A stretch of DNA of 64,000 nucleotides from Zygnema circumcarinatum SAG 698-1b (GCA_037447605.1 CM074814.1:1674001-1738000); one strand, 5' to 3'. Counted from the stretch's first letter, positions 1 to 64,000 are shown. Notes: a model not told the origin generated them from the sequence alone. Numbers and translations: made by a program.

Positions 1-2569
1 GCTATTCTTCAGTGAGAGATTGCAAGCTTGTTCTAATTGCGTAGGAGATTAGTAAGGGATGTTTCAAGGCACAATTGCCGCTCACACTGCTGTAGACCGT
101 CCTTAGAGCTTGCAACTGCCGAGGAGCAATGATTGATAGTGACACAGCACACTGCAGCCACAGGATGAACTCCCATCCATCGCAGACCTTATTAGACAGA
201 AGTTCTCTCGCCTCATATATCTTGTTATCCCTTCTGCCAACTCTCACAAAGCCACTCGCCCGCTCCTTAGCTATGCTAGTGAGTGCATCTCTCTAAACAG
301 TTTCGAAATCAGACAGCAACACTAGCTTGATGCTTTAACTTACTAAAAGTCTGAAAGAGAGACGCTACTAGCTACTGAGTCTTATTCATCGCCCCTGACA
401 TGTGGACAAGGTGATCCAAGCATCTGGTAGATATAATTCACCCTCAACAGAATCTTTCCTCCCTTGATAAGTGAATTATAAAAAGAATTCCACGTTTTGC
501 TCTACGAGTGTGCCGCATACCTGGGAGTACGCCTGTGCGACAAGTGCTGCATCAGCAAGCCAGTATCCTTGCTGCTCTGTTTCTCCCATGGGTGCAGCAG
601 GTTGAGTGCTGATGGGTGGGCACGGCACAGGTTTAGGTATTCTTTGAGGGGGAGAGGCCGCCACAAGGACAACATGCTTCTGACGCTCAGAGACGTGCGG
701 GAGAGGAGGGGTCACTGTGGGAGCAGGGCAGCACATCTGCACATCGAGCAGACCAGCAATCATTGTCGCTTGCTCGATATTCTAAAGGGAGAAGGACTGC
801 TGGTCGGAGGGTCTGTTTGAGGCTTACGGGTACTACAGAACGCGCCTCTTATATTCTGCAGTAGTGAACAAAGTGACGAACTTGCTGGCAAAGAAGAATC
901 GGAAAGTAGCTCACGAGCCTGACCTTGAGTATTGGACGTTATCAAAGACATGCAACAGCTATGGTGACAGATAAGAAGGCTTCTCTCAATAAGGAGATTG
1001 AAAGGAAGTATGATAGCATAACTTTCACGATTCTGTATCGTGTGGCATACAGGTGGTTCATAGCCTACAGCGTAGGTAGTTTAGTGCCAACGATCTGTAA
1101 TCTACAACAGATGTTGCTCATTCCGGAGCAGAAAGTCCAACAACAATGTACCCGAACATGAAGTATTGTAGCTTGTATTGGCGCAGCAATTATACCTTTA
1201 TAAAGGCAATTCAACGAAGTGTCCCAACACCCTCACTTGACAAGAAAAATGATTGGTACAACTGTGGAATGAAGACATAAGTAAGGAAAGATTCATGTGC
1301 AGCGAGCCATTCCTTTCTATATTCATTTTTTACAAGCTCCGATTCTTCCTTTCTCTGTCCTTTCTCTGGGGCCGCCATGACGAGAAGCATAAGGTGTACA
1401 GCATGGAAAAGATACGCACCATTAGAGCCTCTGCCAGAGCTTCCGCAATAGCAGTCTCTCCACAACCCCCTCCAGAAAACTCGATGTTGCTCAACCATTG
1501 CATGAAGAGATCTTTATCATTCGTCCATGAACTTTGCAGCAACGAACTGTCTGTCCCCAATGCCGCGTAGAAGGGCGGTTCACTTCTGTTGTATCACTGA
1601 CCTAGACTACAATAACAGGCGCACTGCTGTATGCACAACTATGCAGTTTAGACGCACAGTCGGCTTGCGCTTCCACTGTTGCTGGCTTCAAGCCTGACTA
1701 TATACTGTTTTCTCCGATTCTCTGTGCCAAAAGGGCAGGACTCAAATTCTCCTCATTCGGATTTCTTTCAGGCTCATGTGCAGGTGTCGTTCAAAGGCGT
1801 TCAGCCACTTACCCGAATATGGGCCTGGGCTGTTGAAAACAATGAGAGCCATCTCCGCAGAAGATGTGATCAACTTCTGGAAAAGGAGGAGTGCAAAACA
1901 CATGCGGAGATAGCCTTACTCTTTGCACAAGATTTCTTCGGACAGTAGCCATAGCAATAGTTGAAAGTCAGACTGCTACATGTAAACAGGCACTTAATAA
2001 CTTCTGTTTGAAAGAGCCAAAGAATAGGCACGCCATGTGATCGAGTCATGCACATTGTGAAATTATTTAAAAGTAGCTATGTCTGCGGTATCACATGGGG
2101 ACCCGCATGAAACGATGTAAATAGAAAAATTGACAATTGGTGGCTGTAAGGGCAACGAGAATTGTAAATAGAAACAGGAGGCTGAAACGTGACTGATACC
2201 TGCCCATTGTTGTCAATGCCGCAGAAAGCCCTGCATGCTCCCTCCCATCCTCAAACGCGCAGTCGCATATCAGCTCCGACTTTTTCAAGAGATATTTCAT
2301 AATGATTTCTTACAATATCAACTTTATTGTAACAACAGCAACAATTGTCTACTAACCAATTTACATCAGCCAATCACCACTGCAAGCTACTAGAAGGTTT
2401 CAAACTCCAAATGGCAATTGCAGAATGAGGAGCTTTAGAGACTTCAGGATAGCAGCGAAGATGCTGACCGCACAATCTTGTCGAGGTATTCTTTGCGGAG
2501 AATTGGCCAGTAAGGGCCCAGCCCTGACGTCCCTTCCACTAACACCACCAGCTGCCGCGCTGCTGCCAT
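1..2569 (-). CDS. MED25: Mediator subunit 25 (PFT1-like), N-terminal VWA domain; multi-exon, 3' part runs off the window
   Basis: Exons read on the minus strand: 2569-2469 MAAARQLVVLVEGTSGLGPYWPILRKEYLDKIVR; ~2238-2202 AFCGIDNNGQ; ~1877-1812 AEMALIVFNSPGPYS; ~1540-1420 QSSWTNDKDLFMQWLSNIEFSGGGCGETAIAEALAEALM; ~680-520 KHVVLVAASPPQRIP...LADAALVAQAYSQ; ~150-80 CAVSLSIIAPRQLQALRTVY. These are colinear with the plant MED25 VWA domain as I recall it. Confidence 0.92.
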
Positions 2570-2875
2570 GGCTCACGCACATGCGCTGCTCAAGGCAGGC
2601 TTCTTCAAACCCTCACTTTCGATGTCGCCACATGAAAGCGCGCCAGGCAGGAGGATACAACAGAGCGAGGGAAGCGGGTTACAGCAGACTTCAGGCCAAT
2701 CAGCCTTCGTCAAATTTGAGAGACCTTCCAAAAGATGATACAGTATCTGGTATTGCAGCTCCTTGCAGCGTGATGATACGTCCGACACCTGTGAAACGAA
2801 GGCCTGCTTTCGAAGCAAAGACCTAAAAGTTGATGCCGCGCGAGCAAACTCTTAAAGCAGACTGCGGGTAAGGTC

Positions 2876-4622
2876 ATGGTGGACAGTTGTCCCATCCCTG
2901 GCAGCAAGCCTGCGGCGCCATGGCCAGACTGCGGCTGGCCGGGGTATCCGCACCACGCACTTCCCAGCCGGTCGCCATTTCTACAGCCGGAACGCCCACC
3001 TTGTCTTCCTCAGTTTCCGCCATGGATGCCATATTGCCAATGCCAGCAGCATCCTCCTTCCGCTCCTAATGGTTCCCAACACTCAAACTACTCAACATGC
3101 TGCTGTATCCCCCACTGTCCGCCTTCTCCTTCCTTAAATTTTGCTTGTCCTTTGACTCTGCATCCTGTGCATTCACCCTACCTTCCGCAAGGTTTATGGA
3201 GACATGATACAATCCCGCCATACCCGCCAGGATGCTATGCTGCACATCCCATACATCACGCACTAGGCTGTCTCCCTCCTCCGCCGCCCTATCCATGTTG
3301 CTGGGAATCCCGCCCGGCCTACTGTTGCAGGGAATGGTCTATTGCCTCTCCTTACGTTGGTCCTTTGACGCCATGGTTCCAAGAAAAGCAAGGTGTCTAC
3401 GCAGTTCCTTCAGGAACGTGGAAGCCATACGAGGCCTCTGAAATTGAAAGGTAATGCACATACCTTTTTTTTTTTTTTAGTTGTTTCTTTATGACACCAT
3501 TTTAACGGTGAAAGGGTAATTGCATATGGGCTTCCTTGTCTTGTACTCAGTTTTATAGAATGCGGACCGCAAAAAAGTGTGTCCTAATTGCCGCTCGTCT
3601 CTTTTCTGGAGTTGCTTCTATTTCGCGTGTAAGGACACTGCAAGTAGCTTCAAGAATGCTAAGCAGTTGCATACCTCGGTGTGGTGATCAACCTAAATGC
3701 TGCCATTTGCACTGTTTTGCTAGTTTTGTCTGCAATACTTGTGACTACACTTGAGAATGGGAGGCCTTCTTGACCATCGCAACTCTCAGAACACGGACAA
3801 AACGTCACTTCCTTCCGTCGCTTTTCTATTCCTGCTTTCTCCTTTTTTTGAGTTTGCTTTCTCAGCAATCTGTGATGGGATCGAAAGCAGTACGAGGTGA
3901 AAATGTTTCCTCTGAATTGACAGCTAGAAGTCTCGCACACTCGGTGCATCATTGCCGTTCGTTTGTCGACACATGCTTTTGACACCATCAACAATTCATT
4001 CTCTATGCTTCGTGGCAAGTCGATACCAATTTGCCGAGGGTCTTCTTCCTGCAGATGGTTCAGAACCTCAGTGGACGTTTTGTATTTAAAGTCCTCAATT
4101 GATAATGGTCTAGGGAGGCTTCCGTTCTGCGAAATGTGTTGTCTACATTATTGCAGGCCTTCTGGAGGAGAGGCTTCACAGGTTCCAATTGAAGATCCGG
4201 TGGAGAGAGGAGTTGAGCTAGAGCAACAAGACGATCAGAAATGTGTAGATGTAACAGAAGGGGTCGGTGAAGAGGATGTGCCAGATGAGGATGAGGAAGA
4301 GGAAGACGAAGGAGAGCTCGTGTTGACGGATGAGTGGATCGAGTTTTTTGCGCGTTCAGAAGCCAAGCGGCAAGAAAGTGAGTGGCATACATTCTCTTTT
4401 GAAGCTTCTCCACTGCAGTCGAGGCAGAGTGTCATATTTGAGACAGGTTTCTTGCAGAGGCTTCTGAATTATTGGTTGCATGTGGTTGCAATTCCCTCGT
4501 TTAGTCTTTTCCTTGTCAACTGAACACATGCTGGCTGCAAGTTGTGTGCAGGGAAGAAGCAGCGAAGGCGGGAAGCGAAGTTAGCCAGAAGGGCTGTTCG
4601 TCAGACATCTTCACTGGAATGA
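2876..4622 (+). CDS. Uncharacterised protein: Pro/Cys/His-rich N-terminus, acidic tract, motif LVLTDEWIEFFARSEAKRQE, basic tail
   Basis: ORF 2876-3450 ends at AG|gtaatg. Exon 4157-4378 follows a ttgcag acceptor and ends A|gtgagt. The last exon after gtgcag reads RKKQRRREAKLARRAVRQTSSLE* and ends at 4622. Splice phases are consistent. Confidence 0.6.
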
Positions 4623-4951
4623 AACATGAACCAGGCTAATCTTGTCATGTTTGTAGCTAAGTAGATTTCAATTTCTGCCTATGCAGAAATGTGGAGTCCC
4701 TTTGTTCGACGACTCCATGACCACAATAAAATCACCATGTTTGGCAATGCATGACGTTTTCTTTGCACTTCCACGTAAGCATATCGGCCTTCCAGTTCTT
4801 GGTTTTCACATATGACTGATTGTCAAACCCTTGGCAGTGAATACAAAGGATTTATTCGAAGGATGAAAACAGAAGGGGTATAGTACAGGTAAATTCAGCA
4901 TCCTGCTGTTGGACACTCCACTTCACAATCCTACCTGTTTTGACATCCTCT

Positions 4952-7461
4952 TCAAGGGAGAGCCTTGTTCTCATTGATCGCTTTTGCTACTTCTGAAGAT
5001 GCTGTATTGTCTGCATACCGCTTGTAAGTGGGCCGCAGCTTTTCCTTATCTTGAGTGGTTGCTTTCACACTTGGAACATCAACTACAGCTGCCGCCCACT
5101 GGTTGAATCTGAGATACTCGGAAGTGTCAGGCATCGTGAACCCGCGGTAGAACGCAAGAATGTCATGTCTTATAATCCATGGCACCAGAGTGATGTCCTG
5201 CATTTCAAAAAACGTATGTGTGAGAAACACGAATTGAGCAACTATATAGACTCTTGGGAGCAGTTTTTGAAATTTTGAGAAGCGAGCAAGCAGCAAACAG
5301 GCAATAAAGAAAGGGTAGTGATATTTCCACCCCTTTTTTGGATCCAAACACCCCTTCCCGGCCGGGTAGATTTCAAAAGGGATTAAAAACAGAAAATGCT
5401 TTTTTCACACCTTTTTGGAATCGATACCCACCTTCTTCCGTCGGCTGATTTTATTTGCTAACCAAGGAAAATGATACCCCGTCACCGCATTTTGGAATAC
5501 TGTATCCCGCCTCCCTGAAATTTTTTTTTGAGGGAAAGAAATATCTGCCTGCCCGAATCCGCTCGGAGCGGAAGATCCGTCCCCCACGAGATCGTACGCG
5601 GGTGTCCGTCCTTCACACGTGTGTGTCAATCGCATCTGTCAATTTCCCTCGCAGATCGCACCACTGCAGATCACCGTTCGATCTGCAGCCGGGCTCGATC
5701 TTAGCGAATGGAAAGCGCCCACGAGTCCCGTCAAAGCCAAACCGCACGTGCGAGTGCGCGCGTCCCTCGGCCCGAGATCTCGTCATTGTTACCTCCCAGC
5801 CAATCAACATCTTCCACGTGTTACATTTTGACGTGGAAAATTTTGATTGGTTTAAGATCTTAATGTACGAAATTTTGGGTTCCTCAAGTTGCGACCGTAC
5901 GACATTTGTACGGACATACTTTTGAGAGGACTTTGGCGGGATACGTGGGCCCGTGCCATGCGCTGTGACCGAGCCCGGCTGCAGATCAAATAGTGATCTG
6001 CCGTGTGGCGATCTGCGAGGGAATCGACGGCGGCGATTGACCGCACGCGTGAAAAAAATCAGGTAGGCGGGATATTCAAATTGGGTGACGGGTTATCATT
6101 TTCCTTGTTTCGCAGAAATAAAATCTGCCGATGGAGGGTGGTATCGATTCCAAAAAGGTGTGAAAAAAGCATTTTCCGTTTTTAATCCTTTTTGAAACCT
6201 GCCCGGCCGGGAAGGGGTGTTTGGATCCAAAAAAGGGGTGGAAATATCACTACCCTAAAGAAATACTATGATGAACTGCCAGTCCGTTGTACACTCACAA
6301 TTTCTATGTCTTAGTTTGAACTGACTCCTACACAACTGAGCTCACCACCATGGAAAAGGTCGGCCCCATAAAGAATGGCCCCTGGCTGCTCAGTTTGGCC
6401 ATAGCCTCTGAGGGAGTTCGATAGGCCTCCAGCAAGTCTTTGCGAGCCTCCTCTTGCCCCTCCTTGTCCTGTCTCTGGAGATACCTGGCAATACCGAAGC
6501 AGCCAATACAACTGAATTTCAAGCATACTCAATTCCTTACATTCTGAATGTGCAGATCTGTAGCTAATGATTTGTCAGTTAGATGAAGCGTTTGCCAAAT
6601 AAATGTACAAATGCGGTTTGCTTCGTGAATGGGCTGCACATACTCTTCTTTGAATCAGAGGGACGAAAAAATGGAACGAGTCGGCCCTACAAATGCTCTT
6701 CACACATCGACGTTTGAAATTGAAAGGCGTGAATGGATGTTGGACACATTTTCTATTTGACCGAATTGACATCTTCACCTCTGGTCGACAATGCATGAGA
6801 AGAGTTGATGACTGCACAAGATAAAGCAGTAGTTCATGTAAAATCCTCCAGAAGGTTTTCTGAAGTGAGAATTTCTGAGCCTATCGTACCGACCCTCTCC
6901 CCTGGCCGGCTGAATCAAACAACATGTAGGGGAGTGTTTTAAGAGGAGTCACGAAACTCCAAGGGTGCATATTGACACACCTGTAAAAGGTAGGCACCAC
7001 CTTCCTGTTGACGAAGTCGCACCAAATTCGAGCAACCGCTCGATCATAGGGACCTCTGGGAAGCAGATGGCGGGCTCCATCGCCATTGGTGAAGGCTTCG
7101 TCAATGTACTCCAAGAGCACCATGGACTCATAAACGGCCTTTCCGTCATGGTCCATGCAGGGCACCAGGCCGCGCGGATTCACTGCCATGAGCTCCGGCG
7201 GTTTGGCATACGGATCAACCTCAATGTACTGCACACAGTCAGCAAACTCAATCAGAGAGCGTTTTCTCGTGATCGAGCACCCGTCTCGTTCTGACTTATA
7301 TCTTAGTCGAAACAATTTCAGGAAAGTAAATCAATCACCTGGTATTCAATCCCCTTTTCCTCTGCAGCAATCCATGCTCTCTGAGCGAACGGGCAGAACC
7401 ACGCAGAAAACAGCTTCACGCCGCTCTTGGAGACGTCTACTCCATTCCTACATGTCGCCAT
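4952..7461 (-). CDS. Cysteinyl glutathione S-transferase (CPFA active site; omega-like), 4 exons
   Basis: Exon 1 7461-7339 MATCRNGVDVSKSGVKLFSAWFCPFAQRAWIAAEEKGIEYQ. Exon 2 7228-6981 YIEVDPYAKPPELMAVNPRGLVP...VYESMVLLEYIDE. Exon 3 6484-~6345 YLQRQDKEGQEEARKDLLEAY...PFFMGPTFSMV. Exon 4 ~5196-4952 DITLVPWIIR...YKRYADNTASSEVAKAINENKALP*. Confidence 0.9.
5313..6255. mobile_element. Non-autonomous TIR DNA transposon (Mutator-like), 943 bp, inside GST intron 3
   Basis: About 200 bp of imperfect terminal inverted repeats starting GGGTAGTGATATTTCCACCCC. Exact 8-bp flanking duplication TAAAGAAA at 5305-5312 and 6256-6263. No transposase ORF. Confidence 0.9.
5800..5850. promoter_or_regulatory. Inverted ERSE-type dyad (CCAAT-N9-CCACG / CGTGG-N9-ATTGG) inside the transposon
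   Basis: ccaat caacatctt ccacg (5800-5818); cgtgg aaaattttg attgg (5832-5850). The sequence is seen directly; function is inferred. Confidence 0.55.
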
Positions 7462-7815
7462 GGCTGCTGCTTCTCTTCAGCCCGACCACGTCTCCTGCAG
7501 CAGACGCCCTTGCAACGCGAGTCTCTCCTCTCCGGGGCCGCAAGAGAGGCTCCTCGGGAGGACTGAGAGGGCGCACGCCATGCTCGCAGGCGGGGAGGTC
7601 CGCCATGGCACGCGGCAGCTCTGCTTCGCGAACACATGGCGGGGGGCGCACGGCTTTGGGCTTGCCATGTGGCAAACCACAGCTAAGCGTTTGGTCATGG
7701 CATGCACCTGCATGGGTGCTGAGGGCCATTTAGGATTTGTAGGGGCTTAAGGTTTTTAGGGCGGGCGGCGAGTTGGGTATAGATAGGCAGGAGTGAGGAG
7801 GGGAAGGGGAAGTAC

Positions 7816-8158
7816 CATTGATCTCACGATGGCGGGGCCATCAAATGTACATGGACAAAATCAGCATGGGGAACCACGAGGAACTGGTCGCAAACAAGGA
7901 GTAAGTGGCTGGCGTTTGGGCAGCTTGGGTCGCTTGTTGTGCAAGGGACGCGCGTGGGGCCGGCGGTTTGTATGGAGGTTGCAGCCACACAAATCGTTCA
8001 CGGGACCTTCGCGACTGCTTCTAGGGAGGCCTGCGTTGTTGAGCTTCGGCTTCTCAGTTTTTTATTTTGTGCTTAGGTCCTTTGCGGCCAGTTCTTCGTG
8101 GTTCCCCATGCTGATTTTGTCATGTACATTTGATGGCCTCGCCATCGTGAGATCAATG
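7816..8158. mobile_element. MITE-like element, 343 bp, with ~78 bp TIRs
   Basis: The left end cattgatctcacgatggcggggccatcaaatgtacatggacaaaatcagcatggggaaccacg is the reverse complement of the right end with few mismatches. No TSD is visible. A homologous partial copy lies at 50465-52753. Confidence 0.75.
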
Positions 8159-8395
8159 AAGCAGCTCTTGCTCTTTGTTCAGGAGACCGCGTGTCATCTT
8201 GACGCGAATTAGGGTTGAGGGCGATGAAGGCGAGCAACACGACACTCATGTCAGGGTCGAGCCGTCATCGATTTCGATCCACTGCGGGCGGTCCTAGGTT
8301 AACCCGGCTTTGAGGTTTGGGAGCGCTCCGTTGATCCCGGTTCGTCTGTCCTACGTGGCGCCAGGCCGGGCGGGGCCAGTCTACCATTCCACCCG

Positions 8396-8537
8396 CCTCC
8401 CTCCCTTCCTCCCTTCCTCCCTTCCTCCCTTCCTCCCTTCCTTCCTCCCTCCCTCCCTCCTGGAGGCGGGCGTTCCTCTGCTCGGGGAGGACCGAGGCCA
8501 CAGGACCGGACCGGACCGGACCGGACCGGACCGGACC
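8396..8537. repeat. Microsatellites: (cctt/ccct)n, then (ggacc)7 at 8503-8537
   Basis: Read directly from the sequence. Confidence 0.9.
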
Positions 8538-8638
8538 CGCGCTCTTCGAACAAGAAGGGAGGAGAGGCGGAAACAAAAATGCTCCCAAGGAGTCGAGTCA
8601 AAAAAAGAAGTCGAACTCAAGTCGACTCGGAGGAATGG

Positions 8639-8805
8639 CCGCGTGCATGGCCCCATGCCCCATGCCACGGCCGCGTGCATGGCTCCATGCCCCATGCCCC
8701 ATGCCATGGCCGCGTGCATGACCCCATGCCCCATGCCACGACCGCGTGCATGACCCCATGCCCCATGCCACGACCGCGTGCATGGCCCCATGCCCCATGA
8801 CATGG
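8639..8805. repeat. Minisatellite, five ~32-bp units (ccgcgtgcatgRccccatgccccatgccaYgR)
   Basis: Units start at about 8639, 8671 (39 bp, with an extra ccccatg), 8710, 8742 and 8774. Confidence 0.9.
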
Positions 8806-10387
8806 CCGCCCCCCGATCTGGCGGCGATTCATGGCCACTAAATCGGGCGGCCGGCCCTGCGCCACGCCGCTCTCCGCCCGGCCGCCCGCCCGCCCGCGTC
8901 CCGCCGCGGCACGGCACGGCACGCGCCTGCCAGCCAGCCAGGCGCGGCTCGGCCGACCCGCCGGCCGCGCCGCCCCCAGAGGACCAGGGAGGGAGGGGCC
9001 CGCCACTTGCCGGAATGGCGGGCGGGCGGGCGGGCGGGCGGGTCCGGCCACGTGGCGCGCCCTCGCGCGTCCCTGCGTGTCCCGGCGCATCCCGCCGCCG
9101 CTGTTGTCGGCGCTCGTCCAACCTTCCGCTTTGAAGGACGCGTCTGTCCGTACTATTCGTACCGTACCCATTTAAGATTTTTACCGTACAGTAAGTACGG
9201 GCTGCGCAAAGGAAGCCTAACCGTGTCGCGACACGCCCGCATGGCGCCAGAATCCGCATTTAGATCTCCTCGAATCTCGCACCGTCCGTATGGCCGCGCA
9301 CGGGCTCGCTGTCGGCGCCGCCGGCCTCTGATTGGCTCCGCCATTTGCTGACGCGCGGAACCCGGCACCGGCCAGCCCCTGCCGGCCGGTCAGGCGGGCC
9401 CGTTCGTACATGGAGGCACGCGGCCCACGCAGAGTCATATCCGCCCGCGCCTCCGACAAAACGGCCGCCCGGATATTTGCCACGCTTTAAAAGCGCACGA
9501 CCACGCCCGCCCGGCGGATCCGCACGTGTGACGTCGGCGGATTGGCGTCGCCTGGGGACGGCGCGATGCCGCGTACCGGTGAGGACGGCCACGTGGCAGG
9601 CCGGCTAGCGCGAAATGGGTTCGTCCGGGCGCCTTCAAGCGAGGGCAGGGTCGCGCCACGTGGCAGGCGGCCAGGGCGGGCCGGGGGGGGGGGGCGCTGC
9701 CCAGAGACCGCGGCAGGCCCCCGTTCACACGACGACGCTCGGCAGCACGGAACGGCAGGCACGTTGAACGGTGACGAACTTCGGTTCTATGTTCCAGGCG
9801 CCTTAACTGATGCGGCCGTACCGTTCCATGCACCCAGGCGGCACGCCAGTTGGCAGGGGAGTCATGGCGGCCGGGGGGAGGGAGGGTGGCAGGACGGGGG
9901 AGGGGGGAGGGGGGAGAGGGAGATGGAGAGGGAGAGGGAGAGAGGGAGAGAGGGAGAGGGAGATGGGGAGGAAAGGTGAGGGTGGAGGGAGGGAGGGTAG
10001 TGGAGGCCGAGCAGGCAGCACCAAGGCGGCTGTGATGGGACAGAAGATGGGAAAGGAGGGCGCGCTGCAGAGGATGGATCTGGAAGGAGGAGGGAGGTGC
10101 AGATAGGAGCAGGAAGGCGAAAGGGTGTTGGAATGGAGAGGGTAGGGAGTGACAACAGGAATAGGCAGGCGAGGGCGGAAGAGTACAGGTGAGCTTGATG
10201 CCTTGGCAATTGCAGGGGAAGGGCCGCAATGTAGCTGAAATATGCACTAGCAGTGGTCGAACTCTAGGGCTTGGCAGAAGGGTGCTGATCCGGTCCTCTG
10301 CAGGCTAGCTCCGGCGCAGATTAGGGCAGAGCCTATGCAATTGGGAGAGGATTAGCCAAGGGCTGCTACGGAGAGGGTGATTGTGTG

Positions 10388-10418
<31 letters not shown>

Positions 10419-10420
10419 TT

Positions 10421-12817
10421 CAGTCGAAAGCAGCAACTTACTCACATTTAGACGACTGGGCAGAAGAGAAGATGATATATGAATGGAGTTTTCTATTTAA
10501 GTTGAAATGCAAAATGTTCGACCATAGAACTGAGTGTTTTACACCACCTGTGCGTACGACGTCTGTTCTATTGAAAGGAGAGACTGGGTTGGACATCTCC
10601 GATGTTAGAATCAGAGCAGAAAAGTCAGGTTTGCAGGTTTTTTTGATGTAGGAGCTTGAAGTCTCACATACATTGCTCCTCCCGGAGTTTGCATATGAGA
10701 AAAAAATCGGCAGAGTCGCAGCAAGCATCTGGAGTCTGTTGGCGATACTTGAAAAACTGCAGCAGGCCCGATATGTGAAGCAGTGTGAGCAGAATGGAGA
10801 GCCTGAAAAGACAGATGGAAAGAAGTCCTTGTCCTGCACAGAACCTATTTGATGTAGACGTCATATTTGACAGAACTGCACTGCGAAATGCCAAGCCCCC
10901 CCATCCTCCCCCTCCCCCACCCCCTCCCCCTCTTCCTCTCCCTCTCTCTTCCCCCTCCCCCGCCTACCAACGCACATTTGGTGGGTCCTATTGAGGAGCC
11001 TCTAGGTTGCTGTGATATTTGACTCATCAAGTATTGATTGACAAGTGGTCGGCTCTCATGATGTGCTGCTGTAACATTTATCAGGAAACCGTGTATATTG
11101 CATATTTGTAGATTTATGGCTTCAAAGGAGATGGAGGATACAAATGTCGGGTGTTTCAAAGCCATGGCGAGGAAGTTGGGCAATTCATCCCTTGACCCCG
11201 GATGGCGAGCAGGAGCAGAGTTTCCTCATGTGAGTTTACCTTTGTTCAAGCCAGGCATTCTTGACTGCTATGCTACATCCAATAACCTTCTACAAAATTG
11301 TATTATTTGTTAAATCGTATGCAGACAGTTGTCGCAGTGAAAGCACTTGCAACAGTTTGTGTGACAGTGAACAGATTTGTGGCTATTCGAAGGTGATTAG
11401 ATGAGCTATTTTGCAGTTCCCTATTACTCGCAATTCTTTCCACGCTATTCGCCTGTGTTCTCAGATTTGGTTACTGACCTGTGCCTGGTTGGGAGGTGCA
11501 GGAAATTCGGCGACATCAGAGCTCAAGGAGGCGGAGTTTGGATGAACGCTTATGGGGCTTCCACAAGGTGCGCCTCTATGTGTTATCTTCGTCTTTCCTC
11601 CTTTCTCCCTTCCCATCCTTATTTCCTGACTTTCTCCTTCAAACCATCTGTCTGGCCTTGTTTGCACTCCCTGGTATAAGTAGCCTTCCCTTTCCCTCAC
11701 GCGCTCTCTCTTTGTTCCTTTTCTCCATCCATTTCATCGCCCCCTTTTCTGCCTATCGCTCCTTGTTTTTCTCTCTCCCCTGCTTTAACTTGCCACCTCT
11801 GATTCCGTTCTGCCTCTCCACTTCTCCCTCCAGTCCTCGCTCTTCCGTCCCGTCACTTCCTCATCCGCGCCTACCTTCTCTCCCACTGCTACTCTCGTCC
11901 TTTCATCCTGCTCGCTACTATCACATCCCTTGTTTACCCTTCTTAACCTCAGATGTTCCTCCTGCTATCTCTCCCCCTCTCCCGCTCCCAACTCTCCATT
12001 TATCTCTCCATTTTCCTCTCCTCCAACCTTCTGCTGGCTTACCAAAAGCTATATAAGCACCTGAGTAGGCCTCCTCTATAATTAAATCTTTGGCCCCTCT
12101 TAGAACCGTCACCAAAGCACTCTTGTCCCTTGCTATATACAGACCCATCCCTCGGAGAGTCGAAGTGTACCGGAAATTAAGCCGAAGGGGCATCCTGGTC
12201 ACCGAACAACCTCTTCTCTTGGAGACTCCAAGCTGCAAATTGAGCTGGAGGAGAAGTCCACACCCTCACCTTCTCTCTCTACCCCTCCTCCAGAATCTCC
12301 CTTCCCGGAATCCTCTCAAAGTGAGCTCTCTCCATGGAGCACATCATCAGGACAGCCTCACATGTCTGCAGCAGACTCTTCATCAGGGGAAGATCTCTCT
12401 GCGGATCGGGACGGTCCAAGCAGTTCGAAATCTTGGAAGAAAGGCACAGACAATGTACATAGCTCTGCTCTGGAAGGGATTGAGGTACGGGAAAGAAGTG
12501 GTGAGAACCAAACCTTAGCAGAATATAAGGTAGAGTGGTCGGATTTCGACAGATACGGTATTGATATCGACCTCTTTGTGGGACACAGCAGATTGCCTCC
12601 TGTAGACATAATCTGCCACACAGGTCTGCTTCAGTCAGCTTCTGAGCAGGAAACGGCGGCTATGGTAGCGGAGGCACAGAAGGCAGAAAGGGAGAACTCC
12701 GGGGCTGCTGAGAGAGATGAGTTGGCTGCCACTACAGACAGTCTGCATACAGCAACAGGGATCGGGAGATACTCGTACAACTTAGTGGGGGCAAGGGCAA
12801 CAGGTACGAAACCATAG
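10421..12817 (+). pseudogene. Degenerate or unknown gene (or TE-derived coding remnant)
   Basis: One reading frame from 10421 to ~10853 is interrupted by a single TAG at 10649-10651. Exon-like pieces occur at ~11110-11229 (ends |gtgagt) and ~11500-11567 (ends |gtgcgc). A ~240-codon S/P/E-rich open frame spans ~12104-12817. No family was recognised. Confidence 0.3.
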
Positions 12818-14378
12818 CCTCTGCTACTCTCATCGGATGTCCTTCTCTCACCCTCTATGCTTGTCTTGAGTTGCAGGAGCTGAATTTCTGATGTCTGCAT
12901 GATATTCTGTGCCTCTGCAATAATGCAGATGGAATAGGATCGGAGTCGTTAGACCGATTCGGATCCTCTCTTGCTCGGACTCTGAGCACAGAGATGGGAA
13001 AAGAAGGCGGACCGTCGCCACTTGTCCGGTCGTGGTCTCTCTCAGCCAATCCAAAGTGGCGGGCAGGGCAGGGAGAGCTCCCTCCCTCCTTCCAAAATCC
13101 GCAGACCCAGAAAACGCTCAGCCCTCTTAGGCACCCTCGTCGAATAGTGGGTTTGGACAGGCCGCCTGACTCCCCAAGAAGGACAAGGAGTGGGGTGGTG
13201 AAGTCACTCACAAGATGGCTATCAGGGCCGGTAGATTATGGAGCTGGACTGACAGTTAAGGAATGAGGACTTGCCGCATAAGGAGGCACTCTTCGAAGGA
13301 GCAAAGGTGAGGCTCGTGATTGAGAATTCAGGGGATTTGTAGCATTGTGTGGCAGGGAAGGCAGAAGACCCGTGTGAACATGGCCGTCTCTCGCTCTCGT
13401 ACTTGCTCTTTCTCTCTCTCTTTCTCTCTCTCTCCCTCTCCGTCCCTTGACTATGCTGCCATGTGTGCTATGGATAGGATTTGAAAGGGGAAGTCGTGGA
13501 GGTTGGCCTTTAGGTCACCCTCCACCTGGTCTGAAACTAGGTCCAATATCAGCCTGTTGTTTAAAAATGTCATGGGTTTTGGCTGAGTCTTATAAAGATT
13601 TAAGGGTCAGCGTCTTAGAGAGGGGCAGCTTCCAGTCGACAGGTTCAAACCCTGCCAATCCAATTTTAGGCCAAATTGAGACCCCAGGACACCACTAGTT
13701 GGAGGTCGTCCAGCATCTCCAGAAGAGGACCTCCGAATTTTTGAATGCCAATATTTTGATACCTACAGGATGCAGTACCCGAACTCAATTTTAGGAAGAT
13801 AACTTCTTATAGTAAAGGCATGCATGTCTGTACAATGCCGACCTGAGACTATGGGTTGGTGACTTAGCCAAACAACTCATAACTTATAAAAGTCAGAGGC
13901 CCTTCAAACCATAGGAGCAAGAGTTCCATATTGTGATAATGCCATGTTCCTGACCTTGGCAGACTCTTCTACCAACCTATGGTCGAGTATTGAGTCACTG
14001 CTGCTTCAGTAGAGTGAGGGCTCTCTGATGAATAATGAAGATGCTGTGGTGTTCTATGTCATTGTTGCGGAGGGAGAGTTTCAAATGCAATAACAGCAGG
14101 AAAAAAGTGTCGTCAGATCTCTCTCTTTCCAGCTCATGACTCGAGCCACAAGCCGGCCCTAGAAACAGCCACTAAGGTCGCCGATGTGTGACGTGACACA
14201 TGTTCAATCTCTCTGTCGATGGCAGTCTCAATTACATTCGTCTGATATGCAATTTCAAGTTATCCCGATATATCGACTTTATATCGTATCGAGAATGCGA
14301 TATCATTCAAAGTTTTGGCACTCTCGGCGGTTTACACGTGTTCAAATCGCAGCGGCGGAAGGGCAGTGACACGACATA

Positions 14379-14702
14379 GGGTGGGTTTCCATCAGCCCGT
14401 TTCGTAACGAGCTTGTTACGGTCCACGTAGGATGCCGTTTTCAGATGGAACGACGAGTTCCATCAGAACGCCGTTGGCCAGCGTGGCAGTCGCACGCTGG
14501 CGGATCTTCGGTAGCCACGTGGCGGCACGCGAATGGTCGTAATGGCGTTACACCACCTCCGGAGCAGCATCCTGTGGAACGGTGCCTCGTTACCACGTGG
14601 CGCCACGTCGGCGCCACGTCGGCGGAAACGGCCTCATGGAACCCATGGGTCGTCGTCCATTACGACGCCACGTCGGAATAACGGGCTGATGGAACCCCAC
14701 CC
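14379..14702. mobile_element. Tourist/PIF-Harbinger-like MITE, 324 bp
   Basis: 23-bp TIR gggtgggtttccatcagcccgtt / aacgggctgatggaaccccaccc with 1 mismatch. 3-bp TSD ATA at 14376-14378 and 14703-14705. Confidence 0.8.
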
Positions 14703-15442
14703 ATAGTCGCCACGCAAAGGTGTCCATGATGACGCAAAAGCGTAGCGGGACACGCGACGCTGTTTATGTTTTACGGTAACAGAACTGCGCCGACATGTCC
14801 GACAGCAACCAGGACACGTGGCGCGCCAGGAGTGGGGATGGCGGTATTTATTAATTATTTCTTTCAGGGGGGGCTGCTACTTTCACACCTTTGGTGGTTC
14901 TTTTTTAATTTTAGAATAAAAAGGGTTAAAAACCAGTGAATCCCATTTTATTTTGAGTGCGTCTTCTTGAGCAGTTCGCGCAACGCAACAGGAGAGGTCA
15001 GGAAGGGTTTTGCTCCTCCACCATATTTCTTCGCCTAGTCTTATGCAGCGTGCTCCTTCCAGCAATATTGAACAGCATGGTGAGCTCATGCAGAGCCTAC
15101 TGGACAGCTTGGAAGTTCTAACGATTGCCATCTAATAGTTCGGAACCATCGGATGCCAATGGTTGCCAACCATTGGGCGTTCAACCATTGCCATTCAATG
15201 GTTGTCCAATGGTTGCCGATCCACCTGTGAAAGGTTGACCCGCCCTCGTAGGGCTTGTCAAGATTTGGAAAAAATCCTTCGGGTTTCGATTCAGGAAGGA
15301 GGTTTTTCCGAAATCAGTACGATTTTGTCCGGTTATAATAAAACATTCATAAGAAACGTACGAGTTTCGATATTATTTAGCAAGGTGCGGCATAAAATAT
15401 TTCAAGATTGACGGGTTGAAGCGGATTTTGGATGCCAATAAA

Positions 15443-15493
15443 CCAATCATCGCAAGCCATGTGTAAATTTTTACACGTGGCATACCGCATTGG
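15443..15493. promoter_or_regulatory. Inverted ERSE-type dyad, degenerate
   Basis: ccaat catcgcaag ccatg (CpG to TpG variant); cgtgg cataccgc attgg (N8). Confidence 0.4.
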
Positions 15494-15504
15494 CTATTGC
15501 TTTA

Positions 15505-16204
15505 GGGGGCGACTATTTACAGTGTACGTTTTCTGAATGTAGTGTACGTTTTCGGGGGGCAGCAAAAAAATCCTTTTTTTGGCTGCCCGGCGCTGTTTCA
15601 TACTTTTCAGAATAGATACAGACCTTTTTTCGTCGGATGTACGGATAGTGATTTGAAATGTACGAAGCGCGCGCGTCTACAAGGTATAAGGGCGCAACAC
15701 GTGGAGCGACATGATTGGTCGCGGCAACATGTGACGTGACAAGTATGTTTGGGACCGTGACGTGACGAAACGAGACGCGACAAAAGTGGAGTCCGCGGAC
15801 GGCAGTCGGAAATGGCGGGGATTAAAACTGACAGAAAAAGATAGGGCACATAACGTAGCGTGTTTCAGGAAAAATCTGTCAGTTTTTTTCCCGCCATTTC
15901 CGACTGCCGTCCGCGGATTCCACTTTTGTCGCGTCTCGTTTCGTCACGTCACGGTCCCAAACATACTTGTCACGTCATATGTTGCCGCGACCAATCATGT
16001 CGCTCCACGTGTTGCGCCCTTATACCTTGTAGACGCGCGCGCTTCGTACATTTCAAATCACTATCCGTACATCCGACGAAAAAAGGTCTGTATCTATTCT
16101 GAAAAGTATGAAACAGCGCCGGGCAGCCAAAAAAAGGATTTTTTTGCTGCCCCCCGAAAACGTACACTACATTCAGAAAACGTACACTGTAAATAGTCGC
16201 CCCC
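15505..16204. mobile_element. Foldback (Mutator-like) element, 700 bp, almost entirely inverted repeat
   Basis: Arms ~15505-15835 and ~15875-16204 are near-perfect reverse complements around a 39-bp spacer. Termini are GGGGGCGACT / AGTCGCCCCC. 8-bp TSD TTGCTTTA at 15497-15504 and 16205-16212. Confidence 0.92.
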
Positions 16205-16422
16205 TTGCTTTAACGGTTAAATATCCGTGGGATACGCACTTCTTGACACGCCAAAAGTCAAAAAGTGACCCCCCCCACTGCAAGGACGTGTACGGGCGAG
16301 TAGAAGACTGGGAGGGACCCACCAGCGGCCACTTCCCTTCGACCCAGAAGCTGCAGAGGCCCAGCTCCCTGCCCCCACCTGTTTCCTTCTCCCACATCTT
16401 TTAGGGTTGTGCTCCGCTCGTT

Positions 16423-17868
16423 TTGCCCATGGGGGACGCGAAGAGGAGGGCGAGCGGTCGATCCATGGCAGAGGGAGGAGCCATGGCGGGCCTCCCTCTC
16501 CCTCTCCTCACCGACATCTTTTCTCGCTCCACGGACGGCGATGTGCAGGAACTCATCTGCCTCTCCACCGTCTGCAAGGCCTTCATGGCGGGGGTTCGCG
16601 AGGTGGAAATTTTGAAAATTGATGAGAGAACCTGCTCATTGATCTATGAAAGGCATCATTCTTCATCAATTGCAAAATCGAAGCTTAAAAGGATTATCAA
16701 CATTGCTCCAAAGGTGCAGCGCTTCGCCTGTCATGGCGACATTGATCCTACTATTTTTTATTCATGGGCAAGCAAAGTGGGAAAAACGCTTCGATCTTTA
16801 CGCTTCTTATCTGTGACTGAGTGGCACATTATTAATCATTTTCTCGTGCTGTTCAGAGTGTTGGAAGAGCTCATAGTCGAAGTTTTCGTACCCAGGGACA
16901 GTAGTCAATTCCCTTTTTATGGTATAAACTCTATTAAATCCTTGAAATTGACAGTACACCAAGAAAGAAGGGCTCCGCGAACCTTCGGTACTTTGAGCCA
17001 ATTTCTTGGCCTGTTTCCCAATGTCGAATATGCGGAGTTGGCTTTTGTCATGTACAGGACATCACGCATAGTTGTTCAGCACCAGAATTTGATCGGTTTG
17101 AAGATAACGATTACACAGCCATTTGGCAGCTATCTCGAACTCAGTGTTCCTACTCTTGAATTTTTTTCTTTCAAGGGTAGGCTCGAGACTTTGGTGGTTA
17201 TTGAGGACATGCGGAGTCTTAAGATGGTCGACATTGATGGAGCAGCAGTGCCAACAATTCCTGGAAAACTCGATGCTAAACACTATGTGTTTGGTCCTTG
17301 CTTTTGCCGGAACTTATTAGGAGAATTCCTCTCGAAGACCAACAGCACCAATGTGCAGTCTATAAGGTTCAACTTGCCTCTGACGGAGTTATCAATTTCT
17401 GAGAAGTTGAGGAATGTTGAGTTCCTGAATCTTACGCGACTCTACTTTAGGGACAACAGTTACGATGCGCCCGTCAACTTCTCTCTCTTGCGTCATTGGC
17501 TAACAATCTTCCCGGCGGTAAAAGAAATTGTATTAGTACGACTATGGGACGGTCGTTGGCGAGTTGAAAAAAGCATATTTGCGGATCGAGAAGCCTGTGA
17601 GAAACTCAATGTACCACTCCTCACCCTTTCTCTGTCTTATTCTCTTATCTTGTTTCTATATTCTTCGGTCATACATCATTTTTTTGGACTTGCTAGACTC
17701 TCCCATCTCTCTGTCCTTCTCTCTCCCTCTCGGTCTCTCCCTCGCTCTCTCGTGCTCTCTCTCACACTCTCCCACTCACACTGTTGCTTTCTCACTCCTC
17801 TCTTTCTCCTTCTCCCTCTCCCTCCCTCCTCCCCTCCGTGCCTCCCCTCCCTTCTCTTGCTCGTCTAA
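16423..17868 (+). CDS. F-box/LRR-like protein, apparently intronless
   Basis: N-terminal F-box-like LPLPLLTDIFSRSTDGDVQELICLSTVCKAF, followed by LxxLxL LRR-like motifs (LRSLRFLS, LEELIVE, IKSLKLT, LETLVVI). The last ~90 codons run through a CT-rich tract and may not be real. Confidence 0.7.
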   Translation: MPMGDAKRRASGRSMAEGGAMAGLPLPLLTDIFSRSTDGDVQELICLSTVCKAFMAGVREVEILKIDERTCSLIYERHHSSSIAKSKLKRIINIAPKVQRFACHGDIDPTIFYSWASKVGKTLRSLRFLSVTEWHIINHFLVLFRVLEELIVEVFVPRDSSQFPFYGINSIKSLKLTVHQERRAPRTFGTLSQFLGLFPNVEYAELAFVMYRTSRIVVQHQNLIGLKITITQPFGSYLELSVPTLEFFSFKGRLETLVVIEDMRSLKMVDIDGAAVPTIPGKLDAKHYVFGPCFCRNLLGEFLSKTNSTNVQSIRFNLPLTELSISEKLRNVEFLNLTRLYFRDNSYDAPVNFSLLRHWLTIFPAVKEIVLVRLWDGRWRVEKSIFADREACEKLNVPLLTLSLSYSLILFLYSSVIHHFFGLARLSHLSVLLSPSRSLPRSLVLSLTLSHSHCCFLTPLFLLLPLPPSSPPCLPSLLLLV

Positions 17869-18153
17869 GAACGTGTCGATATTTGTCTGCTTGTGTTAAA
17901 ATCACCTTTGTCTCCCATGCGGCTCTAATTTAGAGTTTCCACATCTGAGGAACCAGTGAAGCCAAACTGTCCTTTGTCAGTAGTGGACTTAGCCTCCATG
18001 TACATTGAAATAACTCAAATACGTGTGTGCTGAGAGTTTATGATCAACACTACAAGTTTTCCATGGTTCACTTTTTTATTATTTGGCTCGATTGTTTAAT
18101 ACGTGCACGTCTGCGACTAAAACTATCCATGTTCTATCTAGCAGATAGCAGCT

Positions 18154-18939
18154 TTGGAGCTTTACGGAAACTTGCGATTCTTAAAGCAGTATGTTCATCG
18201 TGATAGAAAACGGATTAGCGAATTGGTGCTCCTACCAATGGCTAACCGTTCAGTCATATGCTACGCAGATGCGGCATTTCAGCCGAGACCAGGTTTTTGC
18301 GGCGTTGAACGGCGCTTCCACAAGTCCGCATGGAGAAGGCGAGGCATCCCCGCACGAGTGAGGAGGGGAGGCACCTTTTTTAAGGAACTTTTTGAAGGCT
18401 TTGGTAGGGTTGCTTACCTTTGCTTAGAGTGAGTGTGAGAGAGAGAGTGGGAGGGAGGCCGAGAGAGGGAGAGTCTAAAAGAGTGAGATGGGAAAGAAGG
18501 GGTGGAGTGGAGATGGAGGGAGAAGAGAGAGGGAGAGGGAGAGGAGAGGGAGAAGGGAAGGAGATCCTTGAGAATCGCCTGCTTGAACTACCCTTTCTTA
18601 AGGCCCTTACTAAGGAAGACCCTCCGATATCGACCCGTGGACCTTTGCTTATCGCCCACTTAACCTCTGAAGGCGTGGTTTGGGCACGATGCTGCAGGTC
18701 AACTCGTGGCGATCCACCATGATCCGAAGACGAGGCCGGATCCACGCGAGTTCAATTTTGGGCAGTTCCTTGAAAAAGATGTCGAATTTTTTGTTGCGGC
18801 AGTGATTCCCTTTGGCTCCGGAGGCCGGGTCTGTCCGGGCATGACTCTGCTCTACACCATGGTGGGGCTCATGCTCGCCCATCTGCTGCACCATTTTAAA
18901 TGGGAAATTTCGAAGAAAGAGGCCATCGATCAACTGTAA
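18154..18939 (+). pseudogene. Cytochrome P450 pseudogene fragments
   Basis: YGNLRFL and YADAAFQPRP (N-terminal region); LLELPFLKALTKE...RGPLLIAH (ExxR region, degenerate); GTMLQVNSW, then a frameshift at ~18706 into AIHHDP; heme motif PFGSGGRVCPG. The I-helix region is missing and replaced by an AG-rich tract. Confidence 0.8.
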
Positions 18940-20108
18940 AGTTGGGCTTACTATGTGGCCGGCAAAGCCTTTGAAACTAGTGGCTAAACCTAAGAAACAG
19001 ATAGCCATGTGTGAATGAGGAGAAAGGGAGAGGTGTAGAGAGAGGGAGGATCGCTTTTGAAAGCTCCTCAACACAGCAGGGTTTTCGGGTTTTCAGTTTC
19101 TGGTTCATGCCAGCACATGTAAATGGTTCCTTGTGCCCTCCTGCAATGCATTGCATACGACAAAACTGTTCGTTGGATCGCGTTGCGTGTTCTTCTTTGG
19201 ACGTTTTTTAAGCTGTCGTGGGCGAATGCATCTTTGCAATCTTTCTCGAGGGGAGGGAGGGAGGGAGGGGGGTAAGGAGGGCAGGAGGGAATGGGGAGAA
19301 AGGGAGAGAGGGAGGGAGGGCAGGTGGGGAGCGAAAGCGAGGGCAGGAGGGGAGTGGCAGAGAGGGAGAGAGGGAGGGCAAAAGCGTAGGGGGAGGGGAG
19401 GGAGGGTGGGAGAGAGGGAGGGCAGAAGGGATGGGGGGGAGGGGGAGGGAGGGCAGGAGAGGAGGGTGAGAGAGGGAGGGAGGGCAGGAGGGGAGGGAGA
19501 GAGAGGGTCTATGAGAAACTGTTTGCTTTGTGTAGGGAAGAGCAATGTGTCAGTGGAAATGAGCGCATGTCTCGTCAAGTGAGGGAAAGCCACATGTACA
19601 GCAGCGCCTCATGCGGCCATTAAGCCACAGTAAAATTAGGCTTCGTTTCGTCTGATTTCTCAAGTCGCAAAGACAGCCGTAGCCCTTGCAAAAAACGGAG
19701 TTGAGCTGATTCATGTTGAACGTACAGCAAAAACGTAAAAAACAAAAAGTCTTGAAATAATTTCGGTATAAATTTGAACTTTTTCTGGAAACATAATAAA
19801 TACTGTTGAATTTTCAGCTGCTGCACTACCCCCTCGAAACCTCCGCGGACTCGACCCAATAGACACTGCTGGCAGCAGACTGACTTTGTCAGCTGCAAGC
19901 AGCTGCACACCAAAGCACACGGTTGTGCCAAAGCCGCCCCCCGGCGGCTCTGCCCTATGCTACAAACCACAGCCAGCAAACACCTCTCTATCTACGGAAG
20001 GCATCGAAAACCACACCTGTCACGACTCACTGCAGCGAAGACTGCTGCATTGGACGGTGCAGGCCCTCGCTGTCTTAAAACTTCAGTACTATACACGCAA
20101 CTCTGTCT

Positions 20109-23100
20109 TTAGAAGTGGAAAGAAGCGGAGCTCTTTATTGAAGGTTCGGGACTTTTGGAGGCCGTTGACTTGTGACCAATTGAGGAAGAGTTGAGAAACT
20201 GGCGAATGTAGTCCACTGTCCACTCGTTCGGAGCGCCGTACTCATCCACCAAATGCGCGACCAGCCGGTCAACCTCGTCCTTCTATACCAAGGAAAGGCC
20301 AATTTCCCAAAATGAGGCACTGTGCTGCTATGTCTCTTGCTCTTGAATAAATAAATATGAACTCTATATGTACTCCCTATACTCTCTCTATGTGCTGCAA
20401 CGGCTGATAAACGAGCTTCTCATCTTTTATGTGGGTCATAATTTATAAAGCATATGAACACTATCAAAAAACGAGTAGTTGAGGCAAGGCGGAAAAGGAA
20501 CTCAGGAAGTGGAAGTGTACCTGTTCAGTGTATGGCTTAGTGATATCGACAAACTGAGCCCGAACAGCGCGTGCTCGGCTTTTGATGAATGACTCCTGCT
20601 GTGAAGTCAGCCCCGAAGTTGATCCGACTACCTCACTCAAAGTCGCCACTACCTGGAGGTTGAGCATGGACGTGTCGGATCAGACATTGGCAGTTTATGG
20701 TAGCACAGTCAAAAGCAAACAAACATGAATGACCTCACAACGAACAGCTGATTGAGGATGACTCTTAGCAGACATTAGGCACTTTTCTCACTTAGCCTAA
20801 ACGCTGCTGATAGTCTGCCATTTGAGCCCGACCAATCTGGGCATGTGAAATTACCTTCTTCAGCTCCCTAACTTCCGCAAGAGCGGTATCCCTCTCTTGG
20901 ATAAGCTCTGCAGCCAACAGCTCCATCGCCCTCTTCTCCTCGCTGCCACTCTCCGCACGCACCTTCATGTCTGCTGCCTGTTCCCCTCAACAATCCAAGT
21001 AGCCCTTCAGCTCAAGTTATGCTTCAACGGCCGCATAACTTCACCCACTAATAAGCTTTTTCCATGCTGGGTTCAAAAACTAGAATCCGTGAGAGCAGCA
21101 CGCGAGCATATTGTGATTCTACTTCACAAGAGTATACTGACAGAATATTTGAATAGGGATCAAGAGAGTACGAGAACAATAATAGAGAACCCTAACCCTG
21201 ACCTTAGTTTTAATCCTAACCACTACCCTAATCCTACACTACAATAAGCTACAGTACTTACATGTTGAATGGCTTGGTCACGTTCTGATGCCAGTGCCAG
21301 CGCCACTGTCTCCAAAGCCACATTTTGCTCCTGAAGGCGTCGTACCTCTTCTGCCAACATCGTCTCTATTGCCTTCATACGATTTGTCATTCCTGTCACA
21401 GCAGCCTTCAGTGCACTCACCTGTGCAGAGAGTGCAACACTAAAGAAAACTTTAGTATTGCTTCCCCATTGCGACTCCAAATTTCTTCAAGTAAATAGTG
21501 GACCCACACAGATGAATTTACATAGCTGAGCCTTGTAATCATGTCAGTCTCCCAGGTTTCCATGAGTTCCCTTGACCACCCTGTTCTGGCTTAATACTTT
21601 GACAGAGGATAGAAACATTAGGAGCAGCACCTCGCCCATGGCTGTGTCACGTTCTTGCGCCAACTGGAGTGCAACCGCCTCCAAGGCCTCTTTCTCTGCC
21701 ATCACCCGTCCAATCTCTGTTCCAGCTACCCTCATGTCCATGGCCTGTACGAATGAACACAGCCATTTCCTATCGTTTAACTGTTAGTAGCAACATTAGC
21801 TTTCAAAGCACAGGAAACTTAAAAGATGCATTCATACAGATTCAGGGACTACACATCTCTATACTAACAAGCCGTCAAGAGCATTTTCGTCTCTCTTCTC
21901 CGTAACAAATCTGGCCGTGCAGAACATTCGCTTCAAATACCTTACTCGAAATATGCAAAGCTACTTCTTGATAAGTAGACACTGTCCTTCCTAACCACAG
22001 GGCTATCCGGAAACAAGCAGCATTCTATAAAGCCTTAAGTTACCTCCCCTATGTCAGTTCCACCCAGCAATGTCTGAGAAGTGCATATATTTGCGACTGG
22101 ACGAGCCTTCTTTCGAAATCGCATCCTACATGACATACACCACATCTATTCGTTATGCAATAAAGTAAAATTCAATACTCCCATTTTGTATGTGACTTTT
22201 ATCATCCGGCTATGTTTGCACTGTGCTTTAGGTAGATGCCGTCATTGAGGTTTGCCGTCAGCAAACCTTCAAATTCAGGCAAGCAGGAATTTCGGTCAGC
22301 TTCCTTCAGCTGAGGTATCCTCTTCTACATCACTTCCCTTTCGTGCTGATTCGAAGCCATCATCTGTATTCAAACTGTCCCCTGGCAGAACCAGAATTTG
22401 TCGTGCTAGCATACCATGTTGGCCCGTGACTAACATTTCCATACTTTCAGCAGTTGAAACCACCGCATTCAATCAGCAGCCTCTACCTCCCGTGGATCTA
22501 TATAATTGCCACATTGTAGGGGATATTACTTCATTGAATACCTGCTTCACAGCCGCGTCCCGCTGTTCCACAAGCTCCTGAAGAGTCTTCTTCGTCCTTG
22601 GGTCCAACGACTGCATAACAGGACAAGAGTGTCAAGACTCTCAAAACACTCTAATCCGGGTCGAAAAAACGTGAGTGGGCAAGAACCTGTCTCCTTCGAA
22701 GCAGTACCAACTCCAGGCCGAAGACTGCAGACCTACCGCAAAACTGCCTTCAGGAAGTGGCCCCTCCACCATCTCAATCACAGCCCGCATAGGTGAGGTC
22801 GGCTGCAGGCTCTGCGTGTGCGCCCCGGAAAGGAGGCGCCTGCACAGGCAACATTCAATCTTCAGACACGATGATAGACAAGCCAAAGGCTTGGCATTGA
22901 AATGGACTGCTTCAGTGCCAATGTTAGAACGCATTTCGCTCATTCCGCCTCTTGCGGAGATACCTGAGCTATCTGGTCTGAAAAGTCGCCCTTACTGCAT
23001 GATTAATGGCACAGCAAAACTGTCTACAAGACGAACCTCTGACACAACTGAAACAAGCCTTAGTAATGTTCACTTTCCGACAGGCTACGGGTGAAAGCAG

Positions 23101-24425
23101 TTCAAAGATAGTTCAAAGACAACAGTCTGGCGAGACAAAGGACAGCGATAATGCACGTATGAAATTTCAATCATTCAAAAAAGTAGTTGCAAACAGTCCA
23201 GAGTTTAGCCCAAAAGCAAACGATTTACGTGCATATTCCACATCATCTGAGAGGCGCCATATGATAGTGACATATTGCGGCTCTTTCTGATTATAAGAAA
23301 AATGACCTTATTTTGCGGTAACTCTGTTCGCCATACGAAGCCACTGACAACCCGCAAGGCAGCAAGCAGGTAAGAAGACGTACGAGCTAACCATGCCAAC
23401 GTAGGCGACTCCCACTGCCTGCATGGCTGATGGTAACAGAGGCAGCGCGTCCAGGGATCCGAGCACACTGTTGGCAATTATTGTACCAACCGCCGCAACA
23501 CCTGCACCGCATCGACCCCAACTTTGGCATGAATTGAATGGCATGAGGAAATCATTTGACAAGAGTACTGAAAACGAGGTTTCATCCAGTACTACGATAA
23601 CAACTTCATACACTATTACTCCCGACAAAGGCTACAATACACCCTCGGCTTCCACTAGTCATTCAAGCATCATGCCAAGCATCTTCGCACCCCATTCTAA
23701 TATCTCAGCAATAACCGAAGATCAGAAAGATAGCTCGTTTCTACAGCCAGTGGCTGAAGAGATGGCAAGCATGGTCTTAGGGGCTCTTGCAGAACTTCAA
23801 AAGCAGGAGACTCTCTTGAAAACCCACACAAATATTGCTACGCTATGCTAGTGATGGAAACCACCGTAGCTCTGCACCTGTGTACATGGCAGCAGTGCCG
23901 ACAGTCTCCAATGATGTACTTTCTACTGCCTGAGCTGCAGCTTTCACTGCGCTCCGTACTGATTGAGAGACAGGCTCCTCTTTAACCTCTTCACGTTCAA
24001 CTCGCCCTTGCCCCTGCTTCCACATCCCCTTAACCCCCTTCGAAATCTGTGAGGAAACCAAAGTGATTGCACAGGTGCCATGCTCGCCTCACGAGACGCA
24101 TCGCGTACAGAAATGCCCATCAAAATCTCGTGGCTTCGAGGATAGGAGCTGTATAGATCAAGAAAGAACTGACCCGAGCCTTGCCACTGCTCCTTCCGAC
24201 ATCCCTCTCAGACGGAGGCAGGCGCTTCTGCATCACTGTCTTTCCAGCCTGCCTCTCCTCCGCAAGCGCACAGACAGCCGTCCCGCGCCTTCCTACGCCG
24301 TCTCCCAGCACCACAAATTGCGGCTTCTGCGTGGGAGACGGCGCCAAAAACTCCCCTCCACCATATGCCAGAGAGCCATAGACGCTGCTGATGCCTCTCA
24401 CAGCTGCATCCATCGCCGCAGCCAT
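20109..24425 (-). CDS. Unknown coiled-coil protein with possible plastid transit peptide, multi-exon
   Basis: Start MAAAMDAAVRGISSVYGSLAY at 24425. Exons contain ALETVALALASERDQA, ALEAVALQLAQERDTA, AMELLAAELIQERDTA and RARAVRAQFVDITKPYTEQ. The last exon reads DEVDRLVAHLVDEYGAPNEWTVDYIRQFL...FHF* and ends at 20109. Confidence 0.65.
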
Positions 24426-25086
24426 GCGCTCCAGCTCCAAGCACACGGAGGAGAGAGCGAGAGAGAGAGAGAGCGAGAGAGAGAGATTGAGACAATTCGC
24501 TCCAAGATCAGGAAAAAGCGTCGCATGTCTTTGAGCACCGAAAAGATCTGCAGCCGTTGCAGGATGCCGAGCCTATCGTCGTCGTCACGTGGACGGTCTC
24601 GATGTGTCCGTACATCCGATCGGACGGTAGATTATGCCCCACGATCGGCGGCGGTGCAGGGTCGGGTCCGGTCGGCGCGACCAGAAATCAAAGCTTTCAA
24701 AATTTACGCCGCGCAAATTTCCCGAACTTTCGGCGGGCGAAAATAACTACATTTCTGGGGGCCTCACTTGCTCCTGCATGCTCGCCGTTGGGAGCGCCAT
24801 TCTCCACTTGAGCGTCTTGCACTGACAGTTTGCAGCGTATATGTGAAGGAGGGGGTATAGTTCGACACAAAAGGCATACCTCTCGTGTTTAATTATAAGA
24901 CGAAAAAATAGTGTATTACTGCCTCATTCTTTGCTGACGCGAGTCGTGGAGCATTTAAAGTTTGAATTTTGTGGCACAATACATTACATCCTGCAGCAAG
25001 AGTGCATATTTGCAGCGCATTTCAGAGCTTTTTCCTACGTGTTTTACAGTTTCCAGGAGGCCTCCCCGACAGGGGAGAGTTGAGCC

Positions 25087-26116
25087 ATGCCGCTGGCAGG
25101 GAGCAAGAGGGCAGCGCCAGAAGCGCCTGGCGAGCAGGAGGAGGAGACGATTCTAACCATGCGTTCTTCTTTTAGCGGAGAGGAAGCAGCATTTTCTGAC
25201 TTGGAATCATATGGCCAGCATGAATTGTTTTTCGATATTCCTGCACCTCCCTCCAGCCCTTGCGATCCATGCATCCAGCAGTTGGAAAAAGGTCTGAAGG
25301 AAGCTATTCGAAAGGACATTGCTGAAGGCAATGATGATGTTGGTAAAGTCTCCTTGCGTCCTTCAAGTTGAGGTGGTGGTCCGTCTTGAATTATCTGAAC
25401 TAGCCTATAGTTCCTTGATGATTCTCTTTCCTTGTTGCCTACCAGATATGTGCTTATTAACTTCATCGAGAAAGTTTCAAAGTAGAATTACAACTTCTCC
25501 AGGGATAGCTCGAGCCAGTTTGAGCACCTTGTCTGATCTTCTCTCCACTATTTTCGACCGGCACGACTTGCAGACGCTATTGAAGATGACTTGGTTGACG
25601 AGGATGTGGACGTGTTTGGAGAATCGGCCATGACTGCATCGTCAAATTTGGTCGCCAGCGTGCTTCCAGAGCCAGAAAACAGCGCAAGTAGCACCTTCAC
25701 GAAGGTGCCAATTGTCCTTGTAACCAACTGATGCATCTTGCCATTGCCTGGTCCGTACATTCCGGCCTTAGATGAGCGACAAAAATGTACAAGTCTTGTC
25801 GGCGATTCGACAGGCTCCTTTTAATAAGCTCACGTTCGAAAGAGAGGTCTCTGGAGCAGCGGTGTGCTGATGTTGTCTATTCCTGAACAATTTCTTCAAC
25901 CATTATCCAGACAGTATCTTGCAGAGATTTTTTTTGCAAATTGAGGATGAGCAAGGAAGTTGAGGAGCCATATTTGCGGACTACCAGTTTGCGTTAATGC
26001 AGCGATTTTGAGTTTGATTCATAATATATGAATGGATTGTCGTTGTTTTTCAGGCATCCCGATTAATGGAAAGTGACAAATCCGCTGGCGAATCGCTGAA
26101 GATGGCGGAACCATGA
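25087..26116 (+). CDS. Small acidic unknown protein, possibly pseudogenised
   Basis: Exon-like segments: 25087-25343 (ends G|gtaaag), ~25562-25704 ARLADAIEDDLVDEDV...TFTK|gt, and 26055-26116 ASRLMES...AEP*. The expected acceptor before exon 2 reads GG rather than AG. Confidence 0.35.
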
Positions 26117-27536
26117 ACACAGCTGCTTTGCGAGTAAAATATGCTTTGTTTCTGTGATTTGTAAGCTTTTATCAGTCCTGCCGGTAGTTGTTTTCTCTGG
26201 ATCGGTTGAACATTTGGTTGTCAGAAAGCTATGTAATCATTTGGACTTGCAATTTCAAACATAAACGATTGTGATTCTGGCGAAACCCCGCGCAATAAAA
26301 AGATTTCCACAAGTGACGATTCTTCAAACGTCTGCACAACGAGGTAGTGCAACGGATATCCTCCATGAAGACTCCGCTTGTCCCCATTGGTTTCCAACTT
26401 TACCTTAAATCTCTCGGTTGAACCTCTTCACCGAGCCTTGAAACTCACCGATAGGGTCAACACACTATTACTGTGTTGCCTTGGCCAGGCAGTTAACCTG
26501 TGATGTATCTCTGGCGATTGGAAATGCAAGGAAAGTTACTGAATAAGAGAAGGCAAGAATCATCTATATTTTTGTACTGAAGCCTGGTCTAAGCGATCCG
26601 TCCACTGTCTGAAAGTGATGATTATTGAATACAAAACGAGTTACGGAGAATCTGATTGTAGGGAGAGTTTGCATTTTAGGCGGCTACGTAGTAGTAGATT
26701 TCCGGCAGAGCGGGGGATTCTTCGTGCTTGGACTATTCATATCCAGAGTTTTTTCTTGTCTCATGTAAAGACTGCTCATCTTCGAGATTAATAATGTGCA
26801 TTAACAGCATCAGTTTGCATTAAACTGTCACTGGGGTTGTACATAAATCAGTTACGAAAAAGCACATTCAATTCGCTAAGTTATAAACACGAATTCACCG
26901 ACAGCTGAAGTTATGGTTTTGCCTATCTAAATTCTCAGAATTCATGTTCTCTCACAAAAGACTTTACTGTCGTCACCAATGTCCAACTTCAGTGCAGATG
27001 TCTCAATCTTCCGCATATAAGAGATAGGAAGTGTTAGGAGCAATACACTGTTACACTCAATCCAGAAGTGCCCGTCCAAGGAGCAGACACACCCCCCCCC
27101 CCCCCTCTTGGCAGACGGACTGCCAGACCACAAGAGTGCATTTGACCAAGAAACGCCGAGGAGCTCTACGGGGCCAGATAAGGCAGGCACATAGATAGCA
27201 GTATGTTTCAGTTACAGCGACATACGCTACCCCTGAAACTTCAACTATTTTAGGAAAGAAAAATGATTTGACAAAGTGACCGCAGTTTAACAGCACGTCA
27301 GCTCAAGCAGCATGGCCTGGGCAACCACCTAGCACACCTCCACCACTCCGGAGAAAATAATGCACAGTGAGAAGTAGTCTTCCGCCCCCTCCATAGTCCA
27401 AACGAGGGCACATTTGTTCACTCTCATCGAAGTGCTCATCTCAGTGGTCCAGAAAGCGAGCATTTGAGATAGAGGTACATTCCAATTATTTCTCCCACGT
27501 TACATCTCGCCGCTTTCTTCCAAATATTCTTCAAGC

Positions 27537-30500
27537 TTAGACTTTCTTCGGAACCTTGCTGTTAGGCTCGAAAACATACTTGATGAGGGATGACTTGATG
27601 TCTAGAAGGTCAGGGAACTCGTTTTTCAGCTTGGATGCATCCAGCTCATTGTTGCTCCGAGCCGCAACAATTACCTTGGCCTGAAAGTGGAAGCAACGAT
27701 TTGAAGAGATCAGAACTGGGCAGGGACTCTTAACCAATGCCCCACTCACATCAGAAAAGAGTTGACGGCTGCGATCACATTGCACGAGGAGATGAGGAGA
27801 AAGTCGTCTCTGAGAGCCTCACCTGTTCTTCCAATGTAAAATTCACCCACTTGAAGCTGGGGTCTATGTAATCTCTGTACAGTTCCAGCACTTCGTTATG
27901 ACTAATCACTCCTGGATTTGTGAAGTTCCAAATACCACGAAGATTTCTCTTGGCCATCTCCACAGAAATTGGAAGCAGCTCATCTAGAACGGTCATGGAG
28001 TTGGGAATATCGACCACCTGTAGAAAAGAAAACCAAATGCAGCAAGGATTTAGAGACGATACCTGATGTGCTAGCCCACATAGTCTGCAAAGCACGCATG
28101 AGTAGCTTTTTCTGAAACAGATTCATTTTTCCCTTGTTTTGGTGTGAAGGCTTTAGCACTGCTTCACCTTCTGATATCGTGAAATTTTGGTGACAAAATT
28201 GCGGGGGTTGTTCAGATCAGATGTAATGGGCATGCGAACCCGAAGAATGGCCACATTCTCGTACTGCTGCAATAGCTCCTCCACCTGCAAATTATAGACA
28301 ATACCATTAATAACTTCCACCTGAAACAAGTTTTTCTGGAAACCCCTGAACCTTGGCATGCTGTCATACTGAGAGTTCATTAATTACAACCACCTCACCA
28401 TTGCCTTTGTTCGAGAGTAGTATGAACCGAAAAAGTTTGGTGTATCCTCCTCCTTAAAACCAATACCGGAGTGCTCAGGATGAGCGGCATCATATTCGAA
28501 AATGCAGCCAGTTGCATAATTAATCAGAGTCAAATCATATTTCCTGCATTCACATACATACATTATTAGTGACAGACGGGCATGACCCACAAAATCAAGG
28601 AGAAAATGAGTTTAATATGGTTTTGCATGGTTACACTCCTTCAGAATGAACAAAAAAAATAAATAACTGAAGGAATTGCTTTAGGCGAATAGCGATGCGA
28701 CATGCGGAATCTAGTAGCGAATAACGACTTCACCTTGTGGCAGTACAGTAATCACGATACAGTTAGCATTATCTCCTGTCAGCGGTTTTGCTTTGAGTTT
28801 GCTACGCACTTCAAACTGCCTCATTTACGAGAGCAAACGAGGGGAAAAAAAACGAAAAAGGGTACTTGTGACAGTAATCAGGATCACTTCAACATTTACC
28901 TGGTCACGTCCGCCAGCGTGAGGACACCAACAACATTTGCTCGGATAGTCTCAATCTTGTGTGACTCACACCAGTCCACGTTCGGCCTACCAGTCACTCC
29001 AGCAGCATTAAACACGTGAGTGGGCTTCACAACAGCAATGTCAGCTTCGATGGATGCCCGGTCTTCCAGACGTCCTCCGCCATACTGATAAGCAATTCCA
29101 CGTTCTTCGCAAAGTTTCCCCAGCAAGCCTCCGATCCATCCTGTTCTGCCGTAAATCAAGAACTTCAGACCGCCAGAAGTAGTCTCCTCATTGGCCACAA
29201 CCTTCTCCAGTTCCTCAGGGAGCGATGCGGCTACTCCTGCAGTGCTGAAATTCAGAGTATTGTGAATGCGCGGATGAGGCACAAGAGCAGCAGTCACGTC
29301 TCCCCAATACTCCGTATGTGTTCGGTACCAATCAAGAGTCTTCTTCAATCCATCTTCCCATGAAGTACGCTCTTTCCATCCTATAGCAGTCAGTTTGGCA
29401 TCATCAAGATAATAACGCTGATCGTTGAACGGCCTATTCTCCACAAACTTGATCATTTTCTCAGGATCCAAACCAAGAAGTTTGCAAATATCTCCCGCCA
29501 CATCAATAACCCTGCGCTCCTTCTTGGTACCAATGTTGTAAACGTGTCCCACAGTTCCCTGCAGGAATAGCATAAAATAAAAAGACCAAGGGAGTTTAGT
29601 TTACTGAAGGCTAATGCGAGGTAACCTTCCGCCATCAATAAGGAAAATTTCTACCATCGGGCAGTCTGGTCAGAGACAGTCGTAACCACTATATCCGACT
29701 TCACACCTCACGAAAGCCAGTACAAGAGAAAAGGCAAGAAAACGACAATAAAATAATTGAACTAGACTTCCTCATAAAACAACATCTGCGACAAAAGATC
29801 GAAAACAAATATTCAGGATTGGATCTGTGGATTAAAAAGAGATGCAGGGATCCGTTACAAAGGAAAAAGCATGGCAGATATATTACCTTATGGAGGACAG
29901 TGTCAAAGGCCTCCGCGACGTCATCACAAAAGAGGTAACTCCGAACATTGGACCCATCGCCGTGGATAGGAAGGGGTTTGCCTTGCATAGCCAGCAGCAT
30001 GAACTTGGGAATCAGCTTCTCTGGAAACTGCTGTGGACCATACACATTATTGCCGCGGGTGGTGATGAATGGAATATGGTATGACTGCCCGTATGCCATG
30101 ACAAGCATCTCCGCTCCAGCTTTTGTGGCGGAATAGGGGTTAGTGGGCAGAAGCTGTGAAGCTTCATGATTGCCGACAATCGCATCTGCCTCCGTTTCAC
30201 CGTAAACTTCATCAGTGCTCACGTGAATGAAGCGCTTGATGGTTCCTGACACCTTGCAGGCTTCCAGAAGGACGTGAGTGCCGTAGATGTTGTTCTTGGT
30301 GAATTCGAAGCTGTTTCCAAAGGAATTGTCGACATGTGTCTGAGCTGCGAAGTGCATGATAGTGTCAATGCCCTCCGTCAAAAGCAGATAGTTCACCAGA
30401 TCTGCGCTTCCGATGTCTCCCTGCACGAACTTGAAGTTGGGAGACTTCATTGAGACCTGCAGGTTCAGCAGGCTTGAGCAGTAGTCCAGCTTGTCCAGCA

Positions 30501-30609
30501 CAACGATTTTGTAATGCGGATAGTTCCGCACAAGCCGGTTCGCCACATGGCCGGCGATAAAGCCCGCAGCGCCCGTGATGAGAATCGTTTTCGGGACGTA
30601 GTCAGCCAT
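27537..30609 (-). CDS. RHM1: Trifunctional UDP-glucose 4,6-dehydratase / UDP-4-keto-6-deoxyglucose 3,5-epimerase / 4-reductase (UDP-rhamnose synthase)
   Basis: MADYVPKTILITGAAGFIA...HFAAQTHVDNSFGNSFEF...TNPYSATKAGAE...TTRGNNVYGP. Second domain KFLIYGRTGWIGGLLGK...KPTHVFNAAGVTGRPNVDWCESHK. Ends SLIKYVFEPNSKVPKKV*. Confidence 0.97.
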
Positions 30610-30732
30610 GGCTGGACCCTCTCTCTCTCCCCTCCTGCCTCCTGCTCCGCCTCTGGCTGCACCAAATGACCCTGTCAAGAGAGGCAGCGGAAGTCAACAC
30701 CACACTCTCAAGGTACACTTGTCAAACGAAAA

Positions 30733-30786
30733 CCAATCACCAATTGCCACGTGTAAGCACTGTCTGACATGGCAGGTTCACATTGG
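30733..30786. promoter_or_regulatory. Inverted ERSE-type dyad ~125 bp upstream of the RHM ATG
   Basis: ccaat caccaattg ccacg (30733-30751); catgg caggttcac attgg (30768-30786, CpG-decayed half). Confidence 0.55.
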
Positions 30787-31413
30787 TCCGATTCTGCACA
30801 GGTGGAGTCCCTCCACTCCCGCATGCCTGCAGTTCCGCGGGCAGACAAAACACTTTTCTCGGGCAGCACTGGCACAGTTCACAGTTCCGCTGCAGGCTTT
30901 CAGCCAATGTCTACAGGCCACGTACTCAAGACAGCAGTTTTCATCTCATAAAACTCGCAGCTTTTTGGAGACGTTGCGAAACTGAACAAGCCGAGCCATG
31001 GAAGTCGACCCCAACCAAAAGAGAGGCGGTGCCGTCCGCCCGCCGTGTACATATCGTCGTACTGTACTGTACTTGTACTGTCCGTAGTGTCCGTACGATT
31101 CGTAATGCACAGAGTTATGGTACTGTATCTCGCTTCCCCCCCAGAGGATCCGGCCGGTAGTAGTCCGTCCGTCGATATCGACCGTCGATCTTGGCCGAAG
31201 CTAGATCGACGGCGGAGGATCCTTGCCTCGCTGGGCGCCATATGCGGAGTGCCGTTAGCGACTTGGGAGTTTGCGCCCGCCAGGGCCGTACGGCACGAAT
31301 GCCGTACAGTACTGTACCGTACTGAAACGTACGATACGCTGGACTTAGCGCTCCGTGCACACCCTGCCAATTGCGCACGTCAGACCGAAAATTGGTACTG
31401 ACCTCGAAAATCA

Positions 31414-31463
31414 CCAATGGCTATTCGCCACGTCATGACCATTGACGTGGCGTTCCCTATTGG
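31414..31463. promoter_or_regulatory. Inverted ERSE-type dyad
   Basis: ccaat ggctattcg ccacg (31414-31432); cgtgg cgttccct attgg (31446-31463, N8). Confidence 0.5.
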
Positions 31464-31916
31464 ACCGCCGTTGGGTCCTTTTTTTTCAGCTTATTTAGCT
31501 GGACGAAAGGAGAAAGAAATGAGTACCGTACCAAACCGTACGGCGAGGCATGCTGTAGCTTTCACACACTCATAGCCCCAAGCCATGCCATGCCATGCCA
31601 TGCCATGCCAGTCCAGACCTTGCTAAAAAGGCGCTACAATACTCCCCAAGTTCTCAAATGTGACTCGCTTGGCCTTCGTTACATAATGCAACCCTTGGAA
31701 CACAGACAGGTGTTTTCTTGCCTGCTATTGCTTGTGCCGCAGAAAGGGCGTCCGACTGGGGGAGACAAAAAGGTTCAGACCTACTTGTGACAGAGAGCAC
31801 GATAAAAAGGCAACTTCCACTGCTGCCCAGCGGAGCAGGAGTTGCAAACCAGGGTTGACGAATGCAGGCGCAATGCCTTTTAGCTTTACATCAAACTCAA
31901 CCGAATTGAGCAGCAC

Positions 31917-34900
31917 CTACGCGGTGCTGACTTCCTGTAAACCTATTTCAAACAAGACGAGCAAATCGTAGCCACGCCTCTTAAATAGCAGCAAAGCTTT
32001 CCTACTCTCCTTGTACAGCTCCCTTGCGAACAGATCGGAGTGCACCCGCAACCACCTACCACCTGCAGTAACCTGCAGGACTACCCTGCTCCTATCTTTC
32101 TTCATGACTTCCACTCCTCATCGAAGGGGAATCCCAACTCTAACAGTCGGCATATTCTCTGAAACTGTTGGTTGTTCCCTCTTGTTGGCTGCCGGGCCAT
32201 CACACGCTGCGCTTTGGCCCACTGCGCCAACTTGGCAGCGCCGCAATGGCGGCCAACATCACAGTGGCCATGCTCCTTCTGAAAGGCAGCAAGAGCATGA
32301 AAGCTTTCTTCCCACCGAGCCTCCTGCATGTCCAATACAACTCCCATTTCCAGCAGTCGACTCTGCACCACATTCCCCCTCTCAAGGTCAGGGCACCGTC
32401 TGATGGCAAGTTGAGGTCTTTCATGGTCCTGCTTTGAAGGTATTTGGGCTTGCAAGGAGTGGAAGATTGAAGGATAAATTAAAGTGTACGAGACTATGTA
32501 GGATAGCTAACAGCCAAGGCAGACATCAGCATCAACTTAAACCGTTTCAATGCCAAAAACATAGGGTTGTGGTTATCGTATTTCCCTTGTGTAGTAGCCC
32601 TGCGGCTCATTGGGATTCTATGTAAACTCCTATAACTTGAGCAGCTGTGTTTTGGCCCAGCAAGTGTTTGAAAAAGTGAAGGGTATGAAACGTGCTTTGC
32701 GGATGGGCGGTAATCGAGACTTGTAGAGGTCCATGCGCTGAAGCTGCAGCCATTGCCCCAAGGCCTCCCTCAGTGCCACGTGGCAGTGTCCATGTTCCTT
32801 CTTCCAGTTTGCCAGCTCAGCAAACCGTTTCTCCCATTGCTCCTCCTCTGCCAATGCCTGCCTCTGCCAATGAGAAGAATGCAAAAGTTGCTCAGCCAAG
32901 CAATGCTCAACCTCAAGAAAGCAATACGAAGAATGAATGGATCAGTTCATCAATTGAACAGCCGCTATCTTCCTTAGTAGCAGTCTCATCATAAAGAGAA
33001 AGGATTTGCATCTGCATATGTCAGCTCGGACTTCAACTATATAAGGAGCCAAAAGGGAATACCTTTGCCACAATGGCTGAAACCGCTTTTAGCCGCCTCT
33101 CAATCTCCTTCCGAGGCAGCTCCTGCATTTCACGAGCAGAGCAGCCAAGGAGCTTCAAACCCATACAAGATTGCAGATTTCAAATAGCAGTAAATGTCAC
33201 CAACTCGAACTCAAAAGCTATACTTCCTGTGGGAGTGACACTGCTCCACGAAACTACCGTTTCACAGTGGAAAGAGAGAACGATAGTGAGTGAGAGAGCG
33301 AGAGAGAAGGAGAGAGAGAGAGAGAGAGAAACTAGCCTGAGGCACATTGCAGTCCGCGTGGTGAGGGTCCCACGCCACAGCGCACGAACATTCCCAGTCA
33401 GGTCCTCCTCTTTCAGTAAGAGGGGCTCTGCCACACCACAAACACAATCAACATAACAGGGACCAATCAACTCCAACGATATCTTACTTCAAAAACGAAT
33501 TACCAAGATAGCTGTTATCACAACATGTCTTCGCATGCAGGAGTGCAGACAGAAGAGTGACAGGAAATTCCGTGCATACCTCCTCCATTTCCCACACTCC
33601 GTGGTTTTTCTGGCAACCTTTCCACTGGGCAGCATATCTCCAGCCTCATACAAAGCTCGAGTACATTGCAACCACTTCTCAGGGGTCCCCTCCGGCAGCG
33701 ATGTTGCAGGGAGCCACCCCACAGGCGACTCGTTCTGAAGCGCAAGAACAACACAAACTCAGAAAGAACACTTGAACAACGTACTTCAAATAGATGTAGC
33801 TACAGATGAATTCAAATCCCACTTACTTTCCACAGGTATGGATGGGACCTACATTAGCTATCCTTGCTTCTGCTTGTTGCCGCATTTGCTCCTTCACCTC
33901 TTCGCTGAGCTCCTCTTCGCTTCCAAAATGAGGACGTTCCCTGCGCATAAACATTCACAATCCAAATCACTTCGAAAGGCCACATAGAAAGCTCTAAAGT
34001 GTAGCTATGAATTGACATCCAACAGGAATGCAAAAGAAACACGGGACATGTCTTACTTATCAGGCTCATCATCATATGGCTCTCCTCTCCATTCCGGAAC
34101 ATCTGCTTGAAAATTTGGCCCCACACGCACTCTCCCTTGAAACGAGCAATTTCCTTGAAAAAGCCACTGCTCCTTCCCCCCTTGTGCTGATACAATGGGC
34201 CGGTTCCGCCATTTCATCCGCTCTCTACATTCATCTTGAAGCCTTTGTGTCTCTATGTTCTCCGTTCCAGAATCTGTTCTGTTTCCATCAGTGGGTACTA
34301 CAAATGCAGTGCCCTCTTCCTCTCTTTGTATCTCGCAGTCAGGGCAAAGCCACTCGTCCACTCGAGGGGGGGAATTGAGCTTAGGGGTCAAACAGCCCAT
34401 ATGGACAGCACAATCACACAAATCACAAAGGAGAGTAGAATTTGAGTTTTCCAGTTCTCCACATATATTACACTTTTGTGAGGCTTCCCCCCCGTCCCCA
34501 ACGGTCCCTAAAAAAGAAACTGCAGGTCTTGCAGTTTCAGCTCCGCCTTGACTCCTATCTTCAGAATTTGCATCCCACGATTGTAGCAGTTGCACAAGCA
34601 TTTCATCATTCTCGAATTCATCAGAATCATCCTCTCGATGCCCATTCTCATTCGTTATCGCTTCCAACTTATCATCCTCCGCCATGCTCTCATTGTCCTC
34701 CGCAATGGTCTCACCATCACTATGATCCCGCCCTCTTTTCCTCCCATGCATCCGCGATTTTGGATTTTCTTTCACGCAATTGCTTTCAGCAACATTTTGC
34801 TGATCATTTAGAGCCTCTCTACCGTCGTTTCTGCTTGGAGTGAGATCCCTCCCATCTTCAGCCGCTTTCCCGGATACCTTCGGAGTAGGATTTACATCAA

Positions 34901-36940
34901 TAATGGATGAGTCATGAATTGAACCTTGTGCATGTTGTGAGGGTGAAGGAGAGGGAGTCGATTGGTCGCACGTGCCCTTTCTGTCCTTACTGCAATGAAT
35001 GATACCCAAAGACCTATTGGCGGACCTCGTCAAGTATTTGACAGCCTTTGCTGGCCTGTTTTCTGCTCCATTTGAATTATCTGCAAACATGCAATTCCAA
35101 GCTGATGTGAAATTCATGCTGTGTCCATATGACTCGAAGAAAGCTGTGAAAGTTTCCCTGCATTGCATGCCCCAAGCATCTGCTGAACTAGAATGGGTCA
35201 GTCAAAGACTCATTCAATGTATGTCAAATTGCCCAATCGCAGGGCACACCACTAAACGACAAAAAGTTGATAGCAACTACAGCCACAATAGAAAGGCACC
35301 TGAAGGGAGTTCAGGGGACACTCGCATAGGTTCTGAAATTTCTTCAATAGTTTCGGACCGCTTTGGAGAATCTCCTCGCTGTGGTTGGAGATGCGAAGAA
35401 GTTGCCAAATCCTGACAAGGAGTCAAGAGAGAGATGGAGATTACTTGGGTTGAATAAGTTCACAAACATGGAACTCATGTATCGACTGCTGTTTTTTCAC
35501 TTAAGAATCAGTAAGCAGCAACTCATGCCCCTTAATGCTAACCAGCAGTCCCATTTTGACTGCTGGTTACAGAATAAGCAGAGGTGACACTGTTCATCTT
35601 CACTGGCTAAGTCCTTATAAACCCTAATAACGCTAAAAAACCGTGGAAAACCTCAGGACCTAGAACAATCGAGAATTATCAAACTCAAAATGTACCATTT
35701 TGGAAACTACAACGACCCGACGAACTTGGGCTTAAACCATAACTAGGTGTTCCAACGGTGAGGCATTAAAGCATGCAAAAAAGAAGAGTTGTGAAGAGTC
35801 ACTGACGCACAAGCAACAACACAAGTTGTCACCGACTGACAAAAAATAGAGACCTGATTCAAGACCTTCTTAGGCCTAGTGATTCGCGAAAACCCTAAAA
35901 CTGATAGCCGCCGCAGAGCCGTTGACATGTGATAAAATGAACGCAAACATGTCAGAACTATACTCTTTTCATATCACAAGTAGACTTGCCGCAGACCAAA
36001 CATTGGTGTCGGAAATGGAATAGAGATGGGGGCTATGCGAGCACAGCGGGATGAAAAATCTTTCCAACTTTCTTGGCCACGAGACATATACATGACAAGT
36101 AGCTGCTTACCTTGAGAAGCACAGCTTGCTGCTCATGTTTTTTTCGAGCATTGGGCCTGTTAAAGGGTACGCCACAACTTCGCAGCATCAGTGTGCGTCA
36201 ATTAAGTTAATTAAGCGCAGAAATCATTCTTAAAGACTGGTACACAAAGAAAATCGCATTAGAGAAGCCTGATTCTGCCGTGCTTAGAGGCTGTAAGCGA
36301 ATCAGCAAACGGTTTGGTATGAAGAAATAAATGAAATGGCAAAAGATCACACCATTCCCTGTTGATTTTGCTAGTTGGGGTCATTAAACACATTCGCACG
36401 TGGAGATTTTTGCCATTGACAACGGGTAGATAGCCGCACTTTGAATGCAATCCAATCGCGCTAAGCACAAATTTAGTATCATCAAGACTTCTTTAGGAAT
36501 CCATGCATGAAATTCGATAAAACCGAAACATATCTCCTATTAAACCGAAAATTGAATAGTAGCATGACAAACAATTGAACCACGCACGCACACCTTCGCT
36601 CCTGTGAATGCATGCTGAACGTGTAAATGGCTGTAGCAATGACAAAACTTTTGACCACGTGTGAAATGCAATCACTTTCAAGCCCATGCCCTTCGCTTTT
36701 CAATGGACTCGTGCTGCTCCAAGTATACAGATGATATGCAGCGCTGTACATCACTGCGTAGGGACAACTTCCTAAGTCTTTGTTGACCTTAACAGAGCAA
36801 AGGGATGACGAAAATTACCTCCGTTTGGACTCTCGAAAAGTTGTAGGTCCCAGCATGCTCTTCAGCTTTGCCTGCGCTCTCCGAGCAGACGGAGAGGGCC
36901 GCTTCGGCTTCGCTTGCGCCATGTTCTGCTCAGCAACCAT
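31917..36940 (-). CDS. PHD finger - ELM2 - Cys/Trp zinc-finger protein (At2g19260-like) followed by helicase-associated (HA, PF03457-like) repeats
   Basis: PHD: KCNICGELENSNSTLLCDLCDCAVHMGCLTPKL...WLCPDC. ELM2: RVRVGPNFQADVPEW. Cys/Trp finger: KWLQC...CGKWRRAPL...WECSCAVAWDPHHADCNVPQELP. HA repeats: QWEKRFAELANWKKEHGHCHV...LGQWLQLQR and RWEESFHALAAFQKEHGHCDV...LAQWAKAQR...RLLELGF. The 5' exons and the final stop (32102 or 31917) are uncertain. Confidence 0.75.
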
Positions 36941-37547
36941 GGCGACCACTCATGGCAGAAAGGATGCCTGCTCAGAGAGAGAGAGATGGTTTGCTGGAGG
37001 AGATGGCTGAGCTAAGGAAGAAAGCTCTGTAAAGCAAGCACTGCAGGGCCAAGGCAGACATGCACAATCTCATGGTTCAAACAAATTTGCATTTTTGGGT
37101 TTGGGAGGTTTGGTAACTTACCGAATGCAACGAAATGTCGATTTCGAGTCACTTACTACAGAAAACATGCGCCTCTTGTATGAAAAAACAGCCTCAAGAA
37201 CTGAACAATGTGTACCAAAGCTCTGAGAAGGAGCCCAAGAGTAGGCCTGAAGTTAGGGTTAGGTCCAGCCTTTTTTTCCTGTTGCCGTGTTCACAAGTGG
37301 GCCTTGGCCTTGGCTTTGGCTACTTCAAAAATTGAAGGCCAAGGTGTCACGTAGCGTAGTCGTGATTTCTTTAACTGTAACTGCGCACCGCGCCGTAAAG
37401 TTACAGGTGCTAGCGCAATTACGGTCCGACATGGAACGTGCGAATCGAACGGTAGATAAGTGACATAAACGTTCTGTTTCACGGGGGGGAGGGCCCACAT
37501 GGAGACCTATTCGTACGGTCAGCTAGCGTTTTTGGCCACGACCAACC

Positions 37548-38280
37548 AACCATACGGCTGGTTGCCAACCATTGGCGGCGGATCGAAACAACCATTCGAA
37601 TAGTTCGGAGGATGCCAATGGTTGGCGACCAATCGAATGGTTCGGTACCAGTAGGGGGTGTCAGACTTAAAAATTGTTCGTAAGTTTGAGACCAGAACGA
37701 GTACTTCGGTGACATCGCAATCCTGGTGCGGCGGAGTACTTACAAAACTTTTTTGTTCGTAAGATTTCGTTAAGTCTGACACCCCCTAGTGAATGCAAAT
37801 GCCTCCCAACAATTCAACTGGTTGCCAACCATTGGCACCGGACACTAACAACCATTCGAATGGTTCGGTACCAGTGGATGCAAATGCTTCCCAACCATTC
37901 GACTGGTTGCCAGCCATTTGCGCCGGACTGAAACAACCATATTCGAATGGTTCGGAACCAGTAGATTCCAAATTCGGTACCAGTGGATGCAAATGCTTGC
38001 CAGCCATTCGACTGGTTGCCAACCACTTGACGTCCAACCATTGCCATCCAATGATTGTCCATTGGTTGCCGATCCAATGGTCCGACCTGTGATGTATTGT
38101 GCCAATATTGCACAGATCGGACCATACCATTGACAATGGTTGCGAGTGATTGGAACGGTTGCAAATTGATTCGCTACTCGGGCAACCATTGCCAATGGTG
38201 CCAGCCATTGAGTTCAATGGTTGTGAACCATTGCCGTCGGACCGAAACAAGCATTGGACGTCCCACCATTGCCATCCAAC
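37548..38280. repeat. Degenerate minisatellite of ~75-bp units built from AACCATT/AATGGTT palindromes
   Basis: The unit tggttcggtaccagtggatgcaaatgcttcccaaccattcgactggttgcca... recurs 3-4 times. A perfect 16-bp palindrome aaccattcgaatggtt lies at ~37850-37865. A related segment lies at 15135-15230. Confidence 0.8.
37653..37787. mobile_element. 135-bp MITE nested in the palindromic array
   Basis: Perfect 18-bp TIR agggggtgtcagacttaa. 3-bp TSD AGT at 37650-37652 and 37788-37790. Removing the element restores the sister-unit sequence accagtgRatgc. Confidence 0.85.
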
Positions 38281-38392
38281 GGCCCCCTCGACTGCCGCAG
38301 CGCAGCCACGCCATGGCTAACCAGACCTGCCTCCGCAAGTCGCCGCACCAACTAACGGCCATCGCTAGCCAGCCATTCTAGTCAGTAGATCA

Positions 38393-38446
38393 CCAATGGT
38401 CACTCACCACGTGCCCACTTCTGCACACGTGGCATCATCCGATTGG
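38393..38446. promoter_or_regulatory. Inverted ERSE-type dyad, both halves perfect
   Basis: ccaat ggtcactca ccacg (38393-38411); cgtgg catcatccg attgg (38428-38446). Confidence 0.55.
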
Positions 38447-38571
38447 CAGATGCTCGCGCGGTTTTTCCTCTCCGGATTTCCCCTGCCTTGGTGCACGGCT
38501 GGCTGGCTGGCCCGCGCCCGGCCCGTGCTCGCTTCAGGGCGGGACTCAACCCTCCGGCAGGGAAGGTCCAG

Positions 38572-38625
38572 CCAATCATAAAATGTCACGTGTCCTAATT
38601 TGGAAACGTGGCAGGCTGTCATTGG
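38572..38625. promoter_or_regulatory. Inverted ERSE-type dyad ~190 bp upstream of the HCS ATG
   Basis: ccaat cataaaatgt cacg (CCAAT-N10-CACG, 38572-38590); cgtgg caggctgtc attgg (38607-38625). Confidence 0.55.
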
Positions 38626-38815
38626 GTGCAGTCGGTCCGTACAGCCATCAAATATTGGAGAACGACGACGGTTCGCGAGGGGAGACCCCGAAAGCGACGC
38701 GGAGCGAGCCAGGCCTTGGTCGAGCCGAGGGCGATCCATGGCCGAAATGGGGGGGGTGTAGGCACTGGGGTGGCAGGGAGGCACCGGGGCGCATTCCTTC
38801 GCGGCATTTCTATTC

Positions 38816-41433
38816 ATGGTTGATGCTCGCAAGGCGCTGCAGTGGTTGTCGCCGCTCCTTCGTAATACTGTCGTGCAGCCGCTTGGTTTCAGAACATACG
38901 CTGTAAACGTCGGGCGTACAGGGAGGAATTCTGTGCATTCTGCTGCTTATGATTGCTCTCTGAAGCGCAGAAGCAGAAGGATTGGCTATATATTTTTTCC
39001 AATGGATTCGGAAGGTGTGGCCTTGAAGCATGAAGCCTGCGTTGACGGGGGGCCGAAAGTGGAAGTTCTTGGAGTGAAGCAAGAGCAGTTGGGAAAGTCC
39101 TCTACTGAGCTGAAGCACGGCCACGAAGCACCAGGAGGTGGCGCTGTTGGCAAGATGGTCGATAATGGCGCCGCGGGTGGAAGCAGAACGGACTCTGGCG
39201 ATTTAGAAAAGGCAGCGAATGCACTGCTCTTGGTGGCGAGAACTGCAGACGAACTTGCATTGGCTGAAAATCTATCTCTCGCAGGAACACAGCTGCGAGA
39301 AGGTTTTCGACTCATTTGTTGTGTGAATGGAGAAGGCAGCACGGAGCTGGAGCTGAACCGTTGCGAATTTCAGGGCTCTGAATTTTTTCAGCAGTTAAAA
39401 ACAAGCACGCTGGGAGGAGTGTTAGTGCTTTCTCCCCGCCTGCAATCAACGCAGACACTGCTGTCCCAGTAAGTTGCCTTCTTTGCGCACATTGAGTAGC
39501 AATTCAATTAACAGTCTCATAAACTACTCTGACGAGGGGCGAGCCGAAGTAGGGAAGAGTCATCTAGATAGCTTGGTACTTATACGGCTGTCTGATGCCT
39601 TGCCATCCTCACTGGAGCTGGGAGGGCTCAGAAATTTTAAAGCATTTCCTGTTGGGACGGTGTGCGTTGCAGACGTACAGTACAAGGGTCGTGGTGAGTG
39701 CAGTTCCAAGTGTGCTAACTTTTAGAGTTGCTTTTTTTTTTTTTTTTAAATGAACTTCTGTTCCTTTGTTTGTAGGCTCAAAATTGTCAATAAGCTGTGG
39801 AACCCAAATTGTTTTTTCAACAGTTCCCGTTAGTGCTGTATTCGGCGACTCAGTTGGCTCCATAGTGTATGCTCCAGGGCGTGGCGGGAACACATGGGAA
39901 AGCCCTAAGGGCTGCCTTATGTTCTCAATGACTTTACAAGAAAGTAATGGCCGTACTCTGCCCTTTCTTCAGTACGTGGTCTGCTTGGCAGTGGTTAAAG
40001 CTGTGGAAGAGGTCGCCCGTGAGAGACCTATGGTGAGCTAATCCCGCTCCTTTGCTCATAAACATTTGAAATCACTCGCGGTCAAAACTTCAACAGCATG
40101 TCTACTTTGAAGTGCAAAATTGCACTACCATGCAATGCTCATTGCATCACTAGCCTTACTAGAAGCATTCCTCCATTGGGTTTCCAGGTGAAGCCAATGG
40201 ATGTACGTATTAAATGGCCCAATGACCTCTATGCCGGAGGAGTGAAGATTGGAGGAATCTTATGCACTTCCACTTACACAGCATCGGAGAAGTTGTTCAA
40301 TGTTGTTGTTGGTAAGCAGCAGGCTCAAAGATCTTATCAAGTTTGTGTAACCTGTGCCGTTATGTGATCAAAGTGGATACAGGTTCACACACTAAAGGTT
40401 GCTAAAGGACATCTGAACAACTTAAGGTTGTATCTGGTGGCCTTCATTTTCAGGATGCGGCTTCAATGTGTCAAATGAGCAGCCTACTACATGCCTCAAC
40501 GCGTTGCTCGCAGCCAATCAGAGCCCAGGCTCACATGCGAGACCGGTCTCACGCGAAGAGCTTTTATCCGAAATTGTGAATCAGCTGGAGGTGCTCCATG
40601 ACCAGTTTGTCACGAATGGTAAGAATGAGTGGCACAGCTCTTCAACTTCTCGCTGGCAGTTTCTCGCTTTGGAGCAGTGCCTTTCCTGTAAACTTGTTCC
40701 TTGCTGAGAGGCCATTGGCGCTGAACAGGGTTTGACGATTTGCGTGAGGCGTACCTTCAGCGCTGGCTCCACACGTAAGACCAGCGAACTTTGGCGGAGA
40801 AAGAGTGGCATACTAATAAGTGTCGTATGGTGAAGAACAGATGCTGTGTACAACAGGTAGCAGCAGGCTGGTATCTTTTGCAATCCTTAAGCTCAATTTC
40901 ATAGGTTTCCGCAATTGACTTTTGAGTTCTATCCTTCATCGCTCAGAAACTTGAATCCCATGGTTGATTGCTATTAAGAACAACAGCAAACTATGGCAGG
41001 TACATGTCGTTAACCAAATGTGTCGGAATCATGTGGGCCAGAGGGCAACGTGTGGAGTTGGAGGAAGCCAATGGGGAAAGGATTTGGTTGACTGTGGAGG
41101 TGAGCTTAAAGACAATCAGGATTTTCCCATGGCTTTGGCCCATTTGTGTGTTAATCTCTTGAGGAGGTCCTGAAGATCAGGTTGTGGTGTGCAGGGACTA
41201 ACTTCCGATGGATATCTGTTGGCTGTTGATGGTCAAGGAGAGAAGTTTGAGCTCCATCCTGATGGCAACAGGTCTGCAGCTGCCCATATCTTTTCCCTCC
41301 TGTCATTATCCGACTCTGCTACCTTGGAGTAGGAGGGGCTTCATAACTGACACTGTTTGCCTCTGATTGGTATATGCGCAGCTTGGACTTCTTCAAAGGT
41401 TTGGTGAGAAAGAAGCTGACAGCAGCTGAATGA
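38816..41433 (+). CDS. HCS1: Holocarboxylase synthetase / biotin--protein ligase
   Basis: VGTVCVADVQYKGRG|RGGNTWESPKGCLMFS, LPFLQYVVCLAVV, MDVRIKWPNDLYAGGVKIGGILCTS, NVSNEQPTTCLN, GLTSDGYLLAVD...FELHPDGN|SLDFFKGLVRKK. Confidence 0.95.
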
Positions 41434-42170
41434 GGCTTCATGTTGATGGTGGACCGAAGCATCTCCGCGAGCGGTCGTTTGTATGTTTAGTAGCCGTGTG
41501 CAGTGCAGACCAGATGTGTGTTCTGCTAATTGTAAAGGAGGATTTGGAGCTATTTTAGGGAAACAGCGAGAAGCTCCTGCGGCTCCCACTGCTGATAATA
41601 GAGCTTGAAACGGTTCTAGTTATAACAAGTGTAGCTTAAATCGGAGAACACTTTTGGCCTTGGGAGGCGTCTGATCTGCCCACTACTGTTGGCTGCAGTG
41701 ATTTTGTTCAGTTGAAGCGTCAATTTCAGGCAAAGTTGTATTTCAGAAGTAAACTCCTATAAACTAATCTATGGAGGGTTGCGGGAGGGATTAGGATTCG
41801 CTAGAAGAGAGGAACCTGTGGAAGGAATTATATGTGTGCGAGAACATTAAACTAGTTATGATTATTCCGTTAAGAATTTCACATTCCAATAGTAAGCCTT
41901 GTAACATTTATAGAACAGTACCATGGGATATGTCTCCTACTCCAACCTCGAACGTTACAGTGTCAATTAAAGGAGACACGGTAAACCCAATCAACAGTTT
42001 TTGACAATTTTGAAGAAAAACACAATTTCTATGTACAAATCTCGCCAGTAATTTATGAATTTCCGTAACTCTCACCTCTTACAGTTATTGGAGAAACACC
42101 GGTCTTTTAGGCTATAACCAATACTCCAGAACCAACAGGATGAATGATTTCATTCAGCGGAAGTTTCTTA

Positions 42171-44332
42171 CTATACACCTCTGCTTCCGACCTGCAGCTG
42201 CGCCTGAAGCTCCCCAGCCAATCGCAACTGTGCGTCCAGAGCTATCTCTAGCTTAGCACTTCGTGCACTCCACTCCTCCAACATCAGCCGCAGTCTCGCA
42301 TTCTCATCAACATACTGCACATGAGAATGCACATCAAAAAATAGGGACGGTGAGAAGTGATCCTTTCTTAGGTGTAGATTTTTTTGCAGATTGCTCTCGT
42401 TCTTGAAGCAACATGGCGTCCACACCTACCTGCTGATTCCCATTCCGCAGCCGCGCACATTCATCCTGCTGCTCTGCCAGCATGCCGTGAGCTCTAAGGA
42501 GCTCGGCCTGCAGCTGCTCACGCTCCGCCGCCATGGCCTGCTGCTCCTGCTCACGGACAGCAAGGAGCTGGGAAGCCTCCACCTGCCGCATAGCGTCCTC
42601 TCCCGCAAAATGCGTTTGCTGGCTTAGACGTTCCTGCAGCCGTAGAATCTGCAAAACGTTGCACAACATTTCTTTAAATTCCGTATCACTGAAAGGATAA
42701 GGAAAGGAAGGCCTCGGGTCGGAAACAAGAACAAAGGAGGCGTCACCCTACAATCCTAGGTCATGAGTGATCAGTGAAGTAGCTACAATGGGAGAAAACC
42801 AAAGGAGAATACACTAAATCCAAAGCCGTTCCACGATGACAAAAACAGTAGAAGACTAAAGCGGACTTATTGATGCCATCAAGTTCAAACGTTGAGATAA
42901 GTTGATCACAAGGCCACACGTGAAACTGAAGCATGACCATAAATTTACCCATACCCATGAGCATGACACTGTTACAAAATAAAAAAAAAGGGAAGACAGG
43001 GGAACAGGACTTTCATGCCAACTTCCTTGGAAACTTAGAATAAAAAACGTCAGATTCCTTATAAGCTTTGGAAGATTCCAAAACTAGCTGACTAAAAAGC
43101 GCTAGAAAAGCACGTTCCAACAATGGAAAATGCATGAACACCTCGTGCTCAAATTATAAGGAATCAAGTACCAGTAACGTCCAACCTCCCGGGCATAAGC
43201 TCGATAAAGAGCGAATACAGATTAACATTAAAGTATCGTTTGAGGCAAAACTAATACGTATACGCCATGACTTGCACGCAATGGCTGTGTCGGAATGAAC
43301 AATCAGCAGGGTTACCAAATTCGTCTACATTCAAAAGTTGGCAGTCCAACACCACAGGCATGAGAATACGCAGTAATTCTACTCGCAGTAAACAATGCCA
43401 ATCAGCTCAATACCATTAACTTTAGCAACATGTGAAAAAACATGTCCCCATTCCTCTTGTCATCGCAACGTAAGCACAGTGTGAGAGAGTGGAAAGATAA
43501 TAATAAATAATTCCACTCTCCGAGAGTACTCAGAGAGTGGAATTATTCAATAAATAAGTAAAATGTAGACTGTGTCGACTATTGGATCTCAGGCAGGGCA
43601 GGACTGAGAGCGCCCGCGGGAAGGTTAGCAAAGGCGATCTACCTCGTGATTGAGGCGCTGCATGTTTTCCTGCTGGAATTGGAGAAGCGCCGCCTGCCGC
43701 TCGACCAGCCCCTCCTCTTCGCGGTAAGAGATCTCCTCCGACCTCAGAGAGCTAACTGACGAAAGCTCCTCATACGCATCCGGCAGCTCGTGCTCCGCGC
43801 GCAACACGACAATGCACCAAAAGTAGAACGATACTACACCCGCTAAAAATGCTATCTCAAACCCTAAAATCAAGTGCAATACAAGCCGCGCTATGTGGCC
43901 TTCTAACGTTATTGACGCTAAGAGCGTTGCAGAGACTGCATACGATGCGACTGTCAAGGGAATAGGAAGCAAGCCTCCCATTCTCTTGCAAAACCTCAGA
44001 AATCCCCTCTGAAGCTGCTGCCGATGAAAGAGAGTGAGGTACTCCTGCAGCCAGCTGGCGCCCATCACGAGGACCACACTCTCCACTGCCAGCGTCCGAA
44101 GCTCCTGCGCCCGCACCTCTGCAGAAAGCAGTTGCGTCCAGAACGCCGCAATGGATGCAGCGCAAGCTCCTAGAAGCACAAGGAAGGCCACGAGGCCCGT
44201 GTCAGGGTGCCACCGCTTGCGCTTCTCTGAAGACGCGGGAGGCGGGCCCCCTCCCCCCGCCATGAAGAGCGCGCAGAGGTCGACAGCCGAGCCATGGCCG
44301 GGCAGCGCGCCCTCCGGCAGCGCCCCCCGCAT
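42171..44332 (-). CDS. FIP1: TMEM192-family membrane protein with C-terminal coiled coil (FRIGIDA-interacting protein 1-like)
   Basis: Four hydrophobic segments in exon 1, then QAALLQFQQENMQRLNHE|ILRLQERLS...|YVDENARLRLMLEEWSARSAKLEIAL, matching the plant FIP1/TMEM192 C-terminus as I recall it. Confidence 0.82.
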
Positions 44333-44872
44333 GGCTCCCCCCTATGGCGCAGCCATGGCTGCCGCTCCCACGAGGGGGGGGGGCTGCCGATATGTCTCAA
44401 GGACCTAGGGGGCCTAGCTCCTAGGGGCCTAGGGGCCTCGTGGTTAGTGATCCGTTTGTATCAAACGCGTGTATAATACCTGTACCACATTTTAAAAATA
44501 CAGTGTACTTTATATGTATTTAACGTCTTTTCTTTTCTTCGTTTTATTGTTAGTTAGATAGAGCTTGATTATTATAATAATTGAAGCTTCAAGCCGTAAG
44601 GCAGCTCTAGGATACCTTATGCTAGTCTCAAAATAGTTGTATTGAAAAATAGGTCTACAAGAGCAGTTTCAAGGGGGACGGTGATGATGGGACATGTGGT
44701 AGTGCTGCTACAGTGGCGCATCATGAGAAGGATAAGAGAAGAAAACCAGCAACAAAATTATGATCCTCCAGCAAGAAAAGTAGAATTAGCAGAAGGTGCA
44801 AAGGGTCTAGGGATTCACGTCACTTGCTAAACACTCAACACGTGTAAGTCGACCCGTACAATTTCGTACACT

Positions 44873-45290
44873 GTACAGTACAGTACAGTACAGTACAGTA
44901 CAGTACAGTACAGTACAGGGGGTCCTCGTCATATTTTCCACCTTGAACAGTGCGACACCAATAAATTCGCCCCGATTTTGCCGAAACCACCTTTTTGTAC
45001 GGTAACTTTATGTAAGCCGTACTATTCGTACTATCCGTATTATTCGTACTATTCGTACTATTCGTACTAGCTGTACTAGCCGTTACGGGCTAACGCAAAA
45101 CTTCACCTAATCTCCCCGCAAGTGCCGCCGTAAGAGGCGCTCGCTCTTCTCCCCTTCTTACTGGCTTCGATACGATACGATACGTCCAGATACGGTACTC
45201 TTCGTACTGGCCGTACTGGCCGTACCAATCGATACCGCACGATACGGTACGATATGACAGCAAAGCATACGATACGATACATACGGACAT
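44873..45290. repeat. GTAC-rich cluster: (gtaca)9 at 44873-44917, tattcgtac repeats, gatac repeats
   Basis: Read directly. Similar clusters occur at ~9150-9200, ~31045-31340, ~57735-57750 and ~58285-58340. Confidence 0.85.
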
Positions 45291-45481
45291 ACATGAACTC
45301 TAACATAATTCCGCTCGCCTATTGGCAACACGGACCTTCTATTTGCCAAAAACAGTATTTTCGCCCGGTATTTGCCGAAGGTGTATAGTACGGAACAATA
45401 CTCGTGGCCGACGGGACCTAGGGGCCTAAGGGGGCTAGGGGCCTTCGGGCCCTTCACGAACACCACTCGACCATCACTCGT

Positions 45482-45533
45482 CCAATGGCAATTCACCACG
45501 TGGTCAAAATTGCACGTGGCGGGCTATCATTGG
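45482..45533. promoter_or_regulatory. Inverted ERSE-type dyad between the divergent FIP1 and ATG13 genes, both halves perfect
   Basis: ccaat ggcaattca ccacg (45482-45500); cgtgg cgggctatc attgg (45515-45533). Confidence 0.55.
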
Positions 45534-46132
45534 CCGAATGACTAAGCAAAAGTGGGGAAACGCCCTCCCCAGTTGCCACCCGCTCGCACTTGAGATCTAA
45601 CGCGTTCCATGCAAGGGAGCTGGAGCTGCGCGTGAATTCAAACAGGAACAGTGACAGTGACATACAGCGGTACAAGGAACGTGAAGAGGGCGGGGAGGCG
45701 GCCTTGGCGTCGGTCGTCCGCGAACGGCCTCTCCCTCCCTCCCTCCCTCCCTCCGCTCGTGGCTCACGTCATGGCTGCCGCGGAGGCCTCCACGCCATAG
45801 CCGGAAGCTGCGAGCTGCTGCTTCCTCCGCAGGGAGGGGGAGAGGGACGAGGGAGGTGGCATATAAGGACCAATGCTATGATATCAGAGCAGTGCGCGCG
45901 TGCCTGCAAGGGGAGTGAGCGAGGAGGGAGGGGTGGGCTGGCGGGAGGGAGTTGGTGAGGCGGGAGCAACGCTTGATTTTTAGGGTTAGGGTATTTTTGG
46001 ACGAGGCATTGGAAGTGGAGGATGCTGCCGCTAAGGAGACACCGGAGGGAGGAGGACTTTTCGCCTGAAGCAGAGGAGGCCAGGCTGTTATAGCTGCTGC
46101 CAATGTGGCGCTGCTGACAGCGGAACGAAGGT

Positions 46133-49100
46133 ATGGCAAGCACATCCGAGAAGGCACGCACAGACCAAGTCGTGGCGGAATTTTTCGGGAAGAGTCTTCA
46201 GATAATTCTGGATGCACGATTGCCCTTCATCTCTTCAGAAGGCAGGCGGGAGGCTCATGGCGCCGCGTCTTCCTCTTCTTCTTCCTCACCATCCTCCGCG
46301 CTGCGAGGAGCTAACAGATGGTTCAACTTGGAGCTGGAGGCGGGCCGAGCAGACTTGCTAGCAGAGCATGTGGAACCATGGCGGCGCATTCCCTCAGAAG
46401 CCCTGGTTCTGGACATTTTCCTGCAGCAGCCTGCGGGGGTGGAGACTTCCATGGCCAGTCCTGCTTCTGGCGGAGCTGGAGCTCATGCTGGTGGGGGTTC
46501 AGGAGGTGGTAGAAACGCAGAGGAAGGAAGCAGCATAACACTACTGGAACGATGGGTGGTGCACTATGAACGTTTGAAACGGGCCATAGGGGAAACTGCA
46601 GGCAGAATTGACAATCAGGGCGGAGGTACTGGAACAGCCTCTGGAGGTCAGGCAAGCAGCAGCGGGGGACCAGGGGGTAGCCAGACTTCCACAATTGAGG
46701 TTCCTGTAGTGTACAAGCATACTGTGATTATGCTACGATCACTGTACTGTCTAGCGCGAGCTCTTCCAGCTCACAGGTTATTTCGTCTAGCGAGGTCTTT
46801 ATCAAATCATAGGAATTTCAGCCTCACATACAGGTTACCTTCATGCGCCTCCCCTCTGAGTGAGGCAGATGCCGCTGCCATGTCCACATGGAGCCTCACC
46901 CCTGTTGCTACACCATGGGGCCGCATGTGCTTGTCTGTGGCATACCGCCAAACAACTGCAGTCACCGCTCTGGAGGTTTCCCCTTCCATCCTGCCCCGCA
47001 TCATCAGCGATTATGTTGGCAGCCCTACGACTGACCCTCTCCGGCGTTTTCCTGCCGCTCAGGTGGGCCTCTCCATTCCGTCTAGTGGTCCAGCAGGTAG
47101 AGCAGTGCATATAGTACCCCTCGTGACGTCCGGACCGATAACCTCCCCCTCCTCCGCTCCCCTCGGCCGGCGAAGTAGTTGGGGCACTAGTCAGTCTGCC
47201 CATCCGCATAATCTCCATTCTCCAACTTCTCCTTCGGCTCATCCCTCCCGTTCTTCTTCCACGTCTCCCTCGTCTGTCCATCAACCTTATCCTGTATCCC
47301 AACCTATCCCTATTCAGCACCACCCATCGTCAGCCTCTCGGTCACCTTCGCCGTCACCTCCTGCGCACTTTCAGGATCATCTTCACAGGACTGCAGTTCG
47401 CAGTTTTTCCAGGTCTACAAGTGCCCCTGTCAGCATCCCTAGGGCTGCTAGCCGAGGCTCGGGGGGTTTTACTACCAGCGGCAATCAAGCTTCTCGAACA
47501 TCAGGAGTTCCCTTCCCTCCCCATCCCCCCTTATTGGCTCGTAATCTTACTGTACCTGCGCAAGCGCAGGGAAACTCTCCGACTCTTGCGGAGCCTTTCT
47601 CTTTGGAGGCTACAAGAGGTGGACACAGGGTGTCAGTGGCCAACATGACAAAGGCCCAAAGCTTGAAAGATGGAAGTATAGTGGTCAGGGGTGGGATCAT
47701 TAGCAGCAGTCCTCCACTGCCATTTGCAAGCACTCCGACTAATGCTCGTCAGCTTCTGCCTATGGCCCCGTATGAAGGGCAATTGGCGGCCATTTCTCGT
47801 GCCACGCCGCCCATCTCCGGGGGGGAGACGTCGGCTTTGGCTCTGTCACGGCTGCCTTCATTCTCACTTTCAGCTGACATTAAGCTGCCAGCTCCGCTAT
47901 CGATTTCACCACTGGCTGATTCTGCGCTGCTGATGTCGCCCCCTCACCCTTTCCACAAAATGCATCAGGTGCATATTGGCCTCTTTTCATGTTGTTGCAT
48001 CGGGGTTGAGCTAATGTCTCAGGCTTCAGAGTGAGTCCTGAGCATTTAGCACGTGTAGGCAGCCCTTACTGCTCCCGTTTCTTTTGTTTTGAAATTTATC
48101 GTCGGGTATGACTGAAGGGTAATAGCATTATGATTGTGAAACCTATTGTGCAGTACTTATGGTTCTACACCATGTTCTTCTGAATGTCCTTTTGCTCCTT
48201 GTTCAGCCGCATCTACTGCCCTATAGTGAAAAGAAGGATCAACATGGAAGAGCGTCCTCCAATGATTAGGCCACCTTAGCGGATTCCATTAGTGATAGTC
48301 TGTGGCAAAGTCTAAACTCTCCTACAACCTCACGAGGGATAGGTTTGAGCGTGCGCATGGATTAGTTCACATCTTGGATGGGTTGGTTTCCCACTGGCGA
48401 AAGTTTAGTTCAAAGAGATACGGCACATTTCTACCATAGCTGTGGGTCCTTTTGTCTGGTTAGACGCATTCAAACTTAAGGCTCAGATTTAATATATGCT
48501 AGTTGTTTATTTCCTCTATGTCCTTGCCTCAGCAGTGGTAGCAGACCGATTGATGAATAGATGTTATTTTTGCAATACAGGCGGTGGGCATTAGCGGACC
48601 TCCTTCTGGAGGTCGCCTTTCTGTGTACAGAGCTCCGCAGTTGGGCTATGGGGGAACCATGGCGAGCGATGGAGGGAGAGATGAAGATGATGACTTTGCA
48701 TTGCCATTTGCTGTCGACGATGAAGAGCTCATTCGACGTAGCAGGTAATTATAACCTTACTGGAACCCTGACCCTCATCAATAGTGATAGGCACTTGACG
48801 TAAGTCTATATTACTGTGTTGCTCATGTCTCTTTTCTCCACTCAATTGATGATAACCCATTCAGAATTTTCCTATCCCTAAAGGGCTGACTGTACTTACT
48901 TACACCTCTCTAACCCGTGAATGCAGAGGTGATGGTGGGACGGGGGCATGGTTGACTTCACCTGGAGGAGGGGGTGTGAATGGAGACTCCTCTGGCCAGT
49001 CTGCTCTGAGCAGCCGCCAATCACAGGATGCAGCTGTGGGAGCCCTTGTTCGAAGTCTGAGAGCTGCACCACCCCTTAGACAGGGAAGCTTGTCAGGGAG

Positions 49101-49389
49101 TTCTGCTGCACTATTGTCGTCTTCTCCGAGGTTTGGAGGGCATGGTTTAAAGGGAAACCAAGTGCTGCCTAGTAGTGGAGAACTGAAGGGTCGTTCTACT
49201 GTGAGTAGGAGTGATGGTGGTGGCGTAGGAGAGGCAGAGGGCAGTACAGTGTTGTCTCGTCGCACATCTGCAGAGGCTTTGAAGGAATTGAAGGCGTATA
49301 GTGAAATGCGGCAGGTGCTGCTACGCCAAAGGGGAGAAGCAAGTGTCCATGCAGGTTCAACCAGGGGAGGTGGTGGGGTCGAAAGGTGA
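46133..49389 (+). CDS. ATG13: Autophagy-related protein 13 (HORMA domain plus disordered tail)
   Basis: DQVVAEFFGKSLQIILDAR, RWFNLEL, LLERWVVHYE, VYKHTVIMLRSLYCLARALPAHRLF, TPWGRMCLSVAYR; later exons DDDFALPFAVDD, SQDAAVGALVRSLRAAPPLRQ and AEALKELKAYSEMRQVLL. Confidence 0.95.
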
Positions 49390-50698
49390 AGACAGTGGCG
49401 CTCCATTGTATATATTTGCGCAGCACACTTTTCAGGCGGAGGCCATTATCCCCACCAGGCGGAATGTGTTTAGCTTCCTGTCCAAGGACGCTTGTTTTTG
49501 GTGAGGGGCCCATACATGGGAGCACAATCAGGTGCTCCTTATGCCGAGAGTCCCTATTGGAGTATACTGCCTGGACGAACAACTCCACCGTACATTGGTG
49601 GGTGGGCAGATGCAAGTCATCTCATTTCCTTAGTTTACCCACTCCCCAGTTCACCCCAACATTGGTTCATTGCTGCGACTCACACACTTCACTGACAGAG
49701 AGTGGTGAAGGCATGAGAGGTCTGCAGCCCCGTCTGCGCCGTCTATATATGATACCCGAAGTAAAGGGATGTGTGCCCTTTCAGGATCTGCCAGGCTTTG
49801 GCGGAATGAGGAGGCGTTTTGGTGGAGGCAGGATTGAGGGTTGGAGCTTTGTTTGCTCCAAATAAGTACGCGAATAAAGTGTGTGGCTTTTGCTACTTTT
49901 CTTCTTCATGCGGTCGAGTGAATATGTGAGAGCAGTGTAGAGCTGGGCAGGAAAAGGAAGAAAGAAATGTTTATTGAACATTTTGTTTCTTCGCTCTTCA
50001 CAAGCGAAGTTAAATGTACATATCTTTGTACCTTCATTGAAAGTTTTTTTGGAGCCGTGGGCTGCTTGCCTTCTCTCTAATTTGAGATTTTGCGTTTGAA
50101 TATTCTAGTTCTGCTTACGATTTTGGTCTCGATAAACGGTTTAAGACTTTAGAAAAGTTTCTCACTCACACTTTTCGCAAAATTAGTAACAGCAAGATAA
50201 AAAATGCGTTCTTAAAAAGTACTTCAAACAAAATTTGGACTGACTTTCCCAACTTGTCCGAACCCACCTACTGCATCAAATACGCAACATTGCGGAGTGG
50301 TCAAAGGCAGCAATTCGGATCTTCATTATAATCTCTCAAGGCCCTTGCAAAAAGGACGAATTCAATGGACATTTGACACAAGGCTGTTCTGGAAGATAAC
50401 GGGAAGGAAATGAAAGGTAAGGAAAGGAAGAAGGAAGGGAAGGCCCGCTCCCACCTCGCGATGTGCCTCACATCGGTGATCTTCGCGGCTGCTTCTAGGG
50501 AGGGCTGTGTTGTTGTACCTAGGCGTAGGTTTCCGCTCTTAGCTTCTTTCTTTTGTCCTTAGGTCTTCTGCGACCAGTCCCTCGTGGTTCCACATCATGC
50601 TTTTATCCATGTACATTTGATGGCGAGTTCTTACAATTTTCAAGGTGTGTAATGTCTGCTTTTGTTAGCGCAAACAAAAAAACATAACCACAAAATTT

Positions 50699-51307
50699 AT
50701 GAGTTTTGTTCAATTATTTCAACAATCCAATACAAGTTGCAATCATTTACGGGGCAATGTTATACAATGTTCGATAGAACATAAACGTGGAAACATGGTG
50801 TTTCTTAAAACAGGTTTAAAAAATGCGACAGTGTGTTTCAAAAGTGAAATCGAGACACAAAATGCTTCTATGTTGTGTGTTGGAATTGAAAGTGTAGAGT
50901 TCTTGGGTGAACCAAAAGTAGTGTTACCAAAAATTCTTCACAAGATTTCTAGACGCAAGTTAACTTGGACTTCGCTCACTAAAGTATGGCGTAATTCACA
51001 AAATCGTATAAGAGGTTTTATTTTGAATTCAGTTAATGGAGGTTATGCTGTAGCTATTGCAGGACACATAGCTTTTCTTCCAAGAAGTTTACGAATAGAT
51101 AAAAAAATATTTCATAGTCAGTGGAGAATGTTTTCTATTCTCAATATGAATCCAAAAATCAGAAACATAGTAGTGAAAGAATTAGTAAACAAAACAAATA
51201 GAGCACGCACTTTTAGTGAAATACGTTTTGGGGAGCGCATACAAAAGTTCAAATCCAAAAGTATGATCAACACCCACAAAAAGCAAATCAAATCGATGTA
51301 CAGATAA
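50699..51307 (+). CDS. rps1: Mitochondrial-type ribosomal protein S1, intact ORF within the NUMT (probably not functional in the nucleus)
   Basis: MSFVQLFQQSN...VFLKTGLK...IRGFILNSVNGGYAVAIAGHIAFLPRS...FSILNMNPKIRNIVVKE matches streptophyte mitochondrial Rps1. AT-rich codons, no introns, no added presequence. Confidence 0.9.
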   Translation: MSFVQLFQQSNTSCNHLRGNVIQCSIEHKRGNMVFLKTGLKNATVCFKSEIETQNASMLCVGIESVEFLGEPKVVLPKILHKISRRKLTWTSLTKVWRNSQNRIRGFILNSVNGGYAVAIAGHIAFLPRSLRIDKKIFHSQWRMFSILNMNPKIRNIVVKELVNKTNRARTFSEIRFGERIQKFKSKSMINTHKKQIKSMYR

Positions 51308-51819
51308 GCTCAGCTTAGTCAGTCAGCACTTTGTGTTTATGTTTGAAAACCTTTTGGTCTCAACACTGTTAACAGCAGGTGCGTTGAAAAACAAAGCAAG
51401 CCAAGCAAACAGAACAAAACCGCAATTACTTTGCGCATTTGTTTGTCAACTCAAAACGCCGTTTTGAGCATCACCTGTTGGATGAAGCCGGAGGAACACT
51501 TGTTTGGCACGTTGCAACAACGCGAAGCTTTGGCGCAGTCGAAACAAGCAGTGCTCAGCAAAAAATAACTGACCTAATAGGTTTCACACAAACCAACGTT
51601 ATCATGACCCACGGGAACATATCATCTATAAGCTGACCAAAAGGAACAGACGAGCAAACAGAGCGCCGGAACACAACTGATCAAACAAAACGCCGAGTGC
51701 CGGGAGGCGTGAACCTAGCGATCGAAGCAAACACCGAGCGCCGGTGACAAAAGAACCGAATTACCTACCGACAGCAACGCGCGAAGCATTGGGTCGCAAA
51801 AAACCCACGGTGACGAAGT

Positions 51820-52140
51820 CACAGGCGACCGTAGGGCCGTAGGCAAGCGAGCAAAGCGAGCGCAGTGAGCGAAGCGAACAGGCGACCGTAGGGTAAAACC
51901 GAGCGAGCTTGCTCGCGAGTCGAGCGCAGGAAAAGCGAGCGAGCGCAGCGAGCGACACGAGCGCAGCGAGCGACACGAGCGCAGNNNNNNNNNNAGGGCC
52001 GTAGGCAAGCGACCGTAAGGGAGCGCAGTAAAACGGAGCGAGCGCAGCGAGCGACACGAACGCAGCGAGCGACACGAGCGCAGCGAGCGACACGAGCGCA
52101 GGAAAACCGAGCGAGCGCAGCGAGCGACACGAGCGCAGTG
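51820..52140. repeat. GC-rich short tandem and dispersed repeats (gcagcgagcgacacgagc; agggccgtaggcaagcga) inside the NUMT, spanning the N gap
   Basis: The 18-bp unit gcagcgagcgacacgaRc is repeated on both sides of the gap at 51985-51994. Confidence 0.85.
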
Positions 52141-53312
52141 GAACAAGCGAGCTGGCTCGCGCGGCGCTCACTGCGTTCGCTTGTTTCACCGTGAGCCTCG
52201 GGTTGCTTCAGTACCTGTTGTTCGGTTGTTCTTACCCTGTTTGGTGCGTAGGTCGCTCGGCTCCAATTTCACCCGCGAGAACTGACGACCGCAAGCTTTG
52301 CGCCGCCCCTTTTATTCAGTGGGTTTTTTAGCAACTTCTATTTATCGTACCCTTTGAAGTAACATATATTGGTGTGCAGCAGTCAGTCGTTGTTTTTTGC
52401 TACAACACCCCTTATTTTTAGCTTGGTCGTCCTGTCGGTCAAGAGTATTTTGATTTGTTGATCAAGTACTTTAAGCCAGTTGAGAACGTTGTTGATGCAG
52501 CGTTTGATGAGATGCAGCGTTTGATGAAAGGTTATAATAAAACGAGCTGCAGTATCATACGCTTTGGAAATTATGCATCTTACAATTTTCAAGGTGTGTA
52601 ATGTCTGCTTTTGTTAGCGCAAACAAAAAAACATAACCACAAAATTTATGAGTTTTGTTCAATTATTTCAACAATCCAATACAAGTTGCTCGTGGTTCCA
52701 CATCATGCTTTTGTCCATGTACATTAGATGGCCTCGCCATCGTGAGATCAATGCCATTTTCCCCTACTCCTAAATGCTTTATTGTCAGAACAGGGCCCTT
52801 ACAAATGATTTCATGTCATCAGGTTTTCTTTTAGAGAGCATTTTTTTGCTATTTTGTTTTCTCCTATCCTCTCCGTCTCCCTCTGCCCCCTCTCTCACAA
52901 GCACACATTCATCGACGAGGTGTCAGGGGATGGAGAGTCGGCACAACAGCGGGCTTCCACACAAACCAGCTCATAAAAGGAAAAAGGGGAATCCGCCTCA
53001 AGGTTCAGAATTTGAGCAGCAGCACTGAAACTTATTGAGTTTAGCACACGCTCCACACAATGGAGTCAAAAAACAGGGTACAACATGAGAGCAAGCCCTC
53101 TGCTCCCCTTCATCTCCCCTCCCCCTCTAAAATGACAAGAACATGAACTGCATCTTGGAATTTCACATACTGTTCATGTGCCAAATTTGCTGTTCGATGT
53201 AACGGAACAACAAGCATATAACAGAAGCAGCTGTGCTGTTCTGATGTAACCGAACAACAAGCATGTAACGGAACATCTCGTCGTGATTTTATTTCCCTTA
53301 CCTTTCATTGAG

Positions 53313-56300
53313 TCAGGTAGGGACAGTTTCAGGGGGTGCCGTAGGGGGCTGACTCTGACTAAGAGGGAAGTTCCAGAATGAGTCGGACTTGTAGTAGAAC
53401 ATGACCGCTAGCAGGATGGAGACAATGAATAGTAGAATGAGAATGTAGGACGCCTGCCTCCCTGCAGTAGAAAAATCGCCCCCAGTCCATGCCATAAGCA
53501 GAGGTTGGAGAATGAATGCGACTCCTAAAACGAAAGTTTGGTGTTATTATTTGAGGATTGGCGTTATTATTTGAGGATTGGTGTCATTATTTGCGGATTG
53601 GTGGTATTACTTAACGAATTGATGATATTATTTGAGAATTGATAGCATGTCAAGATTGGGAGTATTATTTGAGGAATGGTGGTGTACTAACTGAGAATTG
53701 ATGATATTATTAGAGAATCGGTTGCTGATACTTGACAATTGGTGATAGCCCACCTGTGGCACCGGACTTCGTCACTATCGTTACGCGAGCGCTCGAGTCT
53801 CCTGAAGCTGAAAGCAGCGCTCTGCATTCCCATAAAAGCAGAAATGTGAGCAGGAATGGGAGGGAGAGAGACAACAGGATGATTCAAACTGCAATAAGAC
53901 ACACATCCTGCTTTGTTTTGAATAACTGAATCCCAGATACCCGATAGTCTCTAACAGGACAGCTCGTGAGATACTACATCCACGTGCAGAGAATGGCGGC
54001 GGTGAGGTGTGTACTTAGAATCAGGCGTAAACTCTATCGCAGTGACAAACACCAAGTGAGCGCGTTTGACTCGCTGCAGAAAAGCCATCTTGGCGATATT
54101 GATCACAGCTACTTCTCCTTCAGCTGTACCTCTGCACAAGAACAATTTACAATAAGAAGCATTACATCTCCTGCCACTGCATGCTCGAGCATAGCGACAA
54201 TGCATCCTGTCCCTTGTACTCGTCATATATGCTAACTACTGCCAGACGAAGGCTTCTGACTCCTGACTCTCTCCCTCTCTCTCTCTCTCTCTCTCGCTCT
54301 CTCTCTCTCCCCCCTGTCGACACAAAATGACCCATCTCGCATACTTGTTCCACTCCACGTGTCAATTGAATCCACCGACTCTGAATGCAGCATCGCATCA
54401 AGCATGCAACGACCATTCGACTGCGCTCCCCATGCTCCAAGTGGCTGCTTACGTGGCAAGCAGCTGTCCATCTCCGCTCACAGCAAGGGCTGAGATTGGC
54501 TCTTCGTGGAATTTGCGTGCACCAAGCTGCGTCCACGTGCGGGTATCCCACACAACCAACCAGCCGGTGCCACCTGTCGCATGGAGAAACAGCTTTACAC
54601 ATTGACTTCGGGACTGAAAGCAGCTTGTTCAACAGTCATAATATCCGTACAAGCATAACAGCACAGGGGGGATGTACTACATACCAATCTCAACTGCTAT
54701 ACACCGGATATCCTGCGCAATGCTTAAGCAAACAATTTCCATTTCCCTAATTGTGCCAATAATCAATCCGTCCCCTTTCTGAGAGTATGTTTTGAAGGTC
54801 GTGTTCACCCTTCCAACAATGTCCCCAATGCTTCTGTATTTCTTGACATACAACACTTCTTGTCTCCTTCTTTCTATATCCGTCAGCCTTCTAACATTTC
54901 AATTAGTTAGCAAGTTGCAAAATAGCTTTCTCATTAAATCGAAGTCTTTCATTACTCTGAGTAACGAAATAAGGCACCCAGTGGGTCTGGCGATGGAAAG
55001 CATAGGAGTTATAATCCTATCAAGAATGAAGATTGTGTGCAACTTGAAATATATGGTGAAAAAAAGGAAATGTTCAGCATGGGCGAGAGTTACTTTTTAC
55101 TGCGGTTGTGAAGAGGAATGGTCGGGATTCTCGGGCAAATCGACACAGACCGAGAGATCCACGCTGTCCCATATCCAAAATTCCAACAAATCAGCAGCTG
55201 AAGGTTAAGATCAGTGAAGCTGAAGTTGTGAGAAATACTCAGGTGAGCTTCCTGCATAGGGTTACAGGTGAGCATCAACAAAGGAAGGGCAAATGACAAA
55301 GAATTTAAAGAGATTAAAAAAAGCCACAAACAACAACACAAGCGGCATCCGATAACAATTGAAACCCTCTACTAATAATGATTGAATTGCCACAACAGAG
55401 AGGCCATGAATAAACCTGTGGTGCTGGCAAAGTCGCTATTGCCTTGTCTGAGGTGACATCCCACACGTGACAAGGTCCGCTGTCAGCTGTTGTGGCCAGA
55501 AGAGTGCCATCCTCACTGGCCCACACAGCAGACATATGGCAATGTCAAGTTGCAGCTCTACGTACAATTTTTCTGAAGCTGACACCTATTAACTCAACAA
55601 GTAAGCAATGAATTGGTCTGTTAAGATTCGATGAAACATTTCGCAATATAGCTCTCAAGCCTCTGCAAATTTCAAGGGCACAAGTAGGAGCATGCCTGAA
55701 GTCTGCGTCCTTTAGAGCTTTCTTGTGCGCATCTTCCACATGGAGCTTCTCCTCCATACTGGGCCAGTCAAACACAGTGAGCAACTTGTCCTGCCATCCT
55801 CCCCCGCAGCACACTCACTTCCTGTCCAGCCCCCCAATGTGGCCAGGAATTTACCATCACTAGTGCCACACATCCAATTGGTAATCTTGAAGTGAATTTC
55901 GTAGTGCAAAAATAAAAGTGATTTCTTAAAGTCTACTCTAGTGGGATCGGTTGACAGCTCCATTTTTTCCTTCTTCAACTCTGGACACTGCTCAGTCCCC
56001 GCATGCTGCAGCTAGTTTCGACTTTGGGCTTTATTGCAACGTGGAGGTGTATGAAACTGTGATACTCTCGGCCTTGACTTTATGCCCGTGCCCCAGGATT
56101 CGAGGACAAACACACCTCCCCTCCTGCAGCTATGCGAGTGCCATCCGGGCTAAAGACCAGGAACCTCAGCTCAGCTGCTTTCTCCAATCCTTTAAGAGTG
56201 CGTGTGCTGGCGACTAGCTTCTCCTCCTCCTTCAACTGAAGCTCATACAGTCTGCATGGCACAAGCATCTGTTTGATTAATACTAAGGCACCAAGGCCCC

Positions 56301-57321
56301 TATGCACATATCTGTTGTAAATATCACAGTGAGACGCAACATCAGCAGTACTGCCTGAGTCACGAGAGTGAAAAAACAGTCAACATCACCCAGTCTTGCA
56401 TGAGCGAGAGCGACTGATAAAAGTTGAAACTGCTATTTATAAGTCTCATTGTGGGCGGCCTCTTCATCTTGAGCAAGCAATATACAGCTGTTGAAGATCA
56501 TAAAGTGGAATTCAAAACACAATATCTTCTCGGCATAGACATAGACCTTCCTTTAAAAAACTGCACACCTGCAGCCATGGTCGAATGCAGCAACAACAGT
56601 ATTGCCCCCAGGATGCACTGCCAGTTTGAAGGGCGGAGTATCTCCAGTAGACAGATGGTACACCTGATGCGCCAAGAGCAACACAAGAAAATGAAGTGCA
56701 AATTTAGCCCATAAGACTAGCCGGCGCTCAAAAGCTTGAGAACTTGTGCTCAGAAAAAAAAATCTGAAAAAGGACAAAAACACCAGGAAAACTAATGGGC
56801 TGGATATCGTGCTGATGCTGTAAATATTCAAGTTGTCTACAAGTGCCAATAACTGATTCAATATTCAAGTTACATCATCGAAGACTCCATCCTTATAAGG
56901 TCCAAGCTCACTAAGGTCAAGAATCGTGCTCGTCGCACTCGTAAAGGAATTACTACGCCGCGCTCGTCTATAATCAGTAACATGTCTGAATAAAAAACAT
57001 AACTAGCAGACAATCTACGCAGTCCTCGTCTCATTCCCTGTCTCTACTGCTTCGTCCAGAACCAATGAATCCTCACTCATACCCTGAAACTCCCTCCATG
57101 ACCTGTTCTCACGATGGAGAAAAATTCCCATGACCTACTTCTTCCGAAAGCTCTCCGTCCTCGCTGCTGTACTTCGCCACGACGAGGTTGTTCTTAATGC
57201 CATGGCGGCGATCCCCTCCCCCTCCTCCCAGCAGCACGTGGCCGTCCCCTGCCAGAGCCCCGCAGAAAAGAGGCACATCGTACTTCCGAGCGGGCCGCAG
57301 GCCGTCAGTGCCCCGCGCCAT
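53313..57321 (-). CDS. SEC12-like WD40 ER membrane protein (SEC12/PHF1 family), multi-exon
   Basis: RKYDVPLFCGA...VLLGGGGGDRRHGIKNNLVVA, PPFKLAVHPGG, LVFSPDGTRIAAGGE, FDWPSM...AHKKALKDADF, SEDGTLLATT, AHLVFVTAIEFTPDS. C-terminal TM ILILLFIVSILLAVMFYYKSDSFWNFPL. Confidence 0.9.
53539..53715. repeat. Imperfect ~20-bp tandem repeat (tattatttgaggattggYg) in the last intron of the SEC12-like gene
   Basis: About 7-8 degenerate units read directly. Confidence 0.75.
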
Positions 57322-58338
57322 GGCTCCGCTGCTCGCTCTCTCCCTCTCCCTCTCCCTCTCCCTCTCCCTCTCACACTCTCTCCCTTTCCCTCTCCCTCTC
57401 CCTCTCCCTCTCCTGCGCGCGACTGTCGCTCTCACCGCCTAACCTTCACCTTCCATGCCTCCTCTCCCGTTCCATGAGCTCCCTATTCTGTTTCAGTTAC
57501 AGCGCAGTTCATCCACAGTGGTGCCTCACGCTCCTTTGCAATGTAATGCACCATATAGCGCCGTTCCAGTTACAGCTGAGCGTTGCCCGACATGTGACCG
57601 TGACATGTGGTCATGCATGCGTCATGCCATGGCCATGGCCCCATACCCCAGCCGCCCCCAGCGGCGGTCAACGCGCAACGTTGCGCCTTCCAACCAGTTC
57701 AAACTTTTACGGCTTCGTCCATTCGGCATCATTACAGTACAGTACTGTACCAAAATCCGAACAGCGCAGGTGGAAAATTTCATTGAAATCACGGTGGCAA
57801 ACTCACGATTGAAATCCGAACCCTTTAGTCCCCTCCAAAAATTGGAGTGGCGGCGCCAACCCGCCGTGTTCCCTGGGGGCAAATAAACTGCCCTGACGCT
57901 GTGCATACGTCACCATCCCACGCGCGCAAGGTGCCGGATTCCAATGAAAGCCTCGGCGTCGCGACCGCAGTCGTCGTCATGTCCACGTGGCGGCCACCGC
58001 AGCGAAAACGCTTCCCCTGCTGCCACGTGTCACAGCTCGGCGCTAAGGACACCTGTTGCGGTGACGTGGCAGCCGAATGTCCTGCCCCCATTGACTGCCC
58101 TCCTTGTCGTGGGCCTCGTGGCCGTCCCCCCCCCCCCCTGTCTCCCAGAGGCCGCCGCAAACCGCGCCAGCCGCGGCGGTTGCAAACCCGTCCGCCCGGT
58201 TTGCAACCGACCAGAAAATTCGGCCCCGGCCCAGGCCAGCCTGCGGCACTAGCGGGCCCGTTCCCACCGCCGCGAGCCGACGGGATCCCGCCGTATGGTA
58301 CGGTAACATACGGACGATGGGTACGCAGCTGTACGGCG

Positions 58339-58369
<31 letters not shown>

Positions 58370-58601
58370 AGGCGAATTAGGTCACGGGCGGGCCCAGCCT
58401 GGTCCGGACCTGCACCTGCTGCTGCTGCTGTTGCTGCTGCTGCAGGCGGGGAGGGGAGAGGAGGGGCTCTTGGAGGAGCAGCAGCGCGTGCTGTACGTGG
58501 CGGGCGGCTCTCACTCGCGTGTAAAGTACAGAGAGATACACCACTCTTGTCTCTGCGGGAGGGAAGTGGAGGGGGGGGAGGAAGGGAGGAGAGTGGGGAT
58601 C

Positions 58602-61600
58602 ATGGCGGTTACAGAAACTGCAAACGGATTGGCGGATGTGCAAGATGCGAGCGCGGAGTCGCAGGCTTTTGGTGAAGAGAATGGATTGGAGACGGTGAAT
58701 GAAGTTGCGGATGACCTGGCGGCGGCTGAGGGTGGCGATGCGGACGCTGGAGGAGGGGCAGTGGATCTTGAGGAGGACGTGAAGGATATGAGTGAGGATC
58801 TTCTTGGCGCCTCCAACGGTGGAGGACTAGGAAATGTAGTTGTTGGTGGAGATGGAGCTCAGATCGGTACTGGAGAGCAGGAAGCAGCTGGCGAGGGCGA
58901 GGAAGCGGATTTGGGCGCTGTTATGCAAGGGGAAGCAGGCAGCGGCTCTGTGCCAGATGAATCTCTACGATCTGCAGAGGGATTTGAGATTGTAGGAGAT
59001 CCTTCAGGGGCTGCACTGTCCACAAGTCAAGCGGACGTCTCACCTGCATTCCCAAACAGAGGCATTCTTGGTGCTGCTCCAAAGGCGAATGTTGAATCGA
59101 TTGATGCAGCGAAGCGGATGCCGACTTTACTGACGTTTTACCTTGTCAGAGTCCCACGGCCAGACTTGTCTGACATTTTGAAAGAGATACCTACTGCGGA
59201 GATTATGCTGGAAGACAAACGCAAAAAATATCAGTTCATACATACAGCCATAAAGCTGAAGCAGGTGTGCTCGCTGAATCTTGCTAGTAGGCTGAGCATG
59301 GTATGGGATTTTTAGTTTCGATTCATCTGTTGTATCGATGAGATGGTTACGTGGTGATCCGTAAACTTTATGTGGACGATATTGTTTCGCTGTCCTGCTT
59401 GCTGCTCTCGATGTAATCACCGAGGCCTGGCCGGTTAAATGGATTTGTTGGGTACAGAGTGAACGGCGGGAAGTTGCTGAGTTGAGAAGAGAACATCGCG
59501 CTCGGGCGACATCTATATCAGAGGAGGTGAATAGGAAATTTAGTGAAATCAAACCAATGCAAGACAAAGTGAGAGAGATTCGTGACGCTGGAAGCGAAGC
59601 CCGATTTGCTGGGAGAAGTTTGCAAGCGAACTCATTGGAAGAGCTGCAGCAGAGGGTACATCTTTAAACTCTATTGCGAAACCTTATTTCGGCCACCAGT
59701 TCAGTCGAGTTGTTCCCTTTCAAGTTTCCATCTGCTTGGCTAAGTACATTGTGTTTCCGGCCCCCTCCTCTTTTTCGTATCCCCCCTCTTGGAGCCCGCC
59801 TTTTTTCTCTCCTGTTCTCTCAATTTTTCCATTTTTTCCGTCATTTCCTACCTCTTCTCCCTCCCTCCATCTTCTCCTTTTTTTGCCTCCCTTGTTTTTC
59901 TTTCCTTCCCTCTTTCCCATCCTCTCCCACCCTTCCCCCCTCAACCACCCCCCTTCTCATCCCCATTCGTTCTCTTCCTACCTATCTCTTTCCCTCCCTC
60001 CATCCAACTCCGTTCTCTCCTTGCTTATCTCTTTCCCTCCCTCCATCTGACTCCTACCCCCCTCGCTCTTTCCTATCTCCCCCCTTGGAGCTCCCGTCGT
60101 CTCCCACCCGTTCGCTCGATCTTTCCCTTTCTTTCCCTCTGTTCCCCCCCTCCCGATTTCTTTCTCAGTAAATGGTTGCGTACTCGGGTTTCTGCAGATT
60201 GCTGAGATTGAACACAGAATACAGCATGAAAGCATATCATTACAGGAGGAGAAAAAGCTTCTGCGTGAAATGCAAGCTCTGGAAAAGTCCCGCCCTGAAG
60301 TTGAGGCCCATGAGGCTCGGAAGCTGTCAGTGACCGATCAAGAGGGTCATCGAGAAGGTCTTCAGACACAGCTCAAGGTATTGACTCAATGTTGCAGAAG
60401 TAAAATCGTTTGCATAGACGATGCAAGTATTGCTCATCCTATTTAAGGAATTGCAACTTCTACGTCATCCACAAAGATTTGCTGTATCACGTGTTACTAA
60501 GTTAAGCCGGCCGAGCTGAGGTTTGCGAGTAGTGAGCTATTTCTCATCTGCATCTTCTTCTTATTAGTGTATGGAAACTACTTTGTTCAGTTACGGAAGT
60601 TTGTGTTTTGATTGTAAACAAATCGTTCGACCCTGAGTCAACTTTAGTTTCTACAGGAGTTTTATAAAATTCTGTGTGAATTTGCTTTGGACTGCAGCCG
60701 CTACTTGCGGAAGTGGAGGCTCTGAAGTTGCAGCGCGAAGCTGAACGAAGAATAGCCGACTCATTTAACAGCCAAGTGGAGGCCTTGGATGCGGAAATTG
60801 CATCTCTCACCAAAGAACGTCAGGCTGCCTTGGATGGTCAAGAGGCTGCCTACAGTAGACTGAAGCTCCTTCGGCAGGAATCGTATAGCAGGGTGAGGAT
60901 AAAGAGTTTGATACTTCCCACTCAATCATGAGTGCAACATGATTGTAGCCCTTTGCTGGAAGTGTGCTTCTGTCTTCGAAATTCTTCCCACTTTAGAAGT
61001 GGACGTTTCACCCACTCTGTTCTTTTGGGTCATTAAACAGTTTTCAAACATAGTAAACCTTTTTATTGGAGAGGAAATCATGGCCAGAAACAACTGGCAA
61101 GCTTAACAAATTCCCGTGTTGTGTGGGAAAAGCACAGTCTTAGACATATAGGCTGCCGATGCTGCACTGAAACTTCGAATGTCGTCGATTTGGGAAACCT
61201 TCTTAGTAGGCTGCAACTATACCATGAAGAACATCACGCCCATGCAATAGACAGTGATGTTATTTCTGCAGGATTAATCATGCATTGCTCCTTCCATGCA
61301 AGTCGAGTTTTGGTGAGGTCCATAGGCGTAGTCATAGGTCCATAGACCCATATCCACCATAAACTGGGGTCCCGTATGAGTTAATTATAGATGCAAGCAT
61401 GCTATTGCTGCGTGTGCATTAACAATTGCTTGAAAAGGGTCAGCCATTTAACAACGGAGCTTGTTTTTTCCCTCGAACATGGATTATTACCAGTTCTTAT
61501 TCTCAACGTAAGCAACGGCGAAGGGTTCGACGAGTACGCTGACTTGAGATATGAATAGATTTTTCAATGATGTGGAGGACACGAATGTTGACCTAGGGAA

Positions 61601-63771
61601 GTGCGATACTCGCTAATTGATTCGCACACGCATGCAGGAAGTTGACTTCCGCCTTTTCCGGAAAGCTCTCTCGGATGCTCAGCAACTTGCCTCCGCTAAG
61701 GACATCGCTGGCCTCGAGAAATTTTGTGCGGATCAGGTGCGTTGTTGTCAGTATACTTTGGCTGCTCCGTCAAACATAAATTAGCAATTCAATGATGTTC
61801 AAGTAAGTCGTTGTTGATAATCTTTGCTGTAGTTGACCATGTTTTATTGCTGCTGGCATAGGTTGAGAGATTTCATGCAAAGTGGAGTGATCCTCTCTAC
61901 CGCAAGAACTACATAAAGGCCAACGAGAATAGCACTCTTCGCCGATTCCAAAGCCTGGATACTCGTCGTCCTGGGTTGGACGAGGATCCTGCAGAGCTTA
62001 TCAGTGCGTATAGCAAAGAGAAAGAGCAGTCTGGAGGGTTGAAGGAGAAGGCCAACGGAGCTGTACCTCAGAAACATGAGCCGAAGCCATTGAAGATGAA
62101 GCCAAAGAGCGAAGATGTAAAGCAACCCAAAGAGCGAGTAGTTAGCGCTGTGGAGGATTCAAGTACTGGAGAGAAGAAAGAAGTGCTTCCCATGGTTGAC
62201 ATAGACATAAAGCCGAAGTCAGAAGAGTCAGCAGTTAGTACAGAGGCTGCAGAACTGGCCAAGAAAAGGGAGGAAGAATATCAGGTTGCCTTGAAGGAGA
62301 AAAGAAGGGAAGAGGCCTTCGCAAAATCTAAGGAAGCTGAAGAAAGGAAGAAGAGGCTGGCAGAGAAAGTGCAGGCAAGGGCTCAAGTCCGTGCTATGAA
62401 GGACGCCGAGGAAGCTGCTAAGCGGCGAGAGAAAGTGAGTCTTTGCATGTTTTCAGTTTGCTGCCAGATTGGTGACTGAGGGGATTTATGGTCGTTTTAT
62501 TTTGCGGGACTGTGTTGAGATAGTTTGGATAAAAGCAATTACGAAGGTCTGGAATAGCAACTGGCAACTAACTAACTGATGTCAGTAATGGGACCCCATG
62601 CTTGTCGAAACAAAATCATTTAATTTCTGGGTCATGCTGCAAGATACTCTCTGTGCGAGGCTGGTGTGAGGAATGAGAAACTAGGGAAGTGATAAGTACC
62701 TGCATGAGAACACAGTAGTCGCCAAGCTGTCCTGCGCGGCCTTCAGATTATCGCACACCGTATTCAAGGACTAGAAAGAAAGATGCATGAGGGACTGAAG
62801 AGCGGCTGGAAGTGATGCCATTGAATTGAAATGACTCAGATATGATGAGGCTTATCTAAAGATATCAAACTTAGCATTAAGAGTGTGACAATGTAAAATC
62901 TAATTATTTTTTTAGGCTATAAAGAAAGGAGTGCTGCTTATAGTGAGTTATGCGGCCACTATGGGGTAGAGCTAGCACGATAGATTTGGTGGAAAGTGTG
63001 AGACTTGCATACTTGTACGAGGCTGTTAAAGGTAGAAGAAGGTCCTATGTAGGCAGAACGAGATAGGTTTTTTGGCCTTGCTGGAAGATGGTAAGGCGTT
63101 TCGAGATGGGATTGAAGACAAACTAGCACTTTTTCGGTTTCATTATCTTAGAAACACTCAGTGTAAAACCTGTTGGTACAAATTGAATCCCAGAGAATAG
63201 AAGGAGAAGGGCCTGGGGTCCCAAACGAAAAGGAACCCCATGATCCACTCGGCGGCCCATGTGGCAATATGATTTGACTCTACGAATGGCCACGCTTGAG
63301 AAATAGACTTTTTAGACGCGTCTTCTGCGTCATCACTGTCTACTTTCACACTGTTGATCCAATCTCCTCCCGCATGTCTCCTGTGGCGTGATTTAGACCT
63401 CACGAAAGAGTCTCTTTCCTTTTTTTCTACAGGAGAAGCTTCGGAAAGAGCGTAAAAAGGCAGCTTCTAGTGCTGCTGCTCAGGAGTCCGAGGCCGCTGA
63501 AGGTACCTCAGAGGAAGTTGCTGAAGAAGGGTCTGCAGGAGAGCTGCCAGAAACAGTGCCAGCAGCTAAGGAGGACGACTTGTTGACCAGCCGACAGCGC
63601 AAGAGAGCTGCATTGCAGAAAAGGAAAGCAGGTCTTCCTGCAGGGAGGCCTCTGGAGACTGCGCTGGAGAAGCAGTCTGGAAGTTGGCCTCTATCACAGA
63701 TTTATGTGGCAGTACTTGGGGCTGCTGTGATTGTCGTCATTATCGCGGTATTTACTCTACCACACAGCTGA
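58602..63771 (+). CDS. PPI1: Proton pump-interactor (PPI) family protein, tail-anchored coiled coil
   Basis: FYLVRVPRP, IAEIEHRIQHESISLQEEKKLLREM, QVERFHAKWSDPLYRKNYIKANENSTLRRFQSLDTRRPGLDEDP, a KEKRREE...EERKKRLAEK tract and a C-terminal TM IYVAVLGAAVIVVIIAVF. Confidence 0.88.
59715..60165. repeat. Polypyrimidine/polypurine low-complexity tract (intronic); similar tracts at 9880-10000, 11590-12030, 17690-17860, 18425-18560, 19250-19510 and 57330-57415
   Basis: Long CT-only or AG-only stretches read directly. Confidence 0.85.
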
Positions 63772-64000
63772 TGGGAATGCCTATTTCTTGGGTAAGGATG
63801 ATAGTGTGGCGGTAATTGAAGGTGTATTGGAAAGAACTGCATTGTATTCTGTCTGATTGCAACATAATGATCCTTTTCCCCGCTTGGATTTTCTGAGGTC
63901 ATTCTTGGGTTTTTTTTTTTTGGATTGGTGGGGGAACTCTAACCTCATAAAGTAATATGAAGTGTTTTGTTGCTTTCAAGCATTATATGTAATCCATTGA

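Follow-up and report, generated by a model that had tools for sequence, protein, structure and literature searches.

Our analysis of 64,000 nt of the Zygnema circumcarinatum SAG 698-1b genome (GCA_037447605.1 CM074814.1:1674001-1738000; this whole stretch is called the window here, and coordinates are counted from its first nucleotide) finds seven symmetric modules of 50-54 bp, each made of two head-to-head copies of the composite site CCAAT-N9-CCACG (table 1). We think that this dyad is probably a lineage-specific general promoter module and not part of a stress regulon, that NF-Y and an ACGT-binding bZIP protein probably occupy each of its halves, and that it has in part been spread by transposons; this reading draws on the DNA pattern and its genomic surroundings. 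Promoter grammar is poorly known beyond animals, yeast and flowering plants, and here a rigid composite site, mostly paired, accompanies the starts of many unrelated genes in an alga closely related to the land plants.

Table 1. Dyads, single half-site and mobile elements in the window. N8 and N9 give the spacing within the left/right half; gap is the CCACG-to-CGTGG distance in bp.
Feature	Position	Strand	Length (bp)	Description
Dyad 1	5800-5850		51	N9/N9, gap 13; centre of TE1 inner palindrome
Dyad 2	15443-15493		51	N9/N8, gap 14; left half CCATG
Dyad 3	30733-30786		54	N9/N9, gap 16; right half CATGG
Dyad 4	31414-31463		50	N9/N8, gap 13
Dyad 5	38393-38446		54	N9/N9, gap 16
Dyad 6	38572-38625		54	N9/N9, gap 16; left half TCACG
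Dyad 7	45482-45533		52	N9/N9, gap 14
Single half-site	30904-30922	+		RHM upstream region; CCAAT end toward RHM; exact N9 match
TE1	5313-6255		943	Non-coding foldback; outer arms 87-94% identical, inner 67%; 8-bp target-site duplication TAAAGAAA
TE2	15505-16204		700	Foldback; arms 98% identical; 8-bp target-site duplication TTGCTTTA
Word array	37540-38270			Short CCAATGGTTG / AACCATTGG words, both orientations; immediately left of dyads 5 and 6

The half-site CCAAT-N9-CCACG has 12 exact matches in the 64-kb window versus a mean of 0.05 after shuffling, and none of 100 shuffles reaches 12. An earlier note on this DNA had recognized the pattern correctly but put the number of matches at 11; the twelfth is the single half-site in table 1. 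When the distance from CCAAT to CCACG is varied from N0 to N24, N9 occurs 12 times, N8 three times and every other spacing 0-1 times, so that within the window N9 is indeed the commonest spacing, and with the second box reversed (CCAAT-Nx-CGTGG) there are 0-1 matches per spacing over the same range. There are 17 half-sites in all, 14 of them paired into the seven dyads. Their geometry is exactly that of ERSE-I, as had been proposed, and in addition their CCAAT boxes have flanks of the NF-Y type: at least three of the four consensus flank positions of RRCCAATSR are present in 16 of 17 half-sites versus 51 of the 150 other CCAATs of the window (Fisher p=1.6e-6). The second box, CCACGT, is unchanged in 14 of the 17, and the base that follows it is variable (G in about ten, otherwise C, A or T); CACGTG is present in about 10 of the 17 halves and the others have CACGTC, CACGTA, CACGTT or CATGT. 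Because CCACGT is fixed and the next base varies, the second box appears to suit an asymmetric bZIP-type half-site better than a strict CANNTG E-box factor.

All seven dyads lie where the earlier note had placed them, and a relaxed scan of the window (no more than three mismatches, N8-10, central gap 8-22) returns these loci and no more; block shuffles gave no dyad in 24 of 30 runs. Within each dyad the ACGT cores are 15-18 bp apart at the centre and the CCAAT boxes, on the outside, are 45-49 bp apart. Two halves are N8 (15476-15493 and 31446-31463), and three halves have one core mismatch, two of them CpG-to-TpG (the half at 15443 and that at 30786) and one, TCACG at 38572, a change outside CpG; this agrees with the earlier description of two N8 halves and of deviations that are mostly CpG to TpG. 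It also remains true, after closer comparison, that neither the N9 spacers nor the central spacers have any sequence in common across the seven dyads, and the paired N9 spacers inside one dyad agree at 1-4 of nine positions (by eye), the palindromic dyad 1 excepted. Six dyads are located in non-repetitive, CpG-rich DNA 124-805 bp (in one case 935 bp) upstream of first ATGs, and CpG observed/expected at the dyad flanks is 0.79-1.47 (mean 1.11) versus 0.73 for the window. A search on the outer side of the CCAAT boxes for a TATA box or initiator at a constant distance found none.

The analysis covers 64 kb and five loci, and gene identities come from Pfam matches to exons and ORFs taken separately (apart from RHM, PHD, HCS, TMEM192 and ATG13, ORFs of 90 aa or longer mostly match no Pfam family). 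RHM, with its ATG at 30609 (minus strand), has dyad 3 at 124 bp upstream of that ATG, very near the approximately 125 bp estimated earlier, and dyad 4 at 805 bp upstream; dyad 4 also lies about 85-180 bp past the PHD 3' end. Dyads 5 and 6 are 370 and 191 bp, respectively, upstream of the ATG at 38816, whose ORF precedes the HCS biotin-ligase exon (39766-40041); the distance of about 190 bp to an HCS ATG given previously is thus correct, when measured to the start codon of this preceding ORF. Dyad 7 precedes the ATG13 ATG (46133, plus strand) by 600 bp, and on its other side the ATG of a TMEM192-like ORF (44332, minus strand) is 1150 bp away, beyond a repeat-rich block. The latter ORF is the sole Pfam-supported left neighbour, and a divergent FIP1/ATG13 pair, which had been suggested for this locus, is not upheld. 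Dyad 2 is at present 935 bp from the ATG of an F-box-like ORF (16429), a distance that becomes 227 bp when TE2 and its duplication are removed. None of these neighbours (RHM, the biotin-ligase gene, ATG13 and the TMEM192-like and F-box-like ORFs) is an ER chaperone, ERAD or UPR gene, so the earlier view that the adjacent genes are mostly not UPR targets was well founded and a broader role is the better reading.

Assembled RNA contigs from four runs (X1-X4), in which start sites and strand are not readable, yielded introns, the PHD 3' end and a tandem layout of PHD and RHM, both on the minus strand, and dyads 3 and 4 therefore do not lie between divergent genes. Nothing recognizable as PHD 5' exons is present in 35100-37600; these exons are somewhere beyond 35299, and the divergent PHD/HCS pair of the earlier note is putative. 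RHM, which has two dyads and the single copy upstream, gives high-depth contigs that indicate strong expression in all four runs (growth conditions unrecorded). On the far side of dyad 3 there is no transcription in the contigs of run X1, and the contigs of runs X2-X4 run straight across this dyad; at RHM, the single locus examined in this way, the assembled contigs include no stable divergent transcripts. Contig ends near RHM (30581, 31006, 31362 and 31504) differ between runs and are unusable as transcription starts.

Two transposable elements carry copies of the module, as the earlier note had reported. TE1 has a dyad and TE2 has two half-sites, one per arm with the CCAAT boxes inward, which are found precisely where that note had them (15700-15718, minus strand, and 15991-16009, plus strand). 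Dyad 2 and the TE2 insertion to its right are separated by 11 bp, and terminal inverted repeats with a target-site duplication surround dyad 1 (in TE1) and none of the other six. No transposase is present in TE1 or TE2, and none of the scanned ORFs has a transposase domain. Mutator target-site duplications are typically 9-11 bp; the proposal that the carriers are Mutator-like does not fit two elements with 8-bp duplications and no transposase. They are more like the non-autonomous foldback/hAT-like elements with 8-bp duplications, having long inverted arms and no coding capacity, a comparison made by arms and duplications in which the superfamily is not assignable without a transposase, and they differ from such elements in their unusual cargo (the central dyad of TE1 and the half-site in each arm of TE2).

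How such a module might work can be outlined as follows. CCAAT would be bound by the NF-Y histone-fold trimer and CCACGT by a factor that recognizes an ACGT core, a bZIP protein being the likeliest, so that each half would be a rigid composite; two halves back to back would then form a symmetric platform of about 52 bp, proximal to the promoters of unrelated, housekeeping-type genes. The single copy has its CCAAT end toward RHM, and the half-sites of TE2 point inward; these two independent cases suggest an orientation rule by which transcription would start on the CCAAT side, and given such a rule the dyad would fire outward in both directions and would be a bidirectional promoter. The module is mobile as well, carried by foldback elements with a dyad at the centre or a half-site per arm. 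As a counterpoint, dyad 7 is far for a core promoter element from both ATG13 (600 bp) and the TMEM192-like ORF (1150 bp), and since the 45-49 bp between CCAAT boxes do not amount to complete helical turns, each dyad may consist of two independent units side by side instead of one complex. The fixed N9 and the 13-16 bp centre make this a structural hypothesis that is open to direct testing. If confirmed, the dyad would be an unusually simple, testable promoter code, in which the ER-stress partnership of NF-Y and bZIP is re-used as a general module, as well as a clear case of transposons bearing ready-made promoter units; at about 52 bp it would also be a compact candidate for a synthetic two-way promoter in these algae. 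A doubtful but possible extension is that the dyad is a self-contained and portable bidirectional core promoter, with dyad-centred foldback elements seeding promoters, their arms decaying and the dyad becoming the dominant promoter architecture of the lineage; if true, this would be the plant-lineage counterpart of the LTR12-type NF-Y promoters, but symmetric and genome-wide.

Several known systems have parts of this arrangement. ERSE-I (CCAAT-N9-CCACG in animals) and pERSE (CCAAT-N10-CACG in plants) are bound by NF-Y together with ATF6/XBP1 or bZIP28 (PMC3645738). The algal half is identical to ERSE-I in pattern and spacing, with its NF-Y-type CCAAT and asymmetric CCACG(T), but it is about 200 times above chance, stands beside non-UPR genes and is mostly in head-to-head pairs. 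The human CHOP (DDIT3) promoter has two ERSEs in opposite orientations at -103 to -76 (PMC6581940). This pair, near the transcription start, resembles the algal dyad in having two inverted ERSE-type elements close together; however, it spans only 28 bp, so that its two ERSEs must overlap, and belongs to one stress-gene promoter, whereas the dyad of 50-54 bp has separate ACGT cores and is near many unrelated genes. In the mammalian NF-Y/USF composite, which is frequent in LTR12 and MLT1K repeats and is bound by NF-Y and USF there too, an E-box lies 10-12 bp from CCAAT, and there are double-CCAAT platforms with E-boxes between the boxes and distance peaks at 19, 24-28, 35-37 and 43 bp, orientation unstated (PMC4889920, PMC12065363). 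The NF-Y/USF spacing is present in all algal N9 halves, and the two systems are alike in the 10 bp from CCAAT to CACGTG, in copies on mobile elements and in E-box-like sites between two CCAATs; on the other hand, a CANNTG E-box is missing from about 7 of the 17 algal half-sites, and the algal CCAATs are strictly inverted at 45-49 bp. The CCAAT-box/G-box core of the Arabidopsis FT Block E enhancer differs from the algal module in its 2-bp spacing, in belonging to a single enhancer and in not being a dyad (PMC13067676).

No description of the paired head-to-head form was found in the literature searched, in line with the earlier note, whose author knew of none. At the ATG13 loci sampled from other streptophytes the ERSE-I-type site is nearly missing: in about 109 kb around ATG13 from Klebsormidium, Marchantia, Chara and Calypogeia and from one metagenome contig there is one N9 match, in Chara, which has neither an ACGT core nor a partner and is taken to be a chance match. 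The full dyad pattern has no match in the metagenome scan and a single one, in an Acetobacteraceae MAG, in 596 Gb of prokaryote genomes, which is the chance level and serves as a gauge of false positives.

The dyads could instead be what is left of foldback transposons, from one or a few families with a dyad at the centre: the arms would have decayed and the boxes would have been kept by chance or by a need of the element, with no role for the host. Evidence in this direction comes from TE1, centred on a dyad and flanked by its 8-bp duplication, from the half-sites that TE2 carries in its arms and from the relic-like arrays that adjoin dyads 2, 5 and 6. However, no remnant of inverted repeats flanks six of the seven dyads (scores of 20-24, equal to background), and BLAST between dyad sites finds no similarity, so that the copies do not align along their full length to one transposable element family, an outcome the earlier note had set against a promoter role, but are unrelated outside their boxes. 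The N9 spacers within a dyad match at chance level, and yet the ten core bases are almost perfectly conserved; cores kept among unrelated spacers speak for boxes under selection or for dyads that arose independently. The location of the dyads upstream of ORFs in CpG-rich DNA is a further difficulty, and we regard this explanation as unlikely.

That the dyad is a true ER-stress element, through which NF-Y and a membrane-released bZIP of the bZIP28/bZIP17 type would induce genes under folding stress, seems highly improbable from its genomic context, in spite of the exact ERSE-I match (PMC3645738), the CCACG half-site of the ATF6/bZIP28 kind and the plausibility of a stress response for ATG13 (autophagy). 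Sites occur about once per 5 kb, the neighbours are RHM (nucleotide-sugar synthesis), the biotin ligase, the F-box-like ORF and ATG13 without a chaperone or ERAD gene among them, and RHM is strongly expressed in 4/4 runs, whose conditions are unrecorded. The symmetry and narrow central spacing of the dyad, the insertion of TE2 so close to one and outward flanks that lack a fixed downstream core-promoter motif would also suit a landing pad for a symmetric factor other than NF-Y/bZIP, such as an insulator or boundary protein, an origin-recognition element or a transposase-targeting site. This we consider quite improbable: the CCAAT flanks specifically match the NF-Y consensus, the half-site is also found singly, N9 is the spacing found in two NF-Y composite modules that were documented independently (PMC3645738, PMC12065363), and DNA transposons commonly insert near promoters, so that no special site is needed to account for TE2.

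The word array beside dyads 5 and 6, on their left, is probably what remains of a decayed mobile element. We rejected the idea that dyads 2 and 5 belong to one transposon family with a shared CCAATGG array, as the DNA from array to dyad is unalignable (score 20 versus a null of 26). Within the array itself, 64 nt match 15160-15223, to the left of dyad 2, at 89% identity.

The seven dyads described in the earlier note, in each of which two half-sites of the CCAAT-N9-CCACG type lie with their ACGT cores central and their CCAAT boxes outward, were all recovered, at the coordinates given there, by a relaxed dyad search of the window, which returned no other loci (block shuffles usually gave none). 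The exact half-site occurs 12 times on the two strands of the 64-kb window, against a mean of 0.05 in 100 dinucleotide-preserving shuffles, none of which reached 12; the earlier count was 11, and the match overlooked is the single copy upstream of the RHM gene. The N9 spacing is, as proposed, far commoner than any other: when spacings N0 to N24 were scanned in the window, N9 gave 12 matches, N8 three and every other spacing none or one, and the flipped arrangement CCAAT-Nx-CGTGG was essentially absent from the same scan. A one-mismatch search of the window added the three degenerate dyad halves already noted and five scattered matches, where chance predicts about 3.4; of the three N8 matches, two are the remaining dyad halves. 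Fourteen of the 17 half-sites lie within dyads. The ACGT core centres of a dyad are 15–18 bp apart and its CCAAT boxes 45–49 bp apart, with no fixed helical phase, so that each half is rigid and the joint between halves has slight play. No sequence is common to the spacers or flanks of different sites in the window, as had been said of the spacers.

Dyads, transposons and neighbouring gene features in the window (gap, distance from CCACG to CGTGG)
Feature	Coordinates	Strand	Length (bp)	Gap (bp)	Relation or basis
Foldback element TE1	5313-6255		943		
Dyad 1	5800-5850		51	13	
Dyad 2	15443-15493		51	14	upstream of F-box-like ORF
Foldback element TE2	15505-16204				
F-box-like ORF	16429-17868				479 aa, CT-rich low-complexity tail
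RHM intron	29558-29885	-			RNA contigs
RHM-like gene	ATG 30609	-			Pfam epimerase/dehydratase
Dyad 3	30733-30786		54	16	starts 124 bp upstream of RHM ATG
Single half-site	30904-30922	+			295 bp upstream of RHM ATG
Dyad 4	31414-31463		50	13	805 bp upstream of RHM ATG
PHD-finger/ELM2 introns	32363-32695, 32864-33062, 33428-33579, 33735-33852, 33940-34055	-			RNA contigs
Dyad 5	38393-38446		54	16	370 bp upstream of ATG 38816
Dyad 6	38572-38625		54	16	191 bp upstream of ATG 38816
Biotin-ligase exon	39766-40041				preceded by ORF with ATG 38816
TMEM192-like ORF	ATG 44332				1.15 kb from dyad 7, across repeat-rich block
Dyad 7	45482-45533		52	14	600 bp upstream of ATG13 start
ATG13	start 46133				

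The CCAAT boxes of the half-sites are not generic. The NF-Y consensus is RRCCAATSR, and among the 17 half-sites a purine occupies each of the two positions 5' of CCAAT in 14, C or G follows the box directly in 16, and a purine comes after that base in 14. Three or more of the four flank features are present in 16/17 half-sites versus 51/150 of the window's remaining CCAAT pentamers (Fisher p=1.6e-6), where the half-sites amount to effectively 16 independent sites, the two copies in TE2 being identical; the flanks thus match the NF-Y consensus. In 14 of 17 halves the second box continues to CCACGT, and the following base is G in about 10 halves, the others having C, A or T there. Because the ACGT half-site is fixed while the next base varies, whereas bHLH proteins require CANNTG, the arrangement fits a bZIP protein better than a bHLH protein. 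In the ERSE, CCACG is used by ATF6 or bZIP28 (PMC3645738).

The distances of about 125 bp to the RHM ATG and 190 bp to that of the biotin ligase (HCS) in the earlier note agree with our measurements, the second being to the ATG of the ORF that precedes the biotin-ligase exon. FIP1, which had been proposed as the divergent partner of ATG13, was not found; the only Pfam-supported gene across from ATG13 is the TMEM192-like ORF. Between its ATG and dyad 7 lies a block of about 1 kb (44396-45449) with CCTAGGGG octamer repeats at both edges and an interior full of micro- and minisatellites that contain GTAC (ACAGT x about 10, GTACTATTC x 6 and GATAC runs). The block may be an insertion that displaced dyad 7 from the TMEM192-like gene, whose ATG would lie about 110 bp from the dyad without it. 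Dyad 2 is separated from the F-box-like ORF by TE2, inserted 11 bp from the dyad; without TE2 the distance is 227 bp, and this ORF is probably the gene that dyad 2 served before the insertion (its F-box-like match, near the N-terminus, has E=0.0065, short of Pfam's threshold). CpG observed/expected in the 250-bp dyad flanks is 0.79–1.47 (mean 1.11) versus 0.73 in random 500-bp pieces, so that by composition the flanks resemble unmethylated promoter islands. Copies of the words CCGTAC and GTACGG are found repeatedly in intergenic and promoter sequence, at 31090-31350, at 44860-45300 and in the flanks outward of several dyads; 5/15 dyad flanks contain them, and they showed no constant placement relative to the dyads. 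SBP-box (SPL) binding sites have GTAC as their core.

The contig runs compared at the RHM/PHD locus are RNA assemblies, since they contain minus-strand GT..AG introns. On the plus strand, the ends of the PHD-finger/ELM2 introns read CT..GC for the leftmost and CT..AC for the other four, and the contigs (29300-35299) indicate a further exon upstream of 35083. The PHD-finger gene shares its strand with RHM and has its 3' end at about 31550-31650, and the two genes are therefore in tandem; their 940-bp spacer contains two dyads and one single half-site, a layout that speaks against a purely divergent-pair reading of the dyads. The PHD 3' region contains a (CATGG)n microsatellite at about 31585-31620. 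RHM contig depth is high (770–2665), and the upstream ends of the contigs vary by run (30581, 31006, 31362 and 31504) and are no guide to transcription starts. In one run (X1), the far side of dyad 3 yielded no stable transcript.

The module is carried by mobile DNA, as the earlier note had it, since TE1 has a dyad and TE2 has a half-site in each arm. The inner palindrome of TE1 is centred on dyad 1; the ends of the element are inverted, and its 8-bp target-site duplication (TAAAGAAA) is perfect. The two N9 spacers of dyad 1 agree at 6/9 positions, consistent with the 67% identity of the inner arms. The arms of TE2 are 98% identical, its 8-bp duplication is TTGCTTTA, and the CCAAT ends of its half-sites point inward. 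Their description as Mutator-like is unsupported: TE1 and TE2 have 8-bp duplications and no transposase. Nor do all copies align, spacers included, to a single transposon family; flanking inverted repeats are absent at the other six dyads (alignment scores 20–24, equal to random positions, versus 297 for dyad 1). Short-word arrays (CCAATGGTTG / AACCATTGG, in both orientations) lie at 15130-15223 and 37540-38270, each 220–320 bp left of a dyad, and share a 64-nt stretch of 89% identity. Membership of dyads 2 and 5 in one CCAATGG-array element was considered and rejected, the DNA between arrays and dyads being unalignable. A 133-bp miniature inverted-repeat element of Stowaway/Tc1-mariner style (37654-37786; ends GGGGGTGTCAGACTTAA..., TA at both sides) lies as an insertion in the array of CCAATGG words to the left of dyad 5.

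Among known systems, ERSE-I has a half geometry identical to the algal one (PMC3645738), but the gene associations of the algal half-site are not those of the UPR, in line with the earlier remark that the adjacent genes are mostly not UPR targets. In mammals, an E-box 10 bp from CCAAT is used by NF-Y and USF and occurs inside LTR12 and MLT1K repeats (PMC4889920, PMC12065363), so both the geometry and the carriage in repeats are shared with the algal half. Of paired forms, the two reversed ERSEs of the human CHOP promoter (PMC6581940) fit within 28 bp at one gene, unlike the algal dyads, and mammalian "double CCAAT" platforms have E-boxes between the boxes (PMC4889920) but other box distances. 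The essential CCAAT/G-box core of the Arabidopsis FT Block E enhancer has 2-bp spacing, unlike N9 (PMC13067676). Literature searches on the motif in algae and charophytes, and on pairs or palindromes of it, gave no description, as had been supposed for the paired arrangement.

In about 109 kb of ATG13 loci, duplicates removed, from Klebsormidium nitens, Marchantia polymorpha, Chara braunii, Calypogeia fissa and a plant-like metagenome contig, there is one N9 match versus about 20 expected at the density of the window; it reads CCACGG, without an ACGT core or a partner. JGI metagenome contigs lack the full dyad pattern, and 596 Gb of prokaryote genomes contain one perfect match (an Acetobacteraceae metagenome-assembled genome, L004 1512-1564), which we take as chance. 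Because of this near-absence, the abundance of the module looks lineage-specific, with one locus per species sampled.

We propose that each half is a cooperative NF-Y + bZIP site. In the RHM promoter, the CCAAT end of the single copy points at the gene, and transcription may start on the CCAAT side; the inward CCAAT ends in TE2 would be expected if its arms descend from an autonomous element's 5' end, with a promoter that reads inward. From these two cases we infer that a dyad, its ACGT cores in the middle and its CCAAT boxes facing out, could be a compact two-way promoter core. Since X1 lacks a stable transcript beyond dyad 3 and two dyads lie between tandem genes, "symmetric, orientation-independent promoter module" is the safer wording for what the dyad may be. 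The gene associations come from five loci with incomplete gene models, in which exons and ORFs were used separately. The narrow 13–16 bp centre might result from two bZIP dimers packed closely together, or have arisen by inverted duplication.

Elsewhere in the window, long GC-rich ORFs on both strands enclose a GC-rich tandem repeat of period 32 bp (CATGCCCCATGCC...) at 8635-8833; these ORFs gave no Pfam family. A perfect 112-bp direct repeat is present at 50629-50740 and 52578-52689, the copies 1949 bp apart.
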